The translations under genes and the position numbers were made by a program. A stretch of 26,187 bases of DNA from Chloroflexota bacterium. Lineage in GTDB: Bacteria; Chloroflexota; Dehalococcoidia; SZUA-161; SpSt-899. The stretch spans positions 1 through 26,187 of the forward strand of contig QLUN01000001.1 of assembly GCA_018725455.1 (NCBI GenBank), written 5' to 3'. Of this stretch, positions 1 to 26,187 are shown piece by piece (position 1 is the stretch's first letter; every line of letters begins with the position of its first letter). The notes beneath the pieces were generated by a model. That model was not told the origin of the DNA. It did no database searches and saw only the letters and a program-made list of their open reading frames with translations.

Positions 1-67
1 CGTTTGCCCATACGGTTTCGTCGTTGTAGAAGTCCCGGAACTCGGCGACTGTGGTCTTGGTGGTCAT
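1..67 (-). CDS. Hypothetical protein, 5' end only (MTKTTVAEFRDFYNDETVWAN...), runs off the window
   Basis: ATG at 65-67 (minus) preceded by AAGGAG; 14 nt downstream of the 82..381 stop; frame open to the window edge. Confidence 0.6.
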   Translation of the reverse strand, partial: MTTKTTVAEFRDFYNDETVWAN

Positions 68-81
68 TGGCTCTCTCCTTA

Positions 82-381
82 TCAATCCCCGCTAGTTAAT
101 TCGCGCAATTCAGCCTCAGACTGTAAGGCTAAGATTTCCAGCTTTCGCGCGATCTCTCCAACTCCTTGAGCAATGGTTAAAGCTAACTTTGCGCGCAGAT
201 CGGACAATTCCTTTTCATTGCCGATTGCATAATCGGCTGCGGCCTGTGCATTATCTGCCTTTTTGCTGGAATCGATAAGCTCCGCATAAGCTAATTCCGC
301 GATTTTCCAAGCCGAATCAACTCTGGTGCGCGCCTCGGCTACTCGCGCGTTGTGGGTGTCAGTGGTCTTAGTGCTTTCCAT
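82..381 (-). CDS. Hypothetical helical protein (99 aa)
   Basis: ORF track 82..387; GGAG lies 6 nt before the ATG at 381, and motif spacing also favours 381. Confidence 0.7.
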   Translation of the reverse strand: MESTKTTDTHNARVAEARTRVDSAWKIAELAYAELIDSSKKADNAQAAADYAIGNEKELSDLRAKLALTIAQGVGEIARKLEILALQSEAELRELTSGD

Positions 382-419
382 AAGCATCTCCGGTAAGCCG
401 CGATGTTGCGGCAGTGCTC

Positions 420-449
420 ATTGCTCCAGCGCTTTCGCAGCTTTGTTGC
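420..449 (-). promoter_or_regulatory. GCAACA-N18-AGCAAT element, copy 1
   Basis: Sense GCAACA aagctgcgaaagcgctgg AGCAAT; hairpin 397-412; 63 nt from ATG 381. Confidence 0.75.
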
Positions 450-455
450 GATAGC

Positions 456-1460
456 TCACGGCAAGAGCATTTTTCTACGTTCCGCTAGGCGTCCTAGCTG
501 CCTGCGGCGCTCCTCGCCATCAAGAGTTGTGTCGGCGTGCTCTGCGTATCGTGCTGGCATCGTGACGGTTTTCCATCCACCACGCTTCTGCATTTGTGCA
601 AGCGTAGCACCAGAAAGCATCATGTCCTGCGCCCCTCCCACCCTGCCCGAATGACCGCTAAGACCTTCCACGCCCACTAGCTTTCCACCTGTCTCAATGA
701 GCTTGGCTATCTGTCGAGTGGAGATCGGCTGACGACCGCTCCGGTAGGGAGAGGGAAAAAGCCAATCCTCCTCCGGGCACCTCTGGTCTGCAAAAGCGCG
801 ATGAGCCGAGATCCATTTCATCGTTTCTGGACTGATACTGCGAGTGCTACCAGCACCATCCTGATCCGTTTTTGATCGTTCAATCAGCATCTCGCCAGCA
901 TCGCCACGCACAGCGCGGATGTGGCTCAGCCGGAGCGATGAAATCTCACTGATTCTCAGCAGGCCGTCGTAGGCTAGTCCGATCATCGCGCCGATCATGG
1001 CATCACGAGGCCTTGAGGGTGAAAGGGTGGCAAGGATCGATCGCACAACATCCTCAGTCATTCCGATGGCCTGTTTCTGGCGTTTAGTCAGAATGTCGCG
1101 GCAGGCGTGTTTCCAAAAATCCCTGAACTCGGTGTTGTCTGTTGGGTCGGCGTGCCCCAACCTCCGGGATGCTGTTCTGATGGGGTAGAGGAGGGTTGTT
1201 TCAATGCTAGATCGCTTTTTTTTAGACTCAATGTGGCGCTTCACCACGTCAATCAGCAGAGCGTTGTTTGCGGGAATGGGTGGCAGTCCGGCGAGTTCGC
1301 AAGCCCTGCACCACCTTGTCCAGCCATCCGTGAGAACCTGAAGTGTTCGCGGAGCAAACGGCGTGACTTTGCTGCCATACATGACCGTAAAGAACGGTTC
1401 ATCGTAGGCGTCACTGACAATCGCGCGCTGCCGCGATGCGGTAGTCGTAGTCTCGCTCAA
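456..1460 (-). CDS. Cre-like tyrosine recombinase (TnpS/Cre-type resolvase), 334 aa, TTG start
   Basis: Catalytic set LLRISE (R), RSKTD (K), [10 protein letters not shown] (HxxR), GGWK (W as in Cre) and ARY (Y); C-terminal box resembles Cre SGHSARVGAARDM...QAGGW; start overlaps the csrA stop (TTGA). Confidence 0.9.
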
Positions 1461-1666
1461 GACTCTCCCCTCCCTTCTGCCTTAATATCGCACCTTGGTT
1501 TTTTACCGCTGGCGATCCGTTCTGCGACCTCCAGGCGATGTACCGCTACAGACCTTGGTGCATTGATTCCGATCCGAACTTGACCGCCCATTACTGAAAT
1601 AACCGTAACGGTAATTTGGTCGCCGATGGTTAGTGTTTCGCCTGGTTGGCGCGTCAGAATGAGCAT
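1457..1666 (-). CDS. csrA: Carbon storage regulator CsrA/RsmA (69 aa)
   Basis: MLILTR.PGE...IGD.I.V.V....G.QVRIGI.AP..VAVHR.E signature; GAGGAG RBS. Confidence 0.97.
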
Positions 1667-1669
1667 TAA

Positions 1670-2785
1670 TTACTCCTCTTTTCGTGTTTTTTGAAACTTA
1701 AGAAATTGCAATCGTTCCGCGATATTGGCAAGAGCTTCCGGCACCTTGGCGTTCATTTTTTCCATCTCGATGTTTCTTCGCCGCAAATCTTCTATTTCGC
1801 GGTTTAGTGTATTGTTTTCGGCTTGAAGATTGTGCTTGAGGATGTCTTTTTCGGCATCCGCTGAAATGCGATTTTCAAGCTCTCCCTCAAGTGCGATAAT
1901 TCGCTTCTCAAAAGCGTTTTTCGCCTCGGCCCATCGGGAAGCGGCCTCGGATTGTGTCGAGCGCATGCTTTGCACCTCTCGCAAGTGGGCCGTTTTGACC
2001 TCATTGATCGACTCGCGAAGGGCTGTCATTGAGGCTGCCGCCTCGGAAGCCACTCGATCAAGCTCGGCTTGCTTGGCTGCAACAGCAGCTTTCGCAGCAT
2101 CGGCCACAAGGCGTGATGCGGTGAGATCCTCACTGAGAGTGGATAGGCTGTCATTGGCTGTTTTGATGGCCGCCTGGGCCTGCTCGAGGCGTCTTTCGGC
2201 GTCTTTTGCGATGGCTTCAGCGGCTTGTCGTCTAGCTTCAGATTCTCTTCGGTCAGATGCCGCCGAGGCCGCTGATGCGCGAGCCGCTGCTAGCTCTGCA
2301 CTGGCGAGTTCAAGATTAGCCTTGAATATGGGAATAATCCTCTCGTTTTCCTCGGCTTTTTTCGCCAATTCATTTTCTTTGGACTCAGCCATTTTTAGGG
2401 TCTTTTGTGTCGCTTCACGCTCTGCCTCAACGTCAGACCATTCCCTGGCAAGAGCTTCATCAGCAGCCCGACGAGCATCCTCTCGGAGTTCGGCGATAAG
2501 TTCGTGTGCGGCCTTCGGAATATCGCTTGAATTAACAACAGTGATCTGGCCGTGCAGAAGGGCCGGTGCCCGTTCTGCGAACCATCGGCGGACAAGCGGG
2601 TGTAGCGTGTTCGGGCTACCTCCCAATATTCCGCGCACATTGGCTTCGCTAGGGGTTTTCCCGTTCTCAATCAGATGAAGGATGGCATCCTCGACATGAT
2701 TGATGGTTAGGGTTTCACGAGGTTCCCTAATGGGAGCACGGTGTTTCGTCTTTCCGGCAATGCCGGTTGAACTCGACTGATTCAT
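1670..2785 (-). CDS. KfrA_N-domain DNA-binding coiled-coil protein (KfrA/TnpT-like), 371 aa
   Basis: N-terminal GKTPSEANVRGILGGSPNTLHPLVRRW (KfrA_N-like), then about 250 aa of Ala/Glu-rich heptads; CAGGAG RBS before ATG 2785. Confidence 0.8.
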   Translation of the reverse strand: MNQSSSTGIAGKTKHRAPIREPRETLTINHVEDAILHLIENGKTPSEANVRGILGGSPNTLHPLVRRWFAERAPALLHGQITVVNSSDIPKAAHELIAELREDARRAADEALAREWSDVEAEREATQKTLKMAESKENELAKKAEENERIIPIFKANLELASAELAAARASAASAASDRRESEARRQAAEAIAKDAERRLEQAQAAIKTANDSLSTLSEDLTASRLVADAAKAAVAAKQAELDRVASEAAASMTALRESINEVKTAHLREVQSMRSTQSEAASRWAEAKNAFEKRIIALEGELENRISADAEKDILKHNLQAENNTLNREIEDLRRRNIEMEKMNAKVPEALANIAERLQFLKFQKTRKEE

Positions 2786-2954
2786 GATTTCTCCTGGTTG
2801 CAGAGCAGCCCGCATTCGATTGTTGGTTCGTCGGCGTATCGCCAGGAAACCTCCGGCAATTGGTCAAGAAAGACGCACCGTCGAACGCTAGGTTCCGCTC
2901 GACTGGTTTGCGGCACGGCCTATTGCGTGACGGGCCGTAGATCCCGATGCACAT

Positions 2955-3209
2955 TCAAGGCCTCCACACACGAAAAGATGCCGGCGCGGCAGGCGTGCCT
3001 CGTCTGTACTCCACAGCAATCCCTTGCTCAGAGAGGAGCCTTGAGAGCTTGTAGATGGCTTTTGTGGTGGTGCTGGCGACTACGAGCTTCACTTTTGGAT
3101 CTTCTGAACCCGCAACCTCAGACAATTGAAGCCTGACGGGTTGTGACTTGCCTTCCGCGAGTGCGGCGATTCGCTCGGCAATCTGGTTGACGTTCCATTT
3201 TCTGCTCAT
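2955..3209 (-). CDS. Hypothetical protein (84 aa)
   Basis: ORF track 2955..3251; GAGGGG RBS before ATG 3209; a sigma70 promoter overlaps the longer start. Confidence 0.65.
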   Translation of the reverse strand: MSRKWNVNQIAERIAALAEGKSQPVRLQLSEVAGSEDPKVKLVVASTTTKAIYKLSRLLSEQGIAVEYRRGTPAAPASFRVWRP

Positions 3210-3240
3210 CGGCCCCTCTGCGTGGCGCTTCATTCCGTCA

Positions 3241-3269
3241 ATCCTACCCATTTGGCTAATTCATGTCAA
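3241..3269 (-). promoter_or_regulatory. Sigma70-type promoter TTGACA-N17-TAGGAT
   Basis: Perfect -35, 17-nt spacer, 4/6 -10; faces the 3209 gene and possibly the kfrA-csrA-recombinase operon. Confidence 0.75.
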
Positions 3270-3273
3270 ACAC

Positions 3274-3297
3274 TGTACGTCATACATATGATGTACA
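3274..3297. repeat. 24-bp imperfect palindrome TGTACGTCATA-CA-TATGATGTACA (operator or accessory site)
   Basis: 11-bp arms with one mismatch; directly abuts the lox-like site. Confidence 0.75.
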
Positions 3298-3331
3298 TTA
3301 AATTCGTATAATGACACTTAGCGGAAATTAG
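3298..3331. other. lox-like recombination site TTAAATTCGTATA-ATGACACT-TAGCGGAAATTAG
   Basis: 13-8-13 layout; arms 11/13 and 8/13 identical to loxP arms; asymmetric spacer; Cre-like recombinase 1.8 kb away. Confidence 0.7.
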
Positions 3332-3510
3332 AGGTGCGCCAAAGGGGTGAGTGAGCGATCCAAAGCGCGGTTCGCCAGCAGTAGCTCATCGCGGGCTGCG
3401 GCAAGAAGCAGCAACGATCGCAAAGGATGGTTTGGACAAGCCGCCGCCGCTTTGTGCTGCTGATTTTTAGGCCCTATAGTTAGGTTGCATCGGATCTAGC
3501 GGAGATGGAC

Positions 3511-3540
3511 GCAACACGCCGAAAGAGTGGCCGCATCAAC
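3511..3540 (+). promoter_or_regulatory. GCAACA-N18-ATCAAC element, copy 2
   Basis: GCAACA cgccgaaagagtggccgc ATCAAC; hairpin 3548-3562; 64 nt from ATG 3580. Confidence 0.75.
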
Positions 3541-3579
3541 AACGGATGCCGCAATCAGCGGCGCAAAAGGATTGAACAA

Positions 3580-3996
3580 ATGACTCGCCTCACCTACCTT
3601 ATCGGCCACACCAGCCCGCTGCCGCCCTCTCTAACTGATCCAAATAACTACGGGATGATGGATTTCCGTCAGCCATCAGCGAATGGCCAAGAAACGATTC
3701 TGCTTCAGGAGCCAGGTCGCATCATTAATGAGTTCAGAGGAAAAAAATACAGCAGATCGCCGCTTGGAGTATGCTACCGGGATCACTGTTTTGCCCTTAT
3801 CGATAAGAGCTACCAATACATCATTCGTGTTGAAAATAGTGTGGGCACTCTAGATTTTCGCGTATCCCCGTATTTCCCGACGATTTTGATGCCGCTGGAA
3901 AGTGACGCGCGATTTATTCTTATGCACTTAATCTATAATGCGCGCTATCGCCAATGCGGAATCGCGCTGCCGAAAGCGCACTCGGACTGCGATTAA
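3580..3996 (+). CDS. Hypothetical protein (138 aa), paralog of 5914..6315
   Basis: AAGGA RBS; shares L.GH...LP.SL, ET.L.EPGR and LM...SD.RF..L blocks with 5914..6315. Confidence 0.75.
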   Translation: MTRLTYLIGHTSPLPPSLTDPNNYGMMDFRQPSANGQETILLQEPGRIINEFRGKKYSRSPLGVCYRDHCFALIDKSYQYIIRVENSVGTLDFRVSPYFPTILMPLESDARFILMHLIYNARYRQCGIALPKAHSDCD

Positions 3997-4050
3997 ACCC
4001 TGATTTAACCCGCCCTGCGCTGGATGCGCCGGGCATGCTTGGAGAATACA

Positions 4051-4233
4051 ATGAGCGATCCCTACAGAAAGGCATCCGCAGCCAAGGCCAAGGCTGCAAA
4101 AACCGCCACCGCAAAGATCGAGGCTGCTTTCGCTGCGGACATCTTCCGCGTATTCGAAGAATCCGCCAGGGCCAGGGCTGCCAAAGCCAAGAAGGAAGGA
4201 CAGATAACCAAAAAACCCACTACTGTTAAGTAG
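4051..4233 (+). CDS. Small basic Ala/Lys-rich protein (60 aa)
   Basis: GGAG 6 nt before ATG 4051; stop codon falls inside the terminator hairpin. Confidence 0.6.
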   Translation: MSDPYRKASAAKAKAAKTATAKIEAAFAADIFRVFEESARARAAKAKKEGQITKKPTTVK

Positions 4234-4244
4234 TGGGTTTTTTT
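4210..4244. terminator. Bidirectional intrinsic terminator
   Basis: AAAAAACCCACTAC-tgttaa-GTAGTGGGTTTTTTT between convergent genes. Confidence 0.9.
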
Positions 4245-4246
4245 AT

Positions 4247-5074
4247 TCATGGATGCGACACTGGTGGAGCTTTGAATTTTTCACGCAGTCGAACAAGCTC
4301 GCCAGCCACGCCAAGGTTGTACACCTCAATCCCTTTATTTTTTGCAATCCTCAGCGACTGGCCTGTGCCGCCGGCCATTAAGCCATCCCTTGTCCAGCAA
4401 ACGATGAAATCGACCGGGCTTTCAAGATCAGCGCCGAGCAATTGATGGACATTGCGAGCATGGAGTGCTTTCGCCCCATTCTTGCAAGAATCCCATGCTG
4501 GATGAGACTTCGCCGCCAGTGCAAAGGCTTCAGGTGATGGTGTTTGGCTCGAAGAGTGCCCATTAAAGCCAGCCCAGGGCACCCACACCTCTGCATCCCC
4601 TCCGGCGGCCAGTGCGCCCTCCTCGAAAGCAGAGTCGGCACCTATAGCAGCGCCGGAGCGCAAGGTGTAGCCCTTCCCCGCTAAGTACCCGGCAATCTTC
4701 CGCATCGAATCGAGGATTTCTTGCGGAGTTCTTCGTGAGCCGATGCCAGCGTAGGATTTGAATTGACTGGGTTGATTCGTTGAGTTGGCGATTTGCATCA
4801 AGACATCGGCATGGCAAGCGTGCGGGGCACACCAGCACACTAAATCCTTCCCACCGAGTTCAGACCTGATGCGGGTGAGTAGGCCCGGCTCCACATCCAT
4901 TCTATCAATCAACCATCTCCTATAGCGCAAGATCGCCTCATCGCGCGATGAAACTCGGAACTTAGCAATCGTACTGCTCAAGTGCGAGAATGGGTTTCCC
5001 CATTCGGACGGTCGACCAACATACACCGCCGATGGCGGTGTAGCGCCGTGGTGCTTGTTGTAGACGCGAGGCAT
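4247..5074 (-). CDS. DUF4326 + SLOG (DprA/Smf-like) fusion protein, 275 aa
   Basis: N-terminal YVGRPSEWGNPF...GKDLVCWCAPHACHADVL (DUF4326); C-terminal YAGIGSRRTP...LRSGAAIGADSAFE...GGTGQ (SLOG); CAGGAG RBS before ATG 5074. Confidence 0.85.
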   Translation of the reverse strand: MPRVYNKHHGATPPSAVYVGRPSEWGNPFSHLSSTIAKFRVSSRDEAILRYRRWLIDRMDVEPGLLTRIRSELGGKDLVCWCAPHACHADVLMQIANSTNQPSQFKSYAGIGSRRTPQEILDSMRKIAGYLAGKGYTLRSGAAIGADSAFEEGALAAGGDAEVWVPWAGFNGHSSSQTPSPEAFALAAKSHPAWDSCKNGAKALHARNVHQLLGADLESPVDFIVCWTRDGLMAGGTGQSLRIAKNKGIEVYNLGVAGELVRLREKFKAPPVSHP

Positions 5075-5087
5075 GGATTTCTCCTGG

Positions 5088-5116
5088 AAAAACGCCCCGA
5101 GGAAAACCCCGGGGCG
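5088..5116 (-). terminator. Intrinsic terminator between the 6315 operon and the DUF4326-SLOG gene
   Basis: CGCCCCG/CGGGGCG stem followed by T5 on the minus strand. Confidence 0.65.
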
Positions 5117-5127
5117 CTGGTTATGGG

Positions 5128-5355
5128 TCACTCGTGAGCGGCCTTCTTGAGCGAATCGCTCCACCAGTTGCCGGTGATGGCGAAGTGGTACTCATCAGCC
5201 ATGAAGCCAGCGACTCCCGTCTCTCGGACCTCGCGGATGCGTTTCTGGGAGACATTTTGCCGTGCCGCCAGGTCGCTGATTGTGACCCGATGCTTTCGCA
5301 TGAGGCTTGAAACCATCGTTCCCGGCATCCGAAGCCCCGCGTAAGCGGCGCTCAT
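5128..5355 (-). CDS. Small HTH-like protein (75 aa)
   Basis: Start coupled to the upstream stop (TGATG); LMRKHRVTISDLAARQNVSQKRIREV resembles a helix-turn-helix. Confidence 0.6.
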   Translation of the reverse strand: MSAAYAGLRMPGTMVSSLMRKHRVTISDLAARQNVSQKRIREVRETGVAGFMADEYHFAITGNWWSDSLKKAAHE

Positions 5356-5666
5356 CACTCGTACCGTGGTCGACGCAGCGGATAAGGCTGCGGTTGTTCC
5401 CCACGCTGCATCACTGCGCCGTATTGGCCGCCGGCGTAAATCGCACTGCCGACGTCCCTTGTGCCTTCTGATGCCTTTCGAGCTTGATCCCAAAGGCGAT
5501 CCCGGTAACGACTCGCTTTGGCTTTCGACCGGAAGACACGTAGGAAGCGGCGATGCTCAGGCTCGGTGCTCGGCACGTTCGTATCGAAGTGCCAGCCCCC
5601 TTCCTCCGGGCCGCCATAGGCACGATCCAACTCGTGCAGGGCGACCACAAACCGACGGCGGCTCAC
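5355..5666 (-). CDS. Hypothetical protein with a YGGPEEGGW motif (103 aa)
   Basis: ORF track; ATGA overlap with the upstream gene; motif typical of a mobile-element hypothetical family (recognition only). Confidence 0.75.
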   Translation of the reverse strand: MSRRRFVVALHELDRAYGGPEEGGWHFDTNVPSTEPEHRRFLRVFRSKAKASRYRDRLWDQARKASEGTRDVGSAIYAGGQYGAVMQRGEQPQPYPLRRPRYE

Positions 5667-5917
5667 GCTGCGACTCCGTGCTCACGGCGAAGCGTGAATG
5701 CGTGATAGGACTCCCGCGTCCAAACCCCAATCGGCGAGCCATTAACGCTCGGCCGATCGACGATCCGGTACTGATGCAGGCCCGGTGACTCGCACCACTC
5801 ATCCCACTCAACGAGCGGGACGCCAGCGTCCGTATGACCAACGACCGTGCCGTAGTAGTCGGCGATCATCGCGCCCCAGACACCCACAACGCGGGTTCCA
5901 ACGGCCACGACGTTCAT
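5663..5917 (-). CDS. Hypothetical beta-rich protein (84 aa)
   Basis: ORF track; ATGA overlaps at both ends. Confidence 0.7.
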   Translation of the reverse strand: MNVVAVGTRVVGVWGAMIADYYGTVVGHTDAGVPLVEWDEWCESPGLHQYRIVDRPSVNGSPIGVWTRESYHAFTLRREHGVAA

Positions 5918-6315
5918 GCGGCCACCTTCATTGCAGCGTTAGCGGCGTTGCGGCCCGCGATGATCCCGTCCTCGCGAACGCAGTGCATCGTAAGCAGCAT
6001 GACGAAGCGCTGATCTGAGTGCATAGACATGAGGACTTCAATAGCAGCGTCCCCATAAGGCAGCCAGACTTCTTCTTGACCCGAGCCCGTCTTCATAAAG
6101 ATGGCGTAGACGCCGCTACGCAGACCGATGGCGAAGTTGTAAGCAAAACGGTTTAACGGCCCAGACGGGCTGACCACTCGCCGGCCCGGCTCCTCGAGAA
6201 CGGTTTCCCAATCAACAGGGACGTAAGGCAGTCGCCCGGGTTCAAGGTTTGGGTTTCCTTCCAGGCTTGCCGGAAGGCCGTCGCTGTGACCGGCGAGAGT
6301 GCGAATAGTGGACAT
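5914..6315 (-). CDS. Hypothetical protein (133 aa), paralog of 3580..3996
   Basis: ORF track; first gene of a coupled four-gene operon. Confidence 0.75.
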   Translation of the reverse strand: MSTIRTLAGHSDGLPASLEGNPNLEPGRLPYVPVDWETVLEEPGRRVVSPSGPLNRFAYNFAIGLRSGVYAIFMKTGSGQEEVWLPYGDAAIEVLMSMHSDQRFVMLLTMHCVREDGIIAGRNAANAAMKVAA

Positions 6316-6353
6316 GATTGATTTCCAAGTGAGTACCGTATTGGCGCATCACT

Positions 6354-6383
6354 AATGCCGAAGCCCTTGCCCAAGTCTGTTGC
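6354..6383 (-). promoter_or_regulatory. GCAACA-N18-GGCATT element, copy 3
   Basis: GCAACA gacttgggcaagggcttc GGCATT; 63 nt from ATG 6315. Confidence 0.7.
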
Positions 6384-6427
6384 GTGCCCTTTCTGGGCAG
6401 CCTTTGCATCTGCCCGCCACCAACATT

Positions 6428-6460
6428 AAAAATGGCGGCCCAAGGCCGCCCTTTTCTTTT
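6428..6460. terminator. Intrinsic terminator downstream of dsbC
   Basis: GGCGGCC-caa-GGCCGCC flanked by A and T tracts. Confidence 0.7.
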
Positions 6461-6475
6461 GTTGTGAAGCAAGGG

Positions 6476-7201
6476 TTAGAGAGGATCTAAGCCCAGACCT
6501 TGCAGCAACATCGGTGCTGGCAACGCTCCGCCGAAGTCCTTGCCGTTCTGATCAAACACGCCGGGTGTGCCGCGAACACCAAGCGCCGCGCCGGCGGCGA
6601 TGGCCGGCATCAAATCAATCGAGCAACCCGGCTTTGGCGTTGCATGGTTCTCAGGGCTGACCATGTAGGCAGACAGCGCAGCTTTCGGATCAGCCGAACA
6701 CCAAATGTCACGCATCACGACATAGGCGGGGCTCGCCTTCCCGCCGCGGGGCCACGGGTAATAGGTGACGCTCACGCCTTGTGCGTTTAGCTCCGGGATC
6801 GTCGCCTTATGGAAGCTCACGCAAAACGAGCACGAAACATCAGTGAATACAATGAGGTGTCCGCGTTCATTCTCTGCGGGATAGCGGATAGCCAAGTGAG
6901 AAGGAAGGTGTGCAATCGATGCACGCCTCACCTCTTCCATGCGCTCAACCGTGTAGGAGTGGTGATCCGCCACTCGGACAACATTACCAAAAACAACGTG
7001 ACGACCATTGTTCAGCACATAAGCGACATTGCCGCCGTTGTAAGTGACCTCAGTCCAGCCTCGAAGCGGGCCGTCCGCAACGCGATCAACAATCGCTCCT
7101 GGCACTAGCGCGGTAATCGCAGCAGCTTCTTTGGATTCTGATGCAAATGCTGCGCCAGCAAGGCCCACTGCAAGTGCAGTGGCAATCAATGTTTTTTTCA
7201 T
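6476..7201 (-). CDS. dsbC: DsbC-family thiol:disulfide isomerase (241 aa)
   Basis: Signal peptide MKKTLIATALAVG; VFTDVSCSFC (CxxC); WPRGG; GVRGTP (cis-Pro loop). Confidence 0.9.
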   Translation of the reverse strand: MKKTLIATALAVGLAGAAFASESKEAAAITALVPGAIVDRVADGPLRGWTEVTYNGGNVAYVLNNGRHVVFGNVVRVADHHSYTVERMEEVRRASIAHLPSHLAIRYPAENERGHLIVFTDVSCSFCVSFHKATIPELNAQGVSVTYYPWPRGGKASPAYVVMRDIWCSADPKAALSAYMVSPENHATPKPGCSIDLMPAIAAGAALGVRGTPGVFDQNGKDFGGALPAPMLLQGLGLDPL

Positions 7202-8046
7202 TTCTCTGATCCTCCAAGTTGTTCATAAATATGTGATGCCGGGGAGCCGGCATTTGACGCCCGAGTAAATATTCCTCTCTGATTCTCAACGGATTGATTG
7301 ATCTGACTGTACTTTCGCTCTCGAATATGAGTCGCCACAGGATGTGATTCGCCACTACTGAACAAAGCATTGAGCGACATGATCGCTTTTGATCGAGCAG
7401 TGCGTGCATCCGTCTTTCCGGCCCTCCAATCGAGTGACGAATGAATGGACAGCCGCAGTGAGGCAGCGAGAAGTAGATCCGCGACACTACCGAGCCTCGT
7501 TGATGCCATTCCTGCTAATCGCCGAATGGAAGAGATTGAGTTTTCTGAGTGAATCGTGGTAACTTTCCCTGAGCCAGGCAGTCCACCAATGAGAACAAGC
7601 CCCCCGTCGTTCAAAAACGAGTGCTGCATCAAGTTGACCAGTGCGTTATTGTCGGTAGTTAGGTCTGCCAGGCGAGGGATTTCAGTGACAATCTGCCTCA
7701 TGCTGATCTCAGAACTCGCGGAGTTGGTGTCTCTGCAACAACGCCACGTTACGCCATCGATCTGAATCCTGAAGTCTTCCTCGTAGGGGAATTCAGTCTT
7801 GATAAGCTCTGCGACACAATCCACCCATGCGCTGAGTTCAGTGCCTGCAAAACGGATAACTTGCGCTTGCCCAGAAAAGCCGTAGGCACCCTCCCCGCGA
7901 GGCTTTGGCGCATTAGAGTGGGTTTCATCAACCCCATCATGAAAGTACAAATCCGTGATTCTCTTGATTGCCGTTATTTTTGGTTTAACGCGATCAGGCG
8001 GCACCCTGAACACCGGCGAGGCAAATCGGGGCTTGGATTCACTCAT
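7198..8046 (-). pseudogene. PilT/DotB-like secretion ATPase with an in-frame internal deletion (282 aa)
   Basis: Walker A GGLVLIGGLPGSGK joins directly to the His-box remnant VTTIHS...; PilT-like C-terminus (LAASLR..., HIRERKYSQI); no Asp box or Walker B. Confidence 0.7.
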
Positions 8047-8137
8047 GTAACCACCATTTAGCGCAATCGTTGCATCTTAGCATCATGAATAGCTTACGAT
8101 GCGCCTTGATGAAACATCAAAAACACGGCTATAGTGG

Positions 8138-8941
8138 ATGATCGACAGGATTGACACCGGGCTTGATGAGTGGATGGATCAGCTTCCACCCGTTCCTCGG
8201 GTGGTTTCGGAGCTTCTCGCGATCTTCGCTTGCGATGACGTGTCGCCTGCGCTCATCGCAAACAAGGTTGGCTCAGACCCTTCGCTGACCGTTAGAGTTT
8301 TGAAGATGGCGAACTCAAGCTATTTTGGCAATCGATCGAAGGTGTCATCGGTCAGTGATGCGGTGGTTAGCCTTGGCACAAGCACCATCAAAAGTATCGT
8401 GCTCTCTGCCTCGTTGCCGGGATCCGTACCGCCCTCGCCATATGTGCGCACTGAGGCTTTCTGGGAGCGCGCCTTCCTTGTCGCCTGCTCTGCTCGGTGG
8501 ATTGCAAAACGCGGAGGCGGAGTCCTGAATTACGAGACGGCGTTTACGGCAGGATTGCTTCACGCCATCGGCCAGCCGGTGCTTCATCGCGCTGCGCCTC
8601 ATCTTCATGAGTCCATAATGGAGGCGATCCGGGTCGGCGAAGCCCCTCTTGTTGCAATCGAAAGGCTGGCCGGTTCAGAATCGGCTCGCATTGGCGGCGC
8701 AATGGCATTGAAGTGGCGACTGCCCCGTGACCTGATCGAAGCGATAGAGTCACAAAACAACCCCGAATCAAGCTCGGTCTATGGGGCTGTGGTCGGCTCG
8801 GCTAAGCGCGTATGCGATCACGGCGTTCAGTCATTGGATCGGGAAAGACTCTCAAGAGCCGGGATCAGCGCAGACAAGCTACTCTCAAGATGCGAGGACA
8901 ACGAGGGCATAGACATCGTTGATCTTGGCGATTGGGCTTAG
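8138..8941 (+). CDS. Stand-alone HDOD-domain protein (267 aa)
   Basis: QLPPVP...SDPSLTVRVLKMANSSYFG...VSDAVVSLG...AFTAGLLHAIG. Confidence 0.9.
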   Translation: MIDRIDTGLDEWMDQLPPVPRVVSELLAIFACDDVSPALIANKVGSDPSLTVRVLKMANSSYFGNRSKVSSVSDAVVSLGTSTIKSIVLSASLPGSVPPSPYVRTEAFWERAFLVACSARWIAKRGGGVLNYETAFTAGLLHAIGQPVLHRAAPHLHESIMEAIRVGEAPLVAIERLAGSESARIGGAMALKWRLPRDLIEAIESQNNPESSSVYGAVVGSAKRVCDHGVQSLDRERLSRAGISADKLLSRCEDNEGIDIVDLGDWA

Positions 8942-8943
8942 TC

Positions 8944-8978
8944 AAAAAAAGGCTGCCATTGATTGGCAGCCTTTTTTT
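8944..8978. terminator. Bidirectional intrinsic terminator
   Basis: A7-GGCTGCCA-ttgat-TGGCAGCC-T7. Confidence 0.92.
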
Positions 8979-8991
8979 CTGATGGTTCAAA

Positions 8992-9177
8992 TTAGGCGGC
9001 AGCAGCGCTGATGCAGTGAACCGCTTGATTTGGCTGCTCTTGGCTCATAAACCACGGATCTAGCGATCCTGGATCGCAACCCTGCTCGATGGCAGATGCC
9101 GCGCGAGCAAGCTGCTCGGGGGAGTAGGCGCTCGTCGGGAAGAACAATTGACTGTGAACAGATTGAGCGTTCGACAT
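8992..9177 (-). CDS. Hypothetical protein (61 aa)
   Basis: AAGGA RBS before ATG 9177; flanked by the motif and a terminator. Confidence 0.6.
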   Translation of the reverse strand: MSNAQSVHSQLFFPTSAYSPEQLARAASAIEQGCDPGSLDPWFMSQEQPNQAVHCISAAAA

Positions 9178-9215
9178 GGCGGGATTCCTTGGCAGGGGAT
9201 GGGCAATCAACTCAA

Positions 9216-9245
9216 ATAATCCTTGCAAAAAAGCGCCCATGTTGC
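9216..9245 (-). promoter_or_regulatory. GCAACA-N18-GATTAT element, copy 4 (weak second box)
   Basis: 63 nt from ATG 9177; second box deviates from consensus. Confidence 0.5.
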
Positions 9246-9432
9246 GACCACATCTGCATTTTTAAGAATTGATTGTGAATACTTGCAAAAGGAGCAGCCA
9301 GTGGCTGCTGAGCACAGCCTCCGTGACCAAGGGCGGAGATGTTGAGCAAGCCAGACTGCTCTAAGCTTACAATCCGATTTCTGCAAACCGCCGTAAAGTG
9401 GTACGGTTTCCTCATCTGAAAGGGAAACGTGA

Positions 9433-11412
9433 ATGCGAGCCGATCTGCTTTCCGAACTCGTTGCACTGATGAAGGCTGCCGGACTTGATCCGCCCCGGCG
9501 CGACATTGATCGATTTAAGTCGGGCAGCACCATAAATTTCAGCACAGGCACCAAGCCAGTACCAGATACGGCTGGATACCTCTCGTGCAGCGAGAGGAGT
9601 GAAGGGGTTGTTGGTTTCTTCGGCAGCCACCGCGCATCTCATCCAGTTTATGAGACATTTTTCCTACCCTATGAAAAGGATAAGGAAGTCAAATCTGGAT
9701 ACCGGCGAAAGGCAAGCGATCCTGCTCAAATAGAGGAGGACAGGCGGCGTCGAGAGGATGCCGAAAAGAGCCGTGAGGGGTCAAGGCTGGAAGCTAAATC
9801 CAAAGCGGAGGCGCTCTGGGGCGCATCAACCGATGCGATCAGCAACCCATACCTCCTCAAAAAACATCTACAGAACCACGTCAATGCGACGACTTCGCTG
9901 GCTCAAATTGATGCAAGCCTCGTCAAGCCGTTGATTGGCTATGCGCCAAGGCGCGACGAAAAACCGCTATCTGGATCCCTTCTGATTGTTCCGCTGTTCA
10001 ACGCAAGCAGTGAGATGGTGAACGTCGAACTCATCGCTGGTGATAGTCTCAAGGTGAGTCTGTATGGTGGCCCGCGACGCGCCTGTTTCTGGCCTACACG
10101 GCTACTGCGTGACGGCGAAACAATTGGACTAGCTGAGGGCGTTGCCACAGCCATGTCGATCGATGCTGCGCTCAACATCGCTGTCGTTTCGGTCGGAGGA
10201 TGTGGAAATTTCGCGCCGGTCATCGAGAGTCTGGCAAAAGAATTCCCCAAGTCCCGATTCATCGTGTTTTCGGATCTTGGCAATGGTCAATCTGCTGCGA
10301 ATATCGCAGCGAAGTTGCATAAAGCGCACTGCATTGCTCCACCCGAATCGCTCAGACAAACAGGCGGCACCGACTTCAACGACCTTTTTGTGATCTCGGG
10401 TGCCGATGGTGTTTTAGAGCACATCATGCCTTCGTTGCCGGAGGTCATAGTAGATCCCTGCGCACTCCCAGGCCTCCCGCCGGGAAAGCGTCGCGTCGAT
10501 TTTACGAACATCAGAAAATTGCCTGATGTACGATGGGTTCTGCCCGGACTTTTGGAGGGCAGTCTAGGGATGATCGTGGGACAAGGCTCCATCGGAAAGA
10601 GCTTCCTCGCCCTCCAAGTATCAATGGCGCTATCAACAGGACTGGTGCTGCCGTGGCTTGACCCGTTCGATGACTTCCGACGCATAGCAGGCGGCGTCGG
10701 TACTATTTTCGGCGAGGACGACGACGACATCATCGAGAGACGGGCATTCTCCATCATGGAGGAGTTTCCGATCTATCGCGAAGAGGAATACAGGGCTCTG
10801 CTGGGCCGCAACATTCACATCTATGGGCTGGTGGGCCACGACATCCGTATCGCGAGCCAAGAGCGATTCGAGATTACTGACGGCCCGTTTCTGGCCGACC
10901 TGGCTGATTTTTGCTCAGGCAAGCGACTGGTCATCATTGATCCGCTCACTCGCATGCTTGATGGCGACGAGAACGACAACAGGGCAGCCGGCGCTATGAT
11001 GACTCGGCTTGCGAGAGTCGCAAATCAAACGCGGTGCTCAATTGTGGCGCTTCATCACGTTGGCAAGACCAACAACAATGATCGCGAGGAATGGGCGGCG
11101 TCACGAGGCGCATCTGCACTAACAACGTCTGTTCGCTACCAACTCAACATCCGCCCGGTAAACGAGGAGGAGTTCAAAAACCTCAATTGCGAGGGGAGGT
11201 ATGAAGATGAGCGAACGAACTACATCGCACTCATTCCGGCCAAGGTCAACTACGGCAAACCGATGAAGAAGAGCTTTATGCGGAGAGGAAAAAACGGCGT
11301 ACTGCATCCATTGAGTCTTCCAATTGGAATGAATCCGCCGTCTTCAGCGAGCATTGGACAGCGCAAGCCAGCGCCCTTCACTCGCGGATCGTTTGGATCA
11401 GGAGACGACTAG
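9433..11412 (+). CDS. Toprim primase fused to an AAA_25 / RSF1010 RepA-like helicase (659 aa)
   Basis: Toprim IGLAEGVATA...FIVFSD...GTDFNDL; Walker A VGQGSIGKS; LVIIDPL; ALHHVGK; ASRGASAL; KVNYG. Confidence 0.88.
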   Translation: MRADLLSELVALMKAAGLDPPRRDIDRFKSGSTINFSTGTKPVPDTAGYLSCSERSEGVVGFFGSHRASHPVYETFFLPYEKDKEVKSGYRRKASDPAQIEEDRRRREDAEKSREGSRLEAKSKAEALWGASTDAISNPYLLKKHLQNHVNATTSLAQIDASLVKPLIGYAPRRDEKPLSGSLLIVPLFNASSEMVNVELIAGDSLKVSLYGGPRRACFWPTRLLRDGETIGLAEGVATAMSIDAALNIAVVSVGGCGNFAPVIESLAKEFPKSRFIVFSDLGNGQSAANIAAKLHKAHCIAPPESLRQTGGTDFNDLFVISGADGVLEHIMPSLPEVIVDPCALPGLPPGKRRVDFTNIRKLPDVRWVLPGLLEGSLGMIVGQGSIGKSFLALQVSMALSTGLVLPWLDPFDDFRRIAGGVGTIFGEDDDDIIERRAFSIMEEFPIYREEEYRALLGRNIHIYGLVGHDIRIASQERFEITDGPFLADLADFCSGKRLVIIDPLTRMLDGDENDNRAAGAMMTRLARVANQTRCSIVALHHVGKTNNNDREEWAASRGASALTTSVRYQLNIRPVNEEEFKNLNCEGRYEDERTNYIALIPAKVNYGKPMKKSFMRRGKNGVLHPLSLPIGMNPPSSASIGQRKPAPFTRGSFGSGDD

Positions 11413-11453
11413 GCGACCCGATAGCAGAAGCACCAGCAGAGACTTCGAGAAGA

Positions 11454-11573
11454 GCGACCGCGAGGGAGGGGGGTCAGTGCGGCGTCCTCGACGGTGATTG
11501 CATGCGGCGCGCCGATGCTGACTCCATCAGCATCGGCGGCACCCCCCGACACGCCGTCGCGGATCTCGGTCGC
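11454..11573. other. GC-rich multi-stem structured element between convergent genes
   Basis: Nested stems 11454-60/11567-73, 11468-74/11541-47 and 11510-21/11527-38; no U-tract. Confidence 0.5.
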
Positions 11574-11587
11574 CTTCAGATTCCGAT

Positions 11588-12037
11588 TTAACGCCGTCCT
11601 TGTTCAGGAATCTTCATGTCCTCAAGAGACATGCTCGGATTTTCCCGCAGGAACTCAGTCACCCACCGAGGCCTAGCACCACGACCAGCCCACTGAAGTT
11701 CGTGATTGTTTGGGTGGTGGTATTTCTTGGGGATGATGTGGCCGGGAGTTCGGGTTGTGACGACCGCAGCTTCGCGACGCTTCAACTCCGAGACTACATG
11801 GCTGATGACTTGGCTGCGAGACATGGAGAGGTACTTTTCCTCCGTCATCCCGTACTCACTTGCGAAGAATTTGATCTCCTTCATGACCGCAACATAGCGT
11901 TCACGAAGTGGCTGCTGAGCATCGATGATCTTCTCCGCCATAGGGCGAAGGAGACTCTCCCTTGCCTCCATGATCTGCTCGAGGCTCATGTCCTCGTAGT
12001 GCAGCTTTTCATGCTCATTTTCGCTAATTAAAGACAT
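11588..12037 (-). CDS. hns: H-NS family nucleoid protein (149 aa)
   Basis: C-terminal PKKYHHPNNHELQWAGRGARPRW; helical N-terminus. Confidence 0.85.
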   Translation of the reverse strand: MSLISENEHEKLHYEDMSLEQIMEARESLLRPMAEKIIDAQQPLRERYVAVMKEIKFFASEYGMTEEKYLSMSRSQVISHVVSELKRREAAVVTTRTPGHIIPKKYHHPNNHELQWAGRGARPRWVTEFLRENPSMSLEDMKIPEQGRR

Positions 12038-12256
12038 TGTTTTTGGCCTCGCGTCGTCACGCATTAAAATGGACGAAGGAGCCGCGCGACCCTGCCTGTC
12101 GTTCTGGCTGAACCTTCAAAGGACAATGAGAAAATGCTCGCCTTCAGCATCTCCACTACCAACAACAATAAATCCAGCGCCATCAACCCAGTATCCTTAA
12201 GTTGGATGTTACGGGATTCTATAAGCCGACGCTACCCTCTTGTCGGGAGGCGCATC

Positions 12257-12889
12257 ATGGATTCACGGAAATTTGAAGATGAGATCTTCCCTCGAACGGA
12301 TCTTGAGAAGCGCCTATCCATCGCAATGGGCCTAAACCCGTCATTTGCGATCCGCCTTCCTCCAGCAACATTCATTCGCGCCTGGAAGGACAGGGCCATT
12401 CTATACCTTCGACAAGACTGTCTGCCTGAAAGTGAAACGCCAGAGACGTTTTCTGAAAAATTGACAGCAGACCTCGCATTTGCCGAGCTTGGGGGGCCTT
12501 CCTTCGCTGCTCGCTACTCCCCTCAGTGCATTGGAGGACCAACACAGGGGCCGATTCAGTACAAGAGCCGCAAATTGGCGCTCCCTTACGCAGATGAGTG
12601 CGAGCTTCCTTGGGCGTGGATCGACATCCGCATCCGCGAAGCGATCTTCCTCTCGCTTTCGGCAGATAAATCAACCTTCCCAGAGAGCGTGGCCAGGGTC
12701 GAAAAGGCTCCGTTGAACATCGAACTCATGGCGGCAAGAAAAAAACAGTACACAGAAGCCACGGAGGCAGATATTTACGACATCACCTTTCAGATGAACG
12801 CCCGATTCAATGTGCCATTGGCGCTTGGACTGACGGTTTTACCGCACGACATCATTCATTCGGTAGCAGCGCCGGATCGCAAGATTTGA
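12257..12889 (+). CDS. Hypothetical protein (210 aa), possibly a degenerate ImmA/IrrE-like fold
   Basis: GGGAGG RBS before ATG 12257; LAFAELG recalls LAHELGH but lacks HExxH. Confidence 0.6.
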   Translation: MDSRKFEDEIFPRTDLEKRLSIAMGLNPSFAIRLPPATFIRAWKDRAILYLRQDCLPESETPETFSEKLTADLAFAELGGPSFAARYSPQCIGGPTQGPIQYKSRKLALPYADECELPWAWIDIRIREAIFLSLSADKSTFPESVARVEKAPLNIELMAARKKQYTEATEADIYDITFQMNARFNVPLALGLTVLPHDIIHSVAAPDRKI

Positions 12890-12922
12890 AAAAAAGCCCC
12901 TGATCGTATAGATCAGGGGCTT
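12889..12922. terminator. Intrinsic terminator between convergent genes
   Basis: AAGCCCCTGATC-gtata-GATCAGGGGCTT with an A-tract on the left. Confidence 0.85.
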
Positions 12923-12926
12923 GGGT

Positions 12927-15900
12927 TTAAGCAGCTTTCGCCGCCTGCGGGTCAGCATCATCAATCGCTGCTTTCGCTCCTTCAAAAACACCCAATTCGG
13001 TGTTGATTTTATCTTGGCGAGCCCGAAGCTCTTCCAATCGGCCCATCTGATCAAAGCCCTGATCCATCATAGCTCGAGCCACAGAGAGATCGCGGTTCAT
13101 TGCGTCCAGACGCCGAAGCGTCCGCTCTGACTCTCCTCGAATGTTGCGAATCGTGTCCATGATCGCATCAATAGGCCCGTTGTGGCGGGCAGCTACGCGC
13201 ACGTCCCACGTTGCTTGACCCTTTAGCGAAAGCTCTGCTTCACGGCCAGAGCCATCAATCCACATCTCAAATCCAGCGAAGTTCCCAGCCAAAAAAGCCT
13301 GATTGCCACGGCTGCGAAGCATGAGCGAGAACAATCGGCGTGATGCCTCCTTGCGGTCAGTGAAAACCTCTTCACGGATGACCATCTCGAAGTTCTTGTG
13401 AGATACGTCAACGATGGCCTTCTCGTCCTCGTCCTGTGCCCGAGCAAGCTGGTTGTAGGCGTGAATCCGAGATGGCAGCGTCCGCAGGGCGTAGCGCGCA
13501 TCACCAGTCTGCTTAACCCACTGGCGATGCAGTGCTTCAAGTTTCAGCACATCAGCGTCAACACCGGCCTTTTCAAGAACCAGTGGATTGCCCGACGCGA
13601 GCGCCTTCACCTCGGCGTAGGACAGTGCCGACAACTCAGCATCCTCTGCTGATCGACCGCCCTCACCGCTCATCACCTGGGCGATAAATCGTGCCTTGTT
13701 GTGGAGACATTGCCACATATACGAGTCGAAGGAGCCGCTGGTGACGTACCGATAGATTGTCACCTCTTCGTTCTCGTTCCCTTGGCGCTCTATTCGGCCC
13801 TCCCTTTGTTCGACACAGCTTGGCTTCCAGGGCGCGTCGATATGATGGAGTGCAACAAGCCGCTTCTGGATGTTCGTCCCAACACCCATCTTCTCAGTAG
13901 ATCCGAGGAGGATTCGCGTCTTGCCCGACCGAACGCTAGCAAACAGCTTCTCTTTGGCCGCATCAGTCGAGGCGTCGTGAATAAAAGCAATCTCACTTGG
14001 GGGAATTCCGCGCTTAATCAGCTTCTCCTTCATGTCTCCATAAAGACTCCAAACCCCCGCACCCTTTGGCGTAGACATATCCAGAAACACAGCTTGGGTG
14101 CCCAGATTACTGGTCGTATTGGCATGCACCTCAACCAGCTTGTCAACACAAAGATTGACTTTGCTGCCAGCCTCGTCCTCGCCGCCTACCAATCGCATGT
14201 CCGTAGCGGCACAGCGCCCATCAAATGTGACAGAGAGCATGTTGTCAACATCTGCCTTAACCTTTCCGGCGCGGATAGACTCTGAACGCTCAACCAGTGT
14301 TTGAACGAACGCCTTCAGGGTGGGGCTCCCTTCCGCAACAACTGTAACGCGGTGCGTGATGGGCGTCGGCAGACTCAGCATCTCCTTCGTTTTAATGTCA
14401 GCAACCTCTGAAAACACCGACATCAACTCAGGCAGATTGACAAACTTGCTAAACCTAGCATTAACGCGATAACCGCCGCCATCAGGCCGAAGCTCAACGG
14501 CCTTAACCACTCGACCGAATGCAGATGCCCAGGAGTCGAACATCTCATAACCAATGCGCTGGAGCGTGCTTGGCTGGAGAAAGGTCTGCATCGTCCAAAG
14601 TTCGGCCATACTGTTCGAAATGGGCGTGCCCGTCGCAAACGTAATACCGCACTCATCATTGCGAATGAACGTGATCTCGCGAACCTTGAGCAGCATGTCG
14701 AACGCTCTCTGGCTGTCAGAGTTCGGCAAACCAGCAATCCGAGTCATCCGAGAGAACCGATACAGGTTCTTCGCCATATGGGCTTCATCTACCGAAAGAT
14801 GATCCACCCCCGTTTCCTCCAGAGTGATAAAATCATCCTTACCCCATCCTGTTGCAAGCAATTCCAGTCGATTGTTGAGCCGAGATTTTGCTGACTCAAT
14901 TTCCTTGATTGTCTTTTTATCATTTTCCGATGACATTGCGGCAGTCAAAATCTCAAGCTCATTGTTGATGAAGGCCTTAACTCGATCAGGGCTGGATTGA
15001 ATCCTTCCAAAACTGGAATGCGTCATGATAATTGCATCCCAAGACCAAGCCGTCATCCTAGCCACGAGCGACTTCCTGTTTTCTTTAGTCGCATCGTCCT
15101 TAGAGGCCGCCAGCACCGAGGCTCCGGGATAAGCCCGAAGAAACTCAGCCATAAACTGCTCAAGCATGTGGCTTGGAACCACAATGAGAGGCTTTCGCGC
15201 CTTTCCGGTTCGCCGCATTTCCATTGCAGCACAGATCATGACCAGTGTTTTACCAGCACCAACACAATGCGCAAGAAGCGTGTTGGCCTTGCCAGAGACA
15301 ATGCGCCAGATTGCGTCTTTCTGGTGTTGCCGAAGCTCAAGGCAGTGGCTAAAGCCCGGAAGAACCAACCGACTGCCGTCGATCTTTCGCTCGACGTACC
15401 GATTCATTACTCGGTTATAAATCTCATGAATACGCGCTTCGCGCTTCTCGTCGGCGTAGATCCAGTCACTAAATGCCTCGCGAATGTTTTCTTGGGCCGC
15501 ACAAGCAGCCAGGGTTTCATCCGGGTTTAGCTTGTACGATTTATTCTCATGATCGCGATCGCGTATCTCAGGCTCTTTTTGGTTCAGAGCAAGAACAAAC
15601 AAATCCCCGGTACTTATCCGCGATGTTGAAAACTTGGCGGATGGACTACAATACCCATTCATCGACCAGAGGCTTACCTTTGCATTTAGGCTAACCTCGG
15701 CTTTATGCCCTCCAAGTCGCTCATTTACAAACTGACTCAATATATCACACGGAATCCATGATGCCCCAAGGTTGATTGTAATATCCTTGGGTTTAATGTC
15801 TTCCGGGATAACCCCCTTTAGAGCCTCCACATTGCTCAAAAACGCCGAGCCTGCCGCCGATGCCATCGACAGCTTCGTCTTCACGTCACCAGAGAGGTAA

Positions 15901-17774
15901 AGATCAGCCGACTCCCATAACCCGCTTGATGGGTTACAGTAAGCCAATCCCTCGGCTAATAATGACGCCTCAACATCTTCGACAGACTGTTTAACAAGCC
16001 TAGCAATGAAATAAGGGATAACTCGACCTGTTTGAGCCAAGCATATCTGTAACGCTTCTTGCACAGTTTCAGCATGATCGGGCATGATAACCGCTTTTGC
16101 GGTTCGGCGATAAAACAAATCCGCCTTTGTTGTCTTGCCTGTTTCGCTATCCCACTTCTCTAATGACAGCACCAGTGGAAAATCAGGATCAAGCCGAAGC
16201 GCCTTGACATTCCTCTTGTCGTTAATTGGGCCAAATGACTTTACAAACGCCTGATAAGCCGCACCCATACCAGCACGCAGAATCTCAAGTTTGCTGTCAT
16301 CTTCCTCATAAGCCTGACGCTCAACAAGCTTTCTTGTTGAATCGCGCAATGGAATCATTGAAAGGATTTTTGCTTCGTCTGCCTTGGTGACATGAGCCTC
16401 TACCACTTCATTCCCAGCACTCACCCCCACTCGTCCATTACTCATAACCAAGTACGAACCAGGCTTAATGCGCACCCCTAAAGACTCACGAGCCGGATCA
16501 GGAACAATCACCTCGACCTTTCGCGGCGTGTAGCATGCCGGAACGGTCAGGAGGTCAACCGCAGTAGCGAGCGCTACCCGCCAGTCGCCTTCACAGTGAG
16601 CGATAGAAGACCGCCCGCCGTACTGCCTCGTTACCATCCTTCGCTCACCAATGAATCGCTCATCAGGGAGTGCGGCGGCATTGTAGTTTTTGCCAGAGAA
16701 TTCAAAGCTCGACGCTATCTCGCTCGCCCAATCGCTGCTACTGATCCGAGCCTCATCTTTCCCTCTTTTGCGCAAAATCAAAAAATCGATCGACGCTTCT
16801 GTTCCTGCAAATGCCTTAAAGGACTGACTCGGCAATCGGACGGCATGCACCAGATCCGCATGTGCGCTTAACCATAAACGGGTTGCCGGGTTTGATTTAT
16901 CAAGCGTTCCGCTCGATGTTAGAAAAGCGACCAATCCACCCTCGCGAACCAGCGTCATGGCACGGCCAAAGAAAAAATCATGGATGAGCCACTTGCGGTA
17001 CTCTGATCGCTCGGCAGAAACCACTCCAAAATTTCCGAAAGGAACATTAGAGATGGCTAAATCAAAGCCCCCTTCAGGAAGATCAACCTTCTCAAAGCCG
17101 TCGATGTGAACCTGTGTGTCCGGCTGCGCGTACAGCGCCCGGAGGATGCGGCCCGTGGTCGGATCTTTCTCGATGGCCGTAACGGTCGATGTTGCTACCA
17201 TCTCTTGTGGCATGGTTCCCAGTAGAAGCCCAGTTCCAGCAGAGGGCTCGAGAATCCGCCCCCCATTGAAACCTGTCTGCTTGATCCATTCCCACATGGC
17301 CTTGCACACCTCAATCGGTGTAAAAAACGCCGTGTTCACCGAATGGCGCGCCGATTCAATGTCCTCCCCATCAGCAATCAGTTTTTGCAACTCATCGCGC
17401 TCATTGCGAAGAGGTGCCCAGGTGGTGTCAAATATCTTCGGAACTGCGCCCCATCCAGAGTAGCGATTGAGCGCAGCGCGCTCTTCTTCAGTCGGATCGC
17501 GATGCTCTGCCTCGATCTGATTGAGAATCCGAAGAGCATTCAAATTTCGCTCAATGCGATCAGCTTGGCCATGAGCAGATTCAACGCTCTGAATCAAAGG
17601 CCACTGATTTGTAACCTTTGGCGTTCTGGAGGCTGCCGGGAAGGGCAAAACCGTTGCGGATGCCTCCCTCATGGATATGCTTGTCGCCTGCGGAGGGATC
17701 GCCTCAAGGGGATTCTCCCCAGGCCCAAATCCTGGCAGGTACATCATCACTTCGGCCAATGCCTTGAGTTTCAT
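12927..17774 (-). CDS. DarB-like N6-adenine DNA methyltransferase + SNF2/SF2 helicase (1615 aa)
   Basis: MTase motifs ILEPSAGTG and ISNVPFG; helicase AHCVGAGKT, VDEAH, ATGTPISNS, STEKMGVGTNIQ, QREGRIERQGN. Confidence 0.93.
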   Translation of the reverse strand: MKLKALAEVMMYLPGFGPGENPLEAIPPQATSISMREASATVLPFPAASRTPKVTNQWPLIQSVESAHGQADRIERNLNALRILNQIEAEHRDPTEEERAALNRYSGWGAVPKIFDTTWAPLRNERDELQKLIADGEDIESARHSVNTAFFTPIEVCKAMWEWIKQTGFNGGRILEPSAGTGLLLGTMPQEMVATSTVTAIEKDPTTGRILRALYAQPDTQVHIDGFEKVDLPEGGFDLAISNVPFGNFGVVSAERSEYRKWLIHDFFFGRAMTLVREGGLVAFLTSSGTLDKSNPATRLWLSAHADLVHAVRLPSQSFKAFAGTEASIDFLILRKRGKDEARISSSDWASEIASSFEFSGKNYNAAALPDERFIGERRMVTRQYGGRSSIAHCEGDWRVALATAVDLLTVPACYTPRKVEVIVPDPARESLGVRIKPGSYLVMSNGRVGVSAGNEVVEAHVTKADEAKILSMIPLRDSTRKLVERQAYEEDDSKLEILRAGMGAAYQAFVKSFGPINDKRNVKALRLDPDFPLVLSLEKWDSETGKTTKADLFYRRTAKAVIMPDHAETVQEALQICLAQTGRVIPYFIARLVKQSVEDVEASLLAEGLAYCNPSSGLWESADLYLSGDVKTKLSMASAAGSAFLSNVEALKGVIPEDIKPKDITINLGASWIPCDILSQFVNERLGGHKAEVSLNAKVSLWSMNGYCSPSAKFSTSRISTGDLFVLALNQKEPEIRDRDHENKSYKLNPDETLAACAAQENIREAFSDWIYADEKREARIHEIYNRVMNRYVERKIDGSRLVLPGFSHCLELRQHQKDAIWRIVSGKANTLLAHCVGAGKTLVMICAAMEMRRTGKARKPLIVVPSHMLEQFMAEFLRAYPGASVLAASKDDATKENRKSLVARMTAWSWDAIIMTHSSFGRIQSSPDRVKAFINNELEILTAAMSSENDKKTIKEIESAKSRLNNRLELLATGWGKDDFITLEETGVDHLSVDEAHMAKNLYRFSRMTRIAGLPNSDSQRAFDMLLKVREITFIRNDECGITFATGTPISNSMAELWTMQTFLQPSTLQRIGYEMFDSWASAFGRVVKAVELRPDGGGYRVNARFSKFVNLPELMSVFSEVADIKTKEMLSLPTPITHRVTVVAEGSPTLKAFVQTLVERSESIRAGKVKADVDNMLSVTFDGRCAATDMRLVGGEDEAGSKVNLCVDKLVEVHANTTSNLGTQAVFLDMSTPKGAGVWSLYGDMKEKLIKRGIPPSEIAFIHDASTDAAKEKLFASVRSGKTRILLGSTEKMGVGTNIQKRLVALHHIDAPWKPSCVEQREGRIERQGNENEEVTIYRYVTSGSFDSYMWQCLHNKARFIAQVMSGEGGRSAEDAELSALSYAEVKALASGNPLVLEKAGVDADVLKLEALHRQWVKQTGDARYALRTLPSRIHAYNQLARAQDEDEKAIVDVSHKNFEMVIREEVFTDRKEASRRLFSLMLRSRGNQAFLAGNFAGFEMWIDGSGREAELSLKGQATWDVRVAARHNGPIDAIMDTIRNIRGESERTLRRLDAMNRDLSVARAMMDQGFDQMGRLEELRARQDKINTELGVFEGAKAAIDDADPQAAKAA

Positions 17775-17813
17775 TCAATCTCTCCTTTTGAGCCCGTTAG
17801 TGGGCCGATGGGG

Positions 17814-17843
17814 ATTGATGGAAGCCGCAGTGATCGGTGTTGC
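17814..17843 (-). promoter_or_regulatory. GCAACA-N18-ATCAAT element, copy 5
   Basis: 64 nt from ATG 17774; hairpin 17792-17805. Confidence 0.75.
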
Positions 17844-17859
17844 AAGTGTTTTTTTGAAC

Positions 17860-17891
17860 AAAAAAAGCCCCGCTCAATGCGGGGCTTTTTT
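17860..17891. terminator. Intrinsic terminator
   Basis: A7-GCCCCGC-tcaat-GCGGGGC-T6. Confidence 0.92.
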
Positions 17892-17903
17892 GTGGTTGTG
17901 CGG

Positions 17904-18251
17904 CTATTCGATTTCGCTGTCGCAGAACGCCAGCCTCTCCTGTGAAGCAACCTCTGTCAGTCGAAGGTAGGAACCTGGCTTTTGAATGCGAAGGCGGGCA
18001 CTCAATCGATTCAAAGCGATCATCGTTGCATTGATGCTGTAGACCGCCCCTTGCTGATCGCGAAGTCGCAGCATCATGCCCGGCTCTGCGCAGGCAATGG
18101 CCCGGTGGATTGCCAGCCTCAAGGCCAGTCGAACACGAGTCTCGGGCTGGCGCTGGTACGCCTTGGCACACATCCTGAGCACTTGAGTGTCCGTGGTGTA
18201 CCCCATGTCCCTCAGTCCAGAGAACGCCTGTCTAATCTGTGCAACACTCAT
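17904..18251 (-). CDS. Hypothetical protein (115 aa)
   Basis: ORF track; GGAG RBS; own motif and terminator. Confidence 0.75.
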   Translation of the reverse strand: MSVAQIRQAFSGLRDMGYTTDTQVLRMCAKAYQRQPETRVRLALRLAIHRAIACAEPGMMLRLRDQQGAVYSINATMIALNRLSARLRIQKPGSYLRLTEVASQERLAFCDSEIE

Positions 18252-18290
18252 CGTTGAACTCCGTAACGCCGGCCATCTGCCGGCAGTCGG

Positions 18291-18320
18291 ATTGCTCTCG
18301 GATTGATTACGATTCGTTGC
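18291..18320 (-). promoter_or_regulatory. GCAACG-N18-AGCAAT element, copy 6
   Basis: 64 nt from ATG 18251; hairpin 18268-18284. Confidence 0.72.
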
Positions 18321-18347
18321 GAGAAAAAGGCTGTAACGACCTTGAGC

Positions 18348-18378
18348 AAAAAAAAGCCCTGACGATAGTCAGGGCTTT
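18348..18378 (-). terminator. Intrinsic terminator
   Basis: AAAGCCCTGAC-gata-GTCAGGGCTTT; A8 tract on the left. Confidence 0.88.
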
Positions 18379-18391
18379 GGACATCTTGCAG

Positions 18392-18607
18392 TTACTCGGC
18401 CATTTCGGCCTCGAACTGCATTAAAAGTAGTCTTTCGGAGCGGATTGATTCCTTTCTCGTCTCCTCTTTTAAGAGGAGCTTTACAGCAGCATAACGCGGA
18501 TCATTCCGCGGGATGCTGTTCAACTTGTTTGCCATCCTCATTAGGATGGATGTGTTTCTTTCGGCTCTACGCTCTTCTGCGTCGAGCAACTTCAAATCAA
18601 CAGTCAT
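18392..18607 (-). CDS. Hypothetical charged helical protein (71 aa)
   Basis: AGGAG RBS before ATG 18607; the longer track ORF runs through the promoter and repeat. Confidence 0.65.
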   Translation of the reverse strand: MTVDLKLLDAEERRAERNTSILMRMANKLNSIPRNDPRYAAVKLLLKEETRKESIRSERLLLMQFEAEMAE

Positions 18608-18652
18608 TTCCTGTACTCCTGTCAGTACATTTCCTCGAAGTGAGGCAGCAGC

Positions 18653-18682
18653 ATTGCCCGCTCCTCTAGTGTGGGTTGTTGC
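18653..18682 (-). promoter_or_regulatory. GCAACA-N18-GGCAAT element, copy 7
   Basis: 70 nt from ATG 18607; hairpin 18633-18645. Confidence 0.75.
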
Positions 18683-18691
18683 GTGCTCTTG

Positions 18692-18727
18692 TTGCGAGTG
18701 TTGCGAGTGCTGCGAGTGTTGCGAGTG
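18692..18727. repeat. 4 x 9-bp tandem repeat (TTGCGAGTG; third unit CTGCGAGTG)
   Basis: Read directly; unit junctions regenerate TGTTGC (= GCAACA). Confidence 0.9.
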
Positions 18728-18775
18728 CAGAACTTGCAACAAGATGACCACCCCACCCTATTCTGGATGATGAAC

Positions 18776-18809
18776 AAAAACCCCGACCAGAGAGCAAGTC
18801 TGGTCGGGG
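18776..18809 (-). terminator. Intrinsic terminator
   Basis: CCCCGACCAGA-gagcaag-TCTGGTCGGGG; A5 on the left. Confidence 0.8.
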
Positions 18810-18819
18810 ATTGGTTTTG

Positions 18820-20007
18820 TTAAGCCGCCTGCTTCTGGGAAGCGATGCGGCGAGCCTTGACGGTGAGTTGTTCGTGGATCCGTATCAGGATTGACGGATC
18901 AGCAGCTTCAAAGCTACTTGTTCCGTGATACGCCAATACGTTGGCCGGATCCGTCTTAGTTCTATCTATCAGACCGCTGATCTCTTCAATCAACCGATCG
19001 CGAGCATCCTTGTCTCCCGGTGAATGAGCCTCGCTCGAGGCACCAGATGCCTCGGGCGCTGGAGTCTCCTTTGGAGTCTCCTTTGGAACTTCCTTGTCGA
19101 TCTGTTGCATCGCTGCCAACTCGTCCATTGATGCTTTGGCGTAAATGGACAATCCGTACCCGGTACAATGGGCTATGGCCTTCGCCAGGCAGCGCATGAC
19201 TGCTGTGTTCCACATGGCTGCCGTGGGGTTAAGGCACGGCTGGTTGTGTAGGATCACTTTCTTATTTGCCTTGCTGGTGATCTCCTTTGACTCCGTGATG
19301 GCAAGAGTTTCCTCGTGCTCAATACCCTTGTAAGCCACCTTGACAGTAACCAGGTACCCTCCCGGAACCCGGAGGTAGGGCTGAACAGAAGCCTCACCAT
19401 TTTCATTGGAAGTGTCAAATTCGACCACTTGCCAATGGAAGTTCGGATCTGTGATCCGGGCAGCGGCAAGAGCAGAAGGCCACTCTAGATAAGGGCGGCG
19501 CTCTGCCATCCCCACTCGGGGCTCAACGATTGAGAGATCTGTTTCTGGTGTAACACCAACCTCGTTCACAAAATCAACGCCGTTGGTGAAAACGGAATTT
19601 CTACCGCTCTTCAGGTGTACACCAAGGCCGATGCCAAGGGCCATTGAAATGCTCTTTCTTTTGGTGGTTGTAATCCCGTCCGCGATGTCCCGGCTATCAA
19701 GACGATCAACAGGAATGGGCTGATTCTTGTTGTCGAGAATCACGGAAAACGACCGACAAGGCTTTTCACCGAATCCTTTCGTATCTACGGCAATTACCGC
19801 CCCTCCGAATACCTCTCGGTACGGCAGATCATCCTTGTATCGGACAACCGCCTGTTTTGGTCGGTTGGCTAGAATGATGATTCTGGAAGTCGGAACGTAG
19901 GTTAGTGGAATCTTGTTCCCACTTTTTTTGTCCTCAATCTCAAGGACAAATGAAAAAGGCGTTACATCGACGCATGCAGCGTCGAAAAACGATTTATGTG
20001 CTTTCAT
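18820..20007 (-). CDS. Sak3-like (DUF1071) single-strand annealing protein with two tandem domains (395 aa)
   Basis: Second domain ends NTAVMRCLAKAIAHCTGYGLSIYA (Sak3 signature); first ends KRKSISMALGIGLGVH; GGAG RBS before ATG 20007. Confidence 0.8.
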   Translation of the reverse strand: MKAHKSFFDAACVDVTPFSFVLEIEDKKSGNKIPLTYVPTSRIIILANRPKQAVVRYKDDLPYREVFGGAVIAVDTKGFGEKPCRSFSVILDNKNQPIPVDRLDSRDIADGITTTKRKSISMALGIGLGVHLKSGRNSVFTNGVDFVNEVGVTPETDLSIVEPRVGMAERRPYLEWPSALAAARITDPNFHWQVVEFDTSNENGEASVQPYLRVPGGYLVTVKVAYKGIEHEETLAITESKEITSKANKKVILHNQPCLNPTAAMWNTAVMRCLAKAIAHCTGYGLSIYAKASMDELAAMQQIDKEVPKETPKETPAPEASGASSEAHSPGDKDARDRLIEEISGLIDRTKTDPANVLAYHGTSSFEAADPSILIRIHEQLTVKARRIASQKQAA

Positions 20008-20043
20008 CTGCAACTCCATTAAGCCGCAGGACGCGGCAGGAAT

Positions 20044-20073
20044 GTTGCTAAAGCTTGAGCTTGCATCTGTTGC
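20044..20073 (-). promoter_or_regulatory. GCAACA-N18-AGCAAC element, copy 8
   Basis: 61 nt from ATG 20007; hairpin 20023-20037. Confidence 0.75.
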
Positions 20074-20096
20074 GTGCGTGGAGTTATTTTACAAAC

Positions 20097-20744
20097 TCAT
20101 TCGCAGGCAACACCGTCCCTGTCGCGATCCATTGAAGCACGGTACTCCGGCGAGCCCAGTTGAGCCGGAGCCCTCCCTGCCCGACGCAGGTCATCACACG
20201 TCATGACCCCAGGGTCATTAGGCCTTCGATTGGATAATTCCACGCCTTCAGCGCTGCTACGCCCGCGATTGGCTGATCGAAAGTCCCACGGCGCTACGAA
20301 CTCGCCCTGCCAAACACCTCGTCGCTCTCTTCGAGCTTCCGCAGCGCCTGCAAGGTGCTTTCTGCCTCCGAACTGCACATAGGGTAGAGCCCATCCGTTT
20401 CTAATCATCCAAGCGTTGACGCTCACTTGGCCCATGTAGCACTCGCCGATTGCTCGCTTGAATCGATCACGAGCGGCCACCTCGCATCGAACGTTTTGGC
20501 TGCCAATGAAATCTGACAAAGCTAGTGCCGCTTGCTGACCACAGCGATATTCGCGGCCGCCAGAATCACTGCACGTTTGCGACGACTCAGGCGCGTCTAT
20601 CGCGCTTAGCCGCACCCTCTCAGAGCGAATTTCGATGGTGTCGCCATCAATCACTGAAGCACGCCCGATGAGGGTCTGGCCCTCGGATAACACAGGAAAA
20701 GCTGCAATGGCCGCAGCAAGAGCAACGCAAGAACGGTAACGCAT
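20097..20744 (-). CDS. Secreted thermonuclease (SNase-like) with a C-terminal Excalibur Ca-binding domain (215 aa)
   Basis: Signal peptide; VIDGDTI, VRLSAIDAPE, DRFKR; C-terminal CDDLR...MDRDRDGVACE. Confidence 0.9.
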   Translation of the reverse strand: MRYRSCVALAAAIAAFPVLSEGQTLIGRASVIDGDTIEIRSERVRLSAIDAPESSQTCSDSGGREYRCGQQAALALSDFIGSQNVRCEVAARDRFKRAIGECYMGQVSVNAWMIRNGWALPYVQFGGRKHLAGAAEARRERRGVWQGEFVAPWDFRSANRGRSSAEGVELSNRRPNDPGVMTCDDLRRAGRAPAQLGSPEYRASMDRDRDGVACE

Positions 20745-20780
20745 CGCACCCCCCCTTTTTTTGCCCTCAAAGCAACAGTG

Positions 20781-21098
20781 CTAGACAACAGGCCCACCCA
20801 TGCCAAGGCTGCGCATCATAGCCTCGGAGGCTTCTAGGCAATCATTGCACCAGGGCTCGAATAGATTGGGGCCAACCTCAACGCGAACCGTTGACGGCTT
20901 GCTCATACAGCACTGGCACAATCCCTTACCCACCGGCTTTGGCGTCCCTAACGGCATGATGTCAACACCACACGTCTTGCAGGGCAATATAAAGGTGTTG
21001 AACTCCAGCTTGCTGCGTCGAGAGAGTGGCGGCGCTAAAAGATGCCCGCAAGAACCGCAAGCAGACTTCGGCCCTGGGAAGTTAATGATGTTGCTCAT
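20781..21098 (-). CDS. Cys-rich putative zinc-binding protein (105 aa)
   Basis: CGSC, CKTC, CQCC and CNDC motifs. Confidence 0.65.
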   Translation of the reverse strand: MSNIINFPGPKSACGSCGHLLAPPLSRRSKLEFNTFILPCKTCGVDIMPLGTPKPVGKGLCQCCMSKPSTVRVEVGPNLFEPWCNDCLEASEAMMRSLGMGGPVV

Positions 21099-21242
21099 GA
21101 GCTACTCACTTGTGTTGCTTCCGATGTGTGCATGGATCAAGCATAGCCCTGTCATCGCGTGAGACAAAAACACCAGTGTTTACTTGGGCCTCGAGGCACC
21201 AATTGGCGGCACGGAGCCTGCTTGCCAAGCAACCCCAAAAGG

Positions 21243-21275
21243 AAAAAAGCCCCGACAAATACCGTGTCGGGGCTT
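21243..21275 (-). terminator. Intrinsic terminator
   Basis: AAGCCCCGACA-aataccg-TGTCGGGGCTT; A6 on the left. Confidence 0.85.
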
Positions 21276-21280
21276 GCTTA

Positions 21281-21496
21281 TCATCGTCTGAAGTTTTTGG
21301 CCTTGGCCTTGAAGGCCGAATAGGCGACCCAGCCCCCTATGGCCGAGCTTCCGACTAACAGGCCCAGCGTTACTGCTGGAACCAGAATTTCCATCATAAA
21401 TGCAGGAAAAAACTGGAACCCGAAGACAATGATTCCAATGCAAATGAAAAGGCCTATGAAAGCTCCCGCCCCGACCCTTGCTTCCTGCTCATTCAT
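21281..21496 (-). CDS. Small membrane protein with 2 predicted TM segments (71 aa)
   Basis: GGAG RBS; start overlaps the upstream stop; two hydrophobic stretches and a basic tail. Confidence 0.7.
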   Translation of the reverse strand: MNEQEARVGAGAFIGLFICIGIIVFGFQFFPAFMMEILVPAVTLGLLVGSSAIGGWVAYSAFKAKAKNFRR

Positions 21497-21674
21497 TGAA
21501 TTCTCCAGTGAAGGAGAGGCCCATAAATGCTCCGAAAGTTCCGAAGCGGATTCCAAGGGCACCTGAAAGGGCTGGGTTAAGCCCTTGTCTGCCATCGGCC
21601 TCCAGTGAAGCCAAGTCGGCGGCCTCAGCCGCCTGTTTTGCGGCTTCAGCCGCAAAAATGAGATCAAAAAGCAT
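21489..21674 (-). CDS. Hypothetical protein (61 aa)
   Basis: CAGGAG RBS before ATG 21674. Confidence 0.6.
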   Translation of the reverse strand: MLFDLIFAAEAAKQAAEAADLASLEADGRQGLNPALSGALGIRFGTFGAFMGLSFTGEFNE

Positions 21675-21733
21675 TCTGTACTCCTGCCCCGGTTGGTTGT
21701 GTGGGCGAATGCCCGCTGAGTTGGGGCAAAGGA

Positions 21734-21764
21734 GTTGATGTTTGGATTTCGCAAGCACTGTTGC
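21734..21764 (-). promoter_or_regulatory. GCAACA-N19-ATCAAC element, copy 9
   Basis: Spacer one base longer; 85 nt from ATG 21674; back-to-back with copy 10. Confidence 0.55.
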
Positions 21765-21778
21765 GAGCATGCCGGCAT

Positions 21779-21808
21779 GCAACAGTCATCGCCCTTTGTT
21801 CATGCAAT
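21779..21808 (+). promoter_or_regulatory. GCAACA-N18-TGCAAT element, copy 10
   Basis: 63 nt from ATG 21847; hairpin 21814-21830. Confidence 0.75.
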
Positions 21809-21846
21809 TCCGCTGTCGCAATCCGCGACAAGTAAAGAGAAAGAGG

Positions 21847-22035
21847 ATGTTGTACCCATGCGCCATTAAGCAATACGGCTTCTATGAAGGCATCGGTCAT
21901 ACGACCAGCCTCACGGGAGCAAAGGCAATACTGATTCAGTTTTGTGAAAGATTCAAACAACCCGAGGTCAGTCGAAAACTGATTCGTCTTGATGGCGAAA
22001 TGGTTGAGGCTTTCGTATTTGAGTCCGATCAATAA
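21847..22035 (+). CDS. Hypothetical protein (62 aa; MLYPCAIKQYGFYEG...)
   Basis: 3' part of track ORF 21742..22035; AAGAGG RBS; motif, hairpin and terminator all in register. Confidence 0.65.
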   Translation: MLYPCAIKQYGFYEGIGHTTSLTGAKAILIQFCERFKQPEVSRKLIRLDGEMVEAFVFESDQ

Positions 22036-22038
22036 AGC

Positions 22039-22074
22039 AACCCCCCTTTCTCTAGTGATAGAGATTGGGGGGTT
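22039..22074. terminator. Hairpin/terminator between convergent genes
   Basis: AACCCCCC-tt-TCTCTA-gtga-TAGAGA-tt-GGGGGGTT. Confidence 0.7.
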
Positions 22075-22079
22075 ATTGG

Positions 22080-22529
22080 TTATTTGAAAGAGAGTGCTGA
22101 AAGCGCCCTTTCTATGTAACGGGCGATGTCCGTGCATTTTAGATACCACAAGATGTGGCCTCTAAACCCGGCATAACTGTCGGGCTTCATGAGTAACCGG
22201 AGGCGCTTAACCGCCCTCAGGTGTTCCTTGGCCTCGGCCAAGTCAAACCTCCTGGCATCCCCATTGCCACCAACCACCAAAACGATAGTGGGCAGATGCG
22301 GAATTATCTTCACCTGAATAATTCTTGTGTTGCCTGGCGGCCGCATCACCGCGCCAACTTGTGCAGGCGTCTTGCCTGCCACTCCGGGGTGGAACATGAA
22401 AACATCCCCCTCCCCCCCGGCATCTTCGATCAGCCTCTGGGCCAGCCTTTGCTGACCAGCGGTGGCCTTGGCCATTTCGCCCTTGAACGAATCGCCGTAT
22501 AGTTCGGCGTCTAGTAAAATGGGTGTCAT
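22080..22529 (-). CDS. Hypothetical protein (149 aa)
   Basis: AAGGAG RBS before ATG 22529. Confidence 0.72.
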   Translation of the reverse strand: MTPILLDAELYGDSFKGEMAKATAGQQRLAQRLIEDAGGEGDVFMFHPGVAGKTPAQVGAVMRPPGNTRIIQVKIIPHLPTIVLVVGGNGDARRFDLAEAKEHLRAVKRLRLLMKPDSYAGFRGHILWYLKCTDIARYIERALSALSFK

Positions 22530-22571
22530 CAGAACTCCTTGATTTATTTCTGGGCTGCTCCCAGTCAACGA

Positions 22572-22601
22572 AATGCCCTGCTATAAGCAGGGCATTGTTG
22601 C
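22572..22601 (-). promoter_or_regulatory. GCAACA-N18-GGCATT element, copy 11
   Basis: 67 nt from ATG 22529; hairpin 22550-22564; the spacer is itself palindromic (AATGCCCTGCT-ata-AGCAGGGCATT). Confidence 0.75.
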
Positions 22602-22610
22602 AAGCGCGTC

Positions 22611-22853
22611 CTACCGACGAAACGGCGACCTGCTGGCGGAAAGCAGCTTCAGAATTGTTGCGCCGTGCTCGGCCAGATAGCGTCCTGAGCGGATCTCGGC
22701 AACATCTGCGGCAGACGTTCGAAAGCCGCTCAAAGCAAACTCAGCGCGAGCGCGATTGATCGCATCCATTGCTGAAATCAAGCCGGCCTCGACCGCTGAA
22801 GAGATCGGCGGGTCATCTGCCGCCTTCTGGCATGCTTGAATTGGTTCATTCAT
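22611..22853 (-). CDS. Hypothetical protein (80 aa)
   Basis: ORF track; GAGAGG RBS. Confidence 0.68.
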   Translation of the reverse strand: MNEPIQACQKAADDPPISSAVEAGLISAMDAINRARAEFALSGFRTSAADVAEIRSGRYLAEHGATILKLLSASRSPFRR

Positions 22854-22893
22854 ACGATCCTCTCTTTTGTGCGTCGTGGTTTACGACACCCCC

Positions 22894-22923
22894 ATTGCTC
22901 CCTCTCGCCTAGCTAGGTGTTGC
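22894..22923 (-). promoter_or_regulatory. GCAACA-N18-AGCAAT element, copy 12
   Basis: 65 nt from ATG 22853; hairpin 22873-22887. Confidence 0.78.
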
Positions 22924-22931
22924 AGCAATTG

Positions 22932-22964
22932 AAAAAAAACACCCGCTGATTGCTCAGCGGGTGT
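22932..22964 (-). terminator. Intrinsic terminator
   Basis: ACACCCGCTGA-ttgc-TCAGCGGGTGT; A8 on the left. Confidence 0.88.
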
Positions 22965-22971
22965 GGTGAAA

Positions 22972-23967
22972 TTAGGCAACCAATGTGATCGCCCAACTTT
23001 TGGTACCCTCCTTGCGGAAGGACTCCATCTTTTCCTCAGAGAGTGTCACTCGTGCGATCAAAGACGGGTCTTTGATGCCCGACTCATTGAGTACGGCCAG
23101 CACTTCAGCCTGAAGCGCCTTGACTGCCTCAGCCATGTCCACCGCGCCCTTTCTGGCACTCTCTGTTGCCCGAACCTTATCGATCTCAACCTTCGGCTCG
23201 CCCGATTTTTTTGCATAGCCGATAATCAAATCTCGGCTTGCATTCATCACATCCGTCTCTCTTTCAATTATTAGCTTGCTGGAGCGGTAGGCTTCTGCCG
23301 CATTCAGCACTTCCACCGGGATTTTTCGACCGCACTTCACCTCATCCCAGAAGCGAAGATGTAGGGGGATGAGTCCCTCGGCCATACGCCGAAGCGCGTC
23401 GTTTCGAGCACTAATAACCGCGAGAACCGTCTCGCCCTCGCGATGGTTTACGAAGTGAATCTCCCGAGACAAATCCCACGCTTCCGGTCGCCCCCATGCG
23501 GTAATTGCCTGATGAACAATCTGCGGGAAGTAGTAAGGCACAACGCGCCCTTCTTTTGCCATCCGGTGAACATCGGCATTGGCGACCTTGATCTCCAAGA
23601 GAACATCAAGCTCCAGATCAGCGCCGTCGAAAGACGATCGAATGATCGGAAACTCATCCATCTCACCAAAAATTGGTGAAGTGAGGATTCCGGTGGTTTT
23701 TTCGTGCCATTGCTTGATGATCGGCTCAAGTTCCTTGCCTCGCCGCATTGCGAAACTCTCCTTGAACTCCCTCTTCTCCCCTTGCTTCTCCCGAACCAGC
23801 GCTGGGTAGTCCCGCTGCCAACTCGCAGCATCTGAGGATGAAAGCAGCCCTCCTTGAAAAGCTATCGTTGCCGCATCGGAGCCGCCGATACCACCGGATC
23901 GCCAGTGGTGCCAACGGGCACTGTCAGGCGAGCCTGACTCCGTCAATTCAAAATGAACGTGCTTCAT
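22972..23967 (-). CDS. YqaJ-like (lambda-exonuclease family) recombination exonuclease (331 aa)
   Basis: W...RSGGIGGSDAA; MRRGKELEP; RSSFDG; LLEIK; YYFPQIVHQ; AGGAGG RBS before ATG 23967. Confidence 0.92.
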   Translation of the reverse strand: MKHVHFELTESGSPDSARWHHWRSGGIGGSDAATIAFQGGLLSSSDAASWQRDYPALVREKQGEKREFKESFAMRRGKELEPIIKQWHEKTTGILTSPIFGEMDEFPIIRSSFDGADLELDVLLEIKVANADVHRMAKEGRVVPYYFPQIVHQAITAWGRPEAWDLSREIHFVNHREGETVLAVISARNDALRRMAEGLIPLHLRFWDEVKCGRKIPVEVLNAAEAYRSSKLIIERETDVMNASRDLIIGYAKKSGEPKVEIDKVRATESARKGAVDMAEAVKALQAEVLAVLNESGIKDPSLIARVTLSEEKMESFRKEGTKSWAITLVA

Positions 23968-24003
23968 TAAGCCTCCTATCCCCGGCAAAGCGCCGGTAGG
24001 GGG

Positions 24004-24033
24004 GTTGCTTAGAGCGTCAAAAAATAGTGTTGC
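24004..24033 (-). promoter_or_regulatory. GCAACA-N18-AGCAAC element, copy 13
   Basis: 61 nt from ATG 23967; hairpin 23982-23996. Confidence 0.78.
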
Positions 24034-24046
24034 GTGATGAAACGAC

Positions 24047-24076
24047 GCAACAACTTACGCATAGATTCAGATCAAC
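24047..24076 (+). promoter_or_regulatory. GCAACA-N18-ATCAAC element, copy 14
   Basis: 64 nt from ATG 24116; hairpin 24082-24101. Confidence 0.78.
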
Positions 24077-24115
24077 CCTTCTTGCCGCACTGACGCGGTA
24101 ATGTGGGAGTTTCAG

Positions 24116-24625
24116 ATGGAATCAAAGCATGGTTCCGCGCTTTCGGGTGGTGTCTGGGAGCTTGCGGAAGACGAGGATAGGTCAATTCCAAAAAGTCGAT
24201 CCGAAGCAATAAGGGAAGCGTGCGAGGATAGAGAGCCAGAAACTCGGCTTCTTGCCGAGATCATTGCTTTAGCAGTGGAGGACTTAGAGGTAATCGAAGC
24301 AACAAAAGGTTTTGCAATCGAAGTTAGTGACGACCTGCGGTTAAGCGCAGTGAGTTCAGCAACCTTCTTTATAAAGGGCGTTGCCGGAGAGTATATGAAG
24401 CTGATTGGCATCGAATCAGTACTGCCACAGCTTAAGGCAAGGTCAATTGGTGTCCTTGGTGCGCTTGGCCCCGGATGGTCGCATCTCTCAAAGCTAAAAG
24501 ACGATAAGGCGAATCAGCGGATTTTCAAAGCGCTTGGTATTGCTAGGCGGCCCATTGATCGCATGGATGCGCCAGCTAGCGCAAGATCAGGAATGAGAAA
24601 CAAGCTGGTTGTCAGTCTTGTATAA
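24116..24625 (+). CDS. Hypothetical protein (169 aa)
   Basis: GGGAG RBS before ATG 24116; helical core PETRLLAEIIALAVEDL...SATFF. Confidence 0.72.
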   Translation: MESKHGSALSGGVWELAEDEDRSIPKSRSEAIREACEDREPETRLLAEIIALAVEDLEVIEATKGFAIEVSDDLRLSAVSSATFFIKGVAGEYMKLIGIESVLPQLKARSIGVLGALGPGWSHLSKLKDDKANQRIFKALGIARRPIDRMDAPASARSGMRNKLVVSLV

Positions 24626-24646
24626 AGCCCCTAATCTGTATCGTAT

Positions 24647-24720
24647 AAAAACCCTGCCCTGAAAGCCAGAGCAGGGTTTTCTTTTGCAAAAAAAAAGAAA
24701 CCCCGCATTTGCGGGGTTTC
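24647..24720. terminator. Two adjacent terminators, one for each convergent gene
   Basis: AAAACCCTGC...GCAGGGTTTT with a following T-tract (+); GAAACCCCGC-attt-GCGGGGTTTC with A9 on the left (-). Confidence 0.88.
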
Positions 24721-24760
24721 TGAGTGCTTCAAAAGGTTCGCAAGAACGAATCAGTACGGA

Positions 24761-25117
24761 TCAGTACGGATCAGACTCATCACTCTCAAGCTCTTCCGTG
24801 CCTGAAGACTTCGGTGAGAGATAGGCGATCGAAGATGCAACCACCTTAACGGAGGTTCTCTCCTTGCCCTCTTTGTCGGTATATTGTTCTACAACCAAGT
24901 GGCCTGAAACACCGAGTCGATCACCCTTCTTGATGGCTGCCAATCGCTCACCCTGCCCACCCCAAGCTTCGACGTTGAGCCAGAGCGGCTCCCTATCCTT
25001 GCCATTACTCACGGCAACGCGCACTTTTGACACCGCCTTGTCGACGCCAACCCTTGAACTGGTGGCGTCGCCACCTGCATTTCCATAAAAACTGTAGTTG
25101 TTGTTGAAACGTGACAT
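24761..25117 (-). CDS. ssb: Single-stranded DNA-binding protein (118 aa)
   Basis: GNAGGD, WLNVEAWG, KKGD..GVSGHL....YTDKEG; acidic tail ESDESDPY; GGAG RBS before ATG 25117. Confidence 0.92.
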   Translation of the reverse strand: MSRFNNNYSFYGNAGGDATSSRVGVDKAVSKVRVAVSNGKDREPLWLNVEAWGGQGERLAAIKKGDRLGVSGHLVVEQYTDKEGKERTSVKVVASSIAYLSPKSSGTEELESDESDPY

Positions 25118-25154
25118 TTCTTGCTCCGGTGAGATCCGAAATTGGATCAGGGTA

Positions 25155-25184
25155 TTTGCAGCTTGAAAAAAATAACCGTGTTGC
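25155..25184 (-). promoter_or_regulatory. GCAACA-N18-TGCAAA element, copy 15
   Basis: 62 nt from ATG 25117; hairpin 25133-25148. Confidence 0.72.
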
Positions 25185-25408
25185 GCGTGCGTATGGCATG
25201 GGCTACCCTTTGAAAGCCATGCCATCCGTCTATCAGATTCCATCTTTTTCTACCTTGCAATGCCTTTTCATGCGGGATCGAGTCTTCGCCGTTAGCGGCG
25301 ATGTGATCTCCATGATAGAACCGCAGCCCTGCGCCAAAAGCGGCCAGCGTCATTGGCTAAAAACCAAGCCCAAGCAACCCAACACAAATCTTAGGACGAT
25401 CACCAAAA

Positions 25409-26187
25409 ATGACCACCAGTAGACGAGCGGAGGCTATCACTCTTGGTGTCCGGTTCCTTGCGGGAGCAGCGCTGTCAGCGATGGCTTGGTTGCATGTCGG
25501 AAATTTAGCGCTGCTGATCCTATTTCCTGTTGGCCTGGCGATGGCTACTCGCCGCCGTGAAGCATTTGCCTTCGTTTTTGGGTACTTCTCATTCAACAGT
25601 GCAGAGATACCATCAATCATGCTTCGCTTTTTCGACGGTGAATGGGTCACTCTAGCCGTGCTCGCTCCAATCGTGCTGACTGTCATCTTATCGGCACCGT
25701 TTCTTCTCACGGGGAAAGGTTCAGCGTTGAAGCGATCGACTGGTGCGCTGCTGGCCTTCTTGCTCATCACCCTTCCGGGAATCGGTTTCGTCGGGTGGCT
25801 CAATCCCCTGTTTGCGGCAGCCATGCTCTACCCAAGCCTCGGAGCCATTGGGATTGGTTTGTGCATCATCACCTTTTCATTCATTGCCGGCCAGAACATT
25901 ACAACGCGCAGGGGTGCGGGCCTTCTCCTTCTATCACTTGCGCCAGCCCTCTTCATCAACGTGTGGGCAGTCGCACAGCTAAAAGAGCGCCCTGCCATCT
26001 TCGGTGTTTACGCAATCAACACTGATCTCGGAAAGCCCTCTGGAACCCCTGAGTACCGTGAGATAGTAACGGCTGAGATCGCCCGGAGGGTGGAGGCTCA
26101 CACCGGCGAAGGCTTCGATCTGGTCATTTTTCCCGAATCGATCCTACACGACGTCTCCGCAGTGGACGAAGTGATGCTCATGCCAGT
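25409..26187 (+). CDS. Lnt-like (apolipoprotein N-acyltransferase-like) conjugal transfer membrane protein of TraB/TraX type, partial
   Basis: Own translation (absent from the track because no stop is in the window): multi-TM N-terminus, GFVGWLNPLFAAAMLYP, then LVIFPES. Confidence 0.75.
   Translation, partial: MTTSRRAEAITLGVRFLAGAALSAMAWLHVGNLALLILFPVGLAMATRRREAFAFVFGYFSFNSAEIPSIMLRFFDGEWVTLAVLAPIVLTVILSAPFLLTGKGSALKRSTGALLAFLLITLPGIGFVGWLNPLFAAAMLYPSLGAIGIGLCIITFSFIAGQNITTRRGAGLLLLSLAPALFINVWAVAQLKERPAIFGVYAINTDLGKPSGTPEYREIVTAEIARRVEAHTGEGFDLVIFPESILHDVSAVDEVMLMP

Follow-up and report, generated by a model that had tools for sequence, protein, structure and literature searches.

Stem-loops at the 5′ terminus are established as stabilizers of bacterial mRNAs, and the effect described for them is protection from 5′-end-dependent decay (review, PMC3997798). 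The ompA and papA 5′ UTRs and the +1 stem-loop of T7 gene 10 have a short, stable stem-loop upstream of the ribosome site, the stem begins at or within 1–2 bases of the first nucleotide, and the structure is conserved rather than the sequence. A hairpin repeated along a plasmid from groundwater bacteria shares these properties, although here the position relative to the first nucleotide is predicted. It differs from the ompA, papA and T7 stabilizers in being hard-wired to one type of promoter, in front of at least 24 genes of one plasmid and throughout a whole plasmid family, and in having a helix fixed at 5 bp and a partly conserved loop.

The plasmid hairpin likewise resembles boxB of lambda-type nut sites, in which 15 nt of RNA behind a promoter, in the early transcribed region, form a GC-rich stem of 5 bp and a purine-first pentaloop. 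However, the plasmid loop follows A-A/C-Y-N-Y and is neither purine-rich nor GNRA-like, a boxA-like partner is absent and an N-like protein was not identified. In addition, all copies of the plasmid hairpin directly adjoin the promoter, and each gene has its own promoter and terminator.

In its placement of one unit before many establishment-type genes, the plasmid is comparable with CUP (pKM101), Reg576 (p576) and Frpo/ssi (F, ColIb-P9). Genes led by the unit include ssb, recombinases, nucleases, a methylase-helicase and RadC, and conjugation-type genes are also present. CUP promoters of pKM101 are of the sigma-70 type with protein operators. The same holds for Reg576 promoters (PMC6294495). 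In contrast to both, the plasmid boxes do not resemble sigma-70 elements, and an RNA hairpin makes up the third part. In elements of the Frpo type, long hairpins of ssDNA rebuild the −35 and −10 within their stems, on one strand only (PMC11541004), whereas the plasmid has its boxes outside the hairpin and copies in both orientations.

The boxes themselves are closest to promoters of group 4 (ECF) sigma factors, of which the E. coli sigma-E type reads GGAACTT, 16 nt, TCAAA. Presumably comparable are the invariant AAC core of the −35-like box, the invariant C-A of the −10-like box (TCAA or GCAA) and a non-conserved spacer of rigid length. Unlike sigma-E promoters, the distance from AAC to box 2 is about 2 nt longer and the box 1 consensus reaches 9 bp. 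A factor that would read the boxes was not found; the plasmid DNA analysed yielded no ECF sigma gene, and the two ECF genes of the assembly are on unrelated contigs that do not have the motif.

The window analysed is 26,187 nt of contig QLUN01000001.1 (assembly GCA_018725455.1, a Chloroflexota bacterium). In it, 13 or more genes are preceded by one compact unit of boxes, hairpin and ribosome site, in the order CnYGCAACA, 19 nt, GCAAT or GCATG, 6–7 nt, a 5-bp stem with a 5–6-nt loop, about 17 nt and the start codon. Exact matches to GCAACA-N20-CAA number 11, where 0.37 are expected. The 19-nt spacer has diverged across copies (about 0 bits of information) and does not pair. A Shine–Dalgarno (SD) site and start codon lie downstream of 66 of 69 copies, at a median of 17 nt from the end of the stem (10–90% range 15–22.5; 69 copies), and the sequence between is A/T-rich and unpaired. 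No sigma-70 consensus promoter lies ahead of the cassette genes; the single match in 9.2 kb is intragenic, compared with 4.2 in shuffles. Because of this, and given the strong terminators upstream of several cassettes and two cassettes arranged back to back, the boxes are the only candidate promoters.

Three of the 13 cassettes are on the plus strand; folding z-scores (z) are from 200 dinucleotide shuffles per copy. Cassette 2 (3511–3562; z −2.04) has box 1 at 3511–3516, box 2 (TCAAC) at 3536–3540 and a hairpin at 3548–3562 with a GCCGC stem and the loop AATCA, followed by a start codon at 3580. Cassette 8 (21779–21830; boxes at 21779–21784 and 21804–21808; z −3.65) has a hairpin at 21814–21830 with the core GTCGC and the loop AATCC; it scores 51.4 bits with the covariance model and its start codon is at 21847. 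Cassette 12 (24047–24101; z −3.49) has box 1 at 24047–24052, TCAAC at 24072–24076 and a hairpin of seven pairs, one of them G.U, at 24082–24101, with a start codon at 24116.

The other ten are on the minus strand. Cassette 1 (397–449; z −2.69) has box 1 at 444–449, box 2 at 420–424 and a hairpin at 397–412 with a 5-bp GCCGC stem and a 6-nt loop; its start codon is at 381 or 387 in a gene that ends at 82. Cassette 4 (17792–17843; z −2.30), with box 1 at 17838–17843, TCAAT at 17814–17818 and a hairpin at 17792–17805, precedes a 1615-aa methylase-helicase that starts at 17774. In cassette 5 (18268–18320; z −2.98) box 1 is GCAACG (18315–18320), box 2 is at 18291–18295, the hairpin at 18268–18284 and the start codon at 18251. 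Cassette 6 (18633–18682; boxes at 18677–18682 and 18653–18657; z −1.33) has a 4-bp stem in its hairpin at 18633–18645 and a start codon at 18607, and is adjoined upstream by a minus-strand tandem array of extended box 1 (18690–18727; unit CTCGCAACA, 9-bp period, 4.2 copies). Cassette 7 (20023–20073; box 1 20068–20073; GCAAC 20044–20048; hairpin 20023–20037; z −3.41) leads a Sak-type annealing protein starting at 20007. Cassettes 9 (22550–22601; box 1 22596–22601; GCATT 22572–22576; z −2.27) and 10 (22873–22923; boxes at 22918–22923 and 22894–22898; z −2.12) have hairpins at 22550–22564 with a CTGGG stem and at 22873–22887 with a GTCGT stem, and start codons at 22529 and 22853, respectively. 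Cassette 11 (23982–24033; box 1 24028–24033; GCAAC 24004–24008; hairpin 23982–23996; z −1.19), which stands back to back with cassette 12, leads a YqaJ-type exonuclease starting at 23967. Cassette 13 (25133–25184; box 1 25179–25184; GCAAA 25155–25159; z −3.79) has a GATCC stem in its hairpin at 25133–25148 and precedes ssb, with a start codon at 25117. The remaining one, cassette 3 (6333–6383), was absent from the initial annotation; it has box 1 at 6378–6383, GCATT at 6354–6358 and a decayed hairpin at 6333–6347, whose stem carries a single C.A mismatch and a single G.U and in which the loop AATAC is retained. It scores 28.1 bits with the covariance model, and its start codon at 6315 is the first of a conserved operon (6315 to 4247).

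The cassette is also found on four further contigs of the assembly (C24, C57, C230 and C255) and on six related metagenomic plasmid contigs with helicase identities of 50–63%. Some copies are clearly paralogous: those on C24 and C255 have the same linker and stem as cassette 1. In a distant clade, three helicase leaders have the hairpin 8–9 nt, not 6–7 nt, after a box-2-like sequence, which counts against the 5′-terminal reading set out below. A covariance-model search of 230 kb gives 79 matches at E ≤ 1. Two relatives that do not have the motif (L008 and L009) account for a few of the lowest-scoring ones.

The initial annotation had described a hairpin at a fixed offset after box 2 in 12 copies, which makes the element tripartite, and this is confirmed. 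All 12 intervals hold the stem-loops, with stems of 4–7 bp, loops of 5–6 nt and a stem start 5–8 nt after box 2; the stems stop 14–24 nt upstream of an SD-preceded start codon. The sequence varies while the geometry is kept, there being 34 distinct core stems among 73 copies. Dinucleotide-shuffled leaders fold less well at that offset: z is −1.2 to −3.8 across the 12 copies and −0.55 for the decayed thirteenth (6328–6351), and the mean MFE of the 13 copies is −8.56 kcal/mol versus −4.11 in shuffles (sd of the mean 0.51), about 9 sd more stable. A scan from −80 to +120 with a sliding 20-nt window shows a single sharp dip near the boxes, 2–8 nt after box 2 (mean −8.3 kcal/mol), against a background of −0.5 to −3 kcal/mol; the only other dip is at the upstream terminators. 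A loosened version of the box pattern (GCAAC, 20 nt, G/T-C-A-A/T) matches 42 sites on other contigs of the assembly, and these average −2.8 kcal/mol versus −8.3 for 37 true copies. Within the predicted 5′ mRNA context the mean pair probability of the hairpin is 0.77.

The helix covaries among related leaders. In 75 distinct rows, 96.8% of stem cells are paired versus 71.8% in shuffles, and double-sided changes number 62 versus 10.2; the covariation score of 0.641 (shuffles 0.185) was reached by none of 500 shuffles, and in slid registers just 18–48% of cells pair. The hairpin is thus real and is maintained by compensating mutations in related plasmids. There are 34 G.U or U.G combinations against four of A.C or C.A, or 16 and 3 when only distinct stems are counted (p = 0.004). 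This asymmetry places selection for the structure on the sense strand, which argues for an RNA hairpin and not a DNA palindrome or a promoter hairpin of the Frpo or N4 type. The outer pair is G.T in 23 of the 75 rows, and stems of the GCCGC type are over-represented (26 of 73 copies). Loops range from 3 to 8 nt and follow a partly conserved pattern, R-A/C-Y-N-Y: in 5-nt loops position 1 is a purine in 48 of 48, position 3 a pyrimidine in 44 and position 5 a pyrimidine in 41.

All except three of 74 rows have G as the first base of the stem, T precedes it in 44 of 69, and just outside the stem pairing occurs at the chance rate (27 of 69 versus 27.4). Pairing is thus under selection up to the predicted first nucleotide of the RNA and no further. 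This G is seven bases after the −10-like box, and a 6-nt gap is what normally separates a −10 element from +1; if that geometry is assumed, a start site of the sigma-70 family would be expected here. The hairpin most likely forms the extreme 5′ end of each mRNA. A 5′-terminal mRNA hairpin had been proposed initially, and covariation, G.U tolerance and the G at the start agree with it as far as sequence reaches. Metatranscriptome runs that contain this DNA yield short intragenic contigs only. In 34 of 37 copies the loop starts 11–12 nt after box 2, which makes this the most fixed coordinate; the outer stem end varies more, which counts against the 5′-terminal reading.

Conserved composition of the 5-nt loops counts against a pure end-protection role, which predicts no such constraint, and it leaves room for a possible protein-binding role. 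The hairpin might then be an RNA operator whose stem and loop are bound on every leader by a plasmid or host protein, the regulon being co-ordinated by repression, stabilization or antitermination as with lambda N/boxB or phage coat protein. We consider this unlikely, although loop composition is kept between lineages that have lost all similarity in their 19-nt spacers, and helix length is held at exactly 5 bp. A further point in its favour is that the hairpin equals boxB in dimensions and form, with 5 bp and a purine-first pentaloop, but the 3′ side of the loop is pyrimidine-rich and not GNRA-like, no boxA-like conserved flank is present, and antitermination is unnecessary where promoter and terminator come with each cassette. 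A candidate partner is the 103-aa protein encoded at 5355–5666 behind a cassette, which is basic, has an N-terminal RRRR run and is the most conserved small protein of the plasmid family (76% identity in L020, versus 50% for the helicase). However, no RNA-binding domain was found and nothing ties this protein to RNA; its family is widespread (514 clusters) and its confidently predicted fold has no structural match. Loops lack GGA, so the plasmid CsrA (1457–1666) is not an obvious partner. Distinctly improbable is a role mainly in translation, as an insulator or standby element for uniform ribosome loading with at most a small effect on decay. The tight distance from stem to start codon and the A/T-rich, unpaired spacer fit it, and leaders of just 32–35 nt or so would put the hairpin at the edge of the ribosome footprint, yet predicted SD accessibility is moderate (mean unpaired probability 0.56), and the helix start at the predicted start site and the conserved loop are left unexplained. 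This role overlaps with 5′-protection and does not exclude it.

The initial suggestion of a DNA hairpin read as part of an ssDNA or hairpin promoter is not supported. We regard any role of the repeat as DNA as very improbable, whether as an N4-type hairpin or cruciform used by a special polymerase, a Frpo-type ssDNA promoter or a duplex operator to which a dimeric repressor binds immediately 3′ of the −10 box. The rigid distance from box 2 to the loop and the frequent GCCGC-type stems would suit it, and Reg576 of p576 is a precedent for one repressor that controls sets of establishment-gene promoters (PMC6294495). But the boxes are outside the stem, the spacer is unpaired, copies occur on both strands, loops are of 5–6 nt and not 3, and no N4-like polymerase gene was found among the ORFs scanned with Pfam. 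The polarity of the G.T excess over A.C is the reverse of that expected for a template-strand hairpin, and the excess also speaks against a cruciform; the outer G.T breaks a duplex palindrome, and 34 stem sequences with variable loops are incompatible with a single sequence-specific dimer. That the hairpins are functionless by-products of GC-rich leaders, mutation or cassette duplication is hardly credible. Some copies are indeed paralogous and one has decayed, but pairing survives 62 double-sided changes while the spacers are randomized, and shuffles, slid registers and in-genome controls do not reproduce it; the shuffle, positional and covariation results already contradict this reading.

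The best reading is a leader hairpin at the 5′ terminus by which the mRNA is protected or insulated, and we give it an even chance of being right. Each copy would be a self-contained plasmid expression cassette, in which box 1 (CnYGCAACA) and box 2 (GCAAT, TCAAY or GCATG), 19 nt apart, form the −35-like and −10-like parts of a promoter of non-sigma-70 consensus. We infer the start site, hence the 5′-terminal position, and the stabilizing effect: transcription would begin at the near-invariant G, 7 (sometimes 8) bases past box 2, and the first 15–16 nt of every mRNA would fold into the 5-bp GC-rich stem and 5–6-nt loop, followed by a short A-rich spacer, the SD site and the start codon about 17 nt on. 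Acting as RNA, the hairpin would leave no single-stranded 5′ end, and may thereby shield these short-leader mRNAs from 5′-end-dependent decay by RppH then RNase E, or by RNase J, and prevent base-pairing between the 5′ end and the ribosome site. As a result, the plasmid's genes for replication, recombination and establishment would be expressed strongly and uniformly.

The repeated element is best read as a promoter-fused 5′ leader hairpin that defines a plasmid regulon. Each copy, or cassette, consists of box 1 (CnYGCAACA), a 19-nt spacer, box 2 (GCAAT, TCAAY or GCATG), 6–7 nt, a hairpin, an SD sequence and the start codon. The window contains 11 exact matches to the bipartite element GCAACA-N20-CAA, where 0.37 are expected. 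A relaxed scan finds 13 copies, three on the plus strand and 10 on the minus strand, including one back-to-back pair. The additional copy, with box 1 at 6378–6383, has a decayed hairpin. The 12 stem-loops reported in the initial annotation are all present in the intervals where they had been placed.

Folding of the 24-nt segment after box 2 gives a mean of −8.56 kcal/mol over the 13 copies, compared with −4.11 in dinucleotide shuffles; the standard deviation of the 13-copy mean is 0.51, so that the set lies approximately 9 standard deviations out. Thus shuffled leaders do not fold equally well at this offset, an outcome that had been named at the outset as one that would undo the proposal. Individually, the z-scores range from −1.2 to −3.8 for 12 copies, and the 13th has −0.55. 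When a 20-nt window is moved between −80 and +120, a single sharp dip is seen, only 2–8 nt after box 2 (mean −8.3, with 11 of 13 copies below −5), and the promoter spacer and coding start give −0.5 to −2.5. As an internal control, 42 relaxed box matches on other contigs of the assembly average −2.8, vs −8.3 for 37 true copies. The mean pair probability of the hairpin in its predicted 5′ mRNA context is 0.77.

Stem sequences vary while geometry is kept, as had been proposed: there are 34 distinct 5-bp core stems among 73 copies, with position and pairing retained. Over 37 copies, stems have 4–7 bp, most often 5, and loops have 5 or 6 nt, in agreement with the initial annotation. The fixed offset also stands; in these 37 copies the distance from box 2 to the stem is 4–8 nt (modes 6 and 7). 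The most constant coordinate is the start of the loop, which is 11–12 nt after box 2 in 34 of the 37. Loops of 5 nt are found in 48 copies and of 6 nt in 15, with an overall range of 3–8 nt. An SD sequence and a start codon follow in 66 of 69 cassette copies, and the distance from stem end to start codon has a median of 17 nt (10–90% range 15–22.5 nt). One further site, at 2797–2826 on the minus strand before the gene for a KfrA-like protein, has one-mismatch boxes (CCAACA, 19 nt, GCAAC) with the SD sequence directly after box 2 and without a hairpin; it is either a chance occurrence or a variant lacking the hairpin.

The window DNA originates from groundwater metagenomes and belongs to a fragmented assembly (1.3 Mb, 304 contigs, approximately 54% complete). 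Its genes are of the plasmid type and encode a tyrosine recombinase with the KfrA-like protein, DsbC, an HDOD protein, a Toprim/AAA_25 primase-helicase, H-NS, a 1615-aa N6-methylase/SNF2 helicase, a Sak-type annealing protein, a staphylococcal-type nuclease, a YqaJ exonuclease and ssb, the last named from a Pfam match to an identical Logan contig. A putative csrA (1457–1666) carries the name given in the initial annotation. Four more contigs of the assembly are assigned to the same element; these encode a RepC-type initiator, an EAL protein, RecD2-like and UvrD-like helicases, R64-type thin-pilus genes, topoisomerase III, ParM, RadC and a Dcm methylase.

No near relative of the window was found in PLSDB, and a scan of species genomes gave a single, irrelevant match. 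Relatives were retrieved from Logan and JGI contigs with the annealing protein and the helicase as queries. Six metagenomic contigs (L005, L013, L014, L019, L020 and L021) share the backbone, with helicases 50–63% identical, and all six carry the cassette. In a distant GC-rich clade, box 1 is cTGCAACA and box 2 is GCATG, with linker and hairpin retained. The nearest PLSDB plasmid is pSTJ2 of Sulfuricystis multivorans (NZ_AP018720.1), whose helicase is 44% identical. There, at 1800–14200, a different repeated leader precedes many establishment-type genes (ssb, ArdC and others), in the order TCAACCCC, a GC hairpin of 20–25 nt (longer than that of the window), GGGGCATGGT and SD. In L013 an IS605-family TnpB (OrfB) gene (2861–4216) is inserted between two cassettes, just upstream of the nuclease gene. 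A metatranscriptome contig of sequencing run X3 (21479–21691) is 21 bases shorter than the window in the region of 21619, suggesting that another sample has the 21281–21778 gene in an in-frame variant of different length. In a DNA contig of run X4, 19639 is joined to 23265 via 40 foreign bases, which suggests a rearranged relative.

Covariation across homologous leaders was one of the checks that the initial annotation had asked for, and compensatory changes are indeed present in orthologous leaders. The helicase leader stem is GGCCC/GGGCT in the window, GACCC/GGGTT in L005 and L019, and GCCGC/GCGGC in L014, L020 and L021; the leader of an 80-aa gene has GTCGT/ACGAC in the window and GCCGC/GCGGT in L005. 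The 19-nt spacer between the boxes has lost all similarity (approximately 0 bits per column). MAFFT misregistered hairpins, both in six helicase leaders between clades, where RNAalifold was uninformative, and in copies with 6-nt loops in a 43-copy alignment. Therefore a covariance model was built from 15 in-register seed copies, followed by realignment of all copies. It gives 79 matches at E ≤ 1 in 230 kb, the few weakest being on two motif-less relatives (L008 and L009); removal of these and of duplicate rows leaves a set of 69 copies. In 75 distinct rows of an alignment that, being fitted to the model, leans towards the structure, standard pairs occupy 96.8% of stem cells vs 71.8% in column shuffles, 62 cells are changed on both sides vs 10.2, and the covariation score is 0.641 vs 0.185, a level of 0.641 being reached by 0 of 500 shuffles. 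Because of this leaning, a slid-register control is added, in which moving the 3′ partner by 1–3 columns lowers pairing to 18–48%, as are the raw-sequence folding tests, which are independent of the alignment.

The boxes are the only candidate promoters. This is based on three observations. The gene array at 17000–26187 (9.2 kb) has one sigma-70 consensus match, located inside a gene, vs 4.2 in shuffles; several cassettes are immediately preceded by strong intrinsic terminators; and the 148-nt intergenic region that separates the start codons at 23967 and 24116 contains cassettes 11 and 12, back to back. The AAC core of box 1 is invariant and the spacer is rigid at 19 nt (rarely 20 nt). Box 1, together with box 2 (invariant C-A, often TCAA), resembles ECF sigma-E-type promoters, with a spacing approximately 2 nt longer. 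A sigma-54 reading of box 2 was rejected because GG is missing at −24 and the distances are unsuitable.

The two ECF sigma genes of the assembly are on small unrelated contigs that lack the motif, and phmmer searches with them gave no match on the plasmid DNA, for which partial sequences are available. Small ORFs had no match in Pfam or PHROGs, ESM Atlas returned nothing for a conserved 311-aa protein of C57, another contig of the assembly that carries the cassette, and a full-text literature search on the GCAACA box found nothing relevant. The motif is confined to plasmid contigs of the assembly, and therefore a plasmid-encoded factor that recognizes the boxes is favoured. The lack of sigma-70 features, and the outcome of these searches, in which no such factor was found, point to an unrecognized transcription factor or sigma. 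Directly upstream of the cassette 6 promoter, at 18690–18727 on the minus strand, an extended box 1 (CTCGCAACA) is repeated in tandem with a 9-bp period in 4.2 copies. The array hints that box 1 may itself be a protein-binding site, and it may be a binding-site array or decoy for the factor that recognizes box 1.

Which strand carries the selected structure can be read from its wobble pairs. In the five stem pairs, G.T/T.G occurs 34 times and A.C/C.A four times (16 vs 3 when counted per distinct stem, p = 0.004), and the outermost pair is G-C in 44 of 75 rows and G.U in 23. Neither a duplex palindrome nor a cruciform nor a hairpin of the template strand would show such asymmetry. Selection has therefore acted on the sense strand, and in a leader this is RNA. 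Of 74 rows, all but three have G as the first base of the stem, and T precedes it in 44 of 69. Immediately outside the stem, pairing is exactly at the chance level (27 of 69 vs 27.4 expected); thus selection for pairing spans five pairs and stops abruptly at the G. This conserved G is 7 (sometimes 8) bases after box 2. Sigma-70-family promoters have this standard distance between the last −10 base and +1, and their start sites usually show a pyrimidine(−1)/purine(+1) context such as T/G. As the sole candidate promoters, the boxes are read as −35-like and −10-like elements, and we infer that each mRNA would begin with the hairpin (+1 to about +15). Pieces of this DNA within the H-NS, helicase, annealing-protein, YqaJ and ssb genes occur in two metatranscriptome runs, as short assembled contigs in which no transcript ends are reported. 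The RNA form of the 5′-terminal mRNA hairpin in the initial annotation is supported by covariation and by the excess of G.U over A.C, and its 5′-terminal position is predicted from the boxes, the conserved G and the stop in pairing at that G.

It had also been suggested that a DNA hairpin forms part of a single-stranded DNA promoter, by analogy to Frpo or phage N4, and this finds no support. Frpo/ssi promoters are long single-stranded DNA hairpins on one strand (PMC11541004). In these promoters the stem of a long imperfect hairpin rebuilds the sigma-70 −35/−10, and all copies are in the transferred-strand orientation, whereas here the boxes lie 5′ of a 15-nt hairpin and are not sigma-70-like, the 19-nt spacer shows no folding and copies are found in both orientations. 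In the N4 virion-RNAP promoter, the template strand forms a stem of 5–7 bp and a loop of 3 nt upstream of the start site; here loops are of 5 or 6 nt and the G.T vs A.C asymmetry puts the selected structure on the non-template strand. A duplex operator for a dimeric repressor needs conserved half-sites at fixed spacing, but there are 34 stems, loops of 3–8 nt and an outer G.T in 23 of 75 rows. With wobble asymmetry, variable stems and loop lengths and two orientations against it, a DNA-level role of either kind is very improbable. An intrinsic terminator or attenuator needs a U tract; here the tails are mixed or A-rich and run into the SD sequence, and none of the hairpins is called by the terminator scan. 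Rfam 15 has no gathering-score match in the window. Hairpins without function are scarcely credible beside stems that covary as these do.

Within RNA-level explanations, about an even chance is given to a 5′-terminal hairpin that protects short-leader mRNAs from 5′-end-dependent decay and also insulates the ribosome site. A hairpin at the very 5′ end of the mRNA would leave no single-stranded end, and the message would be shielded from attack by RppH and then by RNase E or RNase J; the ribosome site would be insulated as well. Protection of this type is an established effect of 5′ stem-loops (PMC3997798, which cites the work of Emory, Bouvet and Belasco). By analogy, the action would be that of the 5′ stabilizer stem-loops of ompA, papA and the T7 gene 10 leader, where structure prevails over sequence on the sense strand; the same is found here (96.8% paired, 34 stems, G.U 34 vs A.C 4). 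A mainly translational insulator or standby role overlaps with end protection and is by itself judged quite unlikely. The main reason for not placing end protection higher is loop conservation, which pure end protection does not predict. All 48 loops of five nt begin with a purine (A in 34, G in 14); 39 have A or C at the second position, and a pyrimidine occupies the third in 44 and the fifth in 41. The loops AATCC, ACTCC and ATTCC recur across lineages with unrelated spacers. Loop conservation speaks for an RNA operator recognized by a dedicated factor, similar to lambda boxB, and this is unlikely overall. The size and shape of boxB are shared (a 5-bp stem and a pentaloop starting with a purine), but the boxB loop is purine-rich and GNRA-like (GAAAA/GAAGA), unlike the pyrimidines found here. 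In addition, lambda nut has an adjacent boxA and an arginine-rich N protein; here the hairpin has no conserved flanks, and no N-like protein was recognized in Pfam and PHROGs searches of small ORFs. Similarly unlikely is the specific proposal, also by analogy, that the R-A/C-Y-N-Y loop on a fixed 5-bp helix would be the RNA site of a dedicated plasmid factor that loads on nascent 5′ ends, as N does at boxB, of all transcripts from the GCAACA/GCAAT promoter. If true, there would be a closed two-layer expression system, with its own promoter code and RNA tag, for replication, recombination and establishment genes.

CsrA (1457–1666) was rejected as a partner of the hairpin, since the loops are without GGA. 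An Arg-rich 103-aa protein, considered as a hairpin binder, belongs to a widespread family and has a confident fold with no PDB match, which supports neither side. It is encoded in a conserved operon found behind a high-scoring cassette at 4247–6315 (minus strand) of the window and in L013 (20891–23297), L014 (18164–20092) and L020 (17985–20041). The operon encodes a 133-aa LEEPGRR-motif protein (paralogue at 3580–3996), an 84-aa protein, the 103-aa protein (5355–5666, minus strand) and a DUF4326/SLOG protein. Identity of the 103-aa protein reaches 76% in L020, whose helicase is only 50% identical; the protein has invariant G18, G19, E22, G23 and W25 within a GGPEEGGW motif. The unnamed family comprises 514 clusters at E ≤ 0.001, and the predicted fold is compact (pLDDT 95; Foldseek gives no PDB match). 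Perhaps it is an undescribed small fold of mobile elements. A 174-aa protein (24101–24625, plus strand), which has its own cassette, divergent from the YqaJ gene, is 64% identical in L005; it has HEAT-repeat neighbours by protein language model (ESM Atlas) and no Pfam match.

A single regulatory unit is likewise repeated ahead of establishment-type genes on other plasmids. Examples are the CUP repeats of pKM101, the Reg576-controlled promoters of p576 (PMC6294495) and the Frpo/ssi elements; the first two combine promoters of the sigma-70 type with protein operators.

A complete portable expression cassette, i.e. promoter code, 5′ RNA hairpin, short leader, gene and terminator, can thus be defined from sequence alone. 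If the hairpin is the 5′ end of the mRNA, it would be a natural and heavily replicated case of end protection built into a promoter, and the 73 copies with 34 stem variants would be a ready-made mutational series for the rules of 5′-end-dependent decay. The cassette also provides a simple sequence signature for finding the regulon, and with it candidate establishment and anti-defence genes, in related plasmids. In this uncultured groundwater plasmid family, the cassette is used for ssb, recombination, nuclease and methylase-helicase genes, and for many uncharacterized genes.

Follow-up and report, generated by a model that had tools for sequence, protein, structure and literature searches.

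A recurrent two-box module with a covarying hairpin as a candidate promoter-leader cassette of a groundwater plasmid

Results

The window analyzed here (26,187 nt of Chloroflexota bacterium DNA, GCA_018725455.1 QLUN01000001.1) belongs to an uncultivated conjugative plasmid from groundwater, which encodes a CsrA homologue and whose relaxase and type IV secretion (T4SS) context is MOBH-like. As the first-pass annotation had stated, ssb and the genes for the YqaJ exonuclease, the Sak annealase and the SNF2/DarB-like protein are preceded by a common element, and dsbC, HDOD, primase-helicase and hns are not. This element is a module of ~60 nt, consisting of YGCAACA (box 1), 18–19 nt, (G/T)CAA(T/C) (box 2), 6–7 nt, a covarying hairpin of 5 bp, ~10 nt, a Shine-Dalgarno sequence and the ATG. 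Fifteen copies of the box pair had been listed initially, with no mention of the hairpin, which is part of the element. A covariance model (CM) built from 42 copies of the module recovered 14 of them, which are true members (Table 1); the candidate at 9216..9245 (minus strand, GCAACA-N18-GATTAT) was not recovered and has no hairpin, and was therefore not counted. It may be a hybrid or a sigma-70-type promoter. That the copies point toward genes was borne out, as each of the 14 is followed on its own strand by an ORF with a Shine-Dalgarno sequence, and 11 share one orientation. The box-to-ATG distance originally given (61–70 nt) was close, box 1 being ∼66–75 nt away from the ATG; the end of box 2 is 36–45 nt, in one case 59 nt, from the start codon.

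Table 1. Copies of the module in the window (CM, covariance model; minus-strand features are written in their own direction).
Module	Span	Strand	Box 1	Box 2	Predicted +1	Unit served	Remarks
1	393..453	-	449-444	424-420	G412	99-aa ORF 381-82	Stem 412-408/401-397; CM E 2e-7
2	3507..3566	+	3511-3516	3536-3540	G3548	138-aa ORF 3580-3996	Stem 3548-3552/3558-3562; CM match
3	6329..6387	-	6383-6378	6358-6354 (GCATT)	G6347	Operon 6315→4247: 133-aa, 84-aa, 103-aa ORFs, then DUF4326/DprA-like	CM match
4	17787..17847	-	17843-17838	17818-17814	G17806	1615-aa SNF2/DarB-like gene 17774-12927	CM match; T-run of upstream terminator directly before box 1
5	18265..18324	-	18320-18315 (variant GCAACG)	18295-18291	G18284	115-aa ORF 18251-17904	CM match; terminator 18378-18353 upstream
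6	18628..18686	-	18682-18677	18657-18653	G18646	71-aa ORF 18607-18392	CM match; terminator 18809-18781 upstream
7	20019..20077	-	20073-20068	20048-20044	G20037	Sak-type annealase 20007-18820	CM match; orthologous modules in L024 and L027
8	21708..21768	-	21764-21759	21738-21734	G21727	Small ORF 21674-21489	CM match; 19-nt spacer; back to back with module 9
9	21775..21833	+	21779-21784	21804-21808	G21815	62-aa ORF 21847-22035	Best CM match, E 2e-8
10	22547..22605	-		GCATT	A22565	149-aa ORF 22529-22080	Weakest; CM E 0.011 (whole genome), 0.0027 (over the loci)
11	22869..22927	-	22923-22918	22898-22894	G22887	80-aa ORF 22853-22611	CM match; terminator 22964-22939 directly before box 1
12	23978..24037	-	24033-24028	24008-24004	A23997	YqaJ-type exonuclease 23967-22972	CM match; back to back with module 13, pair kept in L024
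13	24043..24103	+	24047-24052	24072-24076	G24084	169-aa all-alpha orphan 24116-24625	CM match
14	25129..25188	-	25184-25179	25159-25155 (GCAAA)	G25148	ssb 25117-24761	CM match

The pattern GCAACA-N18-RKCAAY occurred in eight exact copies in the window, compared with 0.08 ± 0.27 expected (none of 100 shuffles reached eight), and in 15 copies in the whole 1.3-Mb assembly, compared with none for the reversed-pattern control; in 60 related genomes it was present at background level only (0–8 per genome). Using the covariance model, 27 modules were found in the 1.3-Mb bin, 25 on five contigs of the plasmid and one on a sixth, its type IV secretion contig (26 of 27 on plasmid contigs). In all, ∼26 mostly monocistronic units of the plasmid stand behind a module, including, beyond the set in the window, those for an SNase nuclease, UvrD, RadC, a Toprim primase, many orphans and one non-coding RNA. 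The region of the latter (contig L033) gave no significant family when scanned against Rfam. GCAAC was invariant in box 1 and its spacing to box 2 fixed in all 55 distinct copies, at 18 nt in the window (19 nt in module 8) and 18–19 nt in the relatives.

The one part of the module that folds consistently is the 5-bp stem after box 2. Its mean MFE was −9.85 (−4.74 ± 0.37 in shuffles), 89.5% of the cells were paired (66.4 ± 1.6 in shuffles; 30–56% in slid controls), and 45 double changes were counted compared with 8.6 ± 2.8; neither of the latter two values was reached in any of 500 shuffles. The stem has thus undergone compensatory changes as an RNA hairpin does, and 23 G-U pairs at its outer position point to a structure of the sense-strand RNA (or sense single strand), rather than to a duplex operator. 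As an intrinsic terminator the hairpin was rejected, since it has no T-run and is followed by a purine-rich leader and the Shine-Dalgarno sequence, and since true terminators are located upstream of box 1. In all 55 distinct copies, the seventh base after box 2 was a purine (G in 48, A in 7), preceded by T in 39, and this base also opens the stem. If transcription starts at this purine, as predicted, the hairpin would lie flush at the 5′ end of the transcripts. The metatranscriptome contigs holding the plasmid are fragmentary.

Several features of the surroundings argue for a promoter. At 18378-18353 and 22964-22939, strong rho-independent terminators end 10–20 nt ahead of box 1 (others are at 18809-18781, 21275-21247 and 24721-24696), and the divergent back-to-back pairs (21734-21808 and 24004-24076) take up the whole intergenic regions. 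Sigma-70-like promoters are depleted between 17 and 26 kb (one compared with 4.2 expected). These observations, together with the rigid spacing and the purine found in every copy, are the reason for reading the module as a promoter. A housekeeping sigma-70 promoter (TTGACA/TATAAT-like) was ruled out: the sigma-70 scan called none of the modules, and nowhere in the module is a sigma-70-type −10 (A at −11, T at −7) conserved, position −11 being G or T. Promoters of the sigma-70 type were seen for the kfrA-csrA-integrase operon and the 251-aa ORF at 12134-12889 adjoining hns; for the other units lacking the module (hns, HDOD, replication, transfer), no clear promoter was seen.

In two diverged plasmid lineages from metagenomes, orthologous genes are also preceded by the module. 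Comparison of these orthologous promoters shows 100% identity in box 1 and a preserved box 2 and hairpin, but a randomized spacer (identity 0.11–0.56), which further supports a promoter. All 69 covariance-model matches were in lineages of the window type (this plasmid, lineage B and contig L027); over ∼153 kb of more distant plasmids, none was obtained at E ≤ 0.1. More distant plasmids (L036, L037) contain a compact CAACTC-N4-5-GAAC directly before a hairpin (13 compared with 1.3 expected), at the distance to the ATG that box 2 has. In the more distant plasmids, a single CAAC box remains beside the hairpin, an arrangement more readily explained by a compact promoter than by a −35/−10 pair.

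The first-pass annotation had taken the box pair as unlike sigma-70 and as a promoter, and both claims held up on the grounds given above. It had also proposed an element-encoded ECF-like sigma factor or activator, and this half of its interpretation was not supported by the searches. In ∼88 kb of this plasmid and ∼65 kb of its relative, both of which are incompletely assembled, they revealed no sigma factor, no FlhDC-like activator and no polymerase; the plasmid contigs gave no match to Sigma70_r2/r4 or FlhC, and ∼59 orphan proteins searched with Pfam, PHROGs, a local ECF HMM and hhalign yielded no sigma factor or activator. Two ECF genes of the bin (on C207 and C73) are chromosomal-looking, and the motif is absent upstream of both. 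The trans-acting factor could be an orphan protein of the plasmid or an ECF-type sigma factor of the host.

Discussion

With moderate confidence, each copy is considered a self-contained unit of promoter and leader, used by the multi-subunit bacterial RNA polymerase carrying a non-housekeeping sigma factor. YGCAACA would be the −35 element and (G/T)CAA(T/C), 18–19 nt downstream, the −10 element, a separation compatible with that of bipartite promoters of the sigma-70 family (∼17 ± 1 nt). Initiation would occur 7 nt after box 2, at the purine that usually follows a T, and every mRNA of the set would begin with a flush 5′-terminal stem-loop, with the ribosome-binding site ∼10 nt later. We infer that the hairpin may guard the 5′ end from 5′-end-dependent decay while leaving the ribosome-binding site free. 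Judged from the sequence, about two thirds of the transcription units of the plasmid probably start from this shared, non-standard two-box promoter with its small RNA hairpin; the DNA-repair, recombination and anti-restriction genes would therefore be one co-regulated set. Such a set could constitute a single switchable regulon for establishment and DNA metabolism, apart from the units with sigma-70-type promoters, and the gene content appears to fit the label of an establishment/recombination program that it had been given initially.

The module resembles ECF/sigma-E promoters in the AAC of its −35 box (GCAAC compared with GGAAC for RpoE), in its −10 box ((G/T)CAA(T/C) compared with GTCAAA), in its rigid spacing and in the many dispersed copies within one regulon. 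The consensus of E. coli RpoE is GGAACTT-N16-TCAAA; the spacer of the module is ∼2 nt longer than in this geometry. Moreover, the genes for ECF sigma factors are usually under the control of their own product and accompanied by an anti-sigma gene, but no cognate ECF sigma or anti-sigma pair was found on the contigs of the plasmid or its relatives. Private sigma regulons of mobile elements are known from SigN/ZpdN of the B. subtilis plasmid pBS32, gp28 and gp33/34 of SPO1 and gp55 of T4. In these, too, the element's own genes share a non-host promoter consensus and switch together; the plasmid studied here, however, is without a recognizable sigma factor, and its promoter is fused to a covarying 5′-terminal hairpin at the predicted start. 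As for the hairpin, 5′-terminal stem-loops stabilize mRNA in the leaders of ompA and T7 gene 10. The likeness consists in a short hairpin that leaves hardly any or no bases unpaired at the extreme 5′ end and lies ahead of an accessible ribosome-binding site; here, in contrast, it is predicted to be a standard part of ∼26 promoters on one replicon, varying in sequence but fixed in position.

Alternatively, the GCAAY boxes might be repeated sites for one DNA-binding protein of the plasmid, an activator or a global repressor (KorA/KorB- or ArdK-like), with whose help the housekeeping polymerase initiates. Plasmids commonly run backbone regulons via repeated operators, and (G)CAAY is common to both boxes and to roughly one third of the hairpin loops (13–19 of 42), which one protein binding repeated sites could explain. 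Yet this is rather unlikely, given the lack of a conserved sigma-70-type −10, the depletion of sigma-70-like promoters in the region and the finding that no helix-turn-helix protein is common to both plasmid lineages; furthermore, the two boxes repeat directly at a distance of 25 bp and therefore do not share one helix face. Promoters controlled by AcaCD/SetCD (FlhDC-like) in MOBH plasmids and SXT/R391 elements likewise form a plasmid-wide set of ∼15–20 with a common box at the −35 position, and the context here is MOBH-like; they, however, keep sigma-70 −10 elements, the example boxes of the ∼28-bp AcaCD motif differ in sequence from the module (PMC4207636), and no FlhC match was obtained in the assembly (54% complete). 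The compact box of L036 and L037 would be accounted for if box 2 and the initiation hairpin were the core promoter of a dedicated non-canonical polymerase (single-subunit or novel), encoded among the orphan ORFs, and box 1 were auxiliary. A 5′ stem-loop likewise stands at the start of T7-type late transcripts, and dozens of orphan proteins have no assignment. Such a polymerase is nevertheless improbable, as no polymerase-like protein or large enough orphan was seen on the plasmids and the invariance of box 1 at fixed spacing is typical of bipartite, sigma-type recognition.

More doubtful again is that the module is no promoter but acts as RNA, longer transcripts containing it as an intergenic element for processing, stabilization or translation control. 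The RNA-like covariation of the hairpin with its many G-U pairs, the fixed distance to the ribosome-binding site and the CsrA homologue would be in line with this, but terminators lie just upstream of several modules, the divergent pairs leave no space for other promoters, both boxes are conserved as sequence without a pairing partner, and the loops contain no GGA motifs. Least probable of all is that the module works on single-stranded DNA, as a promoter or priming signal (Frpo/ssi-like or phage N4-like) for early expression from the incoming strand in the recipient. The prevailing orientation in the window, the precedent of Frpo (PMC11541004) and the genes served (ssb, anti-restriction-like, methylase and recombination genes), which are typical of a leading region, speak for it, and Frpo/ssi elements share with the module both such genes and a secondary structure of DNA or RNA beside the promoter (PMC11541004; PMC9849209). 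Frpo, however, is a long, imperfect hairpin that recreates the duplex sigma-70 −35/−10 on the transferred strand only (PMC11541004), whereas the boxes of the module are not of the sigma-70 type and have no complementary arm, its structure is confined to the 5-bp stem downstream of them, and copies occur on both strands, including the back-to-back pairs.

Occurrence of the module in the window

The exact motif GCAACA-N18-RKCAAY occurred eight times in the 26-kb window, compared with 0.08 ± 0.27 times in shuffled sequence (0 of 100 shuffles reached 8), and its first box, GCAACA, was enriched on its own (44 versus 16.4). In the whole bin (1.3 Mb, 54% complete), 15 exact copies were counted versus none for the reversed control. 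The counts in 60 related genomes (0-8 each) were near background; thus, the motif is the property of an element and not a host regulon. The 15 sites that the first-pass annotation had listed were re-examined with relaxed scans and with R1, a covariance model built from 42 copies of the module. Fourteen were confirmed; the copy at 9216-9245, the second box of which reads GATTAT and which has no hairpin, was not recovered. The module is a genuine element, conserved and strongly non-random.

Conservation in relatives and variant modules

Metagenomic relatives were reached via homologues of the annealase Sak. They comprise lineage B (Sak 56% identical, GC 62-67%; contigs L024, L029, L121, L030, L118, L120, L124 and L125, from several samples) and a third lineage (L027 and L028; Sak 58% identical). 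In both, the module precedes the orthologous genes for Sak, the SNF2/DarB-like protein, SSB, the exonuclease YqaJ, UvrD and others. When orthologous promoters were compared, identity was 100% in box 1 but 11-56% in the spacers; a box 2 and a hairpin were kept, with stems that differed by compensatory changes. Over 311 kb of compared loci, R1 gave 69 matches, all in the window plasmid, lineage B and the third lineage; plasmids L036, L037, pSTJ2, pAt1 and pRMAN01 gave none at E ≤ 0.1. Megablast against PLSDB returned no close DNA relative, and protein matches led only to the distant plasmids pRMAN01, pAt1 and pSTJ2, all without the module. No plasmid with the module was found among species-genome contigs scanned with the Sak protein and a RecD2 alignment, and a scan of metagenome contigs added only two short lineage B contigs.

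Modules of a different make were seen in more distant plasmids. In the metagenomic plasmids L036 and L037 (Sak 36-38% identical), many genes are preceded by (ACGCC-N3-4-)CAACTC-N4-5-GAAC with a covarying-looking hairpin directly 3′, at the same distance from the ATG as box 2 of the window; CAAC-N6-7-GAAC occurs 13 times in L036 versus 1.3 expected. A third type (CAACCCC, a GC hairpin of 12-14 bp and GGCATGGTG) stands in the Sulfuricystis multivorans plasmid pSTJ2 (NZ_AP018720.1, 14000-35000) before ∼12 same-strand, leading-region-like genes, including those for RecT, SSB, ArdC, RadC and SNF2; this plasmid encodes FlhC- and AcaB-family regulators. The variant modules in other betaproteobacterial plasmids suggest that the principle of CAAC plus hairpin is widespread.

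Anatomy of the module and character of the hairpin

Column counts were taken from 55 distinct copies aligned with their flanks. A C/G-rich lead-in ends in a pyrimidine just before box 1 (C in 40, T in 15), GCAAC is invariant, and the next base is A in 50 copies. After a spacer of 18-19 nt that is not conserved in sequence, box 2 reads G/T, C (55/55), A (54/55), A (47/55) and T (34/55), followed by a C-rich stretch of 6-7 nt that mostly ends in T (39/55). The 5-bp stem then begins with a purine in every copy (G in 48, A in 7) and encloses a loop of 5-6 nt, usually with A first; ∼10 nt, a GGAG-type Shine-Dalgarno site and the start codon follow its 3′ arm. From the end of box 2 to the ATG, the distance is 36-45 nt, in one case 59 nt.

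The mean folding energy of the 28 nt 3′ of box 2 is −9.85 kcal/mol, compared with −4.74 ± 0.37 in shuffles. In a MAFFT alignment of the 42 copies, 86.7% of cells were paired (64.6 ± 1.8 in shuffles) and 32 double-sided changes were counted (7.0 ± 2.9), neither value being reached in any of 500 shuffles. The model-fitted alignment of the 55 distinct copies gave 89.5% pairing (66.4 ± 1.6; slid controls 30-56%) and 45 double changes (8.6 ± 2.8). The stem sequences are highly varied (GCCGC, GATCC, CTGGG, GGCCC, GAGTC and others), and 23 copies have G-U as their outer pair. G-U pairing works only in sense-strand RNA (or in the sense strand when single-stranded), which speaks against a protein operator in duplex DNA. 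The hairpin is, thus, real and RNA-like. That it serves as a terminator was ruled out, no T-run being present 3′ of it.

Evidence for a promoter

Multi-subunit RNA polymerases prefer to start at a purine preceded by a pyrimidine, Y(−1)R(+1). The spacing of 18-19 nt, together with a purine exactly 7 nt past box 2 and usually a T before it, fits the geometry and start preference of such an enzyme, which supports reading the module as a promoter and predicts the first base of the stem as the transcription start. The mRNAs would then open with a flush 5′ hairpin. Analogous 5′ hairpins in the ompA and T7 gene 10 leaders stabilize their mRNAs, and by this analogy the hairpin of the module should do the same.

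The surroundings of the modules point the same way (see the table). Strong terminators of the preceding genes lie just before box 1, which makes the units largely monocistronic, each needing a promoter inside its own 70-nt module. Between 17 and 26 kb of the window, one sigma-70-like promoter was called versus 4.2 expected, and none inside a module. The units of kfrA-csrA-integrase and of a 251-aa orphan lack the module but have sigma-70-like promoters, so the plasmid appears to use two promoter classes.

Features of the window that bear on promoter function
Feature	Position	Remark
Rho-independent terminator	22964-22939	Just before box 1 at 22923
Rho-independent terminator	18378-18353	Just before box 1 at 18320
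Rho-independent terminators, further	18809-18781, 21275-21247, 24721-24696	
Divergent module pair	21734-21764/21779-21808	Back to back, occupying the whole intergenic region
Divergent module pair (yqaJ/169-aa orphan)	24004-24033/24047-24076	Fills the intergenic region; pair kept in a relative
Sigma-70-like promoter TTGACA-17-TAGGAT	3241-3269 (−)	Before the kfrA-csrA-integrase operon, a unit without the module
Sigma-70-like promoter	12043-12070 (+)	Before the conserved 251-aa orphan adjoining hns, a unit without the module

These terminators and the divergent pairs argue against a purely RNA-level element, and a single-strand promoter of the Frpo or N4 kind does not agree with copies on both strands or with a structure as small as that of the module. 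The GCAAY boxes might instead be a repeated operator for one DNA-binding protein, as (G)CAAY is common to box 1, box 2 and 13-19 of 42 loops, but the module has no sigma-70 −10 element. A compact promoter read by a non-canonical polymerase draws on L036 and L037, where the single CAACTC-N4-5-GAAC box sits beside the hairpin; against it, box 1 is invariant in modules of the window type, and no polymerase gene was seen. The module is almost certainly a promoter-plus-leader cassette, which defines a putative establishment and DNA-metabolism regulon in an uncultivated family of conjugative plasmids.

Two groundwater metatranscriptomes contained plasmid fragments, including hns, sak, yqaJ, ssb and the 169-aa gene, although DNA carry-over is possible; the matches to the window were short assembled contigs without informative ends.

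Search for the factor that reads the module

To our knowledge, the boxes match no sigma-70, sigma-54, sigma-32 or sigma-28 consensus. The nearest likeness is to elements of the ECF/RpoE type (GGAAC versus GCAAC in the module, GTCAAA versus (G/T)CAA(T/C)), but the spacer of the module is ∼2 nt longer. The AcaCD box is different, as is the 27-bp motif of ICEclc, located in the PinR promoter 152 bp ahead of the mapped start. A literature search on GCAAC-type ECF promoters found nothing matching.

The first-pass annotation had favored an element-encoded ECF-like sigma factor or an activator binding direct repeats, but no gene for a sigma factor, RNAP or activator was found by profile, Pfam, PHROGs, ECF HMM or hhalign searches in the parts available of the plasmid (∼88 kb) and of a relative (∼65 kb). 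FlhC, Sigma70_r2, r4 and r4_2, searched over the whole assembly, gave no match on plasmid contigs; both ECF genes present in the bin lie on chromosomal-looking contigs with anti-sigma genes alongside, and the motif is absent upstream of them. No factor emerged from Pfam searches of ∼60 plasmid proteins or from Pfam and PHROGs searches of 45 lineage B orphans. A local HMM of 13 ECF sigmas, run against six-frame ORFs, gave its best match (E 0.04) on an antisense frame, and hhalign of 59 orphans against an ECF alignment reached a maximum probability of 6%. Two orphans looked up in ESM-Atlas yielded nothing informative, and the AlphaFold2 models of the 251-aa (pLDDT 47) and 169-aa (pLDDT 58) orphans were too low in confidence for a fold search. 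Lineage B has only an Xre-type HTH protein, with no counterpart in the bin. A precedent connecting conjugation with sigma-E is the F-plasmid protein TraR, which activates sigma-E-dependent transcription (Grace et al, 2015, as listed in PMC9239242); no TraR-type domain was detected here. The reader of the modules could be a plasmid factor or, equally, a host ECF-type sigma, the former being possible because the assembly of each of the two plasmids is incomplete.

Regulons in which a mobile element has its own promoter consensus are of a known kind; new here are the consensus itself, the hairpin fused to it at the predicted start site and the absence of a recognizable factor. Rather doubtfully, a private transcription system may be envisaged, in which a sigma-like factor or polymerase, unrecognizable by sequence and hidden among the orphan ORFs, would read GCAACA-N18/19-GCAAT and start every message with a protective hairpin, the variant modules of L036, L037 and pSTJ2 having co-evolved factors of their own. 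On entry, the plasmid would thereby express its establishment, recombination and anti-restriction functions in a burst that does not depend on the host. From sequence alone, the module delimits a complete regulon of ∼26 transcription units in an uncultivated conjugative plasmid family and predicts start sites to the single nucleotide. The identity of the factor would reveal how environmental plasmids of a broad class time their ssb, recombination and anti-restriction genes independently of the Frpo and FlhDC-type systems described for enteric plasmids. Should the factor be found, the cassette would be a ready-made expression part, with orthogonal boxes, a defined predicted +1, a 5′ stabilizing hairpin and a fixed distance to the ribosome-binding site.

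Extent of the plasmid in the bin

R1 matched 27 times in the bin: 25 times on contigs C1 (the window), C24, C57, C255 and C230, once on C223 and once, marginally, on C146. Together, the six contigs other than C146 form a conjugative plasmid of more than 88 kb with an IncQ-type RepC, which encodes RecD2, UvrD, topoisomerase III, ParM, RadC, SSB, EAL, T4P-like proteins, an HD-domain relaxase-like protein, a coupling protein, VirB4 and a VirB11-like ATPase. C223 is part of it, with a MOBH-like HD relaxase, coupling protein, VirB4, VirB11-like protein and one module before a Toprim primase gene. Tblastn with lineage B proteins revealed no further plasmid contigs in the assembly. The window is an entire contig of the incomplete bin, and its genes for H-NS, CsrA and DsbC, like the betaproteobacterial plasmids in which its closest homologues lie, stand in contrast to the ECF and signal-peptidase contigs of the bin. 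The plasmid may be mis-binned, which leaves its host uncertain.

On C57 (L033), a module copy (6853-6911, −) is followed by ∼280 nt of highly structured sequence without an ORF (region 6585-6911), which folds at −136 kcal/mol (z = −7.0), has a terminator at its end and gave no match to a family in Rfam. Lineage B has blocks of this sequence at ∼80% conservation (L029 15366-15573), again preceded by a module copy (15583-15642, −). The sequence probably represents a non-coding RNA of the plasmid and a member of the module regulon.

The copies at L032 2771-2830 (−) and L034 5500-5559 (+) are near-identical to each other (compare window 394-453). In both, an 8-bp inverted repeat, CAGTGCTC ... GAGCACTG, encloses the stretch from box 1 to box 2; this may represent an additional operator or may indicate that the bin contains two related plasmids. 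In other groundwater samples, contigs skip 19639-23265 of the window or break at 19609, 21458 or 21491, and have a loose-end sequence of ∼30-40 nt in common (...CCCTTTCCCCGTTT[A/G]AA[A/T]GGGGATTAAGA); a small insert, repeated or mobile, seems to be present in variant plasmids in the region 19609-23265.

Follow-up and report, generated by a model that had tools for sequence, protein, structure and literature searches.

A Cre-type recombinase operon with a conserved lox-like site and a KfrA_N helper gene: a candidate plasmid multimer-resolution module

The 26,187-nt stretch of DNA analysed here (the window) encodes, between positions 456 and 3331, a Cre-type tyrosine recombinase paired with a KfrA_N/coiled-coil protein, and carries upstream of their operon a conserved, polar, lox-like site of 34 bp in fixed juxtaposition with a palindrome and a predicted promoter. 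We consider it probable that these parts constitute a plasmid multimer-resolution module in which the recombinase would act on the lox-like core, assisted by a TnpT-like helper acting on the adjacent motif.

The recombinase is Cre-like in sequence, catalytic residues and fold

The 334-aa protein encoded at positions 456–1460 of the minus strand (P0001), whose TTG start codon overlaps the csrA stop codon as TTGA, is a Cre-type tyrosine recombinase by three measures: sequence, catalytic residues and fold. It matches the Pfam family Phage_integrase (6e-20), and its best relatives of solved structure are 17 Cre/Tre sequences (about 1e-15, both domains), the next being Xer at 0.0025. According to blastp, it is 27% identical to Cre over 309 aa (1e-20, 78 bits). 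It is 24% identical to VCre (63.5 bits), and its match to TnpS is confined to the C-terminal domain (36.6 bits). When the four proteins are aligned, R169, E172, K197, H270, R273, W296 and Y305 fall in invariant columns. W296 occupies the position of the second His, as anticipated in the preliminary description of this DNA, which had read here a Cre-type catalytic set with Trp replacing that residue. Both the length, within the 300–400-aa range, and the presence of equivalents of Cre R173, K201, H289, R292, W315 and Y324 are those expected of a Cre homologue. The AF2 model of the protein (pLDDT 92) predicts a Cre-like two-domain fold, composed of an N-terminal helical bundle and a catalytic domain; the 33 highest-ranking PDB matches of the model all belong to Cre or the engineered variant Tre (TM 0.60–0.72, about 300 aligned columns), as against TM values of at most 0.5 for the next folds, IntI and XerA.

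In a phylogenetic tree, the recombinase belongs to a clade separate from Cre and VCre and also from TnpS. The closest homologues (at least 40% identical) are confined to metagenome assemblies, with none in the species-representative genomes, whose contigs were scanned twice for close relatives; tblastn searches of plasmids and phages returned only relatives at most 32% identical, plus P1-type Cre. The recombinase system has so far been seen only in metagenomes. Matches on a Xanthomonas plasmid (1e-24) were considered as TnpS and rejected as such: they represent a sister class of recombinases of about 400 aa that lacks a KfrA_N neighbour.

A 34-bp lox-like site upstream of the operon

A lox-like, imperfect 13-8-13 site, the putative crossover site, is located on the minus strand at 3298–3331, 1837 bp upstream of the recombinase start codon. 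Re-reading the window upheld the letters originally given for it, TTAAATTCGTATA ATGACACT TAGCGGAAATTAG (in the recombinase-forward orientation, CTAATTTCCGCTA AGTGTCAT TATACGAATTTAA). The 34-mer is identical to loxP, as found in the P1 record X03453 (L015:35-68), at 22/34 positions, to VloxP (Table 1 of PMC5964202) at 23/34 and to SloxM1 (PMC3082901) at 21/34; with VloxP, it has seven of the eight spacer positions and CGGAAATT in common. The loxP count and both points of VloxP likeness had already been put forward in the preliminary description and agree with these reference sequences. For each of loxP, VloxP and SloxM1, no other place in the 26-kb window matches as well as position 3298. When the mononucleotides of the window are shuffled, the best match reaches at least 22 in about 4% of cases and at least 23 in about 1%, so that the loxP likeness alone is borderline.

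The two arms of the 34-mer are complementary at 8/13 positions, compared with 13/13 in loxP and 12/13 in VloxP, a symmetry poorer than in any validated Cre-type site checked; because the arms pair so poorly, an automated repeat search of the window did not list the 34-mer as an inverted repeat. This asymmetry is not unique to the window's copy, since the arms are imperfect throughout the family (5–11/13 symmetric). A T is found at arm position 7 in 14 of 16 arms of the family sites, and G/T-A/C-T-A adjoins the spacer; both agree with what PMC10250229 reports of active Cre-type sites, namely T in position 7 and, beside the spacer, a motif resembling G/T-A-T/G-A. In the recombinase-forward orientation, the spacer ends with CAT in loxP, in VloxP and in seven of the eight family sites, the related locus L013 having CGT instead.

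About 500 Cre-type pairs have been predicted, and eight more validated, by Jelicic et al. (2023; PMC10250229), who searched for inverted repeats of 13–15 bp with at most two asymmetric positions and an 8-bp spacer, no more than 1 kb from the gene. With 8/13 arms and a distance of 1837 bp, the 34-mer falls outside these limits, which are a search rule and not a mechanistic requirement; the pipeline would miss it on account of both the 1-kb range and the ceiling on asymmetric positions. In other respects, the pair resembles theirs, which likewise combine a 300–400-aa Cre homologue, bearing the six catalytic residues, with a lox-like palindrome close by.

The site is conserved, with its polarity, in related lineages

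The same imperfect 13-8-13 site lies in the same orientation upstream of the operon in seven other lineages, whose recombinases are 45–65% identical to that of the window; its position, orientation and spacer polarity are all retained. A matrix built from the sites of six relatives, with the window left out, scores 22.6 bits at position 3298 on the minus strand, against 8.4 bits at the next unrelated place and 18.6 bits for the best of 100 shuffles. Judged by these sequence comparisons, the conservation of the site is well beyond chance, and the outer flanks are not conserved across the relatives. In L013, the 34-mer is kept and the helper gene is present while the palindrome that otherwise adjoins the site (see below) is absent, which points to the 34-mer as the constant companion of the recombinase. 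The proposal that such a cognate-type site would be found near homologous recombinase genes is borne out by its presence upstream of the operons of these seven lineages, and the 34-mer can be described, by its sequence, as a conserved lox-like site beside homologous recombinase operons.

These data also bear on the idea that the 34-mer is purely regulatory, or that its likeness to lox sites is accidental, with no role in recombination. The 34-mer does lie in a promoter region, its loxP-like arm contains a plus-strand TATAAT in the window, and its match to loxP, taken by itself, corresponds to about p = 0.05. Yet three lox sites all have their top match at this one position, the 34-mer is conserved together with its polarity, and the sites of the relatives are conserved though devoid of TATAAT; we find this explanation barely credible. 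The TATAAT itself was considered as the cause of the loxP likeness and rejected, since relatives keep the site without it.

Scanning metagenome contigs with the site motif retrieved five loci and no new independent lineage. Two of these loci belong to a lineage already sampled, and the other three represent an unrelated palindrome located within AT-rich cassette arrays, on short contigs that carry no recombinase; the half-site motif is therefore not exclusive to the recombinase system. Contigs assembled from four groundwater runs (assemblies, not reads) displayed no joints at the site, those of the RNA run covering only 3591–4285, outside the operon.

The genomic setting is that of a plasmid

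The contig, which originates from groundwater, is plasmid-like: it encodes a Toprim/AAA_25 primase-helicase, SSB, Sak, YqaJ, H-NS, an SNF2 giant and DsbC, and relatives carry F-type transfer genes. A Pfam search of 20 large ORFs of this incomplete 26-kb contig gave no match to a Tn3-family transposase, and a DNA search of plasmids with positions 1–4200 of the window gave only one weak match of 97 bp. The 34-mer is present in one copy in the metagenome-assembled genome (1.3 Mb, 54% complete), in which neither a second copy nor a half-site was detected.

If the recombinase were an integrase, the 34-mer could serve in the manner of attP when the element inserts into a chromosome, and the second site might be missed in an incomplete contig and a genome 54% complete. 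Several observations make this highly improbable: besides the absence of a second copy or half-site from 1.3 Mb, the predicted Cre-like fold has no arm-binding domain, the genes related to replication and transfer point to a plasmid, and in L004, L008 and L017 the homology of the flanks continues across the site.

Site, palindrome and promoter form one conserved block

The 34-mer abuts a 24-bp palindrome (positions 3274–3297, 10/12 symmetric), a putative helper-binding accessory site and operator, which occurs once in the window. The window and six of the seven related lineages have no gap between the two elements, and in relatives the palindrome can be read as two tandem 11-bp units, GTATGSCATAC. 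Next to it, a consensus scan (10/12) predicts a sigma-70-like promoter on the minus strand (3241–3269), with a −35 box TTGACA, a 17-nt spacing and a −10 box TAGGAT; the −35 region likewise aligns ungapped in six of the seven related lineages. The 34-mer, the palindrome and the −35 box make up one ungapped conserved block.

The predicted promoter would drive an operon of four genes, all on the minus strand. The small first gene (2955–3233; the ORF runs to 3251) encodes a protein of 92 aa, the size also called in the identical copies L002 and L003, which belongs to no known family and has no match in Pfam. It is followed by the helper gene (1670–2815), by a csrA homologue (1457–1666, 69 aa; Pfam CsrA 2.5e-23, NCBIfam CsrA 1e-24) and by the recombinase gene. 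The composition of the operon varies among relatives: csrA is found at the equivalent place in L004, L008, L009, L010 and L012 and is absent from L013, L014 and L017; in L013 and L017, no small gene separates the helper gene from the site. In L017, where the palindrome is present, the operon 3' of it consists of the helper and recombinase genes only.

Could the roles of the two elements be swapped, the palindrome being the crossover site and the 34-mer an accessory site or operator? The geometry of the palindrome (9-6-9 or 11-6-11) would suit a tyrosine recombinase, and its pentamers recur in the main inverted repeat of the tnpT–tnpS intergenic region of Tn4651, GTATG-N6-CATAC. However, in most relatives the palindrome is symmetric even in its six central base pairs (TACGTA), which hence confer no polarity, L013 has the recombinase without the palindrome, and it is the 34-mer, not the palindrome, that has the polar spacer and the likeness to loxP, VloxP and SloxM1. 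An exchange of roles is therefore very unlikely.

A KfrA_N helper gene accompanies the recombinase

The 381-aa ORF at 1670–2815 (371 aa in the identical copies, where the start is called from 2785) encodes a putative TnpT-like helper: residues 39–152 match Pfam KfrA_N (3.5e-14), and weak coiled-coil-type matches follow. A gene for a KfrA_N and coiled-coil protein of 356–382 aa adjoins the recombinase gene in all ten relatives examined. The two genes are co-directional in the window and in eight relatives, with the site upstream of the operon, and divergent in L018 and L019. The pairing is obligate in this set and appears to be specific to the recombinase's clade, since the sister clade of about 400-aa recombinases, represented on the Xanthomonas plasmid, has no KfrA_N neighbour on that plasmid. 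By blastp, the helper has no match to TnpT, and profile comparison relates the two over 76 N-terminal columns only (E = 6.5e-4); a tblastn search of plasmids with the helper found nothing.

TnpT of Tn4651, described in the literature as being without similarity to known proteins, strongly matches Pfam KfrA_N (2.6e-26) and has a coiled coil, which ties transposon helpers to the plasmid KfrA family.

These results do not bear out the self-contained Cre/lox pair originally proposed for this DNA: the helper is found in ten of ten relatives, and the site is fused to the palindrome and promoter. A two-component resolvase of the TnpS/TnpT/rst type is the closer working model because of this invariable pairing and of the gapless fusion of site, palindrome and promoter. 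KfrA-type proteins can be plain autoregulators, as is KfrA of RK2, and the alternative is that the recombinase acts alone on the 34-mer while the KfrA-like protein is an operon autoregulator or a partition-type protein with the palindrome as its operator. Such a one-protein system would be in line with Cre and VCre, which need no helper and have no KfrA_N neighbour, with the scores of the recombinase, which are higher against Cre and VCre (78 and 63.5 bits) than against TnpS (36.6 bits), and with the retention of the site without the palindrome in L013. Against it, the ten-out-of-ten pairing spans two clades with different gene orders, so that chance linkage is hard to credit; the gapless fusion of site and palindrome in six lineages and the window suggests that the two are coupled; and the lack of a KfrA_N neighbour beside the plasmid-borne representative of the sister clade makes the pairing clade-specific. 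The conservation of the pairing casts some doubt on the recombinase acting alone on two sites, and we rate the one-protein system as unlikely, while giving it some weight.

Discussion

For the two-component module that we favour, we infer the following assignment of proteins to DNA elements, dependence on the helper and role in multimer resolution. Each imperfect arm of the 34-mer would be bound by one of two recombinase monomers, and two such sites on a plasmid dimer would synapse. Strand exchange would take place over the central 6 bp (GTGTCA), with Tyr305 acting together with R169, K197, H270, R273 and W296, and exchange at the 34-mers would return the dimer to monomers. With its N-terminal KfrA_N domain, the helper would bind the 24-bp palindrome next to the 34-mer and, once bound, may both regulate the operon promoter and assist or direct recombination, in the manner of TnpT on the rst accessory site of Tn4651.

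According to secondary descriptions (PMC4619425, PMC4337579), rst is composed of promoters, an accessory palindrome for TnpT and a core palindrome for TnpS. The systems of Tn4651 (on pWW0) and TnXax1 resemble the one described here in having a Cre-related recombinase, a KfrA_N/coiled-coil helper of about 330–380 aa and a composite site with two palindromes and one or more promoters, the functions of the elements being putative here; the divergent order of helper and recombinase genes in the distant relatives L018 and L019 is a further likeness. The differences are nonetheless substantial. The recombinase is not an orthologue of TnpS (36.6 bits, separate clade), and the helper has only its N-terminal domain in common with TnpT. 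The tnpT and tnpS genes are divergent with the site between them, whereas those of the window are co-directional with csrA between them; systems of the Tn4651 type belong to Tn3-family transposons, whereas the setting here is a plasmid-like element; and the core site of the window is lox-like, with a 13-8-13 architecture.

With Cre/loxP of P1 and VCre/VloxP of the Vibrio plasmid p0908 (located by means of the VloxP sequence), the system has in common the catalytic residues, the length and two-domain fold of the recombinase, and a 34-bp 13-8-13 site with the same spacer polarity upstream of an operon that ends with the recombinase gene; in both P1 and p0908, the site precedes a small gene and then the recombinase gene. 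Unlike the window system, neither Cre nor VCre has a KfrA_N neighbour or an abutting palindrome, and the arms of the window site are far less symmetric than those of loxP and VloxP and lie 1.8 kb from the recombinase gene. Since Cre-type pairs and TnpS/TnpT systems are both already known, the finding is incremental.

Cre-type recombinases with distinct targets are useful tools for genome engineering. The present clade shares only 24–27% identity with Cre and VCre, its site departs from loxP and VloxP at 11–12 of 34 positions, and published mining rules would have overlooked it. The conserved helper is of greater consequence: helper-dependent working would lower the value of the recombinase as a one-protein tool; a recombinase–helper system would in turn offer a tractable case for studying how an accessory protein gates a Cre-type enzyme. 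As a more specific and only tentative proposal, a recombinase of the Cre clade may have acquired a TnpT-like helper whose binding array became fused in fixed register to the core, so that recombination is gated by the helper, either for resolution only or with coupling to the system's own promoter and CsrA. If this is true, the locus would amount to a naturally occurring and compact Cre-type system that its helper can switch and whose target is distinct from loxP, VloxP, SloxP and rox, and KfrA_N helpers would have entered the Cre superfamily on two separate branches. The conserved helper suggests that this branch may work like TnpS/TnpT and not like Cre.

A Cre-type recombinase from a metagenomic clade

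The product of the gene at 456–1460 on the minus strand (334 amino acids) aligns over both domains with 17 distinct PDB sequences of Cre or Tre at about 1e-15, the next PDB family being Xer, at 0.0025. In pairwise comparisons, it scores 78 bits with Cre, 63.5 bits with VCre and 36.6 bits with TnpS of Tn4651. The Cre-type catalytic set with a Trp in place of the second His, noted in the preliminary description, is borne out: R169, E172, K197, H270, R273, W296 and Y305 occupy columns that are invariant across the recombinase family, Cre, VCre and TnpS. The top 33 structural matches of the AlphaFold2 model (pLDDT 92) are all Cre or Tre, with TM-scores of 0.60–0.72 over about 300 columns. In a maximum-likelihood tree, the recombinase falls in a clade with good support that comprises 11 metagenomic clusters and lies apart from Cre and VCre and from TnpS, the deep placement of this clade being unsure because Cre/VCre and TnpS sit on long branches. 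No relatives above 33% identity were found among 185,579 species-representative genomes, and none above 32% in plasmid or phage collections.

The model predicts that residues 300–332 (window 456–560) form a single long terminal helix of about 33 residues. This segment can be aligned across close relatives, with GxxR-type positions in common. One may speculate that this extended tail, as opposed to the short C-terminal helix of Cre, touches the coiled coil of the neighboring putative helper protein.

Genomic setting

The window is the entire contig (26,187 bp) of a 1.3-Mb, 54% complete MAG, and the runs containing its sequence are groundwater metagenomes. Judging from its predicted genes, namely a Toprim/AAA_25 primase-helicase, an SSB, a Sak annealase, a YqaJ exonuclease, H-NS, an SNase, a 1615-residue SNF2 helicase, DsbC and DUF4326, it is a putative plasmid-like mobile element. 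F-type transfer genes are present on the contig of a more distant relative, and no Tn3-family transposase was matched among the large ORFs scanned in the window. Contigs assembled from three runs fork at 398–431 and 4029–4058, with loose ends that differ in sequence, and a variant about 96% identical over 4029–4315 has deeper coverage in other samples; together, these observations suggest mosaic boundaries or repeats common to a related element.

A lox-like site conserved beside homologous recombinase genes

The candidate site at 3298–3331 reads exactly as first described. It shares 22 of 34 positions with loxP (annotated P1 record X03453), as previously counted, 23 with VloxP (PMC5964202, Table 1) and 21 with SloxM1 (PMC3082901), and is the top match in the window, on either strand, for each of them. 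The likeness to VloxP noted previously also holds, with 7 of 8 spacer positions identical and CGGAAATT in common. Since the best match reaches at least 22 in about 4% of shuffled windows and at least 23 in about 1%, the likeness to loxP alone is only suggestive. The arms of the 34-mer are complementary at only 8 of 13 positions.

We then compared contigs encoding recombinases 41–65% identical to that of the window. In seven independent lineages (L004, L008, L009, L010, L012, L013 and L017), the best 34-mer match lies upstream of an operon ending in the recombinase gene, in the same orientation as in the window; the conservation near homologous genes that the preliminary description had proposed to look for was thus found, and no absence beside close homologues was seen. 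The family consensus, read recombinase-forward, is nnaATTTCCGaTA AGGGnCAT TAGgCGAAATann. When the sites of six relatives, but not that of the window, are used to make a weight matrix, it gives 22.6 bits at 3298 (minus strand), against 8.4 bits for the next unrelated position and 18.6 bits for the best of 100 shuffles; the L017 site scores 22.1 bits. Arm symmetry is poor throughout the family (5–11 of 13 positions), and positions 9–11 differ between arms in most members (CCG-N on the left, CGCC in the reverse complement of the right arm). The operator-proximal arm of the window looks loxP-like because its TATACGAATTTAA departs from the consensus TAGGCGAAAT. This variant recurs in two identical copies, L002 and L003; L003 may be the source run, but L002 comes from a different assembly, so that the departure is no assembly error.

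Is the 34-mer a crossover site or merely a conserved operator? Its geometry is 13-8-13, or equally 14-6-14, since an invariant A and T flank the central hexamer. Across the family, the asymmetric spacer keeps one polarity (recombinase-forward, AGTGTCAT in the window and AGGGnCAT in the family, compared to GCATACAT in loxP and ACTGTCAT in VloxP). P1 and p0908, which carry Cre/loxP and VCre/VloxP, share the layout site, small gene, recombinase. Position 7 is T in 14 of 16 arms and a G/T-A/C-T-A motif adjoins the spacer, in agreement with the features reported for active Cre-type sites by Jelicic et al. (PMC10250229). Finally, the 34-mer is present in a single copy in the MAG, which fits dimer resolution, not inversion or excision. 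Altogether, polarity, geometry, layout, arm motif and copy number point to a probable recombination site rather than a plain operator.

A site-first metagenome scan also returned a near-perfect palindrome, ATTTCGCYTAA-N6-TTAGGCGAAAT, on three short AT-rich contigs (26–36% GC; L027:87–120, L028:178–211 and L029:1915–1948). It adjoins runs of small unrelated genes, e.g. three GNAT acetyltransferases, separated in L028 by long attC-like repeats, and no recombinase is encoded on these contigs. This palindrome has the half-site motif in common with the 34-mer family and may belong to cassettes of integron or other type.

The site is part of a composite block

A 24-bp palindrome (3274–3297) directly adjoins the 34-mer and is followed, four bases further, by a predicted promoter (3241–3269, minus strand; −35 TTGACA, −10 TAGGAT). 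In relatives, the palindrome can be read as two tandem 11-bp units, GTATGSCATAC. The resulting 95-bp block aligns without gaps between the window and six of the seven lineages, with no conservation in the flanks on either side. The resolution site of Tn4651, rst, comprises the tnpS and tnpT promoters, a TnpT accessory palindrome and a TnpS core palindrome (PMC4619425, PMC4337579, PMC7157771); the same kinds of parts are present in the window, there as one block.

In L017, the operon past the palindrome contains only the helper and recombinase genes, and the palindrome is therefore bound there by one of their two products or by a host factor. The 34-mer, helper and recombinase are all present in L013, which lacks the palindrome; thus, the 34-mer is the constant companion of the recombinase. 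The 34-mer is moreover homologous to the sites that Cre, VCre and SCre bind, and together these observations lead us to infer that the recombinase would act on the 34-mer and the helper on the palindrome. A less likely reading, with the palindrome itself as the crossover core, would fit the main repeat of the Tn4651 intergenic region, GTATG-N6-CATAC, but is weakened by the symmetry of the palindrome's central hexamer, TACGTA.

A more distant relative (L019, 30% identity, divergent KfrA_N gene) carries at 5530–5600 a SloxP-like imperfect repeat, ATGTCCGATAA...TAACGGACTT, with a spacer apparently one base longer and an adjoining TGTATGCGCTACA motif.

A putative KfrA_N helper accompanies the recombinase

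TnpT of Tn4651, encoded on pWW0 divergently from tnpS (L022:463–1461, 332 residues), matches Pfam KfrA_N at 2.6e-26, followed by a coiled coil. The window helper (1670–2815, minus strand, 381 residues) has the same architecture, with KfrA_N at 3.5e-14. A KfrA_N protein of 356–382 residues adjoins the recombinase gene in 10 of 10 relatives (recombinases 30–65% identical), co-directionally in eight and divergently, as in Tn4651, in two. No KfrA_N neighbor was found beside Cre or VCre, or in the one member looked at (Xanthomonas plasmid pXAC219) of a sister class of roughly 400 residues. Hence the initial designation as a Cre/lox-type system stands for the enzyme and the conserved lox-like site, but not for the constant helper, which sets the module apart from Cre and VCre. 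TnpT has been stated to be without similarity to known proteins (PMC4337579, PMC7157771), and no TnpT–KfrA link was found in the literature searched.

Within the otherwise variable coiled coil, A276, H277, R279, E280, A292, R294, W295 and A296 are invariant among 11 aligned helpers; this patch (residues ~276–296) is a candidate interaction motif. In six lineages (window 1457–1666, L004, L008, L009, L010 and L012), a csrA gene separates the helper gene from the recombinase gene; in the window, it overlaps the recombinase start as TTGA. It is absent from this place in L013, L014 and L017, and L018 has csrA within an F-type transfer operon instead.

Relation to known systems

The helper has only its N-terminal domain in common with TnpT and the recombinase is no orthologue of TnpS, so that the module would be better said to work like TnpS/TnpT than to be a member of that group. 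Both parent kinds are already known: TnpS/TnpT/rst and the Cre-type recombinase/site pairs, of which about 500 have been predicted and eight validated (PMC10250229). What is new is a metagenome-only, uncharacterized recombinase clade; a csrA gene inserted in the co-directional operon; a putatively distinct lox-like target, outside the reach of published search rules (PMC10250229); and the pairing of a TnpT-like helper with an enzyme that is Cre-like, not TnpS-like.

Follow-up and report, generated by a model that had tools for sequence, protein, structure and literature searches.

A plasmid-like element encodes a predicted Sak3/DUF1071 annealase with two Rad52-like cores in one chain

Annealases of the Rad52 superfamily are viewed as homo-oligomers, in ring or filament form, whose chains have one core each, and models of annealing centre on ring size and the DNA footprint of each protomer. 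Can two such cores share one chain in nature, and does such a protein work with the recombination genes encoded around it? Both questions are raised by a stretch of 26,187 nucleotides from a Chloroflexota bacterium (GCA_018725455.1 QLUN01000001.1:1-26187; hereafter the window, meaning this whole stretch), which comes from groundwater and whose contig is plasmid-like. A natural covalent pseudo-dimer would give a handle on annealing models, with forced neighbour pairs and the possibility of asymmetric mutation in one core only, and the window's lineage already pairs one degenerate core with one intact core. The features of the locus are collected in Table 1.

Table 1 Features of the tandem-Sak locus, in window coordinates.
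Feature	Coordinates	Strand	Evidence
Tandem-Sak annealase gene	18820..20007	-	ORF, PF06378 match, 63 full-length homologues, AF2 model, RBS
N-terminal Sak/Rad52-like core, residues about 20-137	19609..19962	-	hhalign vs C core, fold match; degenerate copy in the window's lineage
Inter-domain segment with short helix, residues 138-168	19516..19608	-	Conserved in alignment consensus; helix 147-154 in model
C-terminal Sak core, canonical, residues 169-304	19108..19515	-	PF06378 E 1.1e-14, 80alpha Sak fold match, conserved residues
End of long helix and low-complexity linker with two PKET repeats, residues 305-333	19021..19107	-	Sequence, pLDDT
Helical C-terminal domain, residues 334-399, candidate partner-binding module	18823..19020	-	Predicted helices
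Intrinsic-terminator-like hairpin (11 bp stem and T run) just 3' of annealase stop	18781..18809	-	Hairpin scan
Exact element copy, GCAACA-N18-AGCAAC, 36 nt ahead of annealase ATG	20044..20073	-	Pattern search
YqaJ / lambda-exonuclease-family gene, 331 aa	22972..23967	-	PF09588 53 bits; phrog_434 RecE-like exonuclease; TIGR03033
Terminator-like hairpin 3' of YqaJ	22939..22964	-	Hairpin scan
Exact element copy, 36 nt ahead of YqaJ ATG	24004..24033	-	Pattern search
Second exact element copy, facing divergent 174-aa ORF	24047-24076	+	Pattern search
Short SSB gene, 118 aa	24761..25117	-	PF00436 53.9 bits; phrog_44; TIGR00621
Terminator-like hairpin 3' of SSB	24696..24721	-	Hairpin scan
Imperfect element copy, 2 mismatches, 37 nt ahead of SSB ATG	25155..25184	-	Pattern search

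The annealase has 395 aa counted from its true start, the ATG at 20007, with the GGAG of a ribosome-binding site read from the sequence 6 nt ahead; the database representative P0001 likewise has 395 aa. Residue numbers given here follow the 399-aa mechanical ORF (18820-20019, minus strand). The protein consists of two Sak3/DUF1071 (PF06378) cores followed by a PKET-repeat linker and a helical C-terminal domain, and AF2 models it as a single full-length chain with pLDDT 90.2 and pTM 0.83. PKETPKET occupies residues 315-322, inside a low-confidence linker in which pLDDT drops below 50 at residues 325-332, and the C-terminal domain is predicted to form three helices (334-354, 358-364 and 375-398). 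No NCBIfam model matched the full protein.

Using BLASTP, we obtained no significant alignment between the N and C halves of the annealase (best E 1.6), and profile methods were therefore needed. The profiles of the two halves align with hhalign at 99.6% (E 3.9e-24, 101 columns), pairing LPYREVFGGAVIAV with QPYLRVPGGYLVTV and the helix RKSISMALGIGLGVH with RCLAKAIAHCTGYGLSIY. These are the same pairings as in the preliminary description of the locus, which had proposed two aligned halves, a PKET linker and a helical C-terminal domain; all the strings that it quoted lie in the 399-aa ORF, and this architecture is upheld. The C core (residues 174-301) scores 54.7 bits against PF06378, for which the Pfam gathering cut-off is 22.3. 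Assignment of the N half to DUF1071 holds for the family and for the structure but not for the window's own copy. Specifically, the N half alone matches PF06378 in 34 of the 38 family members (best E 9.5e-16), and the N-half profile matches chains 8pq8 and 8qe9 of phage 80alpha Sak at E 2.5e-13, whereas the window's own N half, which has lost near-invariant residues, has no Pfam match when searched alone. An exhaustive structure search with the N core returned 80alpha Sak (Z 12.6), Rad52 (7.3), Mgm101 (7.2) and Redbeta (5.1), and the C core aligns to 80alpha Sak with Z 11.1 and an rmsd of 2.3 A over 130 residues, an alignment that spans the core only. As predicted, both domains superpose best on 80alpha Sak, and the models of the cores (pLDDT 90-91, with 91 for the N core) share the Rad52-like fold of beta-hairpin, helix, beta-sheet and long helix. 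The annealase is confirmed as a tandem duplication of the Sak3/DUF1071 core.

A homologue search recovered 111 representatives at E<=1e-30, and 63 full-length homologues come from many independent assemblies. The tandem form is common to roughly 100 clusters at 50% identity, mostly Proteobacteria where named, and a two-domain cluster in AFDB (TM 0.71/0.72) is named merely 'DUF1071 domain-containing protein'. Single-domain Sak proteins, 195-260 aa long, occur commonly, and those of 225-232 aa align in one continuous stretch to the C core plus the C-terminal domain. Proteins of 195-232 aa that match the N or C part were considered as halves of a split gene and rejected, as they are ordinary single-core Sak proteins matching both halves. 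In a quick tree, the N, C and single-domain cores each make up one side of a branch (SH-aLRT 99, 94 and 88, respectively), and the N and C subtrees are partly parallel (for example, the pairs P0049/P0050 and P0051/P0052 and the trio that includes the window), a topology consistent with one old duplication. We found no tandem-core member of the Rad52 superfamily in the searchable literature. The tandem-Sak loci that we inspected resemble plasmids or ICEs; RepC, TraG_N and RecD2-like genes lie near relatives of the annealase, and the window itself carries KfrA, an integrase and a Toprim/AAA_25 protein, a mobile context. A search of 40 related genomes did not recover the annealase, the 6.4-kb region had no blastn match among PLSDB plasmids, and a check of the contig for circularity found no terminal overlap.

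We asked what surrounds the annealase. The YqaJ gene is intact, its protein carrying the D...ExK motif as FDGAD...LLEIK, and the SSB has an OB fold and an acidic tail with the end ESDESDPY, motif and tail both having been read from the sequence. Each gene starts at an ATG (23967 and 25117, respectively) with a GGAG-type ribosome-binding site. Their Pfam matches lie 3 and 4.7 kb from the annealase, as expected from the 3-5 kb first described, placing an SSAP and a PD-(D/E)XK exonuclease of the YqaJ/lambda-exo family on the same element. The three genes do not form an operon: three or more ORFs and terminator-like hairpins lie in the 2.95-kb gap between the annealase and YqaJ, and each of the three is its own terminator-bounded unit. 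The annealase, YqaJ, the 174-aa ORF and SSB are each partly covered by contigs from an RNA library (metatranscriptome); since the DNA run of the same study and sample has the same patchy coverage, these contigs do not demonstrate expression.

By reading the upstream regions, we found a bipartite element, GCAACA-N18-RKCAAY, that a generic repeat scan and a sigma-70 scan did not recover. It occurs 14 times at up to 1 mismatch, against 1.18 expected, and is enriched both in the window and in a related plasmid, L001. The SSB copy has 2 mismatches, a level at which 14 chance matches are expected, and it counts only because it lies 37 nt before the ATG and because L001 has an equivalent copy (1 mismatch, 42 nt ahead of its ssb). 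The element is likewise found ahead of most other cassettes in the region, so we read it as a region-wide signal, not specific to the three genes, with a putative promoter role. Thus, the proposal that the three genes share a promoter element and are co-regulated in trans stands as regards the element, which is common to all three, but not as regards its specificity. Predicted 5'-UTR hairpins between element and ribosome-binding site do not beat shuffled controls in any of the three genes (z -0.4 to -1.5).

The full trio, arranged as in the window (SSB, YqaJ, SNase, Sak and a 1616-aa helicase), is present only in L001, which carries RepC. In L009, YqaJ lies 1.3 kb from the tandem Sak, and in L010 an SSB gene adjoins it, while neither gene was found near Sak in eight other tandem-Sak loci (L006-L008, L011-L015), whose flanks extend to at most 10 kb. 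Because YqaJ and SSB are both missing from such flanks in most distant relatives, the annealase may usually act alone or with host factors. The 'Red-like kit' of the preliminary description is supported only in part: SSAP, exonuclease and SSB are all present, but they are not arranged as adjacent, co-transcribed genes, and the ordered trio recurs only in L001. Its premise that Sak3 normally sits next to an exonuclease and SSB agrees with the literature as regards the duf1071-ssb module of Firmicutes phages, but not as regards an exonuclease (PMC8093625).

We consider it rather unlikely that, the duplication being real, the three genes are independent plasmid establishment or maintenance genes and not a functional Red-like kit, with the SSB coating incoming ssDNA, the YqaJ nuclease acting alone and the annealase using host factors. 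The apparent linkage would then come from a conserved plasmid backbone and a near-ubiquitous promoter-like element, in agreement with an element that lies ahead of most cassettes, not just the three, and with a separate terminator for each gene. L001 has the entire backbone in common with the window, down to the 1616-aa helicase and small ORFs, and its synteny may reflect shared ancestry alone; yet YqaJ or SSB also lies near the tandem Sak in L009 and L010, two otherwise different loci. Although 8 of the 11 tandem-Sak loci have neither gene in the flanks examined, known recombination modules of phages and ICEs are built from just this combination of SSAP, 5'-3' exonuclease family and SSB, and cooperation between a Sak C-terminal domain and an SSB tail has experimental precedent in 80alpha.

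The two cores have not been conserved equally in the window. The C core contains an R-x3-K helix followed by a G-x-G-L-x-x-Y motif (R276, K280, G287 and Y293); W180, R276 and G287 are unchanged in 147/147 relatives, K280 is kept in 138/147 and Y293 in 145/147. In the window's N core this motif is incomplete (T118 and H135, with K122 and G129 kept), and near-invariant positions carry the substitutions W44T, P93V, R118T and Y135H. Of the 147 relatives, 143 keep Arg at the R118 equivalent, and Thr at this position is found in the window's clade alone. Loss of this Arg and of W44 is clade-wide, and loss of P93 and Y135 is seen in the window alone. The branch leading to the window measures 0.74 in the N subtree versus 0.23 in the C subtree. 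Degeneration of the N copy, including loss of the near-invariant Arg, is shown to be confined to the window's lineage. Since the Arg and other conserved residues are missing, the window's N core may not bind DNA at all.

The N core in this lineage could be a non-catalytic structural module that alters the assembly state, for example by capping rings into small oligomers or by spacing the active C cores, and the protein would then mainly protect ssDNA or displace SSB at plasmid entry instead of acting as a classical annealase. The residues lost in the clade and in the window, an N branch three times the length of the C branch and the plasmid-like context are in line with this reading, which we nevertheless judge unlikely: every conserved residue is kept in the C core, the N-core fold is confidently retained (pLDDT 91), and the rest of the family keeps both motifs, pointing to an ancestral function that used both cores. 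A fusion, annotation or assembly artefact in which two adjacent single-domain sak genes are read as one, for which nothing speaks beyond the general possibility and the commonness of single-domain Sak of 195-260 aa, is refuted by the uninterrupted ORF, the same architecture in 63 homologues and ~100 clusters, the conserved inter-domain segment and a confident single-chain model (pTM 0.83).

The reading that we favour, and regard as probable, is a Sak3/DUF1071 annealase of the Rad52 superfamily with two cores per chain by old duplication, which would serve RecA-independent annealing and repair of the plasmid together with YqaJ and SSB; we infer its activity, ring assembly and cooperation with these partners. 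If 80alpha Sak and Rad52 are a guide, the chains would assemble into rings or arcs in which N and C cores are placed like neighbouring protomers, so that chain number is halved and two cores share one C-terminal domain. ssDNA would lie in the outer groove, bound in the window's lineage mainly by the intact C cores. The C-terminal domain may recruit the element's own SSB via its acidic tail, in the manner of 80alpha Sak, a DNA-annealing protein with 17- and 18-mer rings whose C-terminal domain and the SSB tail work together (PMC11846896). Together with the YqaJ 5'-3' exonuclease, whose gene lies 3 kb away, the annealase would provide the plasmid-like element with a RecA-independent annealing and repair pathway, the three genes lying in separate transcription units behind the same upstream element as most cassettes of the region. 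Likely uses would be double-strand break repair, rescue after restriction or on entry into a new host, and recombination between related elements. In SXT-type ICEs, the Bet/Exo pair reportedly promotes recombination between related elements.

Comparison with known systems places the window's protein closest in fold to phage 80alpha Sak (PF06378; 8pq8, 8qe9). Both window cores share its fold, helix and Gly-rich motif, and both proteins continue beyond the core with a flexible linker and a helical C-terminal domain, with an acidic-tail SSB encoded on the same element. However, 80alpha Sak is a protein of 206 aa from a Firmicutes phage with one core per chain, whereas the window protein has two cores, the N core degenerate, and one C-terminal domain, and its gene is plasmid-borne in a Gram-negative setting with ssb not adjacent. 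The superfamily fold is also shared with the rings of human RAD52 and yeast Mgm101 (N core Z 7.3 and 7.2), which are homo-oligomers of single-core chains. SXT/R391 ICE Bet/Exo is a precedent for a conjugative element that carries an SSAP and an exonuclease. Like that pair, lambda Red (Exo/Beta) and RecET, the window combines an SSAP with a 5'-3' exonuclease of the YqaJ/lambda-exo family on a mobile element. In contrast to these systems, its SSAP is a Sak3 and not a member of the Redbeta/RecT family, its genes are dispersed as separate transcription units 3-5 kb apart instead of forming one operon, and no Gam equivalent was identified.

More tentatively, the tandem-Sak proteins may be the first single-chain two-core annealases of the Rad52 superfamily, forming rings of pseudo-dimers with a role in plasmid or ICE establishment or repair and not in phage; we hold this as a possibility short of an even chance. 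If so, the cores of such a ring would always be even in number, with half as many partner-binding C-terminal domains, and one core could specialise; the window's lineage would then amount to an experiment of nature with every second DNA-binding site switched off. Lactococcal phage p2 Sak3 and the duf1071-ssb modules of Firmicutes phages share the Pfam family and the SSB partner with the window but are single-domain and phage-borne with ssb adjacent, and Gram-negative duf1071 genes sit outside prophage contexts, with tandem forms going unmentioned (PMC8093625). The tandem family, ~100 clusters mostly annotated just as 'DUF1071 domain-containing', would carry SSAP biology beyond phages, to the plasmids and ICEs of Proteobacteria, and the full set of SSAP, exonuclease and SSB that this small element encodes is a candidate toolkit for recombineering in non-model Gram-negative hosts.

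The annealase encoded in the window contains two Sak3 (DUF1071, PF06378) cores in a single chain. The preliminary description had proposed this tandem duplication from aligned segments of the protein, and the relation of its N-terminal half to DUF1071 had been set beforehand as a point on which the proposal would stand or fall. A BLASTP comparison of the annealase halves with each other found nothing, and Pfam detects PF06378 in residues 174-301 only. Using an alignment of 63 full-length homologues (306-501 aa), we found that the C-half motif sequence is present also in the N half. The N-half profile matches the C-half profile with 99.6% probability (E 3.9e-24, 101 columns), pairing exactly the same segments as those aligned in the preliminary description. 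When N halves were scanned alone, 34 of 38 matched PF06378 (best E 9.5e-16); the N half of the window's own protein, scanned in this way, did not match it. The N-half profile also retrieves the solved chains of 80alpha Sak (E 2.5e-13). Predicted folds agree with the profile evidence. Specifically, the full-length AlphaFold2 model is confident (pLDDT 90.2, pTM 0.83), and its C core superposes on 80alpha Sak with a Z of 11.1, and the N half modelled separately (pLDDT 91.4), compared exhaustively with 48,161 chains, matches 80alpha Sak best (Z 12.6), followed by RAD52, Mgm101 and Redbeta. The N half thus matches DUF1071 at both the family and the structure level, and the tandem reading therefore holds; there is good support for a single-chain pseudo-dimer of the Sak3 core. 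The C core, the linker and the C-terminal domain together are covered by one continuous alignment to single-core Sak proteins of 225-232 aa, so that the annealase can be read as a typical Gram-negative Sak preceded by a further core.

Features of the window (nucleotide positions) and of the annealase (residues, numbered on the 399-aa ORF)
Feature	Position	Strand	Remarks
SNF2/ResIII helicase, 1615 aa	12927-17774	-	N-terminal methyltransferase-like region
Element copy near ORF 18392-18751	18653-18682		
9-nt tandem repeat, three copies	18677-18725		HSQ repeat in mechanical ORF 18392-18751; overlaps extra GCAACA boxes
Annealase ORF, 399 aa	18820-20019	-	Real start ATG 20007 (395 aa), preceded by GGAG
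Annealase leader	19990-20046	-	
SNase + Excalibur nuclease	20097-20744	-	Directly upstream of annealase
YqaJ-family gene	22972-23967	-	
YqaJ leader	23964-24006	-	
Element copy of 174-aa ORF	24047-24076		Exact
Divergent 174-aa ORF	24101-24625	+	Between ssb and yqaJ
Short SSB	24761-25117	-	
SSB leader	25114-25157	-	
N core	residues about 20-137		Alignment and predicted model
Connecting segment	residues 138-168		Conserved, short helix; alignment and predicted model
C core	residues 169-304		Alignment and predicted model
End of long helix, then low-complexity linker	residues 305-333		Two PKET repeats; pLDDT below 50 at 325-332
C-terminal domain	residues 334-399		Three-helix; predicted model

The two cores differ in how well they are preserved in the window's lineage. 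In the 147 family members that reach 300 aa or more, both cores retain the Arg at the start of the long helix, at position 118 of the N core (143 of 147) and at position 276 of the C core (147 of 147). The exceptions at position 118 are one gapped sequence and three proteins with Thr: that of the window and its two nearest relatives, P0002 and P0003. W44 is lost in the same clade, P93 and Y135 are lost additionally in the window's protein alone, and the N-core branch of this protein is three times the length of its C-core branch. In Rad52, the ssDNA groove is lined by basic residues of the equivalent helix. By analogy, the N core of the window's protein may have weakened or lost its DNA binding while retaining its fold.

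We interrogated the spread of the tandem form with a profile search against 1.84 billion representatives, which returned 3324 matches at E<=0.001. Of these, 111 reach E<=1e-30, and nearly all of the 111 are 300-620 aa long and cover both cores. The tandem family amounts to about 100 clusters at 50% identity. Where a host is named, it mostly belongs to the Proteobacteria (Lysobacter, Rhodanobacter, Allochromatium, Acidovorax, Novimethylophilus, Hydrogenophilales, Rhodocyclaceae and Mariprofundaceae); two further matches, from contigs assigned to Anaerolinea and Streptomyces, may represent contamination. In a maximum-likelihood tree (quick search, 141 columns, deep nodes insecure), the N cores, the C cores and the single-core relatives are each confined to one side of a branch (SH-aLRT 99, 94 and 88), and several terminal groupings are common to the N and C subtrees, a pattern that fits a single ancient duplication passed on vertically within the gene. 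The same two-domain shape is found in AFDB (TM 0.71/0.72), labelled only 'DUF1071 domain-containing protein'. No description of a tandem form of Sak was found in the searchable literature, and large superfamily surveys mention none (PMC11783212, PMC8093625). Databases contain the architecture under a generic name, and within this literature it is undescribed.

The window is the entire contig C1 of a metagenome-assembled genome that is 54% complete, and sequencing-run matches point to groundwater as its source habitat. Short gene cassettes stand in a row on the minus strand from 17.7 to 25.3 kb. A strong terminator-like hairpin lies 3' of each of the annealase, YqaJ and SSB genes, which therefore form separate transcription units. 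YqaJ scores above the Pfam cut-off and has the D...ExK family signature, read from its sequence, and the SSB has an OB fold and an acidic tail with an aromatic final residue. The SNase, conserved in the related contig L001, has an apparent Sec-type signal peptide, read likewise; it is likely to be a plasmid 'nuc'-type nuclease that is exported and has no part in recombination, and because of its probable export we left it out of the set of recombination genes.

Annealase, YqaJ exonuclease and SSB had been put forward as a dispersed, co-regulated Red-like kit. L001, a 53-kb contig that carries RepC and encodes P0003 (56% identical to the annealase), has the gene order of the window: SSB, a divergent 168-aa ORF, YqaJ, small ORFs, SNase, Sak and a 1616-aa helicase, with the orthology of each gene confirmed by phmmer comparison. 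In addition, the tandem Sak of a Lysobacter MAG has a YqaJ homologue 1.3 kb downstream, and that of Allochromatium has an SSB directly downstream. In contrast, neither YqaJ nor SSB was found at the other eight tandem-Sak loci, within flanks of at most 10 kb; these loci look plasmid- or ICE-like, with RepC, TraG_N, RecD2-like helicases, methyltransferases and many small ORFs. The association of the partners with tandem Sak is thus recurrent but not obligatory. A Red-like kit is plausible but only partly supported, and its dispersed form is a property of the window's plasmid lineage. At locus L008 (11401-17788 of a contig with TraG_N), the genes after the tandem Sak encode DUF3150, a CbbQ/AAA_5 ATPase and DUF5983, an accessory neighbourhood unlike that of the window.

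The bipartite element GCAACA-N18-RKCAAY, allowing one mismatch at most, occurs in 14 copies in the window against 1.18 expected, a number reached in 0 of 100 shuffles; the copies span 420-24076 on both strands. The annealase ATG and the YqaJ ATG each have an exact copy 36 nt upstream, and the SSB copy, 37 nt before its ATG, has 2 mismatches, a level at which chance matches are common. The element is also enriched in L001, where its 8 copies (0.37 expected) are all on the gene strand and mostly lie 36-46 nt upstream of start codons; they include a 1-mismatch copy 42 nt before ssb. This enrichment and placement before start codons argue that the element behaves like a promoter or leader signal; to our knowledge, its pattern matches no promoter class. 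Since most cassettes of the region carry it, including the 1615-aa helicase and several small ORFs, it is not specific to the three recombination genes. Co-regulation of the three is plausible but has only partial support.

In all three leaders, the stretch from the second box to the RBS contains a short GC hairpin; individually, these hairpins are no better than shuffles (z -0.4 to -1.5). The SSB and YqaJ leaders have two GGA motifs, one inside the Shine-Dalgarno sequence. The gene in ORF 18392-18751 probably starts in reality near 18610, downstream of its element copy.

The rings formed by 80alpha Sak are 17- and 18-mers. This protein binds ssDNA and does not bind dsDNA, it anneals oligonucleotides, and it works together with its SSB via the C-terminal regions of both proteins (PMC11846896). 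By analogy, we infer that the tandem protein would assemble with its two cores in adjacent protomer positions, an arrangement that would need half as many chains and offer a single C-terminal domain for each pair of cores. Double-strand ends would be resected by YqaJ and the ssDNA coated by SSB; the annealase, displacing SSB via its C-terminal domain, would anneal complementary strands, allowing RecA-independent repair and recombination for the plasmid.

Parts of the annealase, YqaJ, the 174-aa ORF and SSB are matched identically by short contigs in two groundwater metatranscriptome libraries. In a DNA library of the same study and sample, coverage is patchy in the same way, and we therefore rejected these contigs as a sign of transcription; the pattern probably reflects a related plasmid and possibly DNA carry-over. 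A DNA contig from another groundwater sample (run X4) joins 23265-23533 to unrelated sequence and has a 31-nt match at 19609-19639, probably representing a related plasmid that is arranged differently, or else a match by chance or through a repeat.

The 174-aa ORF has no family match and is conserved in L001 (E 5e-64). The 1615-aa helicase is likewise kept in L001 beside the same cassettes, with a very high score, and its weak NCBIfam matches are to DISARM DrmD and MADS2, which suggests a plasmid anti-restriction or defence-type giant protein.
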